From Antedon mediterranea (Eukaryota > Animalia > Echinodermata), in assembly GCF_964355755.1 (NCBI RefSeq), contig NC_092676.1, forward strand, positions 21,532,871-21,596,870: a stretch of DNA of 64,000 nucleotides. The letters run 5' to 3'. The notes beneath the pieces are model-generated. The model did not search any database, was not told the origin of the DNA, and saw only the letters and a program-made list of their open reading frames with translations. The translations under genes were made by a program, and so were the position numbers. Shown one piece after another: positions 1 through 64,000 of the stretch (position 1 is its first letter; every line of letters begins with the position of its first letter).

Positions 1-10862: not shown

Positions 10863-12234
10863 TCATGTAGGATATAAACTATGTTATTATTAAAGGACCT
10901 TTTGACTTACTGTTTTTTATAAAAATAAATATTCAATACATTGTATATAACGATTACGATTAGTTGCTGTTATATTGTGTTTAACTATAATTTAAACATA
11001 ACATATACATACTCTATTACTTTCATGTAGTTTTCAACGAAAACAATTATTTTTAAACCTACTTTGTGATAGAGTTGAAACATTTGTTTCGTGTATATGT
11101 ATGAGTTCCAGGGAACTATAATAAAAAAAAATGTAATGAAACAACGTCACAAACTGTATGACGTCATTTGAATGAGATCTTAAAATTCTTGTAAGTGAAT
11201 TGTAACGTCAAAAAGTGCAATGTTTGTTTAATTTTTTTTAATAATGATGAATGAGCATGACTATTGTGTTGATTATATCTTTTATAATGATAATATTTGT
11301 ATAGCAATAAAGACATTTTAACATATTTAAAGTAACAATGACAATGATGAAATTACCATAGTCACTCTTTACACAATATACTCACTGGAATGATGCATTT
11401 CAATACATCATAGTTATCTAATTGAACCAACATTGGATAGCAACAAGATTATCTAATTATTTTAGGAAAAAGGGCAACAGAAAATGTATTGCTTAGATTT
11501 AAATGTAACTGTATATGTTGTCTTTTCTTTTGTGTGGCGAAAGTAAATGATTTAATAAACTACAAAATGACCTATTTTAATTGTTTCTTCTTTAACTTTC
11601 ATATTTGGATGACAAATATTTCTCTAATGTTCGTCATGATGATATTAGTGATAGTGATGTTGCTAATGATATGACTATTGACCATGACACTGACAATTAT
11701 ATTGATGATAGTACTGAAATGATTATAATTATTCATGATAATGACAATATTGTTAATGAGTATTGATAACAACGAATAACAGCGATGATTATGATGTAAT
11801 GATATCCAACTCATCATAAAAAATAATAGTTCTGACGATATTGAAGAAAAACCAATCGGAATGAGTTATGATGATATTAATAATGTTTATTAAGACGGAT
11901 AGTGACGACGTTGATAATTATGTGATAAATAATTTTTTTTAATCCATAACATATTCAAACTCGGGCGATTCTAATGCCTTATGAAGATTATATTAAAATC
12001 TGATTGGACAGCACACAATTTCATTTGGTCACATAATTGAACAGCTGGTGAGAACAGAAATATATAATTTCTAGCGTTAAATGTCGGTTGGATACAATAT
12101 TAAATGTCGGTCATTGATGATTACTCAATGGTGGCTTAAGATGTCAAGACATGACAAGAGACTACTCGCTTCTGAAAACTATTGACGCTCAAATCAAATC
12201 ATCTCCTGCAAAATCACAAGCGTAGGCAGGGTTA

Positions 12235-12506
12235 AGCCGATTTTCCACTAGGCGGAAACCGTCAGCTAATACGCATGTGTAGAGAAGAATTTGGAAGATG
12301 GAAACATAAATACGCATGTGCATAAGCTGGCGCTTTCGATTCGCGCTAACAAATTCGTCTAGTGGAAAATAGGCTTGAAGCCGATTTTCCACTAGGCGAA
12401 TTTGTTCGCGCGAATCGAAACCGTCAGCTTATACGCATGCGTAGAGAAGGAATTGGAAGGCGAAAACACCAATACGCATGTGCATTCGCCTAGTGGAAAA
12501 AAGGCT
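12235..12506. mobile_element. Two adjacent short MITEs (12235..12375 and 12379..12506), same family as 58027..58400
   Basis: TIR AGCCGATTTTCCACTAGGCG at each left end, CTAGTGGAAAA..GGCT at each right end, 3-bp spacer between them. Confidence 0.75.
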
Positions 12507-15056
12507 TAAAAGATTAGTGTTAGGATTCAAGTTAGTGTTTAGGGTCTTTCCGTGAGCATGCTCCTGTACGCTATCCGCCCGATCGATATTCGAAATAATG
12601 ACTTATACAACATTATGTAATTAGGGCGACAGATTAATTAGTCCTACTCAGCCGTTTCTCGGATAGCCTATTTTTTTTTTCGTAGAAAAATTATCTAAAT
12701 TATGTATTTATGTTATTTATATTCATCTACCTAAGGCCTAATTGATATGCATGACGCGTGAGAATTAACCAAATTACTAGGAGTCTAATTGCCTCTGAAA
12801 AGATTAATTTCCATGGAGTTGTTTCCTGGTTCGAATCCCGCGAATTCAATCCGATCCGATTGTTCATCAGGATTTCATACCAGAAAGATGTTATTACGCC
12901 ACAAAAGAGAGAACAAAAGATGTTTCTTCTCACGTCGCGTATTACAACATCTCCTCCTACTTCCTTTTCCCCACCGGCTTATTTGGATTATTGACTTCTG
13001 AATTGAGGCCTAAAAGCAATGAATGTCTTGCATTATATTATTGTTTTCCATCAGTTTTTGCGTTTTATTGTTTTTTTCTGTGGGGTTGGGGGGCGGGGGT
13101 TATCAATTCATACTTATACACTGTAAAACATAATTCGGATTTTACACCATATTTTCGTGTAAATTTGTTTCCTCCTTGGAGTAAACTCTCCTTTTCCTTC
13201 AATTTGGGTGTAAGTTTTTAGGATTGTGAGTACTCAACAGTGGGAAACTATAATGTTCCCTTCTTTTGAGGTAATCTAATAAAGTTACACATTCGGCATG
13301 GGTAAAGTCCGACGGTTACACTACGAAAGGGGTAAGCTTTCCCCGGAAAAGTTTCCCCCAATTTCGCGAGAATTGTATTACCCTGGATTCGCAAGTAAGT
13401 GCGGAGGATCAAGCATGCGATATGACGACTGTCGCGTGGAACAAGTCCATATTTTTAATAATTATTTTATTTTGCATATAAGACCTATTTTTGTATCAGA
13501 AAAGCTTACTGTTTAATATACAGCTGAAGTAGATGTTATCAGTCACGGACTAAAAGATGAAAAAAATAAGGTAAGCTTAAAAAGTAGGCCCTAGGCCTAG
13601 GGCCTAGTTAAGTTTAGTTCACTGCTCTATGTATGCGCCCAGTGCACGAGGGTACTATGAAGTGTAATCAGCCTCGCCTAGTAGGCTTGGTCTAGGCCTG
13701 ATGACTTTTACACATTGCTTAGCATAAATTTCCGTATGAATACATTGTTTTTATAGTTATTTATTATTATTGTATGCCTAAAATGTAGCCGACATGAACT
13801 AGGTTGCTAGTTGATTATCTTTGATTTAAATTGTATCTTACAGGTGACGGTTCAAGTAATTTAATTGAAGAATGTTTAAAACAAATGGCCAGTTCATTTT
13901 ACTGCAGACCACGTTAATTTCTTTGTTTTTTTATGCAAGTAGGCCTAATACATTTTCATTAAAAATAAAAGATTTGAAATAATATTTTAGAATAGAATAG
14001 TACAGGGTAGGCCATATTTAATAAACATTTTTGTTAGTTTGAATCAATTTTGTACCTCTGTAAATTTATGTTTAATTTTGATCAATAAAAAATCATATGT
14101 GATTTCTTAAATATATTTTTCTATTTTGTTTCTGTTTTTGAGGAAAACTAACTTATAAACCGACATTTTGGTGTAACCAGATTACCCAAAATAGTTGGTT
14201 GCTACTTTGCTGCCACAAAAAACTGGTGTAAAAAAACATTTCATTAAAAGTTAGGTATTGTAACCCGAAATAGCCGGGTAAACTTAGTTATGGTGAAATC
14301 GCCTTCGTCGGTTAATAGTTGTTCTTTCCCACGTCTTAATCGGTGTCAATATCCGTTATGACATGCGCATAGATATATTCCTTATACTATAGTAGCCTAC
14401 CCACGCAGATCACCTCGAATATTTTTTCTTAACATAATAGGACACAGCTGATTTATGAGCCTTTACCGATGTGTACAGTAATTGTTTGCATTTAACACAA
14501 AATCGGCGAACTTACTTAAATTGCATGAAATTACAAACCTCATTATTTCGATCTCTGTTGTGATGAAATGCTGTTGTGTTGGCTTAAATTACTTGGTATT
14601 TTTCGAGAAAAAAAAAGTGTACTTTGCTTCTGAGTCTTCCGAGTATCTTTAACATACGATGAAACTGTTTCGATAGAACTTTAACAAATTGTGTTCTTGT
14701 ATCGGAAGTGTTTTATAGTTTGTTATGCACCGAGATTCGTTTTATTATTGTCCGTTTTTAAATTAAAGAAAACCCTGCTTTAACTAGGATCACATAGATA
14801 AATTTTCACACAGTAGGACATGCGCTGTCGAGAAATATCTGATTCGTTGGAATCTAGAAAACTACCGAGCACAGTCATCGTTAATTACTGGATCCTGTGA
14901 ATTGTGTGTAAATAGCTACTAACGGTTTGAACATAAGTTGTGAAGATGAGTTTTGTTTTTCTCGATTGGTATTAGATAATATAATTCAGCAGGTAAGCGA
15001 ACTAAAGATTTTGTGATATTGTTTTGGCGATTTTGGGATATTTCCACCATATCAAC

Positions 15057-16067
15057 ATGGAAAATGGAACTGATTATATTAACGCTACAGCTGAATCTGA
15101 TGAATATGGAATTGATCTCGCATTTATTTTATGTTGGTGTGTTTCTGGTGCTGTTGGTGTGATTGGAAACCTAATCATGAGCCTAACTATTCTCTTGAAC
15201 AGGGACCTACGAAATGTGACAAATATCTTGATAGTCAACGCTGCGGTTGGCGATATTGCGTTTATTTTAATTATGCTACCGTTGAATATTTATACTTGGG
15301 TAACGTGGGTATGGCCTTTTGGTGATTTTTTATGCAAACTCACCAATATGGTAACTATGTACTCCATGACTACTTCAGCCTATTCATTTTGCGCTATAAG
15401 TTATGATCGGTATATGGTTGTCACCAAACCGCTTGAACACCGCTCGATTCGTACACGTCGAGTCTCTTGTTACATCATCACCATAGATTTTATCGGATTG
15501 TTATCCGTCATCCCGACTTACTTTATGGCGTATGAAGAGGACAACCAATGCAACTATCTGGATCATGGAACGACAATGGCTCAAATTCATGAAGTAACTG
15601 TATTCATTTGTCTGTATGTAATCCCCTTATTTGTCATTGGCTTCAATTACATACGAATTGCGAAGGTGCTGGTGCTTAGTATACGCCGCCAACTCTGTGA
15701 AAGGTCAAACGCGGCCATAGCTAAGCAACAATCGAAGCGTATACGTTTGACTAAATCACTACTATTGATAATCATTATCTATGGGTTGTGTATGCTTCCG
15801 TATTACATAGCAAACATAGGTCTTCAATTTTTAACAGATGAAATCGCTCTCCAGCGTTTCTACAACATTATTATGATTCCAAGTGTCCTATGCTATGTAT
15901 TAGCGACTCTAGTAAATCCGGTGATGATGTTTGTTTTAAGCCAAAAATACAGACACCACGTGTTGAGATGTAGGCCTACATTTTTTCGACCAAACTTGAT
16001 GAATACACGTGCGAATGGGAGTAACCGTTTGACTTTAACACGAAGAACCACAGGAACTCAATTTTGA
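15057..16067 (+). CDS. Class A GPCR with intronless CDS, 336 aa from ATG 15057; paralog of 8795..9865
   Basis: MENGTDYINAT sequons, GN in TM1, NAAVGD in TM2, WPFGDFLCK, DRY, YVIP, NPV; ECL2 CNYLDHGT resembles CYYLQHGT of the first receptor. Confidence 0.92.
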   Translation: MENGTDYINATAESDEYGIDLAFILCWCVSGAVGVIGNLIMSLTILLNRDLRNVTNILIVNAAVGDIAFILIMLPLNIYTWVTWVWPFGDFLCKLTNMVTMYSMTTSAYSFCAISYDRYMVVTKPLEHRSIRTRRVSCYIITIDFIGLLSVIPTYFMAYEEDNQCNYLDHGTTMAQIHEVTVFICLYVIPLFVIGFNYIRIAKVLVLSIRRQLCERSNAAIAKQQSKRIRLTKSLLLIIIIYGLCMLPYYIANIGLQFLTDEIALQRFYNIIMIPSVLCYVLATLVNPVMMFVLSQKYRHHVLRCRPTFFRPNLMNTRANGSNRLTLTRRTTGTQF

Positions 16068-16134
16068 ATTGCGCACTAAAACCTGGCACTTCGAAGTCAT
16101 ACACTGTACTCAATACCACATAAATGTCCGTTAA

Positions 16135-16437
16135 GTTCTATCTACACCCTTTATGTGACAAAAAAGTGATGATGTGATGTGCACATAAAGCGTGGTTCCC
16201 ACTAGCGACGCAACGCAAGGACGTAACGCAACGCAAGTGAATTGACCAATCACAAGCGATGGCTTATTCGCTTGTGATTGCTAACTGTCTATAACTTTGC
16301 TTGTCATTGGTTAAAACGCTTGCGTTGCGTTTACGTCCTTGCGTTACGTTCTAGTGGGAACCAAGCTTTAATGGACACGGTGACGTCGTATCAATACCAT
16401 ATTTGTCCAAACTGGTTTGATAGTGTAGACAGAGCCT
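16135..16437. mobile_element. Outer MITE (AGTTCTATCTACAC...GTGTAGACAGAGCCT) that hosts a nested MITE
   Basis: Imperfect TIRs with TWA flanks; a related fragment lies at ~55591-55680. Confidence 0.55.
16189..16367. mobile_element. Palindromic Harbinger-type MITE nested in the outer MITE
   Basis: AGCGTGGTTCCCACTAG...CTAGTGGGAACCAAGCT; near-identical copy at 59674..59858. Confidence 0.85.
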
Positions 16438-17159
16438 TAATCAATATTAGCATCATCCCAGCTAACAATTTAACATTTGTTCGGTGTAATATTAGGGATA
16501 TGTGCGTTTAAGTAAATTTTATGAACTATTAAATAGAGTTCTATGTATACGTTTTGAAACGTTTGAAACAACGTAATATTATTAAGATATCATTACAAAT
16601 GTTTGATTAATGAATTAATGAACTTTTTTCTACGATTTCAATCTGATTTTAGTTTAAAAAACGTCCTATTCAAAACCTCGTTTTTACCATTAATATATCT
16701 TCGTATAAGCATCTGAAACTACGTGTTCCATAAAAAAAAAACACCCACAGTTGTCTGCTTTAATTGACTTTTGCTGCTCTAACAAAAAAATGTCAATATT
16801 TTCAAGGTACCCATGAACAATGGGTACAATTCGATTCCTTGATTTTAGATATAAATGGAGATACGAGGTTTTGGAAGAATTGTAATATAATAATCATATA
16901 GTACGCCTAGAATTGGCAAAATTTATACGCTAATAAAGAATGCTGTGCGCCAATAATTCATCGAGATTTAAGTTTTTGTAATATTCAAAACTTGTTAGAG
17001 GAAAAATGGCAAAATCAGCACTGTTGGTCATCTTTCAAGAATTGTCAAAACAATATAGATTATCTGAACTCCTAAAAAAGACCTTTTCCATTTTCCCCTG
17101 AAAAGGAGACACTATCCACACACAGTCGATCATATTGAAGATGAGCCCACTGTTTTTTT

Positions 17160-17662
17160 TTATCTTATGTGGGTTCATCCCACTTTTATTTCCCACTGTT
17201 CTCTTTACATATATTTTTCACTATACACTATACATATCATTATATTTACAATGTTTGTTTAATCATCTGTATAGGCCTACATATACTTATTTAAAGAGTT
17301 TTATTCATTTGTTTACATATTATCACATTGATTACATAGCTTCCTCTTTTTAAACATATTATCTGTAACACATTTTCATTAACAAGCTTATTTTTTTTCT
17401 TACATAGTTGTTTTTGATTTTTTCATCTACCACATTTTCATTTAACAATGCATATTCTCTGTTATACTCATTACTTACTAAATGTTTACTGTTAACATAA
17501 TATTGTTCTCATCCTTTAACATTAATATTAATATGTTTGTTCTTTAATGTTTACAAAACCAGCAGATCCTTTTTTGCATCTATAACTTCTTAAATTTTCA
17601 TTTAACTTTTTTACTTTCTTCTCTTATGTGGATTCATTCCACTTTTTTTTTTTTACTTATTT

Positions 17663-17694
<32 letters not shown>

Positions 17695-18170
17695 CTATTT
17701 CCATATATTATTTTGTTTATACATACCTTATCATTTAACCACATTGATTACATAGTTTCCTCTTTTTATACATATTATCTATAACACATTTTCATTAACA
17801 AAGCTTATTTTTTCTTACATAGTTGTTTTTGTTTTTTTTTCATCTACATGCATATTTATTTCATACAATTATAATACGTTTATGTTTAATAAATCCATCC
17901 CATGGGTTTGTCCCATTATATTTTTCTTTGGATTTATCTATGCAAACATATTTTCATTTAAACAATGCATATTCTCTGTTATACTAATTACTTACTAACT
18001 TTTTACTGTTAACATTATATTTTCCTCATCCTTTAACATTGATTTTTTTGATCTTTAAATGTTTACAAAATTTATTTCCAACAGATTATCCCTTTTTTGC
18101 ATCTACAGTATAACCCATCAAAGTTTCATTTAACTTTTTTTTTCCTATGTGGGTTCATTCAATTATTTTT
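17160..18170. repeat. Degenerate direct duplication of a T-rich ~450-500-bp segment, with a poly(A) run at 17668-17694
   Basis: CACATTGATTACATAG..TTCCTCTTTTTA..CATATTATC block at ~17324 and ~17780; AACAATGCATATTCTCTGTTATACT at ~17444 and ~17961. Confidence 0.6.
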
Positions 18171-18547
18171 TTTTACTTATTATTTATTCTATTATTTTTT
18201 TATACATACATTATCATTTAACAACATTTGTGTTTAATGATCCATTAAAAAAATTAGACATTTTTTTTTTCTTTTTAACCATTTTATCATTTCAAAATTC
18301 CACATGCAGTAAGAATGTGCAAATTACATATATACGGTATATACCTATAATATGAAAGCTTTGATGAAAACACTTCCCCACTTAAACCTAAACCTTCTTA
18401 TCCTTCATCATTTTTTTTTATCATCAATCTATAAAAAGCTTTTCACATTTTGTCTTTTTGTTTTCAAATCATCAAGGTACACATATTTACAAAACATACA
18501 GTATAGTAGCAAGAACAAAAAAAAAACATAATAGATTCATCATTCAT

Positions 18548-21500
18548 TATGGCAAGCCTCAGCTGTCTGAAGTATTCAAAATATTATATTATTATATCAT
18601 TTTCTATTATATTATATATTGTATTGTAATGAATTATACGTTTTGCATTATATTACTTGGTTTTAGCATTATATTATATCTATTTCTAATATATTATGTG
18701 AAAAATGTAACAAATTATTGACTTTTTGTATTATATTATTTTGTTTTAGCATTATATTATGAACATTTAATATTATATTAGTAATAAAATACATTATATT
18801 ATAATATAATTGTATTATATTAAACGCATTTACTTTACTTTATAACATACAACATTATTATATTATACGGATTCGTTAGTTATATTATTATTTTGTATGA
18901 TGTTTATTATACGTCACGGCTTATTTCAGTTCTTCTAACTCTTTCTCTCCCTCCCCCTGTTCACTAGCAATCAGCGGCCGGCAGAATCTGAATTGTGTGA
19001 CTGTTGAAGAATAACTACGTACTAGGCCTAGCCTAGGCCTACTAGGGGATCTAGACAAGTGACCAAGGATCACCGGACAGCTACAAATAATACTACAATA
19101 CAATAATACTACTACAATAACTACTACTGCTACTACCTAGGCCTAGCTAGTGAGTAGTAGGTAGCTACTACTAGGCTCTAGGGCGTATGTATGATGTTAA
19201 CTACTAGGGCCTAGGCTAGGCCTAGAGGCCTACTAGGCTAGGCCTAGACTTAAGTTGTAGTAGGCTAGGGCCGGGCCTGCTGCCTTAGGCTAGGCTACTG
19301 CTACTACTACTACTACTAGGCAGCCCATGATGGGTACGAGTAAGCCAAAATTTTGGATATATGTAAACCAAAATTTGGGTACGAGCGTGTTGGCATGGCA
19401 TGGGTACGGGTTGACCTGTATCCTTCTAATCTAGCTAATCGTACTATGCCTAGGCCTCAAGTAAGTCTACGCTACCCAGTCCGGCTACAATATGGTCTAT
19501 TTTGTTTTATAGCTTTATTGATAGCTGGGTTCAAATCTGTGTTGGGACGGCTTTTTCTCATTCTAAAACAGATTTCCTTATAATAAAATAATATATGAAT
19601 TTATTTGTAATATTGTAATGTATACATAATATAAGTAATTGCCATTGCCTTTATTACTATTAATTATGTATTATACAGTTACCCCTTAATTATACTATAG
19701 TATAATTTCCTTGTTATATTTTACAATATTTTCTTCCTAATTCTAAAATTTTGTCTTTCACAGCACAAATTTATCATACTGAATCATCACACACCAAGTC
19801 TCATAAATCTCTACTGTATTTGTCCAAGCTACTCCAGCTACATGGTATTGCCTTGAGGCTAAACTACACGGTATACTGGCACTACCATCATTCCTGGCTC
19901 GTCAACCTGTACCACATAAGCACAGTTTCAGTTTCAGTTTATTTACCATTTCAATTTCTGAACATAAGAGATGAACAACTTATATGGATGGATAACCGTA
20001 AGAGCGAAGCTCGTTTACCGGTCACCCGTTAGTGCAGTGACATTACAGAAAACATAAAGACAGGACAAAGGTGCAATACTTAACAAGACATGTGAACACT
20101 TGTGTTTGCAACCCCTTGGATAAAATAATATATTTATATAAAGGAGAAAGTTAGATATTATAATATTTCTTTTTGATCATACAATGATATTTTTTAAATT
20201 ACTTCTTAAGAAGTCATACTACTGATTCAAAATAGTGACTTACACCCTGTGGTCAAGGCTTTATTTGCTCTTATGCTTATTTCCTCCAACATACAGAGTA
20301 CATAGGACTTTTTTTATTCATAACTGTTGAATTGTTTCCCAATACATAGTACCTATTGGTATTATATCTAAAAATACAAAGGCGACTAACACAGATAGTT
20401 CCATATATACAGTACTCTTTTATAGATAGATGTATCTCTCCAAACTACTCCCAACTACCTAATCTAATAATAGTACTATTAGCATACTACTATACACTTT
20501 GTAGACAAGAAATAAGTTGTATACACCTACAGGACTTATGGTAGTACAGTCGATCGCACTCTCACTGGCCCGGTCAACATAATCTATACCTAGATTAATA
20601 TTACAGTAATTAAAGTACATTATTACAGAGTTTTGTTTTTTTTGCAGAAATCAAAGTTATGTGTATAGAAAGCAGTACTCGTATTAAAAACTAAGCAGGT
20701 TGCAGGTCTTGAATGCAAACTGGCAGGATATTTTGAATATTTTTTGTTGTTTAAATGATGGAATCCTAACTTCAGTTTCCACGAACTGGAGACGAAGACA
20801 TATTATGACCCTTTTATTTAAATTTATTTGAATAGACCTCCATGTAAAGTCATTAAAGGCTACATGATTGTTTTATATTTTAATATGTGATAGTAGGAAA
20901 TCATTGTGTATAATGAGGACTATGAATCTGATATTTACTTGCATTCTTATCTTTTTAAAATATTATTTATAATGCCGGTAATGAGTTTAAAATTTAATTA
21001 TATTGACTATTTTTGATAATCATCATGTCCTTATAAATTCATTTATACTTTTTTTGTGTAATATAGTTCATATATTATGTATTAAATAAATTGGTAAGGC
21101 CCTATACTGTTATTATTTAAGGAAAGTTTATATACACTATTATTTTATGCCTACCAATATTAGTATTAATTGTTTATGTAAATATTTTGTCTAATTGCCT
21201 TGATTTTTGTATAGGCCAATGGCATCAATGTTTTTCTCAAAGCAAATTAGCCTAATAATGCCACATTTAGACACATGATTCATTGATTTCTGATATTCTG
21301 TACTTGTGTGTATGCATTACTAAAATAGTAGTTAATATATTTCATTTATAATGTATGTATAAACATATATTCATATTTTTTTAAACATTTTTAAATTTAA
21401 AAATTATTACAATACCTATCTACCTTTCTGATATTGTTACTATTATATAATATTCTTTGAGGCAGCAATAAAAAAAAAATTAGAACAATTAATTTGACTT

Positions 21501-24500
21501 ATACTGTACTATGTTAGTTCAGGAGATGAAGTGTGTGTGGGCAGAAACTAGTGTGTTGGAGGTTGGTGGTGTGAGGTGTATAGTAGTCACTTTAAGACCT
21601 AAATTAGATGTTTTCTGAAGAAAAGAAGTAAGCGCATACGCTTTCAAACAACTCCAAGAAGATTCACACAAAAATAATTACTTTCCAATAAAGTAGTATA
21701 ACCAGGGAAGAGTTAACTCTTTCCTGGTATAACAGTGTATATTACAGTACATTGAATAAACTCGAGCGGAATAATAACGCACATAAAAAAACATTCATTT
21801 TCTTTTCGAAAAGTGCCCTCTCTAGTTTTCTATTAATTTATTAATAATTGTTATTAATTAATGAGTAATATGAACATACATATTAACATTTAATGCTGGA
21901 AACTATATCTACTCCTAACAAAGTTTCATATCTCCAAATTTCATTAACGTATTCAAAGCACTTCAATAAATTACATTTAACATTACAAATTCAAGTTTTG
22001 GATATAATTTTGCTTAAAAACATATACAAAAAACATCGATAAAAAATACTTTTCGTATTCAAAAACATTTGATACTTGGTATAAATGTTCAATATAGGTT
22101 GCTCCATCCATATTGCAAACAAAAAATAACTATCAAGCCATATCACTGATTTTTTAAATTTACGTTTTTACAAAATGTACACTTATGAAAGACCATACAA
22201 TTCCCACTCATTTTTTTCAAGCTAATAACTATTTTGAAAAAACAACCAACAAAAAACGTTCATGAATGCAATTTTCTTCTGTGAATAGAGCAACCTATAG
22301 TGAACATTTATACCAAGTATCAAATGTTTTTGAATACGAAAAGTATTTTTTATCGATGGTTTTTGTATATGTTTTTAAGCCAAAGTCTATCCAAAACCCG
22401 AATTTTTATGTTAAATGTGATATTTAATATTGAAGTGCTTTGAATACGTTAATGAAATTTAGAGATATGAAACTTTGTTAGGAGTAGAACCAGCTTCCAG
22501 CATTGAATGTTAAAAATATGTTCATATTACTCATTAATTAATAATAATAATAATATTAATAATAATAAATTAATAGAAAACTAGAGAGGGCACTTTTCGA
22601 AAAGAAAATGAATGTTTTTTTATGTGCGTTATTATTCCGCTCGAGTTTATTCAATGTACTGTAATATACACTGTTATACTACTTTATTGGAAAGTAATTA
22701 TTTTTGTGTGAATCTTCTTGGAGTTGTTTGAAAGCGTATGCGCTTACTTCTTTTCTTCAGAAAACATCTAATTTAGGTCTTAAAGTGACTACTATACACC
22801 TCACACAACCAACCTCCAACACACTAGTTTCTGCCCACACACACTTCATCTCCTGAACTAACATAGTACAGTATAAGTCAAATTAATTGTTCTAATTTTT
22901 TTTTTTATTGCTGCCTCAAAGAATATTATATAATAGTAACAATATCAGAAAGGTAGATAGGTATTGTAATAATTTTTAAATTTAAAAATGTTAAATAAAA
23001 ATATGAATATATGTTTATACATACATTATAAATGAAATATATTAACTACTATTTTAGTAATGCATACACACAAGTACAGAATATCAGAAATCAATGAATC
23101 ATGTGTCTAAATGTGGCATTATTAGGCTAATTTGCTTTGAGAAAAACATTGATGCCATTGGCCTATACAAAAATCAAGGCAATTAGACAAAATATTTACA
23201 TAAACAATTAATACTAATATTGGTAGGCATAAAATAATAGTGTATATAAACTTTCCTTAAATAATAACAGTATAGGGCCTTACCAATTTATTTAATACAT
23301 AATATATGAACTATATTACACATAAAAAGTATAAATGAATTTATAAGGACATGATGATTATCAAAAATAGTCAATATCATTAAATTTTAAACTCATTACC
23401 GGCATTATAAATAATATTTTAAAAAGATAAGAATGCAAGTAAATATCAGATTCATAGTCCTCATTATACACAATGATTTCCTACTATCACATATTAAAAT
23501 ATAAAACAATCATGTAGCCTTTAATGACTTTACATGGAGGTCTATTCAAATAAATTTAAATAAAAGGGTCATAATATGTCTTTGTCTCCAGTTCGTGGAA
23601 ATTGAAGTTAGGATTCTGGACATCATTTCAACAACAAAAAATATTCAAAATATCCTGCCAGTTCGCATTCAAGACCTGCAACCTGCTTAGTTTTTAATAC
23701 GAGTACTGCTTTCTATACACATAACTTTGATTTCTGCAAAAAAAACAAAACTCTGTAATAATGTACTTTAATTACTGTAATAATCTAGGTATAGATTATG
23801 TTGACCGGGCCAGTGAGAGTGCGATCGACTGTACTACCATAAGTCCTGTAGGTGTATACAACTTATTTCTTGTCTACAAAGTGTATAGTAGTATGCTAAT
23901 AGTACTATTATTAGATTAGGTAGTTGGGAGTAGTTTGGAGAGATACATCTATCTATAAAAGAGTACTGTATATATGGAACTATCTGTGTTAGCCGCCTTT
24001 GTATTTTTAGATATAATACCAATAGGTACTATGTATTGGGAAACAATTCAACAGTTATGAATAAAAAAAGTCCTATGTACTCTGTATGTTGGAGGAAATA
24101 AGCATAAGAGCAAATAAAGCCTTGACCACAGGGTGTAAGTCACTATTTTGAATCAGTAGTATGACTTCTTAAGAAGTAATTTAAAAATTATCATTGTATG
24201 ATCAAAAAGAAATATTATAATATCTAACTTTCTCCTTTATATAAATATATTATTTTATCCAAGGGGTTGTAAACACAAGTGTTCACATGTCTTGTTAAGT
24301 ATTGCACCTTTGTCCTGTCTTTATGTTTTCTGTAATGTCACTGCACTAACGGGTGACCGGTAAACGAGCTTCGCTCTTACGGTTATCCATCCATAAGTTG
24401 TTCATCTCTTATGTTCAGAAATTGAAATGGTAAATAAACTGAAACTGAAACTGTGCTTATGTGGTACAAGTTGACGAGCCAGGAATGATGGTAGTGCCAG

Positions 24501-25836
24501 TATACCGTGTAGTTTAGCCTCAAGGCAATACCATGTACCGTAGCTGGAGTAGCTTGGACAAATACAGTAGAGATTTATGAGACTTGGTGTGTGATGATTC
24601 AGTATGATAAATTTGTGCTGTGAAAGACAAAATTGTAGAATTAGGAAGAAAATATTGTAAAATATAACAAGGAAATTATACTATAGTATAATTAAGGGGT
24701 AACCGTATAATACATAATTAATAGTAATAATGGCAATTACTTATATTATGTATAAATTACAATATTACAAATAAATTCATATATTATTTTATTATAAGGA
24801 AATCTGTTTTAGAATGAGAAAAAGCCGTCCCAACACAGATTTGAACCCAGCTATCAATAAAGCTATAAAACAAAATAGACCATATTGTAGCCGGACTGGG
24901 TAGCGTAGACTTACTTGAGGCCTAGGCATAGTACGATTAGCTAGAAGGATACAGGTCAACCCGTAGTCCGTACCCATGCCATGCCAACACGCTCGTACCC
25001 AAATTTTGGTTTACATATATCCAAAATGTTGGCTTACTCCTACCCATCATGGGCTGCCTAGTAGTAGTAGTAGTAGTAGTAGTAGTAGCCTAGCCTAAGG
25101 CAGCAGGCCCGGCCCTAGCCTACTACAACTTAAGTCTAGGCCTAGCCTAGTAGGCCTCTAGGCCTAGCCTAGGCCCTAGTAGTTAACATCATACATACGC
25201 CCTAGAGCCTAGTAGTAGCTACCTACTACTCACTAGCTAGGCCTAGGTAGTAGCAGTAGTAGTTATTGTAGTAGTATTATTGTACTGTAGTATTAGTTGT
25301 AGCTGTCCGGTGATCCTTGGTCACTTGTCTAGATCCCCTAGTAGGCCTAGGCTAGGCCTAGTACGTAGTTATTCTTCAACAGTCACACAATTCAGATTCT
25401 GCCGGCCGCTGATTGCTAGTGAACAGGGGGAGGGAGAGAAAGAGTTAGAAGAACTGAAATAAGCCGTGACGTATAATAAACATCATACAAAATAATAATA
25501 TAACTAACGAATCCGTATAATATAATAATGTTGTATGTTATAAAGTAAAGTAAATGCGTTTAATATAATACAATTATATTATAATATAATGTATTTTATT
25601 AATAATATAATACTAAATGTTCATAATATAATGCTAAAACCAAATAATATAATACAAAAAGTCAATAATTTGTTACATTTTTCACATAATATATTAGAAA
25701 TAGATATAATATAATGCTAAAACCAAGTAATATAATGCAAAACGTATAATTCATTACAATACAATATATAATATAATAAAAAATTGATATAATAATATAA
25801 TATTTTGAATACTTCAGACAGCTGAGGCTTGCCATA
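18548..25836. mobile_element. Giant foldback DNA transposon, copy 1 (IS3EU-like, non-autonomous); arms 18548..22104 and 22288..25836
   Basis: Ends TATGGCAAGCCTCAGCTGTC / GACAGCTGAGGCTTGCCATA; 6-bp TSD ATTCAT (18542-18547, 25837-25842); mirror-image ORFs 20356..20544(+) and 23834..24022(-). Confidence 0.93.
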
Positions 25837-25842
25837 ATTCAT

Positions 25843-26650
25843 GGTATCTCATTTACATATTTTCTTCCTTAATCTGGTTGAGCATATACAGTATACCTGC
25901 AGATTTACATATTTCTTATCTTTTTTTCAGATTTAAACATTTGTAGGAGATTGATTTTTTTTTCTTTTTCCAATAAACTTAATATCTTTACTTTATAAAT
26001 ACAAAATGCTCCTAAAGTGTATAATTTATTTACGTAATTATTGTCAGTTTCAAATAAAAGTCTTTTGAAAGAAAAAACAGGAATATGTATGCTTACTGCT
26101 CTAATTATTTCGTTTATCTCTCTCCATAAACATTTTACTGTTATTCACTCTACTAACATATGTTTATCATTCTCAATAACATTGCATGTGTCACAACATG
26201 GGGAATTTACAAGTCTCCACCTATGTAATCTTTCATTTGTTGGCAATATTCTGTGCAACAATTTAAAATTAAAATGTGCCAGTTTTTTTTCTTTAAGACC
26301 AGAAACTTTCTTAACCCATATTTTTGTCCATGGCATGATGAGCCCACTGTTAATACAGCTGCTACGTGTGTGTATTTCTATTCTACATGTTTGCCATTAA
26401 TTGTTAGGAAAAGATATTATAAACCTTTTTTAATTAGCAAGACACACTGCGTTAATGCCATTAAGCCTATTACTAAAACATACGATTATACCATAATAAG
26501 AATAATCAGACCATTATATCATGCTCGATTCATTATCTTTTAAACAGTATATGAATCGGTATCTTACATCAAAATAATAATAACCATAAATTTCTCAAAT
26601 CTTATCTAAATGAGATTTTCCCCTTATTCAAATCAAGTTTGCTTCTAGCG
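25843..26650 (-). pseudogene. Degraded L1/Tx1-like LINE ORF2 3' fragment
   Basis: PWTKIWVKKVSGLKEKKLAHFNFKLLHRILPTNERLHRWRLVNSPCCDTCNVIENDKHMLVE* is a zf-RVT-type region with a stop at the final Cys position; boundaries approximate. Confidence 0.8.
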
Positions 26651-27025
26651 ATGATGCATTATTAACCATACAGTTTATGTGATACAAATTATTATATTTT
26701 TTGAGCGTCTTAATATCGTCAGTCTCGTCTCTATGGACGTCACCATGGAGGTCACCTTTTTAATTATCATTAGAATACTGACGAGTTTAATTTATGTTTT
26801 TAAAACAAATCTGCAAAAGATGACGTAGTAACCAAGCTACCAAACATAGCATATGCACAAGTTCCACATAGCAACAATGGCAAGCTAACATAAGGTGACA
26901 GTGATTTAACCAGCAAAGACCTTACCCAAGAAAAGGGCATATTCTCTAGTAGTAAGCCCCTTTAGTGATTGAGATTGTATCATATTGTATATGTTTAAAA
27001 AATAATTAATCAAAATATTATAAAC

Positions 27026-30000
27026 TATGGCAAGCCTCAGCTGTCTGAAGTATTCAAAATATTATATTATTATATCATTTTTTTATTATATTATATATTG
27101 TATTGTAATGAATTATACGTTTTGCATTATATTACTTGGTTTTAGCATTATATTATATCTATTTCTAATATATTATGTGAAAAATGTAACAAATTATTGA
27201 CTTTTTGTATTATATTATTTGGTTTTAGCATTATATTATGAACATTTAATATTATATTATTAATAAAATACATTATATTATAATATAATTGTATTATATT
27301 AAACGCATTTACTTTACTTTATAACATACAACATTATTATATTATACGGATTCGTTAGTTATATTATTATTTTGTATGATTTTTATTATACGTCACGGCT
27401 TATTTCAGTTCTTCTAACTCTTTCTCTCCCTCCCCCTGTTCACTAGCAATCAGCGGCCGGCAGAATCTGAATTGTGTGACTGTTGAAGAATAACTACGTA
27501 CTAGGCCTAGCCTAGGATCACCGGACAGCTACAACTAATACATACTACAATACAATAATACTACTACAATAACTACTACTGCTACTACCTAGGCCTAGCT
27601 AGTGAGTAGTAGGTAGCTACTACTAGGCTCTAGGGCGTATGTATGATGTTAACTTCTAGGGCCTAGGCTAGGCCTAGAGGCCTACTAGTACTAGGCTAGG
27701 CCTAGACTTAAGTTGTAGTAGGCTAGGGCCGGGCCTGCTGCCTTAGGCTAGGCTACTACTACTACTACTAGGCAGCCCATGATGGGTACGAGTAAGCCAA
27801 AATTTTGGATATATGTAAACCAAAATTTGGGTACGAGCGTGTTGGCATGGCATGGGTACGGGTTGACCTGTATCCTTCTAGCTAATCGTACTATGCCTAG
27901 GCCTCAAGTAAGTCTACGCTACCCAGTCCGGCTACAATATGGTCTATTTTGTTTTATAGCTTTATTGATAGCTGGGTTCAATTCTGGGTTGGGACGGCTT
28001 TTTCTCACTCTAAAACAGATTTCCTTATCATAAATAAAATAATATATGAATTTATTTGTAATATTGTAATGTATACATAATATAAGTAATTGCCATTGCC
28101 TTTATTACTATTAATTATGTATTATACGGTTACCCCTTAATTATACTATAGTATAATTTCCTTGTTATATTTTACAATATTTTCTTCCTAATTCTACAAT
28201 TTTGTCTTTCACAGCACAAATTTATCATACTGAATCATCACACACCAAGTCTCATAAATCTCTACTGTATTTGTCCAAGCTACTCCAGCTACATTGTATT
28301 GCCTTGAGGCTAAACTACACGGTATACTGGCACTACCATCATTCCTGGCTCGTCAACCTGTACCACATAAGCACAGTTTCAGTTTCAGTTTATTTACCAT
28401 TTCAATTTCTGAACATAAGAGATGAACAACTTATATGGATGGATAACCGTAAGAGCGAAGCTCGTTTACAGGACAGGACAAAGGTGCAATACTTAACAAG
28501 ACATGTGAACACTTGTGTTTGCAACCCCTTGGATAAAATAATATATTTATATAAAGGAGAAAGTTAGATATTATAATATTTCTTTTTGATCATACAATGA
28601 TAATTTTTAAATTACTTCTTAAGAAGTCATACTACTGATTCAAAATAGTGACTTACACCCTGTGGTCAATGCTTTATTTGCTCTTATGCTTATTTCCTCC
28701 AACATACAGAGTACATAGGACTTTTTTTATTCATAACTGTTGAATTGTTTTCCAATACATAGTACCTATTGGTATTATATCTAAAAATACAAAGGCGGCT
28801 AACACAGATAGTTCCATATATACAGTACTCTTTCATAGATAGATGTATCTCTCCAAACTGCTCCCAACTACCTAATCTAATAATAGTACTATTAGCATAC
28901 TACTATACACTTTGTAGACAAGAAATAAGTTGTATACACCTACAGGACTTATGGTAGTACAGTCGATCGCCCTCTCACTGGCCCGGTCAACATAATCTAT
29001 ACCTAGATTATTACAGTAATTAAAGTACATTATTACAGAATTTTTTTTTTTTTGCAGAAATCAAAGTTATGTGTATAGAAAGCAGTACTCGTATTAAAAA
29101 CTAAGCAGGTTGCAGGTCTTGAATGCAAACTGGCAGGATATTTTGAATATTGTTTGTTGTTGAAATGATGGAATCCTAACTTCAATTTCCACGAACTGGA
29201 GACGAAGACATATTATGACCCTTTTATTTAAATTTAATTGAATAGACCTCCATGTAAAGTCATTAAAGGCTACATGATTGTTTTATATTTTAATATGTGA
29301 TAGTAGGAAATCATTGTGTATAATGAGGACTATGAATCTGATATTTACTTGCATTCTTATCTTTTTAAAATATTATTTATAATGCCGGTAATGAGTTTAA
29401 AATTTAATTATATTGACTATTGTTGATAATCATCATGTCCTTATGAATTAATTTATACTTTTTTTGTGTAATAAAAGTTCATATATTATGTATTAAATAA
29501 ATTGGTAAGGCCCTATACTGTTATTATTTAAGGAAAGTTTATATACATTATTATTTTATGCCTACCAATATTAGTATTAATTGTTTATGTAAATATTTTG
29601 TCTAATTCCCTTGATTTTTGTATAGGCCAATGGCATCAATGTTTTTCTCAAAGCAAATTAGCCTAATAATGCCACATTTAGACACATGATTCATTGATTT
29701 CTGATATTCTGTACTTGTGTATGCATTACTAAAATAGTAGTTAATATATTTCATTTATAATGTATGTATAAACATATAGTCATATTTTTTTTAAACATTT
29801 TTAAATTTAAAAATTATTACAATACCTATCTACCTTTCTGATATTGTTACTATTATATAATATTTTTTGAGGCAGCAATAAAAAAAAATTAAAAAATTTA
29901 TTTGACTTATACTGTACTATGTTAGTTCAGGAGATGAAGTGTGTGTGGGCAGAAACTAGTGTGTTGGAGGTTGGTGGTGTGAGGTGTTTAGTTGTCACTT

Positions 30001-33000
30001 TAAGACCTAAATTAGATGTTTTCTGAAGAAAAGAAGTAAGCGGATACGCTTTCAAACAACTCCAAGAAGATTCACACAAAAATAATTACTTTCCAATAAA
30101 ATAGTATAACAGTGTATGTTACAGTACATTGAATAAACTCGAGCGGAATAATAACGCACATAAAAAACATTCATTTTCTTGTCGAAAAGTGCCCTCTCTA
30201 GTTTTCTATTAATTTATTAATAATTATTATCAATTAATGAGTAATATAAACATATTTTTAAAATTTAATGCTGGAAACTGTATCTACTCCTAACAAAGTT
30301 TCATATCTCCAAATTTCATCAACGTATTCAAAGCACTTAAATAAATTACATTTAACATTACAAATTCAGGTTTTGGATATAATTTTGCTTAAAAACATAT
30401 ACAAAAAACATCGATAAAAAATACTTTTCGTATTCAAAAACATTTGATACTTGGTATAAATGTTCAATATAGGTTGCTCCATCCATATTGCAAACAAAAA
30501 ATAACTATCAAGCCATATCACTGATTTTTTAAATTTACGTTTTTACAAAATGTACACTTATGAACGACCATACAATTCCAACTCATTTTTTTCAAGCTAA
30601 TAACTATTTTGAAAAAAACGACCAACAAAAAACGTTCATGAATGCAATTTTTTTTCTGTGAATAGAGCAACCTATAGTGAACATTTATACCAAGTATCAA
30701 ATGTTTTTGAATACGAAAAGTATTTTTTATCGATGTTTTTTGTATATGTTTTTAAGCAAAATTCTATCCAAAACCCGAATTTTTATGTTAAATGTGATAT
30801 TTAATATTGAAGTGCTTTGAATACGTTGATGAAATTTGGAGATATGAAACTTTGTTAGGAGTAGAACCAGCTTCCAGCATTGAATATTAAAAATATGTTC
30901 ATATTACTCATTAATTAATAATAATTATTAATAAATTAATAGAAAACTAGAGAGGGCACTTTTCGAAAAGAAAATGAATGTTTTTTTATGTGCGTTATTA
31001 TTCCGCTCGAGTTTATTCAATGTACTGTAATATACACTGTTATACTACTTTATTGGAAAGTAATTATTTTTGTGTGAATCTTCTTGGAGTTGTTTGAAAG
31101 CGTATCCGCTTACTTCTTTTCTTCAGAAAACATCTAATTTAGGTCTTAAAGTGACAACTAAACACCTCACACCACCAACATCCAACACACTAGTTTCTGC
31201 CCACACACACACTTTATCTCCTGAACTAACATAGTACAGTATAACTCAAATTAATTGTTCTAATTTTTTTTTTATTGCTGCCTCAAAGAATATTATATAA
31301 AGGTAAAACAATATCAGAAAGGTAGATAGGTATTGTAATAATTTTTTAATTTAAAAATGTTAAAAACAATGTGAATATATGTTTATACATACATTATAAA
31401 TGAAATATATTAACTACTATTTTAGTAATGCATACACAAGTACAGAATATCAGAAATAAATGAATCATGTGTCTAAATGTGGCATTATTAGGCTAATTTG
31501 CTTTGAGAAAAACATTGATGCCATTGGCCTATACAAAAAATCAAGGCAATTAGACAAAATATTTACATAAACAATTAATACTAATATTGGTAGGCATAAA
31601 ATAATAGTGTATATAAACTTTCCTTAAATAGTAACAGTATAGGGCCTTACCAATTTACTTAATACATAATATATGAACTATATTACACGAAAGAAATATA
31701 AATGAATTTATAAGGACATGATGATTATCAAAAATAGTCAATAATTAAATTTTAAACTCATTACCGGCATTATAAATAATAATTTAAAAAGATGAGAATG
31801 CAAGTAAATATCAGATTCATAGTCCTCATTATACACAATGATTTTCTACTATCACATATTAAAATATAAAACAATCATGTAGCCTTTAATGAGTTTACAT
31901 GGAGGTCTATTCAAATAAATTTAAATAAAAGGGTTCGTGGAAATTGAAGTTAGGATTCCATCATTTCAACAACAAAAATATTCAAAATATCCTGCCAGTT
32001 TGCGTTCAAGACCTGCAACCTGCTTAGTTTTTAATACGAGTACTGCTTTCTATACACATAACTTTGATTTCTGCAAAAAAAAAACAACCCTGTAATAATG
32101 TACTTTAATTACTGTAATAATCTAGGTATAGATTATGTTGACCGGGCCAGTGAGAGGGCGATCGACTGTACTACCATAAGTCCTCTAGTGTATACAACTT
32201 ATTTCTTGTCTACAAAGTGTATAGTAGTATGCTAATAGTACTATTATTAGATTAGGTAGTTGGGAGTAGTTTGGAGAGATACATTTATTTATAAAAGAGT
32301 ACTGTATATATGGAACTATCTGTGTTAGCCGCCTTTGTATTTTTAGATATAATACCAATAGGTACTATGTATTGGGAAACAATTCAACAGTTATGAATAA
32401 AAAAAGTCCTATGTACTCTGTATGTTGGAGGAAATAAGCATAAGAGCAAAGAAGCCTTGACCACAGGGTGTAAGTCTCTATTTTGAATCAGTAGTATGAC
32501 TTCTTAAGAAGTAATTAAAAAATTATCATTGTATGATCAAAAAGAAATATTATAATATCTAACTTTCTCCATTATATAAATATATTATTTTATCCAAGGG
32601 GTTGCAAACACAAGTGTTCACATGTCTTGTTAAGTATTGCACCTTTGTCCTGTCTTTATGTTGTCTGTAATGTCACTGCACTAACGGGTGGCCGGTAAAC
32701 GAGCTTCGCTCTTACGGTTATCCATCCATATAAGTTGTTCATCTCTTATGTTCAGAAATTGAAATGGTAAATAAACTCAAACTGAAACTGTGCTTATGTG
32801 GTACAGGTTGACGAGACAGGAATGATGGTAGTGCCAGTATACCGTGTAGTTTAGCCTCAAGGCAATACAATGTAGCTGGAGTAGCTTGGACAAATACAGT
32901 AGAGATTTATGAGACTTGGTGTGTGATGATTCAGTATGATAAATTTGTGCTGTGAAAGACAAAATTGTAGAATTAGGAAGAAAATATTGTAAAATATAAC

Positions 33001-34112
33001 AAGGAAATTATACTATAGTATAATTAAGGGGTAACCGTATAATACATAATTAATAGTAATAAAGGCAATGGCAATTACTTATGTATACATTACAATATTA
33101 CAAATAAATTCATATATTATTTTATTATGATAAGGAAATCTGTTTTAGAATGAGAAAAAGCCGTCCCAACCCAGATTTGAACCCAGCTATCAATAAAGCT
33201 ATAATTAAACAAAATAGACCATATTGTAGCCGGACTGGGTAGCGTAGACTTACTTGAGGCCTAGGCATAGTACGATTAGCTAGAAGGATACAGGTCAACC
33301 CATACCCATGCCATGCCAACACGCTCGTACCGAAATTTTGGTTTACATATATCCAAAATTTTGGCTTACTCGTACCCATCATGGGCTGCCTAGTAGTAGT
33401 AGTAGTAGCCTAGCCTAAGGCAGCAGGCCCGGCCCTAGCCTACTACAACTTAAGTCTAGGCCTAGCCTAGTACTAGTAGGCCTCTAGGCCTAGCCTAGGC
33501 CCTAGTAGTTAACATCATACATACGCCCTAGAGCCTAGTAGTAGCTACCTACTACTCACTAGCTAGGCCTAGGTAGTAGCAGTAGTTATTGTAGTAGTAT
33601 TAGTTGTAGCTGTCCGGTGATCCTAGGCTAGGCCTAGTACGTAGTTATTCTTCAACAGTCACACAATTCAGATTCTGCCGGCCGCTGATTGCTAGTGACC
33701 AGGGGGAGGGAGAGAAAGAGTTAGAAGAACTGAAATAAGCCGTGACGTATAATAAACATCATACAAAATAATAATATAACTAACGAATCCGTATAATATA
33801 ATAATGTTGTATGTTATAAAGTAAAGTAAACGCGTTTAATATAATACAATTATATTATAATATAATGTATTTTATTAATAATATAATATTAAATGTTCAT
33901 AATATAATGCTAAAACCAAATAATATAATACAAAAAGTCAATAATTTGTTACATTTTTCACATAATATATTAGAAATAGATATAATATAATGCTAAAACC
34001 AAGTAATATAATGCAAAACGTATAATTCATTACAATACAATATATAATATAATAAAAAAATGATATAATAATATAATATTTTGAATACTTCAGACAGCTG
34101 AGGCTTGCCATA
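27026..34112. mobile_element. Giant foldback DNA transposon, copy 2; spacer 30480..30664
   Basis: Same termini; 6-bp TSD ATAAAC (27020-27025, 34113-34118). Confidence 0.93.
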
Positions 34113-34203
34113 ATAAACCACTCTTTTTACTGGCATTTTGAGATCTGATCTATAATGGTTACGTGTCTGTTTGTAATACCTATGATTACGAACTATAGGC
34201 CAG

Positions 34204-37200
34204 TATGGCAAGCCTCAGCTGTCTGAAGTATTCAAAATATTATATTATTATATCATTTTTTTATTATATTATATATTGTATTGTAATGAATTATACGTTT
34301 TGCATTATATTACTTGGTTTTAGCATTATATTATATCTATTTCTAATATATTATGTGAAAAATGTAACAAATTATTGACTTTTTGTATTATATTATTTGG
34401 TTTTAGCATTATATTATGAACATTTAATATTATATTATTAATAAAATACATTATATTATAATATAATTGTATTATATTAAACGCATTTACTTTACTTTAT
34501 AACATACAACATTATTATATTATACGGATTCGTTAGTTATATTATTATTTTGTATGATTTTTATTATACGTCACGGCTTATTTCAGTTCTTCTAACTCTT
34601 TCTCTCCCTCCCCCTGTTCACTAGCAATCAGCGGCCGGCAGAATCTGAATTGTGTGACTGTTGAAGAATAACTACGTACTAGGCCTAGCCTAGGCCTACT
34701 AGGGGATCTAGACAAGTGACCAAGGATCACCAGACAGCTACAACTAATACTACAATACAATAATACTACTACAATACTACTACCTAGGCCTAGCTAGTGA
34801 GTAGTAGGTAGCTACTACTAGGCTCTAGGGCGTATGTATGATGTTAACTTAGGGCCTAGGCTAGGCCTAGAGGCCTACTAGTACTAGGCTAGGCCTAGAC
34901 TTAAGTTGTAGTAGGCTAGGGCCGGGCCTGCTGCCTTAGGCTAGGCTACTACTACTACTAGGCAGCCCATGATGGGTACGAGTAAGCCAAAATTTTGGAT
35001 ATATGTAAACCAAAATTTGGGTACGAGCGTGTTGGCATGGCATGGGTACGGGTTGACCTGTATCCTTCTAGCTAATCGTACTATGCCTAGGCCTCAAGTA
35101 AGTCTACGCTACCCAGTCCGGCTACAATATGGTCTATTTTGTTTTATAGCTTTATTGATAGCTGGGTTCAAATCTGTGTTGGGACGGCTTTTTCTCATTC
35201 TAAAACAGATTTCCTTATAATAAAATAATATATGAATTTATTTGTAATATTGTAATGTATACATAATATAAGTAGGCCTAATTGCCATTGCCTTTATTAC
35301 TATTAATTATGTATTATACGGTTACCCCTTAATTATACTATAGTATAATTTCCTTGTTATATTTTACAATATTTTCTTCCTAATTCTACAATTTTGTTTT
35401 TCACAGCACAAATTTATCATACTGAATCATCACACACCAAGTCTCATAAATCTCTACTGTATTTGTCCAAGCTACTCCAGCTACGGTACATGGTATTGCC
35501 TTGAGGCTAAACTACACGGTATACTGGCACTACCATCATTCCTGGCTCGTCAACCTGTACCACATAAGCACAGTTTCAGTTTGAGTTTATTTACCATTTC
35601 AATTTCTGAACATAAGAGATGAACAACTTGTATGGATGGATAACCGTAAGAGCGAAGCTCGTTTACCGGTCACCCGTTAGTGCAGTGACATTACAGACAA
35701 CATAAAGACAGGACAAAGGTGCAATACTTAACAAGACATGTGAACACTTGTGTTTGCAACCCCTTGGATAAAATAATATATTTATATAATGGAGAAAGTT
35801 AGATATTATAATATTTCTTTTTGATCATACAATGATAATTTTTAAATTACTTCTTAAGAAGTCATACTACTGATTCAAAATAGTGACTTACACCCTGTGG
35901 TCCAGGCTTTCTTTGCTCTTATGCTTATTTCCTCCAACATACAGAGTACATAGGACTTTTTTTATTCATAACTGTTGAATTGTTTCCCAATACATAGTAC
36001 CTATTGGTATTATATCTAAAAATACAAAGGCGGCTAACACAGATAGTTCCATATTATACAGTACTCTTTTATAATTAAATGTATCTCTCCAAACTACTCC
36101 CAACTACCTAATCTAATAATAGTACTATTAGCATACTACTATACACTTTGTAGACAAGAAATAAGTTGTATACACTAGAGGACTTATGGTAGTACAGTCG
36201 ATCGCCCTCTCACTGGCCCGGTCAACATAATCTATACCTAGATTATTACAGTAATTAAAGTACATTATACAGAGTATTTTTTTTTTTACAGAAATCAAAG
36301 TTATGTGTATAGAAAGCAGTACTCGTATTAAAAACTAAGCAGGTTGCAGGTCTTGAACGCAAACTGACAGGATATTTTGAATGTTTTTTGTTGTTGAAAT
36401 GATGGAATCCTAACTTCAATTTCCACGAACTGGAGACGAAGACATATTATGACCCTTTTATTTAAATTTATTTGAATAGACCTCCATGTAAACTCATTAA
36501 AGGCTACATGATTGTTTTATATTTTAGTATGTGATAGTAGAAAATCATTGTGTATAATGAGGACTATGAATCTGATATTTACTTGCATTCTCATCTTTTT
36601 AAATTATTATTTATAATGCCGGTAATGAGTTTAAAATTTAATTATTGACTATTTTTGATAATCATCATGTCCTTATAAATTCATTTATCTTTCTTTTGTG
36701 TAATATAGTTCATATATTATGTATTAAATAAATTGGTAAGGCCCTATACTGTTTATATTTAAGGAAAGTTTATATACACTATTATTTTATGCCTACCAAT
36801 ATTAGTATTAATTGTTTATGTAAATATTTTGTCTAATTGCCTTGATTTTTTGTATAGGCCAATGGCATCAATGTTTTTCTCAAAGCAAATTAGCCTAATA
36901 ATGCCACATTTAGACACATGATTCATTGATTTCTGATATTCTGTACTTGTGTATGCATTACTAAAATAGTAGTTAATATATTTCATTTATAATGTATGTA
37001 TAAACATATATTCATATTTTTTTAAACATTTTTAAATTTAAAAATTATTACAATACCTATCTACCTTTCTGATATTGTTACTATTATATAATATTCTTTG
37101 AGGCAGCAATAAAAAAAAAATTATAACCATTAATTTGAGTTATACTGTACTATGTTAGTTCAGGAGATGAAGTGTGTGTGTGGGCAGAAACTAGTGTGTT

Positions 37201-40200
37201 GGAGGTTGGTGGTGTGAGGAGGTGTATAGTTGTCACTTTAAGACCTAAATTAGATGTTTTCTGAAGAAAAGAAGTAAGCGCATACGCTTTCAAACAACTC
37301 CAAGAAGATTCACACAAAAATAATTACTTTCCAATAAAGTAGTATAACAGTGTATATTACAGTACATTGAATAAACTCGAGCGGAATAATAACGCACATA
37401 AAAAAACATTCATTTTCTTTTCGAAAAGTGCCCTCTCTAGTTTTCTATTAATTTATTAATAATTATTATTAATTAATGAGTAATATGAACATATTTTTAA
37501 TATTCAATGCTGGAAGCTGGTTCTACTCCTAACAAAGTTTCATATCTCCAAATTTCATCAACGTATTCAAAGCACTTCAATATTAAATATCACATTTAAC
37601 ATAAAAATTCGGGTTTTGGATAGAATTTTGCTTAAAAACATATACAAAAAACATCGATAAAAAATACTTTTCGTATTCAAAAACATTTGATACTTGGTAT
37701 AAATGTTCACTATAGTTTGCTCTATTCACAGAAAAAAAATTGCATTCATGAACGTTTTTTGTTGGTCGTTTTTTCAAAATAGTTATTAGCTTGAAAAAAA
37801 TGAGTTGGAATTGTATGGTCTTTCATAAGTGTACATTTTGTAAAAACGTAAATTTAAAAAATCAGTGATATGGCTTGATAGTTATTTTTTGTTTGCAATA
37901 TGGATGGAGCAACCTATATTGAACATTTATACCAAGTATCAAATGTTTTTGAATACGAAAAGTATTTTTTATCGATGTTTTTTGTATATGTTTTTAAGCA
38001 AAATTATATCCAAAACCTGAATTTGTAATGTTAAATGTAATTTTTATTTAAGTGCTTTGAATACGTTGATGAAATTTGGAGATATGAAACTTTGTTAGGA
38101 GTAGATACAGTTTCCAGCATTAAATTTTAAAAATATGTTTATATTACTCATTAATTGATAATAATTATTAATAAATTAATAGAAAACTAGAGAGGGCACT
38201 TTTCGACAAGAAAATGAATGTTTTTTATGTGCGTTATTATTCCGCTCGAGTTTATTCAATGTACTGTAATATACACTGTTATACTATTTTATTGGAAAGT
38301 AATTATTTTTGTGTGAATCTTCTTGGAGTTGTTTGAAAGCGTATCCGCTTACTTCTTTTCTTCAGAAAACATCTAATTTAGGTCTTAAAGTGACAACTAT
38401 ACACCTCACACCACCAACCTCCAACACACTAGTTTCTGCCCACACACACTTCATCTCCTGAACTAACATAGTACAGTATAAGTCAAATAAATTTTTTAAT
38501 TTTTTTTTATTGCTGCCTCAAAAAATATTATATAATAGTAACAATATCAGAAAGGTAGATAGGTATTGTAATAATTTTTAAATTTAAAAATGTTTAAAAA
38601 AAATAAGAATATATGTTTATACATACATTATAAATGAAATATATTAACTACTATTTTAGTAATGCATTCACAAGTACAGATTATCAGAAATCAATGAATC
38701 ATGTGTCTAAATGTGGTATTATTAGGCTAATTTGCTTTGAGAAAAACATTGATGCCATTGGCCTATACAAAAATCAAGGGAATTAGACAAAATATTTACA
38801 TAAACAATTAATACTAATATTGGTAGGCATAAAATAATAGTGTATATAAACTTTCCTTAAATAATAACAGTATAGGGCCTTACCAATTTATTTAATACAT
38901 AATATATGAACTATATTACACAAAAAAAGTATAAATGAATTTATAAGGACATGATGATTATCAAAAATAGTCAATATAATTAAATTTTAAACTCATTACC
39001 GGCATTATAAATAATATTTTTAAAAGATAAGAATGCAAGTAAATATCAGATTCATAGTCCTCATTATACACAATGATTTCCTACTATCACATATTAAAAT
39101 ATAAAACAATCATGCAGCCTTTAATGACTTTACATGGAGGTCTATTCAATTAAATTTAAATAAAAGGGTCATAATATGTCTTCGTCTCCAGTTCGTGGAA
39201 ATTGAAGTTAGGATTCCATCATTTCAACAACAAAAAATATTCAAAATATCCTGCCAGTTTGCATTCAAGACATGCAACCTGCTTAGTTTTTAATACGAGT
39301 ACTGCTTTCTATACACATAACTTTGATTTCTGCAAAAAAAAAAAAATTCTGTAATAATGTACTTTAATTACTGTAATAATCTAGGTATAGATTATGTTGA
39401 CCGGGCCAGTGAGAGGGCGATCGACTGTACTACCATAAGTCCTGTAGGTGTATACAACTTATTTCTTGTCTACAAAGTGTATAGTAGTATGCTAATAGTA
39501 CTATTATTAGATTAGGTAGTTGGGAGCAGTTTGGAGAGATACATCTATCTATGAAAGAGTACTGTATATATGGAACTATCTGTGTTAGCCACCTTTGTAT
39601 TTTTAGATATAATACCAATAGGTACTATGTATTGGGAAACAATTCAACAGTTATGAATAAAAAAAGTCCTATGTACTCTGTATGTTGGAGGAAATAAGCA
39701 AAAGAGCAAATAAAGCCTTGACCACAGGGTGTAAGTCACTATTTTGAATCAGTAGTATGACTTCTTAAGAAGTAATTTAAAAATTATCATTGTATGATCA
39801 AAAAGAAATATTATAATATCTAACTTTCTCCTTTATATAAATATATTATTTTATCCAAGGGGTTGCAAACTCAAGTGTTCACATGTCTTGTTAAGTATTG
39901 CACCTTTGTCCTGTCCTGTAAACGAGCTTCGCTCTTACGGTTATCCATCCATATAAGTTGTTCATCTCTTATGTTCAGAAATTGAAATGGTAAATAAACT
40001 GAAACTGTGCTTATGTGGTACAGGTTGACGAGCCAGGAATGATGGTAGTGCCAGTATACCGTGTAGTTTCCTCAAGGCAATACAATGTAGCTGGAGTAGC
40101 TTGGACAAATACAGTAGAGATTTATGAGACTTGGTGTGTGATGATTCAGTATGATAAATTTGTGCTGTGAAAGACAAAATTGTAGAATTAGGAAGAAAAT

Positions 40201-42243
40201 ATTGTAAAATATAACAAGGAAATTATACTATAGTATAATAAAGGGGTAACCGTATAATACATAATTAATAGTAATAAAGGCAATGGCAATTACTTATATT
40301 ATGTATACATTACAATATTACAAATAAATTCATATATTATTTTATTATGATAAGGAAATCTGTTTTAGAGTGAGAAAAAGCCGTCCCAACCCAGATTTGA
40401 ACCCAGCTATCAATAAAGCTATAAAACAAAATAGACCATATTGTAGCCGGACTGGGTAGCGTAGACTTACTTGAGGCCTAGGCATAGTACGATTAGCTAG
40501 AAGGATACAGGTCAACCCGTACCCATGCCATGCCAACACGCTCGCACCCAAATTTTGGTTTACATATGTTATGCGCGATTTGAACGATTTGCGCAATTTG
40601 AAATTGCGCAAAAAAAATCCTTGCGCAATTTGAATTGAAACATGTGTTTCAAATTGCGCAAGCAACGTATTAAATTGCGCAAGTAATCTGCAAATTGCGC
40701 AAGGTTTTTCGACAGATTGTGAAATCATGCACACCCATATTTTTATAGTAATTTCTAAGAATGATTCAAAATTAAAGATAAATATCGCATTTCCTTATTT
40801 TAGTAGTGCAAATATTGTTATAAGTTAGCATACCGTCGAAGAACCGACGAAGGAAAACGAAGCGGTGGTGTTACACCAGGCGGGCGCGGCGCGGGCGGCC
40901 GGCTATACTCTCTAGCCTAGCTAGGGTCTGGACTACTGATACTGACTAGGTTACATGGCCTAGCTTAAACTTATATTAAAAACTTAATTTTTACATTTAT
41001 TTTGATTTATTTCAAGTTACAGTGATAATATTATTTAATTGTAATAATAAATGTTATGTATTTATTATACACATGTTATCTTCGCATTTATTATGTTTTA
41101 TTTTGAGTTATTTAGTTTCCAATAAATTATTATAATACCGATTGTCTGGTAGAATTTTGTTGCGCAATTTGAAAATTTACAGTTCGTTTTCAAATTGCGC
41201 AAAGGTGTCATATTGCGCAAGAACTATCTTGCGCAATTTACAAATTGTGCAGCGCAATTTAAAATTGCGCAAAGATTTTCTTGCGCAATTTGAAATTGCG
41301 CAAGTTGATTGCGCAATTTGAAATTGCGCAAAAAAATCCTTGCGCAATTTTAAATTGCGCAAGAATTCTTTGCGCAATTTCAAATTGCGCAAGGATTTTT
41401 TTGCGCAATTTCAAATTGCGCAAATCGTTCAAATCGCGCATAACACATATATCCAAAATTTTGGCTTACTCGTACCCATCATGGGCTGCCTAGTAGTAGT
41501 AGTAGTAGCCTAGCCTAAGGCAGCAGGCCCGGCTCTAGCCTACTACATTAAGTCTAGGCCTAGCCTAGTAGTACTAGGCTAGTAGGCCTCTAGGCCTAGC
41601 CTAGGCCCTAGTAGTTAACATCATACATACGCCCCAGAGCCTAGTAGTAGCTACCTACTACTCACTAGCTAGGCCTAGGTAGTAGCAGTAGTAGTTATTG
41701 TAGTAGTATTATTGTATTGTAGTATTAGTTGTAGCTGTCCGGTGATCCTAGGCTAGGCCTAGTACGTAGGCCTAGTTATTCTTCAACAGTCACACAATTC
41801 AGATTCTACCGGCCGCTGATTGCTAGTGAACAGGGGGAGGGAGAGAAAGAGTTAGAAGAACTGAAATAAGCCGTGACGTATAATAAAAATCATACAAAAT
41901 AATAATATAACTAACGAATCCGTATAATATAATAATGTTGTATGTTATAAAGTAAAGTAAATGCGTTTAATATAATACAATTATATTATAATATAATGTA
42001 TTTTATTAATAATATAATATTAAATGTTCATAATATAATGCTAAAACCAAATAATATAATACAAAAAGTCAATAATTTGTTACATTTTTCACATAATATA
42101 TTAGAAATAGATATAATATAATGCTAAAACCAAGTAATATAATGCAAAACGTATAATTCATTACAATACAATATATAATATAATAAAAAAATGATATAAT
42201 AATATAATATTTTGAATACTTCAGACAGCTGAGGCTTGCCATA
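34204..42243. mobile_element. Giant foldback DNA transposon, copy 3; spacer 37723..37906 inverted; nested insertion in the right arm
   Basis: Same termini; GGCCAG at 34198-34203 and 42244-42249. Confidence 0.93.
40567..41445. mobile_element. 879-bp non-autonomous DNA transposon, Ginger-like
   Basis: TGT...ACA ends, TIR TGTTATGCGCGATTTGAACGATTTGCGCAATTTGAAATTGCGCA, 4-bp TSD CATA; absent from the other seven arms. Confidence 0.88.
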
Positions 42244-42249
42244 GGCCAG

Positions 42250-45200
42250 TATGGCAAGCCTCAGCTGTCTGAAGTATTCAAAATATTATATTATTATATC
42301 ATTTTTTTATTATATTATATATTGTATTGTAATGAATTATACGTTTTGCATTATATTACTTGGTTTTAGCATTATATTATATCTATTTCTAATATATTAT
42401 GTGAAAAATGTAACAAATTATTGACTTTTTGTATTATATTATTTGATTTTAGCATTATATTATGAACATTTAATATTATATTATTAATAAAATACATTAT
42501 ATTATAATATAATTGTATTATATTAAACGCATTTACTTTACTTTATAACATACAACATTATTATATTATACGGATTCGTTAGTTATATTATTATTTTGTA
42601 TGATGTTTATTATACGTCACGGCTTATTTCAGTTCTTCTAACTCTTTCTCTCCCTCCCCCTGTTCACTAGCAATCAGCGGCCGGCAGAATCTGAATTGTG
42701 ACTGTTGAAGAATAACTACGTACTAGGCCTAGCCTAGGGGATCTAGACAAGTGACCAAGGATCACCGGACAGCTACAACTAATACTACAATACAATAATA
42801 CTACTACAATAACTACTACTGCTACTACCTAGGCCTAGCTAGTGAGTAGTAGGTAGCTACTACTAGGCTCTAGGGCGTATGTATGATGTTAACTACTAGG
42901 GCCTAGGCCTAGGCTAGGCCTAGAGGCCTACTAGTACTAGGCTAGGCCTAGACTTAAGTTGTAGTAGGCTAGGGCCGGGCCTGCTGCCTTAGGCTAGGCT
43001 ACTACTACTACTACTACTAGGCAGCCCATGATGGGTACGAGTAAGCCAAAATTTTGGATATATGTAAACCAAAATTTGGGTACGAGCGTGTTGGCATGGC
43101 ATGGGTACGGGTTGACCTGTATCCTTCTAGCTAATCGTACTATGCCTAGGCCTCAAGTAAGTCTACGCTACCCAGTCCGGCTACAATATGGTCTATTTTG
43201 TTTTATAGCTTTATTGATAGCTGTGTTCAAATCTGGGTTGGGACGGCTTTTTCTCATTCTAAAACAGATTTCCTTATCATAATAAAATAATATATGAATT
43301 TATTTGTAATATTATTGTAATGTATACATAATATAAGTAATTGCCATTGCCTTTATTACTATTAATTATGTATTATACGGTTACCCCTTAATTATACTAT
43401 AGTATAATTTCCTTGTTATATTTCACAATATTTTCTTCCTAATTCTACAATTTTGTCTTTCACAGCACAAATTTATCATACTGAATCATCACACACCAAG
43501 TCTCATAAATCTCTACTGTATTTGTCCAAGCTACTCCAGCTACATGGTATTGCCTTGAGGCTAAACTACACGGTATACTGGCACTACCATCATTCCTGGC
43601 TCGTCAACCTGTACCACATAAGCACAGTTTCAGTTTATTTACCATTTCAATTTCTGAACATAAGAGATGAACAACTTATATGGATGGATAACCGTAAGAG
43701 CGAAGCTCGTTTACCGGTCACCCGTTAGTGCAGTGACATTACAGAAAACATAAAGACAGGACAAAGGTGCAATACTTAACAAGACATGTGAACACTTGTG
43801 TTTGCAACCCCTTGGATAAAATAATATATTTATATAAAGGAGAAAGTTAGATATTATAATATTTCTTTTTGATCATACAATGATAATTTTTAAATTACTT
43901 CTTAAGAAGTCATACTACTGATTCAAAATAGTGACTTACACCCTGTGGTCAAGGCTTTATTTGCTCTTATGCGTATTTCCTCCAACATATAGAGTACATA
44001 GGACTTTTTTTATTCATAACTGTTGAATTGTTTCCCAATACATAGTACCTATTGGTATTATATCTAAAAATACAAAGGCGGCTAACACAGATAGTTCCAT
44101 ATATACAGTACTCTTTTATAGATAGATGCATCTCTCCAAACTACTCCCAACTACCTAATCTAATAATAGTACTATTAGCATACTACTATACACTTTGAAG
44201 ACAAGAAATAAGTTGTATACACCTACAGGACTTATGGTAGTACAGTCGAACGCCCTCTCACTGGCCCGGTAAACATAATCTATACCTAGATTATTACAGT
44301 AATTAAAGTACATTATTACAGAGTTTTTTTTTTTTTTTTGCAGAAATCAAAGTTATGTGTATAGAAAGCAGTACTCGTATTAAAAACTAAGCAGGTTGCA
44401 GGTCTTGAATGCAAACTGGCAGGATATTTTGAATATTTTTTGTTGTTGAAATGATGGAATCTTAACTTCAATTTCCACGAACTGGAGACGAAGACATATT
44501 ATGACCCTTTCATTTAAATTTATTTGAATAGACCTCCATGTAAAGTCATTAAAGGTTACATGATTGTTTTATATTTTAATATGTGATAGTAGGAAATCAT
44601 TGTGTATAATGAGGACTATGAATCTGATATTTACTTGCATTCTTATCTTTTTAAAATATTATTTATAATGCCGGTAATGAGTTTAAAATTTAATTATATT
44701 GACTATTTTTGATAATCATCATGTCCTTATAAATTCATTTATACTTTTTTTGTGTAATACAGTTCATATATTATGTATTAAATAAATTGGTAAGGCCCTA
44801 TACTGTTACTATTTAAGGAAAGTTTATATACACTATTATTTTATGCCTACCAATATTAGTATTAATTGTTTATGCAAATATTTTGTCTAATTGCCTTGAT
44901 TTTTGTATAGGCCAATGGCATCAATGTTTTTCTCAAAGCAAATTAGCCTAATAATGCCACATTTAGACACATGATTCATTGATTTCTGATATTCTGTACT
45001 TGTGTATGCATTACTAAAATAGTAGTTAATATATTTCATTTATAATGTATGTATAAACATATATTCATATTTTTTTTTAACATTTTTAAATTTAAAAATT
45101 ATTACAATACCTATCTACCTTTCTGATATTGTTACTATTATATAATATTTTTTGAGGCAGCAATAAAAAAAAATTAAAAAATTTATTTGACTTATACTGT

Positions 45201-48200
45201 ACTATGTTAGATCAGGAGATGAAGTGTGTGTGGGCAGAAACTAGTGTGTTGGAGGTTGGTGGTGTGAGGTGTATAGTTGTCACTTTAAGACCTAAATTAG
45301 ATGTTTTCTGAAGAAAAGAAGTAAGCGGATACGCTTTCAAACAACTCCAAGAAGATTCACACAAAAATAATTACTTTCCAATAAAATAGTATAACAGTGT
45401 ATATTACAGTACATTGAATAAACTCGAGCGGAATAATAACACACATAAAAAAAAATTCATTTTCTTGTCGAAAAGTGCCCTCTCTAGTTTTCTATTAATT
45501 TATTAATAATTATTATCAATTAATGAGTAATATGAACATATTTTTAAAATTTAATGCTGGAAACTGTATCTACTCCTAACAAAGTTTCATATCTCCAAAT
45601 TTCATCAACGTATTCAAAGCACTTAAATAAATTACATTTAACATTACAAATTCAGGTTTTGGATATAATTTTGCTTAAAAACATATACAAAAAACATCGA
45701 TAAAAATTACTTTTCGTATTCAAAAACATTTGATACTTGGTATAAATGTTCAATATAGGTTGCTCCATCCATATTGCAAACAAAAAATAACTATCAAGCC
45801 ATATCACTGATTTTTTAAATTTACGTTTTTACAAAATGTACACTTATGAAAGACCATACAATTCCAACTCATTTTTTTCAAGCTAATAACTATTTTGAAA
45901 AAACAACCAACAAAAAACGTTCATGAATGCAATTTTTTTCTGTGAATAGAGCAACCTATAGTGAATATTTATACCAAGTATCAAATGTTTTTGAATACGA
46001 AAAGTATTTTTTATCGATGTTTTTTGTATATGTTTTTAAGCAAAATTCTATCCAAAACCCGAATTTTTATGTTAAATGTGATATTTAATATTGAAGTGCT
46101 TTGAATACGTTGATGAAATTTGGAGATATGAAACTTTGTTAGGAGTAGAACCAGCTTCCAGCATTGAATGTTAAAAATATGTTCATATTACTCATTAATT
46201 AATAATAATTATTAATAAATTAATAGAAAACTAGAGAGGGCACTTTTCGAAAAGAAAATGAATGTTTTTTTATGTGCGTTATTATTCCGCTCGAGTTTAT
46301 TCAATGTACTGTAATATACACTGTTATACTACTTTATTGGAAAGTAATTATTTTTGTGTGAATCTTCTTGGAGTTGTTTGAAAGCGTATGCGCTTACTTC
46401 TTTTCTTCAGAAAACATCTAATTTAGGTCTTAAAGTGACAACTATACACGTCACACCACCAACCTCCAACACACTAGTTTCTGCCCACACACACTTCATC
46501 TCCTGAACTAACATAGTACAGTATAAGTCAAATTAATTGTTCCAATTTTTTTTTTATTGCTGCCTCAAAGAATATTATATAATAGTAACAATATCAGAAA
46601 GGTAGATAGGTATTGTAATAATTTTTAAATTTAAAAATGTTAAAAAAAATATGAATATATGTTTATACATACATTATAAATGAAATATATTAACTACTAT
46701 TTTAGTAATGCATACACAAGTACAGAATATCAGAAATCAATGAATCATGTGTCTAAATGTGGCATTATTAGGCTAATTTGCTTTGAGAAAAACATTGATG
46801 CCATTGGCCTATACAAAAAATCAAGGCAATTAGACAAAATATTTAAATAAACAATTAATACTAATATTGGTAGGCATAAAATAATAGTGTATATAAACTT
46901 TCCTTAAATAGTAACAGTATAGGGCCTTACCAATTTACTTAATACATAATATATGAACTATATTACACAAAAGAAATATAAATGAATTCATAAGGACATG
47001 ATGATTATCAAAAATAGTCAATATAATTAAATTTTAAACTCATTACCGGCATTATAAATAATAATTTAAAAAGATGAGAATGCAAGTAAATATCAGATTC
47101 ATAGTCCTCATTATACACAATGATTTTCTACTATCACTTATTAAAATATAAAACAATCATGTAGCCTTTAATGAGTTTACATGGAGGTCTATTCAAATAA
47201 ATTTAAATAAAAGGGTTCGTGGAAATTGAAGTTAGGATTCCATCATTTCAACAACAAAAAATATTCAAAATATCCTGCCAGTTTGCGTTCAAGACCTGCA
47301 TCCTGCTTAGTTTTTAATACGAGTACTGCTTTCTATACACATAACTTTGATTTCTGCAAAAAAAAACAACTCTGTAATAATGTACTTTAATTACTGTAAT
47401 AATCTAGGTATAGATTATGTTGACCGGGCCAGTGAGAGGGCGATCGACTGTACTACCATAAGTCCTCTAGGTGTATACAACTTATTTCTTGTCTACAAAG
47501 TGTATAGTAGTATGCTAATAGTACTATTATTAGATTAGGTAGTTGGGAGTAGTTTGGAGAGATACATTTATTTATAAAAGAGTACTGTATATATGGAACT
47601 ATCTGTGTTAGCCGCCTTTGTATTTTTAGATATAATACCAATAGGTACTATGTATTGGGAAACAATTCAACAGTTATGAATAAAAAAAGTCCTATGTACT
47701 CTGTATGTTGGAGGAAATAAGCATAAGAGCAAAGAAAGCCTTGACCACAGGGTGTAAGTCACTATTTTGAATCAGTAGTATGACTTCTTAAGAAGTAATT
47801 TAAAAATTATCATTGTATGATCAAAAAGAAATATTATAATATCTAACTTTCTCCATTATATAAATATATTATTTTATCCAAGGGGTTGCAAACACAAATG
47901 TTCACATGTCTTGTTAAGTATTGCACCTTTGTCCTGTCTTTATGTTGTCTGTAATGTCACTGCACTAACGGGTGACCGGTAAACGAGCTTCGCTCTTACG
48001 GTTATCCATCCATATAAGTTGTTCATCTCTTATGTTCAGAAATTGAAATAGTAAATAAACTGAAACTGAAACTGTGCTTATGTTATGTGGTACAGGTTGA
48101 CGAGCCAGGAATGATGGTAGTGCCAATATACCGTGTAGTTTAGCCTCAAGGCAATACCATGTAGCTGGAGTAGCTTGGACAAATACAGTAGAGATTTATG

Positions 48201-48645
48201 AGACTTGGTGTGTGATGATTCAGTATGATAAATTTGTGCTGTGAAAGACAAAATTGTAGAATTAGGAAGAAAATATTGTAAAATATAACAAGGAAATTAT
48301 ACTATAGTATAATTAAGGGGTAACCGTATAATACATAATTAATAGTAATAAAGGCAATGGCAATTACTTATATTATGTATACATTACAATATTACAAATA
48401 AATTCATATATTATTTTATTATAAGGAAATCTGTTTTAGAATGAGAAAAAGCCGTCCCAACCCAGATTTGAACCCAGCTATCAATAAAGCTATATAAAAC
48501 AAAATAGACCATATTGTAGCCGGACTGGGTAGCGTAGACTTACTTGAGGCCTAGGCATAGTACGATTAGCTAGACACGCTCGTACCCAAATTTTGGTTTA
48601 CATGTATCCAAAATTTTGGCTTACTCGTACCCATCATGGGCTGCC

Positions 48646-48678
<33 letters not shown>

Positions 48679-49427
48679 CCTAGCCTAAGGCAGCAGGCCC
48701 GGCCCTAGCCTACTACAACTTAAGTCTAGGCCTAGCCTAGTATTAGTAGGCCTCTAGGCCTAGCCTAGGCCTAGGCCCTAGTAGTTAACATCATACATAC
48801 GCCTAGTAGCTACCTACTACTCACTAGCTAGGCCTAGGTAGTTATTGTAGTAGTTATTGTAGTAGTATTATTGTATTGTAGTATTAGTTGTAGCTGTCCG
48901 GTGATCCTTGGTCACTTGTCTAGATCCCCTAGTAGGCCTAGGCTAGGCCTAGTACGTAGTTATTCTTCAACAGTCACACAATTCAGATTCTGCCAGCCGC
49001 TGATTGCTAGTGAACAGGGGGAGGGAGAGAAAGAGTTAGAAGAACTGAAATAAGCCGTGACGTATAATAAACATCATACAAAATAATAATATAACTAACG
49101 AATCCGTATAATATAATAATGTTGTATGTTATAAAGTAAAGTAAATGCGTTTAATATAATACAATTATATTATAATATAATGTATTTTATTAATAATATA
49201 ATATTAAATGTTCATAATATAATGCTAAAACCAAATAATATAATACAAAAAGTCAATAATTTGTTACATTTTTCACATAATATATTAGAAATAGATATAA
49301 TATAATGCTAAAACCAAGTAATATAATGCAAAACGTATAATTCATTACAATACAATATATAATATAATAAAAAAATGATATAATAATATAATATTTTGAA
49401 TACTTCAGACAGCTGAGGCTTGCCATA
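42250..49427. mobile_element. Giant foldback DNA transposon, copy 4; spacer 45766..45948; tandem with copy 3
   Basis: Same termini; GGCCAG at 42244-42249 and 49428-49433. Confidence 0.93.
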
Positions 49428-49889
49428 GGCCAGCTATCCTAATAATGTTTATAAACATTTTGAAGCGTTCCTCACTCGTTGCTACTAGAAAATGATTATG
49501 GTCTTTCTTGGATAAGGTCTAAATAAATGTAAACTTGAATTGAATGGAATAACACGTGACCTACCATCAAAAAGTACGATTTGAGTAAATAATTACAAAA
49601 CAGGAATAAACAACCATTTTAAGTAGGTCGATGGTACTCTTACTTACATAGTACGCCCGACTACTGACTAAATTAATTATATTAACATGAACTCTACATG
49701 AACATCTATATTTATTGTATCTAAAAAATAAATTTCTTCCAAATTATTTTTTTTATTGGACGCTTACAGTAACACGACTACAAATAATTTGTTTAATGGG
49801 ATTTTTTTTTCGTTCTGTTTTGATATTTTTTATATAATAGAAGCTTACTATTCTTATTATAGAAGTCTTTTCTTGACTTGAAAACGATG

Positions 49890-50284
49890 TTTAGGTCCAC
49901 TGTCGGGCTGGTAAAATGATTGGTCTGGAACTGCCTTCCTTTACCGATGTGCACCTAGAACACCATCAGAAAGATTTCGAACGCATTGAGTCGGATGCCT
50001 CTCATCCTCTCCACAAAGTGATCATAGACCAACTTAATCCAAGTGGTAGATTGAGGCTCCTCAGTGTGAAAACAAATCGATTTGCTAAATCCTTTATTCC
50101 CTCCGGTATCATCCAGTACAACAGGAAGTCAAGAAGATAATTTTATCTTGTAATTTTTTAGATGTTTTTATATGAATGGTTTTATGCTATATTTGTTTTT
50201 ATTGTGTTTTCTTTGTTATTATGACGAGAAATGAATTTCCTTTTTGAGGATCAATAAAAGTTATCTTATCTTATCTTATCTTAT
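49890..50284 (+). mobile_element. 3' end of a Rex1/Babar-like (CR1 group) LINE
   Basis: DASHPLH...PSGRLRLLSVKTNRFAKSFIPSGIIQYN*, then AATAAA and a (TTATC)n tail at ~50261-50284. Confidence 0.8.
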
Positions 50285-51010
50285 ACTACCGTAATCAATA
50301 AATCGCCATGACTGATTATCAAATTTAGATACTTGCGGGTGGGGTAATGAATTGAAAACGGTCCATTGCACTTATGTATTAATGCTGATCAAGAGAATAT
50401 GGATTTAAAATACCTTATTTCGAAAGAACGGTATTTTCTTGACAGTCTCCAATGTCAAACACATTCGGGAAACCGTTCATTATACTTAAGATATACAACT
50501 TAAATCCAAAATAAGACGTCCTTAACATGAATTCACAAAGTAGAATCAGAAAACCAGTAACCGTTTAGTTCTTTCCTCTGTCCTATAAATATCCCTGTTT
50601 TAGTGCATTTAAACAAAACAATTTATATTACTATGTAATTTTTTTTTACTTTGATTGATAATTATTAATGTATTTAAAATAAAGACAAACATTGCAAATA
50701 CATTATTTATCAATTGAAGATGACCCGTTTAAATCTGTCAAAAGCCTAGTTACACTGGTTCGAAAGTGCCAACACATTCAGCAGTTGGAAAACGAGTTTC
50801 GTATAGGCTATACCCCATCGCACGTATAAGCCACCGTAAATATATTTCAAGTATGCGTTTATTTTTTAAATAATATTTTAAAGTGCATTAAACTACTGAG
50901 TAGGCTATATTAAAGTTAATAAAGTTAACGATCTATGCTTTGTTATTCAATTAGATATTTAACTCCGACAACAGAGCTACGGTCTGCAGTACGCTATCTA
51001 CTTACGCAAT

Positions 51011-52510
51011 ATGTCTACAAAGCCAAGGGTCAGAGATTTAGACCATAAGGCGTTAGCCACTTTAAGAGGCGTTAATGTTTCTGACATTAAGGTTCCAAGT
51101 GACCTTTTAGAAAATGTCAAAGAACTTGCGAAGTATGAATACCCTTACCGCAATCTGATTTTCGGAGGTGGTGGAAATCGACTGTTCGCGTACGCAGGCT
51201 CTTTACAGGTAATACGTGTTTTTGAACATTTCTATTTCTATTTCTCTGAAGAATTACTTTATACCTTAATTAATTGTTGTGGAACCATGAGATTTGCAGA
51301 CGAAGTGGTACTGCTGGCTGAAATGTTAATTGAACTCAACAGCCTAGTCCTTAGGGTGACTTTATTTAAGAGATTGACCGTATTATTGCACTATTAAAAT
51401 TTACTTAATTGTGTTGAATATCAACATGAATTATTCAATGATATTCATCTTCTAAATTAACGTGCATGATGGATTACTGTATATTTAATGTTTTTGTTTG
51501 TAGATTAGATATGTAGGTCAGATTTTTGGAAAAGTCTGCTCATATTGAGTGGTAAGAGGGGGAGGGAGGCTGTAATCCATAACGTTGTGGCAAGGGTTTG
51601 AGACTCACTTGCTTGCTTGTTGTGTTGGAGAACAATGTTTTCTCGGATAAGAACCTAGTGCATCTTTAAAAAAAGAGTAGGTGTACTAGTTGTCGCAGCC
51701 ACTGCACAAACGAGAGAGAATTTGCAGCACTGACGTGACCCTTATGAGAGAAACAGTTGTAACATTTAAGTCCATCACGCCATTAACAATGATCGTTAAA
51801 AATACAATTATTATTATCGTTCAGAAAGGTATTAGGCCAGTACGAGGGGCACACAACACTAAAAACATTTCAACTTTTATAATATAGGCTTCTTTTTTTA
51901 AATATATTCAACTTAGGTGATTTATATCCGAAACGTTCTTTAGAATACTTTTGGCAAAGTATTTTTCAGTAAATAAAGGCGCTTCAAGCTTCACTCCGTT
52001 TTCGAAGTTTTAGGTTTTGATTTTGTCAATCAGTTTCTTTTCATTTCAAACTAGATCAACAGAGATTTAAAATATTTTAAAACAACATGCCATTGGGCAT
52101 TAGTTAGGTAAAAAACTACCTTCATAATCCTACATGCATAATAGTATGATGCCTCATGCATTTCTGTTAAATATGTTATGTATTACTAAATAAAACCTGC
52201 ATGCACAGTATTGTATTTAGAAGTTATCTTACCTTATGTATTGTTCTTAATTCTACTTATGAACCAGAAAATGTCGCAATAATAATCAATGTGTCAATAA
52301 TGTTAAATTTAATTACATTCGCAACTAAAAAAGTGTTATGTACATACAACATATTTGCTCCACAACGTTCGAAATTTACAAACTTGAGATGGTTACCTAT
52401 AGGCAAAAATTGTAAATATAAATAAATACCAAATATCAATCAATCAATAATAATATATGTATATTTTTAAATATTTGTTAAGCGTTTAGGAATTTAATTT
52501 GTGGAACGAA

Positions 52511-52556
<46 letters not shown>

Positions 52557-55500
52557 TGTGTACGACTGTTTTTGCTACTAGGTTCTTCAAGATGTTGGTA
52601 TATTACCTAAGGTCACTAGATTCGGTGGAACTAGTCTAGGAGCATTGACAGCATGCTTTGCCGCACTTGGACTAACCCCACACCAGATGGTAGTGGAAGT
52701 GGAGAAAGCAAGATGCAACATTGAGAAAATGTTACTCGGTATACCTAATGTTTGTACTTGGCAAAAAGATAATTGATGTCATCAACAGGACTATATTTCT
52801 CGAAATTGGCAAAGTATCGTATGATATAAATAGGATCGTATAGGCATAATTTGAATTTAGTATAATACTGGCCTTTTAACCCATGTATGAACAATTATTG
52901 TCATCAAATATTCCCACTCAAGTTTGTTTTAACCCTCCTACGCAAATACCATTTTTCTTGAACCTAACCATGGAGAAATAAAGCCTGGTTTCCTGTCGAC
53001 GTAAGATTTGGAAATGCTAACGTTTGTTACGATTGTTGCGTTTGTTACGTCTCTTCCGTTAAGTTGAGCAAAAGTGAACGTCGTTTTGATCGTTCTGAAC
53101 CGCAGGCTCACGAGCCGATAACGACCCTTACGTAAAGTTGACTTTTTTAACTTCAAGCGCTTACGGTCGTCTTATGATCGTTACGTAAAGTTGAAATTTT
53201 TTCTTACGCTTCTGTGTTTGCTCGATCGATGGTTGCCCTTGTCAGGCAATTGTTTTTCAGGTAGGCAGCCTAGGCTTAGAAAAAGGCATACATGCTGTGT
53301 GGCATATACTGTACATAGGCCTAGCTACATAAAACGGAACATGCCTAGCTAGGCCCAGGCCCAGTCCTACATCATAACCACTACTATTTTACTGTAATAT
53401 AGGCAAGAGGCCTGTACTAAAAATGTCCTAGACCGTAGCCTTCTTGTAGGCCTAGCCTAGGCCTACTTATTAATACTAGGCCTAGGCTAGTCTACTACTA
53501 AAAGCCTTTTTTAGGCCTACCTACTATATAGCCTAGGCCCCTAGTACTTAGTAGTAGTAGGCCTCCTTTACTAGCCTACTAGGCTAGGCCCTACAAACAA
53601 GTACTAGGCCTATCCCAATTAAGTGGACCACCATCTGTAGGCCTAGGCTAGCTTTGGAATTAGGCATAAATCTCTCTTTTTTTTAGTGTGACTTTATTTT
53701 ATATGATAGGCCAAATTAAAAAAAAAAACATTTTAACATTTTAATGTATTGGATCTACACACTCTACACAATAATTCCAACTTCTAAACTGCAACAAAAA
53801 TGATCTACAGTGAAACTCTTCTTTTACATGCCCTTTGGTTGGAATGTGTTTAAAAACTAAATGTTTGTAACTAAAAATGTTATCATACTGTACACATAAT
53901 TATAACTAATAACAGTAGTTCAGCTGCTTAACAGGAAAATGCTATAAAATTAAAAATTTGTAGTCATTAACTTAAGAAAAACAAGTGAAAAACACTTTAA
54001 ATATGTTTAATTATTTTTCTTTGATTTAAAATAATTATTGAAAAGCTTCAACACACTAGTTTTAAAATGTTAAATATTTTTACAGAGCAAATTTTAAACA
54101 CAAAATGAGGCCTATAATGATTCCAAAGTAAATACTGCCCAGTACATAGGAAATATCACACTTATTTATTATTAACATTTTTACATGTGAACAGAAAGTC
54201 TGCTTCTAGTACCACTGAAAATTAAACAAAACATTGATATTAACATTGATAATGTATCAACATTGAAAGTGTATGTGTTGCCTTTACAAATTGTTTTGCT
54301 TTATTAAATAGATATACAAGAATGACACCAGAAAGATTGAATCAACTTGTGTCCTTAATTCAGCCCCATCTGAAAGAGAGAAATTACAGTACAGTGTACC
54401 ACAGTTTCAGAGTTTAAAAATATGTTTATAGTTTTAGTACTCAACTTTTTAGATTTATTTAAAGGTTTAATTTCCTGTATCATATATATTGTGTGACACA
54501 GTGTATGCAAAGAAAGTTACTGTATATCACTTAAGGTAATCAGTAAAAGTGTTTGTGTTTGCTTTTTAAAAATGTATTTAGTTAATAAGTAAGTAATTAT
54601 AGTATTTAGTTAAAGGTTTGATTGTCGGTATTATATATTCTGTATGCCATGGTGTATGCATCTATTATTTTTGAGAATTTATATAAATGGCCTAATCCAT
54701 AAAATAGTATTGTGCAGAATGTATTTGTAAATAAATTTATTTAACAAGTATTTACTGTATGCTTCTTATTAAGTGTGGATCTGGAGGGATATTGAATGGC
54801 AATATTATTTAATAACTTTATTATTATTATTATTAATTGTTATTAAATATCTTACCTTCTGTATTTAATATTACATCTACTGCATCAGAGTCTAATAGCA
54901 TGCTTCTTATAACAACACAAACAACAAAAACATTGATTAGAAAAACTCAGATGGAGCAAATAGTGCCGGTTTAAATTGTTTAAAAACATCGAATCATTTC
55001 TCCTAATAAAAGAATAGTTAATGAACTTAATTACCGGAAGGAGAATATGGCAATAAAATAAAGAAAAGTGTGAATAGAAAGAACTTGAATATAATTGTAC
55101 GTTTTTAATATAGGGCTAATTTTTATCCTTTTTTGGTAAAGAGGTGTTGTAAAAAAGCTGCTTTTATTAATGAAATTCGTATTTTCGTATCTATTAAAAA
55201 TAGGCCTATCCTTTTCCATTGTATATCTTGCGCTTACGACTCTTACGCTTACGTAAAGTTGACTCCAAGTCAACTTTACGTAAGAATCGTTAATAACGCA
55301 ACGCAAGTGATCGCAAGCAATAAAATCTCGGTTTCCTGTAAATTCGCGATAAATCGACGTATCAGACGGAGATTCGATACCCCGGTTTCCTGTCGATCGT
55401 CTATTTTTCTTGCGTTTACGTCGATTTCACCAAAATATTGTCGTAAGCGGTTTCCTGTCAAATGTTGGTTTCTTACGTAAAATCGACGTAACAATCGTAA

Positions 55501-58500
55501 CTGACGTTAGAAAAACTGACTCTTACGTCGACAGGAAACCAGCCTTAAGTCTCCATGACCTAACACATACTGTCTGTCATTCACTCTATAAGGCTGTGTC
55601 TACACTATCAAACAAAACAGTGTGACGGTGCCCAAATATGTAAGTTCTATGACGTCATCGTGTCCACAAATGTTTTGTAGCTTTAGAAAAATAGATTATT
55701 AATATTCTTTTTTTTTACAGATGCTCGATGGGGGATTTTCAGTTTATTCTTTAACTTGAAATCTGATTTTGGCTGGCATCCAGCTAATGCTTATACAAAA
55801 TGGCTTGAAGGAAATATAGACGACTACGGTGGTAAAGGAAAACTGACGTTCAAAGAGGTAAATAGCTAATCAGTTTTTTGGATAAAAGATAACAAAACTC
55901 TTCCACAGGAGACGAATATGATACAAAGTTAAACTATTTATATTTAATATCTTTCTATTCGACAGCTGTATGATCAGACCGGTAAAGAGTTGTGTTGTGT
56001 TGCAACCAACCTCAATCTTATGGCTGCCGAATACTGCCATGTGAAAACCACCCCGGATATGCCGATCATTGTGGCCCTGAGAATGAGTATGTCTTTACCG
56101 GGTAAGTTGTGATTAGGCCTCATTTTTAATATGTTTGTTGATAGGCCTATATATATATATATTATCTTGTTTGTTTTTAAGTAATAAAAAGTAGTCCGAA
56201 ATCGAATTTGACATCTATGTCGTTGTATAGGCATATAGCTTCTATTTTTCTATTTAGTTTTCTTTAAAACCATTTTTAATATTGTAGCACTTTTGTGTGC
56301 GGTAAAGTATAAGTTGAGAGACCACGAAGATGTGTACGTAGATGGAGGCCTTCTATGTAACTATCCAATCCATGTTTACGACGGTAAGAAGATAATTCCA
56401 ATATTACACGTTTTCCTTAACACCTAACATAGAAAAATGCAAATTAATATGCATATCCTTTCACTATATAATATAAAATGACACTATATGCTAACTATTA
56501 TTGGTCAGTTGACAAACAAGGCCATATACATAGCTGCAGTCGCGTGCTCAATTTAGTGTTTACCGGCCGATCAACCGACCGACTGAGCTGTAGAGTCGCG
56601 TTGCACACGCGACTAATAATGGTTTGTTACCTTAGTTAGGTGATACAATGTTTAAATCTTGTCGTTATATAATTTCACTATTGCAATAAAACATGATTCA
56701 AAAAGTTCTATATATACAAAATTTAGTAGTTTCTACTTAAGCGTGACACACTCTTAAAAATAATTAATGGCCACTTGACAACAAATAGTTTGTTACCTAT
56801 GATAATACATTGCATTTTTGCTTGTCGTAACTTTTGGCACAGTGGTATTTAGAAACTTGATAGTGTGTTCATTGGCACATATGCATGTAGTTATATTATA
56901 CGAGATTGACGGAGAAAGTAAACAAACCAGTGATCACTGGGAACAATAAATGATGTTTAGGAGAAGATTTTTTTTATCTATTTTTTTAGGATGAGTTACC
57001 GTAACTTGAAACTTGGCTTTTTATGGTAGCCGCATGAAAAAAAAGAAGCTCTGTTTGCATATCTATACCCACGACCACTCTATAAAAATAATAAACATTA
57101 CTAGGTGACCTAATCGACTTGCGAATTTCATAATCAATCACTGAAATATAAAACAATAAACCACTGACTGTAACATGATAGATTTGAAAATTGTTTCCAA
57201 GGTTGGTGGTTGTCAATGGAAGAGGAAAATACGTTCTTCAAACGACTACGACCGGTGACTTCAATTCCTATGATGTTTAATACCAAGGAACGGTTCAAAG
57301 AGAAGAACAAGGAGACACTTGGACTGAGTTTAGTGAGTTTGGAAATTTATTACCTTATGATTGGTAATCCAATGTTAATTTACATCCAGTTTTCTAAATC
57401 ACCTCATATAGAAAGGATATCTTTTTATGTATTTTAGGCCTATAAGAATGTTGTACTGTATTTATAATTTAAAGATAATTTTAAATTTTAATTTACGGAT
57501 AAAGAAAAATGACGTCTTCATTCAGTGCTGTCAAAAAAATTCACCTACTATAATAATAGTAGATTAGAAGATGATAGGAGTAAATCAAATTTAAAAAAAA
57601 ACGTCCCGTATAAAAAAACATAGAGATCGGCTGCCATATTTGTATTCAATATAATAATTATTATACAATAAACATTGCTAATTATTACCAATGTAGGAAA
57701 AGTAGATTGGTTTTTTTGTCGTCATGCCACAGGACAACGTTAAATCGTTTGAAATAAATAAATTAATTTTGGGCCAAATTCAATTACTTAATATAAATTG
57801 AATTCGTATTTCGTATATAGCGTTGCTTTAGTAAGATTTTATGCCGTTTCTATTTCGGTTGAGATATTTAATATGTATAACTTAAATTGTTGCAGTACAC
57901 TGAGAGTGAATCTAGTCTTATGCAACTTCAATTCAACGACAGGTATAAAGGAAAATTTGCCAAAATTCCAGATACGAAACTTGCAAGGTAATGTATCTTT
58001 CTTTACCACATGATATGGATATGTTAAGCTGATTTTCCACTAGGCGAATTTGTTCGCGCGAATCAAAAGCGTCATGCTCTGCGCATGCGTATTCGAGTTT
58101 CTGTCTGCCATACTCCCTTCTGCGACGAATTCTAGTTCCTTGATTTTTCGCTGCAGCGAAATTTAATAGTTCGAATTGTTTCTACTTTTTGCGAAGCGAA
58201 ATATTGCGCAACCAATCAGAGCTCAGGAAATGAGCTATGACGCTTTCATGAGCAGTCATGCGAATCGAAATGCTCAGCAACCACGCGAGGAACATGAACG
58301 TCGCAGCTATTCGCTCATGTAGAGGAAAGAGAGTAGGCGATTTTTTTCTCTTCGAAACGTTTGATTCGCGCGAACAAATTCGCCTAGTGGAAAATCGGCT
58401 TAAATATCAATAAGGTACAAAGATGGTTTAGCGAACAAAATTCAGATTTCATTCTTTGCGGGCTTCCAGCTAAAACTATCGATAAGGTTTAGCGTGTTCA

Positions 58501-61500
58501 GAACATTGCTGTCCGTCTGGTTCTTCGCATCCCAACATGTCAAAACATAACACCACATTGGTTGCCAGTTGAGAAGAAAATAATGTTTAAAATGTTTCTC
58601 ATTACATTCAAATCACTTCATAACATGGCTCTAACTTTTCTATATGATATCATTTCTCCATACAAGCCAAAACGAACTCTGAGGTCATTATCTGAGGTTT
58701 TTCTCAGGCCTCCTACACGGCCTTCAACAAAATTTTAAGGACAACGTGCCTTTTCTTGGTCAGCTGCTGTTCTCTGGAACGCCCTTCCAAATTATATCAG
58801 GAATGCTGAATCACTCACCACATTCAAACCAATCCTGAAATCCCACCTGTTTAATTTGCATTTTCTTTAGTTTTTGCTATTTTTTTCTGTTGATTGTTCA
58901 GCGCTTAGAGGAGCATTTTGCGCTATAGTAGCCTAAATTGAACATTATTATTATTATTTAACAACACACCTCATAAATAGATCTTGGTGATACTGTCGGC
59001 CTAGCTTTTTGTTTGTATTTAAAAAAATTATATACAAACTGTTGTAATTAAGACTAGTGTTTTGGGTCATTAACAGTGTACTAGGCTATAACTTTTATTA
59101 TTTTGAACTAGTTAGTTAATTATAATAACAATAATAATTTATTTTTAAATATAGGGAAAGAAAAGATGTTATCAAAAGCAAGGTGTGCAAAGCCGAAGAT
59201 GAGTGCAAGCAGTTGACATCTGCATTTGTCAAGTTCTTCCAAGTAATCGAAAAGTTTGACAAAGACAACAGCGACAGTCTTAGTTTTACCGAGTTCAGTG
59301 CTTTATTCAAATGTGTAAGTCATGATTGAAGCTTTTCTAGCAGATAAACTTCTGTGATCATCTTTTTTTTTTAATGCGACTAAACCTTTCACATTAGTGT
59401 CCAGCTCAAATACATACTGTACAGCGCCCAGTTATTATTTTGTACACATTTACATCTGGTTTGAGAGAGATTTTAAAGAGATAAAAGTAGGCCTAAGTAA
59501 AGTAAAACAACGAATTCGTCATACTGTAAATTACATACTTTACGATGCCATGATCTCGTAATCTGATTATCATCTCCGGGTGTTTAAGCTTCAATTCTGC
59601 ATAAATACGCTATACAATACAACAACAAAAACAGGTGGACATGCGCGTACGGAAGTCGTACCGTCGTGATTTAAGCGTGGTTCCCCCACTAGCCACGCAA
59701 CACAAGGACGTAACGCAACGCAAGTGAATTGACCAATCACAAGCGATGGCTTATTCGCTTGTGATTGCTAACTGTCTATAACTTCGCTTGTCATTGGTTA
59801 AAATTAACGCTTGCGTTGCGTTTACGTCCTTGCGTTACGTTCTAGTGGGAACCAAGCTTTAGACGCGCGTTTTAACTGTCTGCCTATTCGTAGTGTTATC
59901 GAACTTGTCAGAACACATTATTGTTCCCTGAAGAATATTTGACTAGACAGACAACAAACGAAAACCGGTATCGTTTAATTGATGGAATGGAAATGAATTA
60001 TAGTAGCTAGGTACAAATTCAAGTCAGCATTTCAACTTGGCTTCAACTGTATTTTTAGTCACTTAAGCCTACGGATTAGGATAATGGTCAAAATAATCTT
60101 TAAATATTATTGGCCATAATGCACCAGAAAATGTCCAAACGCTTTAACCTTGTCAATGTTACATGATGCCCTGTAAACCTGGGTTTTTACTATAATCCGC
60201 TGTATTTAGAATTACAACACATCATCGGGAAAGTTCAATTGAAGTCTAAAAACAATAACTGGAATGGTGAATTTTAATGACGCCTGTGGTCACCTTTTAA
60301 CACCATTAATTTACAGTATAGTGTATTAATTATAATCATTAAAATATCTCATACACACTATTTAACAACAGAAAATCTAGGATTTGCTTGAGAAAGAGGT
60401 ATGTGAACCCAGATGCAGCCCCTTATCTCAAGCTGAGTGGTTCAGAAATCAATCGCTTAGGGTGGCTACCAATACTATTGCTCTCTGAATACATAGGCCT
60501 ACACTTTGTGCTTTTCCCCTATCTATTCTTGCCTTCAGTATTTATTAGAATCTATTATTCAGTGTTTACAATGGAGTTTACAGCTATTAGTATGCCAATA
60601 TCAATTTTAAGGAAGTAATGACTTTAATCTTACCAAACAGAATACAGATGATTTTACATACGAAAATTACTGTACGTTGTTTGGGAAAGAAGATGTTAAA
60701 ACCGTATTCGACAAAATCGACAAAAACAAGAATGGAACGGTAAGTTTTAAATGATTTAATGATTGTGGTAATCCGTTTACACCACAAACACACACACAGT
60801 CATAATATTATTATACTGTATTACTTTGATTTTATACTATATAACTAATTGTGTTATAAACTTTACCATAATATTTTTATTTTTTTTTTAATCTGTTTAG
60901 ATCCAAACAAGAGAAATCTTAAATTACGTTGAGGGCAAAGGTGTTCACATGCTGGCGGAGTTTATTGGATATCGACGGCAAGTTATTACAGGGTTTGGAA
61001 GCTATTTGACGGCCCTACAGAATAGTGTTTTCAACCATGCTATGCGAGAATATGTTGAGGTGAAATTATAAAATTATCATACGATATTATATTTTCCTTT
61101 TGGAAAGAACATTTTAAAAGATGTTTTGTTGAATCAGTGGACGGAATTCGCTTCATACGCGACGCATGCGCAACAATCAAAAGCAACTATCAGACCACAT
61201 GTATAGAAACATCGAGGAATTCATGTCAATTCCCTGTAATCTGTTGACCGAACACGTAACCCGAAGCTACACATTTAAGGGAGGGAAGTTGTCCTATCAC
61301 TGGTCTTTATATAAACCTACAAAATGGTCTTTTCAAAGTTTGATGTTATTTATCTTTATTTTTTGTCATGTTTTGGGGAAAAATATACATATGTAACCTT
61401 TCCAACGTATTTGAATACATTGGTGTAAAAAACTTCTAGTAAACAAATGAACTATTAATATTAAAGTCATGCCAAAATTCCAAAGATGGTTTTATTTATC

Positions 61501-61951
61501 TGATAAGAACAACAATAGTTTATAATATTTGTCCATTTTCATAGCCAACTGATGTGAAGCGTACTGTTGGTGTAGATACTTATTATGTTAACGGAACGGA
61601 CTTTGCAATTGAAATAGGAGACAGGAATTTCCTATTTGAGGTACAGTAATTAATAAATATATATTTGCAGTTTAAAGCGTAACGCCATCGATATCCTAGA
61701 ATTATATAGCAACATTGTATTGTAACGCATTCGATCACAGTGGGAAAAACTCAACCTATCGACCAATCAGATATACCGGTTTTATTCCGATAGGTTCCAG
61801 ATAACCGACCCAAGAACTGTGTTAATATCTCAGATAGAGATCATCATTTCATTTAATTATAATATTTGTTTTACAGCAAGGATTTCGGGCAACGGTTGCT
61901 TTTCTCGAGGAATACGTCAAAAATGAAAAACCACCAAAGAAAAAGAAGTAG
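51011..61951 (+). CDS. Patatin-like phospholipase (ExoU/VipD-like type) with two EF-hand motifs; 12 coding exons, ~511 aa
   Basis: Exons 51011-51208, 52582-52738, 55721-55857, 55966-56101, 56288-56383, 57202-57332, 57896-57987, 59155-59314, 60641-60739, 60901-61059, 61545-61640, 61877-61951. All introns GT-AG, phases compatible, total 1536 nt. Motifs GGGGNR, GTSLG, SMSLP, DGG; EF loops DKDNSDSLSFTE and DKNKNGTIQTRE. Confidence 0.9.
52512..52554. repeat. (TA)n microsatellite just upstream of patatin exon 2
   Basis: Direct reading. Confidence 0.95.
52982..55545 (+). mobile_element. 2.56-kb non-autonomous PIF/Harbinger element in patatin intron 2
   Basis: TIR AGCCTGGTTTCCTGTCGACGTAAGA / TCTTACGTCGACAGGAAACCAGCCT, TSD TAA; internal transposase-like relic YTRMTPERLNQLVSLIQPHL at ~54313-54390. 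Confidence 0.88.
58027..58400. mobile_element. Harbinger-type MITE in patatin intron 7
   Basis: ~38-bp TIR AGC(T/C)GATTTTCCACTAGGCGAATTTGTTCGCGCGAATCAAA with TWA flanks. Confidence 0.85.
58440..58958 (+). mobile_element. 3' fragment of an L2-clade LINE
   Basis: HWLPVEKKIMFKMFLITFKSLH...RTLRS...GQRAFSWSAAVLWNALPNYIRNAESLTTFKPILKSHLF, then AGCGCTTAGAG..GCGCTAT stem and (ATT)n tail. Confidence 0.85.
59674..59858. mobile_element. Palindromic Harbinger-type MITE (same family as 16189..16367)
   Basis: AGCGTGGTTCCC..CTAG / CTAGTGGGAACCAAGCT, TSD TTA. Confidence 0.85.
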
Positions 61952-63446
61952 ACCTGAGATTACAAGATCATTTCGAAAGTGGATTACTAAGCGGAAAAGA
62001 GGATACCGTTTAAACTATTTTCTACACATTAATATTGATTGAAATATTATGGTTGAATGATTTTACTGTAGCTGACGGGGAATTAACGATAGTATACAGT
62101 TATTATTTGAATATTATACCAAATTGCTTCACTTTGTGTGAACAAATAAATTGTCTAATCTGTAAATATTATCTAATCCAGGATAGTTGCACCAAATTAA
62201 ACTGAGTAAGATTTGGGTGTTTTAAATGAGCTGTCAAACGTCGCCAACCGACGACCTGTTAAATATTTTCTCAGGAGACGAGAATTAATTAGGAAGATAC
62301 GAAATATAGAATTACTCTCAGGTGATAAATTTATATGATAATCTATAAATATTTATGCTAATATAATATTATATAATGGTGCCATTAAGTGATACACCCA
62401 TATACGTACATTTATGTCTACTGTTCATCTTTATCATTTATAATTACGACAGGGATGGTATGGTAATATTGGAGAGTTTCTTTGGTACAGTTTTTCTAGA
62501 TTTACATCTTAAATCCGTAGAAATTATTTAATCTAAAAATAGAATCTTTACATTACATATGGATGTTTTTGCAAACATACAGCCGATTTTTCACTGCTAT
62601 GACTGGTGTAGGATCAGAGCGAATGAGGAGTTTAATAAACTCCATCTATTAATGATTCTAAATGCATGGGATATAAAGGATTTAAAAACCAATATTTATT
62701 TTTTGTTTGGTTATGTAAAATTATGATTGGTGGTATATTCGTCAACACGAATGTCACTTTACGAATTAAACGATCGTAATTTTGAGAATCCGATTACAAA
62801 TAGTATTTACCAATATCTCCTTTGATATGATATGATATTATGATTATAATACAAAGTGAACGGAACATAATATAAATGGCGATAGATAGGAGAACACATA
62901 ATTGTGTGTTATGCTTTATCAACGACAAATTCAATCATTAACAGTGGTGAGTACGATTTGGTCACAAATTGTGTGTCAGTATGTTTACATCGGTAACACC
63001 TCCAGCCCAACGGGCAGCACTATAAACTTACGTTAACGGTTTTTTTCCCATAGATTTACGTAAGCAAAGAAATACATTATAATTAGTTATAATAATTAAA
63101 GTACAACTTAGTTGATTATCTTCTCAAATGGTTAATCTTTTTTTATTGGCTGAAGTGCGACACCTTTCTTGTATACGGTTGTTGAGGTGGTGAGTTTATT
63201 AATTCGTCAACGAATCTTTTATACGATTCTACACCTGAATATGTGTATGCAAATTGCCCTTGCAGTTCGGCTTACAATACCCGTCACGTCACACCTACGA
63301 AACCAGAACCATATTAGCTTGAATATTAGAATGCGGCTCTGTACCAAACCAAAATAACGAAACATCCACCGATATTGATACAATCAGTTTTGAGGTAATC
63401 GGTTTTTTTTACTCCAGCCTACCACACCATTCTACTTTCTTTATAT

Positions 63447-63482
<36 letters not shown>
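63447..63482. repeat. (TC)n microsatellite
   Basis: Direct reading. Confidence 0.9.
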
Positions 63483-64000
63483 AACTCTACAGTTGATATA
63501 CATAGGCCTAAATATATCGTCAGGTCATCTTCAATATAAAATAGGATATAGCTACGATTGATATAGGATGGACCATTGTTACGATCCTCTAATTTACAAT
63601 TAGTCAATACAAAAATATCATGATAATAAAATAAAAAATAACATAGGTATTCAATAGTTTGTCAACAAAATTGTTGTCATTAGAGTGCATTATTATAGTA
63701 ATCTTTATATTCATTTTTATCAGTACCGGCACGTATACTGAACGAATTGGAAGCGGAAACCGCTAGGCCTAGTCCGAACTCGGTACCCAGCCAACAGTTC
63801 ATTGTACTAGGATTACACGACTTAAATTCCTGTTATTATCACGAACTCAACAAAGTAAAATTGGATATTATTGTAAAGAATAAAAAATAATATGTTAGGT
63901 AATTTTTTCAATTCACTTGGCCAGTCATTTAGATTTTTACTAGTTTGTGCTTGTTCATTTTATCGTTTATGATGTTATGATGTATTGTATGTTTCTAACG

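What the first reader, a model, noticed from the sequence alone, without database searches (positions are those of the whole stretch)
18548..49427. Family of giant (~7.2 kb) almost fully palindromic transposons with IS3EU-type ends
Seen: four copies (7289, 7087, 8040 including a nested insert, and 7178 bp), each made of two ~3.5-kb inverted arms around a ~185-bp spacer, so about 97% of the element is palindrome. All end TATGG...CCATA and have 6-bp TSDs (ATTCAT, ATAAAC, GGCCAG). No transposase ORF is recognisable. Known: TAY..RTA ends with a 6-bp TSD is the signature described for the poorly studied IS3EU superfamily; classical foldback elements (FB/MULE, Galileo/P) have other TSD lengths. Inference: a recently mobile, non-coding foldback form of IS3EU whose whole body is TIR. 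I am not aware of this being described, but cannot search.
Basis: partly seen in the sequence, partly recalled or inferred. Interest (0 to 1): 0.88.

Follow-up and report, generated by a model that had tools for sequence, protein, structure and literature searches.

The report
Giant palindromic IS3EU-type foldback transposons
Four copies of a 7-kb, gene-less jumping element built as an almost complete mirror image sit side by side in an animal genome; their ends and 6-base insertion scars match the little-studied IS3EU/GingerRoot group, which likely moves them, so this is an unusually large and informative variant of known foldback transposons rather than a new class.

Summary
Four elements (7289, 7087, 8040, 7178 bp) have 3.45-3.56-kb inverted arms around a 183-185-bp spacer, identical TATGG...CCATA ends and exact 6-bp duplications. 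TAYGG..CCRTA with a 6-bp TSD is the published IS3EU signature. No coding remnant or partner transposase was found, so membership rests on the ends. New here: arms group by side across copies, so the palindrome moves as a unit. Arm-to-arm difference rises from ends to centre (rho 0.91), and E1 has a converted block. E3 and E4 are an opposite-orientation dimer at one target. Arm and spacer occur in three related organisms, the fold-back joint in two. Each arm carries an inward GT..AG intron that is skipped in runs of two studies, so it is likely transcribed. Foldback shape is known from MULE and P elements with TIRs up to about 1.7 kb; I found no paper on foldback IS3EU, but Repbase and Dfam could not be searched. 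This scan already noted 2-4.7-kb palindromes of this type in other genomes (unchecked). Verdict: new variant of a known kind; interest 0.5.

The parts
18548..25836 (+). E1, complete foldback element: arm a 18548-22104, spacer 22105-22287, arm b 22288-25836; flanked by ATTCAT at 18542-18547 and 25837-25842
27026..34112 (+). E2, complete element: arm a 27026-30479, spacer 30480-30664, arm b 30665-34112; flanked by ATAAAC at 27020-27025 and 34113-34118
34204..42243 (-). E3, complete element in opposite orientation (spacer 37723-37906 reversed), 91 bp from E2; flanked by GGCCAG at 34198-34203 and 42244-42249
42250..49427 (+). E4, complete element: arm a 42250-45765, spacer 45766-45948, arm b 45949-49427; shares GGCCAG 42244-42249 with E3, right copy at 49428-49433
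42244..42249 (.). single 6-bp target copy between E3 and E4 (tandem-dimer junction; three GGCCAG copies in all)
   Evidence: pattern as for P-element dimers in 10.1101/158386
40567..41445 (.). 879-bp nested non-coding element in E3, TGT...ACA ends with a 50-bp perfect TIR and 4-bp CATA duplication (alternative parse GTT...AAC with 6-bp ACATAT)
18590..18866 (.). degenerate AT-rich subterminal tandem repeats (periods 21/42/83), found at all ends
20071..20647 (+). GT..AG intron of an inward-pointing transcript in E1 arm a; donor and acceptor kept in 8 of 8 arms (mirror copy in E1 arm b about 23734-24307, minus strand)
20142..21855 (.). E1 tract in which both arms carry the same side-diagnostic alleles (11 a-type sites, then 6 b-type sites): arm-to-arm exchange

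Best explanation
These are four copies of a gene-less foldback DNA transposon, 7.1-7.3 kb long and 97% inverted repeat, likely moved by a transposase of the IS3EU/GingerRoot group encoded elsewhere in the genome. Shown: symmetric TATGG...CCATA ends, exact 6-bp duplications, no coding remnant found, arms that group by side across copies, arm-to-arm difference that rises towards the centre, a block of shared alleles in E1, and a GT..AG intron skipped in two runs. Inferred: (1) the element arose when one end region of an IS3EU element, with its inward promoter and spliced exons, was copied in inverted form over the other end while the transposase gene was lost; (2) it is cut and pasted whole by a partner transposase making 6-bp staggered cuts; (3) arms are kept alike by conversion or repair that starts at the paired ends and seldom reaches the centre; (4) the cluster arose by local hopping or a hot spot, and E3-E4 by a second insertion into an existing target copy.
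For: Ends and TSD. Published signature 'TAYGG..CCRTA', 6-bp TSD (PMC12730594); 'TA..TA termini, TSDs usually 6 bp' (PMC10045372); 7 of 7 IS3EU consensus rows seen start TATGG or TACGG (14 of 54 occurrences shown). No Pfam family in 6 frames of E1 arm a plus spacer, 3 frames of E2 arm a and 6 frames of E4 arm b. Side-wise grouping: 28 sites separate a from b arms in E2-E4. Gradient: Spearman 0.91 over 15 bins (bins not independent). E1 block: 11 a-type then 6 b-type sites, p=1.6e-4 for such a split; at 5 of the a-type sites the b allele is all or nearly all that is read in organisms B and C, so E1's b arm likely took derived a alleles. Family in organisms A, B, C along arm and spacer; opposite-strand joint 22104/22275 in X6 (side 35) and X7 (side 67); a foreign flank at 18547 in X7. 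Joint 20070/20648 with GT..AG in X1 and X11, two studies. E3 and E4 differ in orientation, and E3a is nearest E2a (28 differences), not E4a (45), so the dimer is not a tandem duplication.
Against: No transposase, autonomous partner or empty site was found; no genome is held for this window, and pattern scans of metagenome and viral contigs gave 0 hits. hAT6 families also make 6-bp TSDs and I could not see their termini. Only three independent TSDs were measured. Published IS3EU/GingerRoot TIRs are short (over 30 bp; 100-150 bp). The splice joint has only 18 and 30 letters on its shorter side, under the tool's 31-letter bridging mark, and neither run is on record as RNA. The gradient could in part be selection on end sequences rather than conversion. 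No record spans a whole arm.
Confidence: 0.85

Rival explanations
1. A foldback derivative of a hAT6 element (hAT lineage with 6-bp TSDs).
For: hAT6 families with 6-bp TSDs exist among animal hATs (PMC12730594); TA is an allowed hAT start (recalled).
Against: The third base T does not fit the hAT end consensus YARNG (recalled), and the 7 hAT7 rows seen start CAAC or CAGC. hAT TIRs are given as 10-25 bp with 8-bp TSDs (PMC3942097). The 5-base match is to IS3EU. hAT6 termini themselves were not seen.
Confidence: 0.06
2. A derivative of another 6-bp-TSD group (Polinton, Ginger2) or of an undescribed superfamily that converged on these ends.
For: Polinton and Ginger2 are given 6-bp TSDs (PMC6839031); no protein ties the element to IS3EU.
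Against: Polinton ends are AG and Ginger ends TG..CA; neither fits TATGG. No match in viral contigs.
Confidence: 0.06
3. Assembly artefact or non-mobile inverted segmental duplications.
For: No long read spanning a palindrome could be examined; palindromes are a known assembly hazard (general knowledge).
Against: Arms differ by 45-80 substitutions and side-specific alleles are shared between copies; three different targets are duplicated exactly; the fold-back joint is in contigs of two other organisms.
Confidence: 0.03

Closest known systems
IS3EU/GingerRoot superfamily (PMC10045372, PMC12730594, PMC6839031; passages read; supplement rows)
   Same: TAYGG..CCRTA ends, 6-bp TSD, occurrence in aquatic animals, non-autonomous members known (28 of 45 Repbase families).
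   Different: Described TIRs are over 30 bp to 150 bp; here the inverted arm is about 3.5 kb and 97% of the element; no transposase or passenger gene.
Galileo 2-TIR elements, P superfamily (PMC3573991, passages)
   Same: Non-autonomous copies made almost wholly of TIR; TIRs lengthen by recruiting inner sequence; longest TIRs are in copies without transposase.
   Different: TIRs at most about 1.26 kb, 7-bp TSD, different superfamily.
Foldback elements FB/Tetris, mostly MULE (PMC4079207, introduction and passages)
   Same: Long modular TIRs, small middle, no ORF, subterminal tandem repeats; foldback form proposed to arise independently by transposase loss and TIR growth.
   Different: Tetris TIRs up to 1,735 bp with 8-10-bp TSDs and long inner tandem arrays; here arms are twice as long, mostly non-repetitive, and hold a spliced unit.
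Mu killer of maize (PMC3440606, abstract)
   Same: Two copies of one end region of a transposon in inverted order, able in principle to give hairpin RNA.
   Different: Mu killer is one locus that holds transposase sequence and silences MuDR; this family is multi-copy and mobile, holds no recognisable transposase sequence, and silencing is untested.
Tandem dimers by double insertion (10.1101/158386, passages)
   Same: One TSD-length target copy between two complete elements, as at E3-E4.
   Different: Described for P, hobo, jockey and R1 in Drosophila, not for IS3EU-type elements in what I read.

Membership tests
IS3EU/GingerRoot | TA..TA termini, TAYGG..CCRTA | tested here: met
   8 of 8 ends TATGG; definition
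IS3EU/GingerRoot | 6-bp target site duplication | tested here: met
   4 of 4 elements, 3 distinct targets; only parse that fits all
IS3EU/GingerRoot | IS3/integrase-like DDE transposase in the element or an autonomous partner with the same ends | tested here: inconclusive
   none in the element, as expected for a non-autonomous copy; partner could not be sought, no genome held
IS3EU/GingerRoot | short TIRs as described (over 30 bp; 100-150 bp) | tested here: not met
   arms 3448-3557 bp; TIR length is called unreliable for classification in PMC3573991, so this marks a variant
IS3EU/GingerRoot | DNA similarity to a named Repbase/Dfam IS3EU family | not testable with these tools
   no repeat library is available
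Foldback architecture (FB, Galileo, Tetris) | long TIRs making up most of the element, small middle, no ORF | tested here: met
   97.4-97.5% arm, 183-185-bp spacer
Foldback architecture (FB, Galileo, Tetris) | tandem repeats inside the TIR | tested here: met
   degenerate 21/42/83-bp repeats in the outer 300 bp only
MULE or P-type foldback | 8-10-bp (MULE-like) or 7-bp (Galileo) TSD | tested here: not met
   TSD is 6 bp; lengths
hAT6 | 6-bp TSD | tested here: met
hAT6 | hAT-type end consensus and hAT transposase | tested here: inconclusive
   TATGG does not fit YARNG (recalled); hAT6 ends not found in papers
Polinton/Maverick | AG termini; polymerase and integrase genes | tested here: not met
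   ends are TA (definition); no genes
Tc1/mariner | TA duplication | tested here: not met
   a parse with TA outside the ends is possible but leaves the 6-bp repeats unexplained

The most novel reading that the evidence does not exclude
IS3EU/GingerRoot elements routinely spawn multi-kilobase, self-repairing palindromes in which one end region with its own spliced promoter is mirrored; these spread to hundreds of copies, persist across species, and by read-through or cruciform pairing act as mobile 'killer' hairpins that silence their autonomous partners, a mobile counterpart of maize Mu killer.
Probability: 0.12. Interest if true: 0.78.

Novelty: new variant of a known kind. Interest (0 to 1): 0.5.

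Why it matters
It extends the foldback form to IS3EU/GingerRoot, a superfamily whose structure is called largely unexplored (PMC11934779), with arms about twice the longest I read of for Galileo or Tetris. Multi-kilobase palindromes are usually unstable (general knowledge), yet these are moved whole and kept in at least three organisms. The side-specific alleles and the end-to-centre gradient give a natural read-out of arm-to-arm conversion, and the ends give a handle to find the partner transposase. Such elements could also seed inversions and confuse assemblers and repeat annotators.

Tried and rejected
No whole genome is held, so no genome-wide copy count, TSD census or partner search. Exact-pattern scans: 0 hits in metagenome contigs (22-mer) and viral contigs (18-mer). 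Coding remnants: 0 Pfam families in 15 arm frames read with X at stops; no usable Atlas hit for the longest arm ORF, 136 aa; 0 hits among 1.84 billion proteins for one frame of 19764-21101 (the other two frames were not searched there); the joined exons give only short frames. Rfam: only tRNAs, none in the elements. The spacer is no residual palindrome (562 of 2000 and 443 of 1000 shuffles reach its scores), so a once-perfect hairpin is not supported. No RNA holder is listed on record. X11 has no cover on 14900-16134 and almost none on 21816-22287; contigs cannot show where an RNA ends, so I do not use this for or against read-through. RNA editing, noted in an earlier scan report, is not evident: A>G and T>C counts in X11 (12, 17) resemble those of X6 of the same organism, which I take to be DNA (10, 13). 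Summed depth in X2 (48,000-321,000 per bin against 281-296 on two long, mostly flank contigs) hints at hundreds of copies but is no copy number. Literature: 'IS3EU'+'palindrom' gave 3 papers, none by title or abstract on foldback IS3EU; searches gave none either. Repbase, Dfam, Repbase Reports and most subscription papers were not searchable. The supplement of PMC10045372 (transposase alignments) was not opened. The Atlas look-up of a neighbouring GPCR placed the host only as an animal.
Full report
Observation. A self-comparison of the window shows four related elements between 18548 and 49427, each matching itself and the others on the opposite strand over about 3.5 kb. Their limits are E1 18548-25836, E2 27026-34112, E3 34204-42243 and E4 42250-49427. 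All eight ends begin TATGGCAAGCCTCAGCTG, and the flanks are ATTCAT, ATAAAC, GGCCAG and GGCCAG. Shifting the ends by up to two bases leaves 6 bp as the only duplication length that fits all four; three independent matches have a chance of about 3e-10. Arms are 3448-3557 bp and spacers 183-185 bp, so 97.4-97.5% is arm once the 879-bp insert in E3 is set aside. E3 lies in the opposite orientation. The host is an animal: the window holds rhodopsin-family receptor genes, a LINE fragment and a tRNA-Lys array.

Not an artefact. The two arms of one element differ by 45-80 substitutions plus indels, which a fold-back chimera would not give. In public runs the arm and spacer are covered in three coded organisms (30 of 30 bins in X2, X1 and X6; 27 of 30 in X7). 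A contig joint between spacer place 22275 and arm place 22104 on opposite strands stands in X6 and X7, and X7 shows a different flank at the element's end. No record spans a whole arm, so long-read proof is still missing. Summed depth hints at a high-copy family but is no count.

No gene found. Stop-to-stop frames in the arms reach at most 136 aa. Fifteen arm frames read with X at stops gave no Pfam family. The longest ORF gave no usable Atlas hit, and one frame over the exon region found nothing among 1.84 billion proteins. Rfam finds nothing in the elements.

Superfamily. Kojima and Bao state that complete IS3EU families have TA..TA termini and usually 6-bp TSDs, and join IS3EU with GingerRoot (PMC10045372, passages). 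Fungal IS3EU end with TAYGG..CCRTA and make 6-bp TSDs (PMC12730594, passage); the 7 consensus rows I saw start TATGG or TACGG. GingerRoot has 6-bp TSDs, mostly TA ends and 100-150-bp TIRs, while Polinton ends are AG and Ginger ends TG..CA (PMC6839031, passages). hAT6 also makes 6-bp TSDs; its ends were not in the papers I could search, and the hAT consensus that argues against it is recalled. Two of the three defining IS3EU features are met, and the transposase test stays open because no genome is held.

How the palindrome behaves. With arms labelled by spacer side, a arms are 0.8-1.6% apart and b arms 1.2-1.9%, while a against b is 1.3-2.5%. Twenty-eight sites separate a from b in E2-E4, none in the outer 1.6 kb. 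The element is therefore copied as a unit with two distinct sides. The a/b difference in E2-E4 rises from 0.1% at the ends to 5% next to the spacer (Spearman 0.91 over 15 bins). E1 breaks the pattern: both arms are a-type at 11 consecutive sites (20142-21051), then b-type at 6 (21455-21855), and distinct at 10 of the inner 11; such a split has p=1.6e-4. At five of the a-type sites the b allele is all or nearly all that is read in organisms B and C and the commoner one in organism A, so E1's b arm likely received derived a alleles. I read this as arm-to-arm conversion that is most frequent near the ends; selection on the ends may add to the gradient. The spacer is not a decayed palindrome, which fits inward growth of a TIR, as described for Galileo (PMC3573991, passages), better than a once-perfect hairpin.

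The cluster. E3 and E4 are separated by one GGCCAG and flanked by two more. They have opposite orientation and E3a is nearer E2a than E4a, so this is likely a second insertion into an existing target copy, the pattern shown for P-element dimers (10.1101/158386, passages). The four a arms share alleles that are in the minority in run X2, a hint of local hopping; contigs drop rare variants, so this is weak.

A spliced unit in each arm. A loose end in X1 ran from 20070 into the letters found only at 20648 of the arm. Laid again, X1 (organism A) and X11 (organism B), from two studies, both show a joint that skips 577 bases with GT..AG ends. Donor and acceptor, with a pyrimidine tract, are kept in 8 of 8 arms. 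Against: the shorter side of the joint is 18 and 30 letters, and neither run is on record as RNA. The direction is inward. Because the two arms are mirror copies, transcripts from both would have the same sense; double-stranded RNA would need read-through across the spacer, which I could not test. The unit is likely the promoter and first exons of a lost gene of the parent element (inference).

Comparison and novelty. Foldback form is known and thought to arise repeatedly by transposase loss and TIR growth, mostly in MULEs, with Tetris TIRs up to 1,735 bp (PMC4079207, introduction and passages) and Galileo up to about 1,260 bp. Mu killer is an inverted duplication of one transposon end that silences its parent (PMC3440606, abstract), an analogy only. 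My searches showed no paper on a foldback IS3EU, but Repbase, Dfam and most subscription journals were out of reach. This scan's notes list 2-4.7-kb palindromes with the same ends or TSD in other genomes (unchecked, found after my reading was stated); no look-alike of this arm was on file. Those notes suggest the form recurs, and this case adds size, four comparable copies, a dimer and splicing. Verdict: real, a new variant of a known kind, interest 0.5.

Noticed in passing
window 1-2683, 3990-4616, 7961-8671: Tandem array of tRNA-Lys(CTT) genes with a 145-bp period, 17 copies in the first block, broken by a LINE fragment; decayed copies further on.
   Followed up: partly
window 3081-3998 (-): 305-aa frame with a zf-RVT match below cut-off, likely the tail of a non-LTR retrotransposon inserted in the tRNA array.
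   Followed up: partly
window 8792-9865 and 15006-16067 (+): Two single-exon rhodopsin-family GPCR genes (7tm_1, E about 1e-39).
   Followed up: partly
window 16186-16372 and 59673-59861: About 190-bp palindromic MITE-like repeat, 95% alike, with very high depth and many different flanks in X1 and X11.
   Followed up: partly
window 40567-41445: Nested 879-bp element with TGT...ACA ends, 4-bp duplication and repeated TTGCGCAA palindromes; ends and TSD length fit Ginger1 as given, unproven; a 6-bp parse is also possible.
   Followed up: partly
window 21696-21726: 31-bp insertion private to E1 arm a, with a 7-bp duplication; the skip is seen in X2, X6 and X7.
   Followed up: no
window 19898-20212: Family variants in organisms A and B replace about 300 bp here, including the splice donor, with about 20 other letters.
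   Followed up: no
window 50963-51397 (+): Frame with a GGGG motif that looks like a patatin-type phospholipase exon (recalled; no Pfam hit).
   Followed up: no
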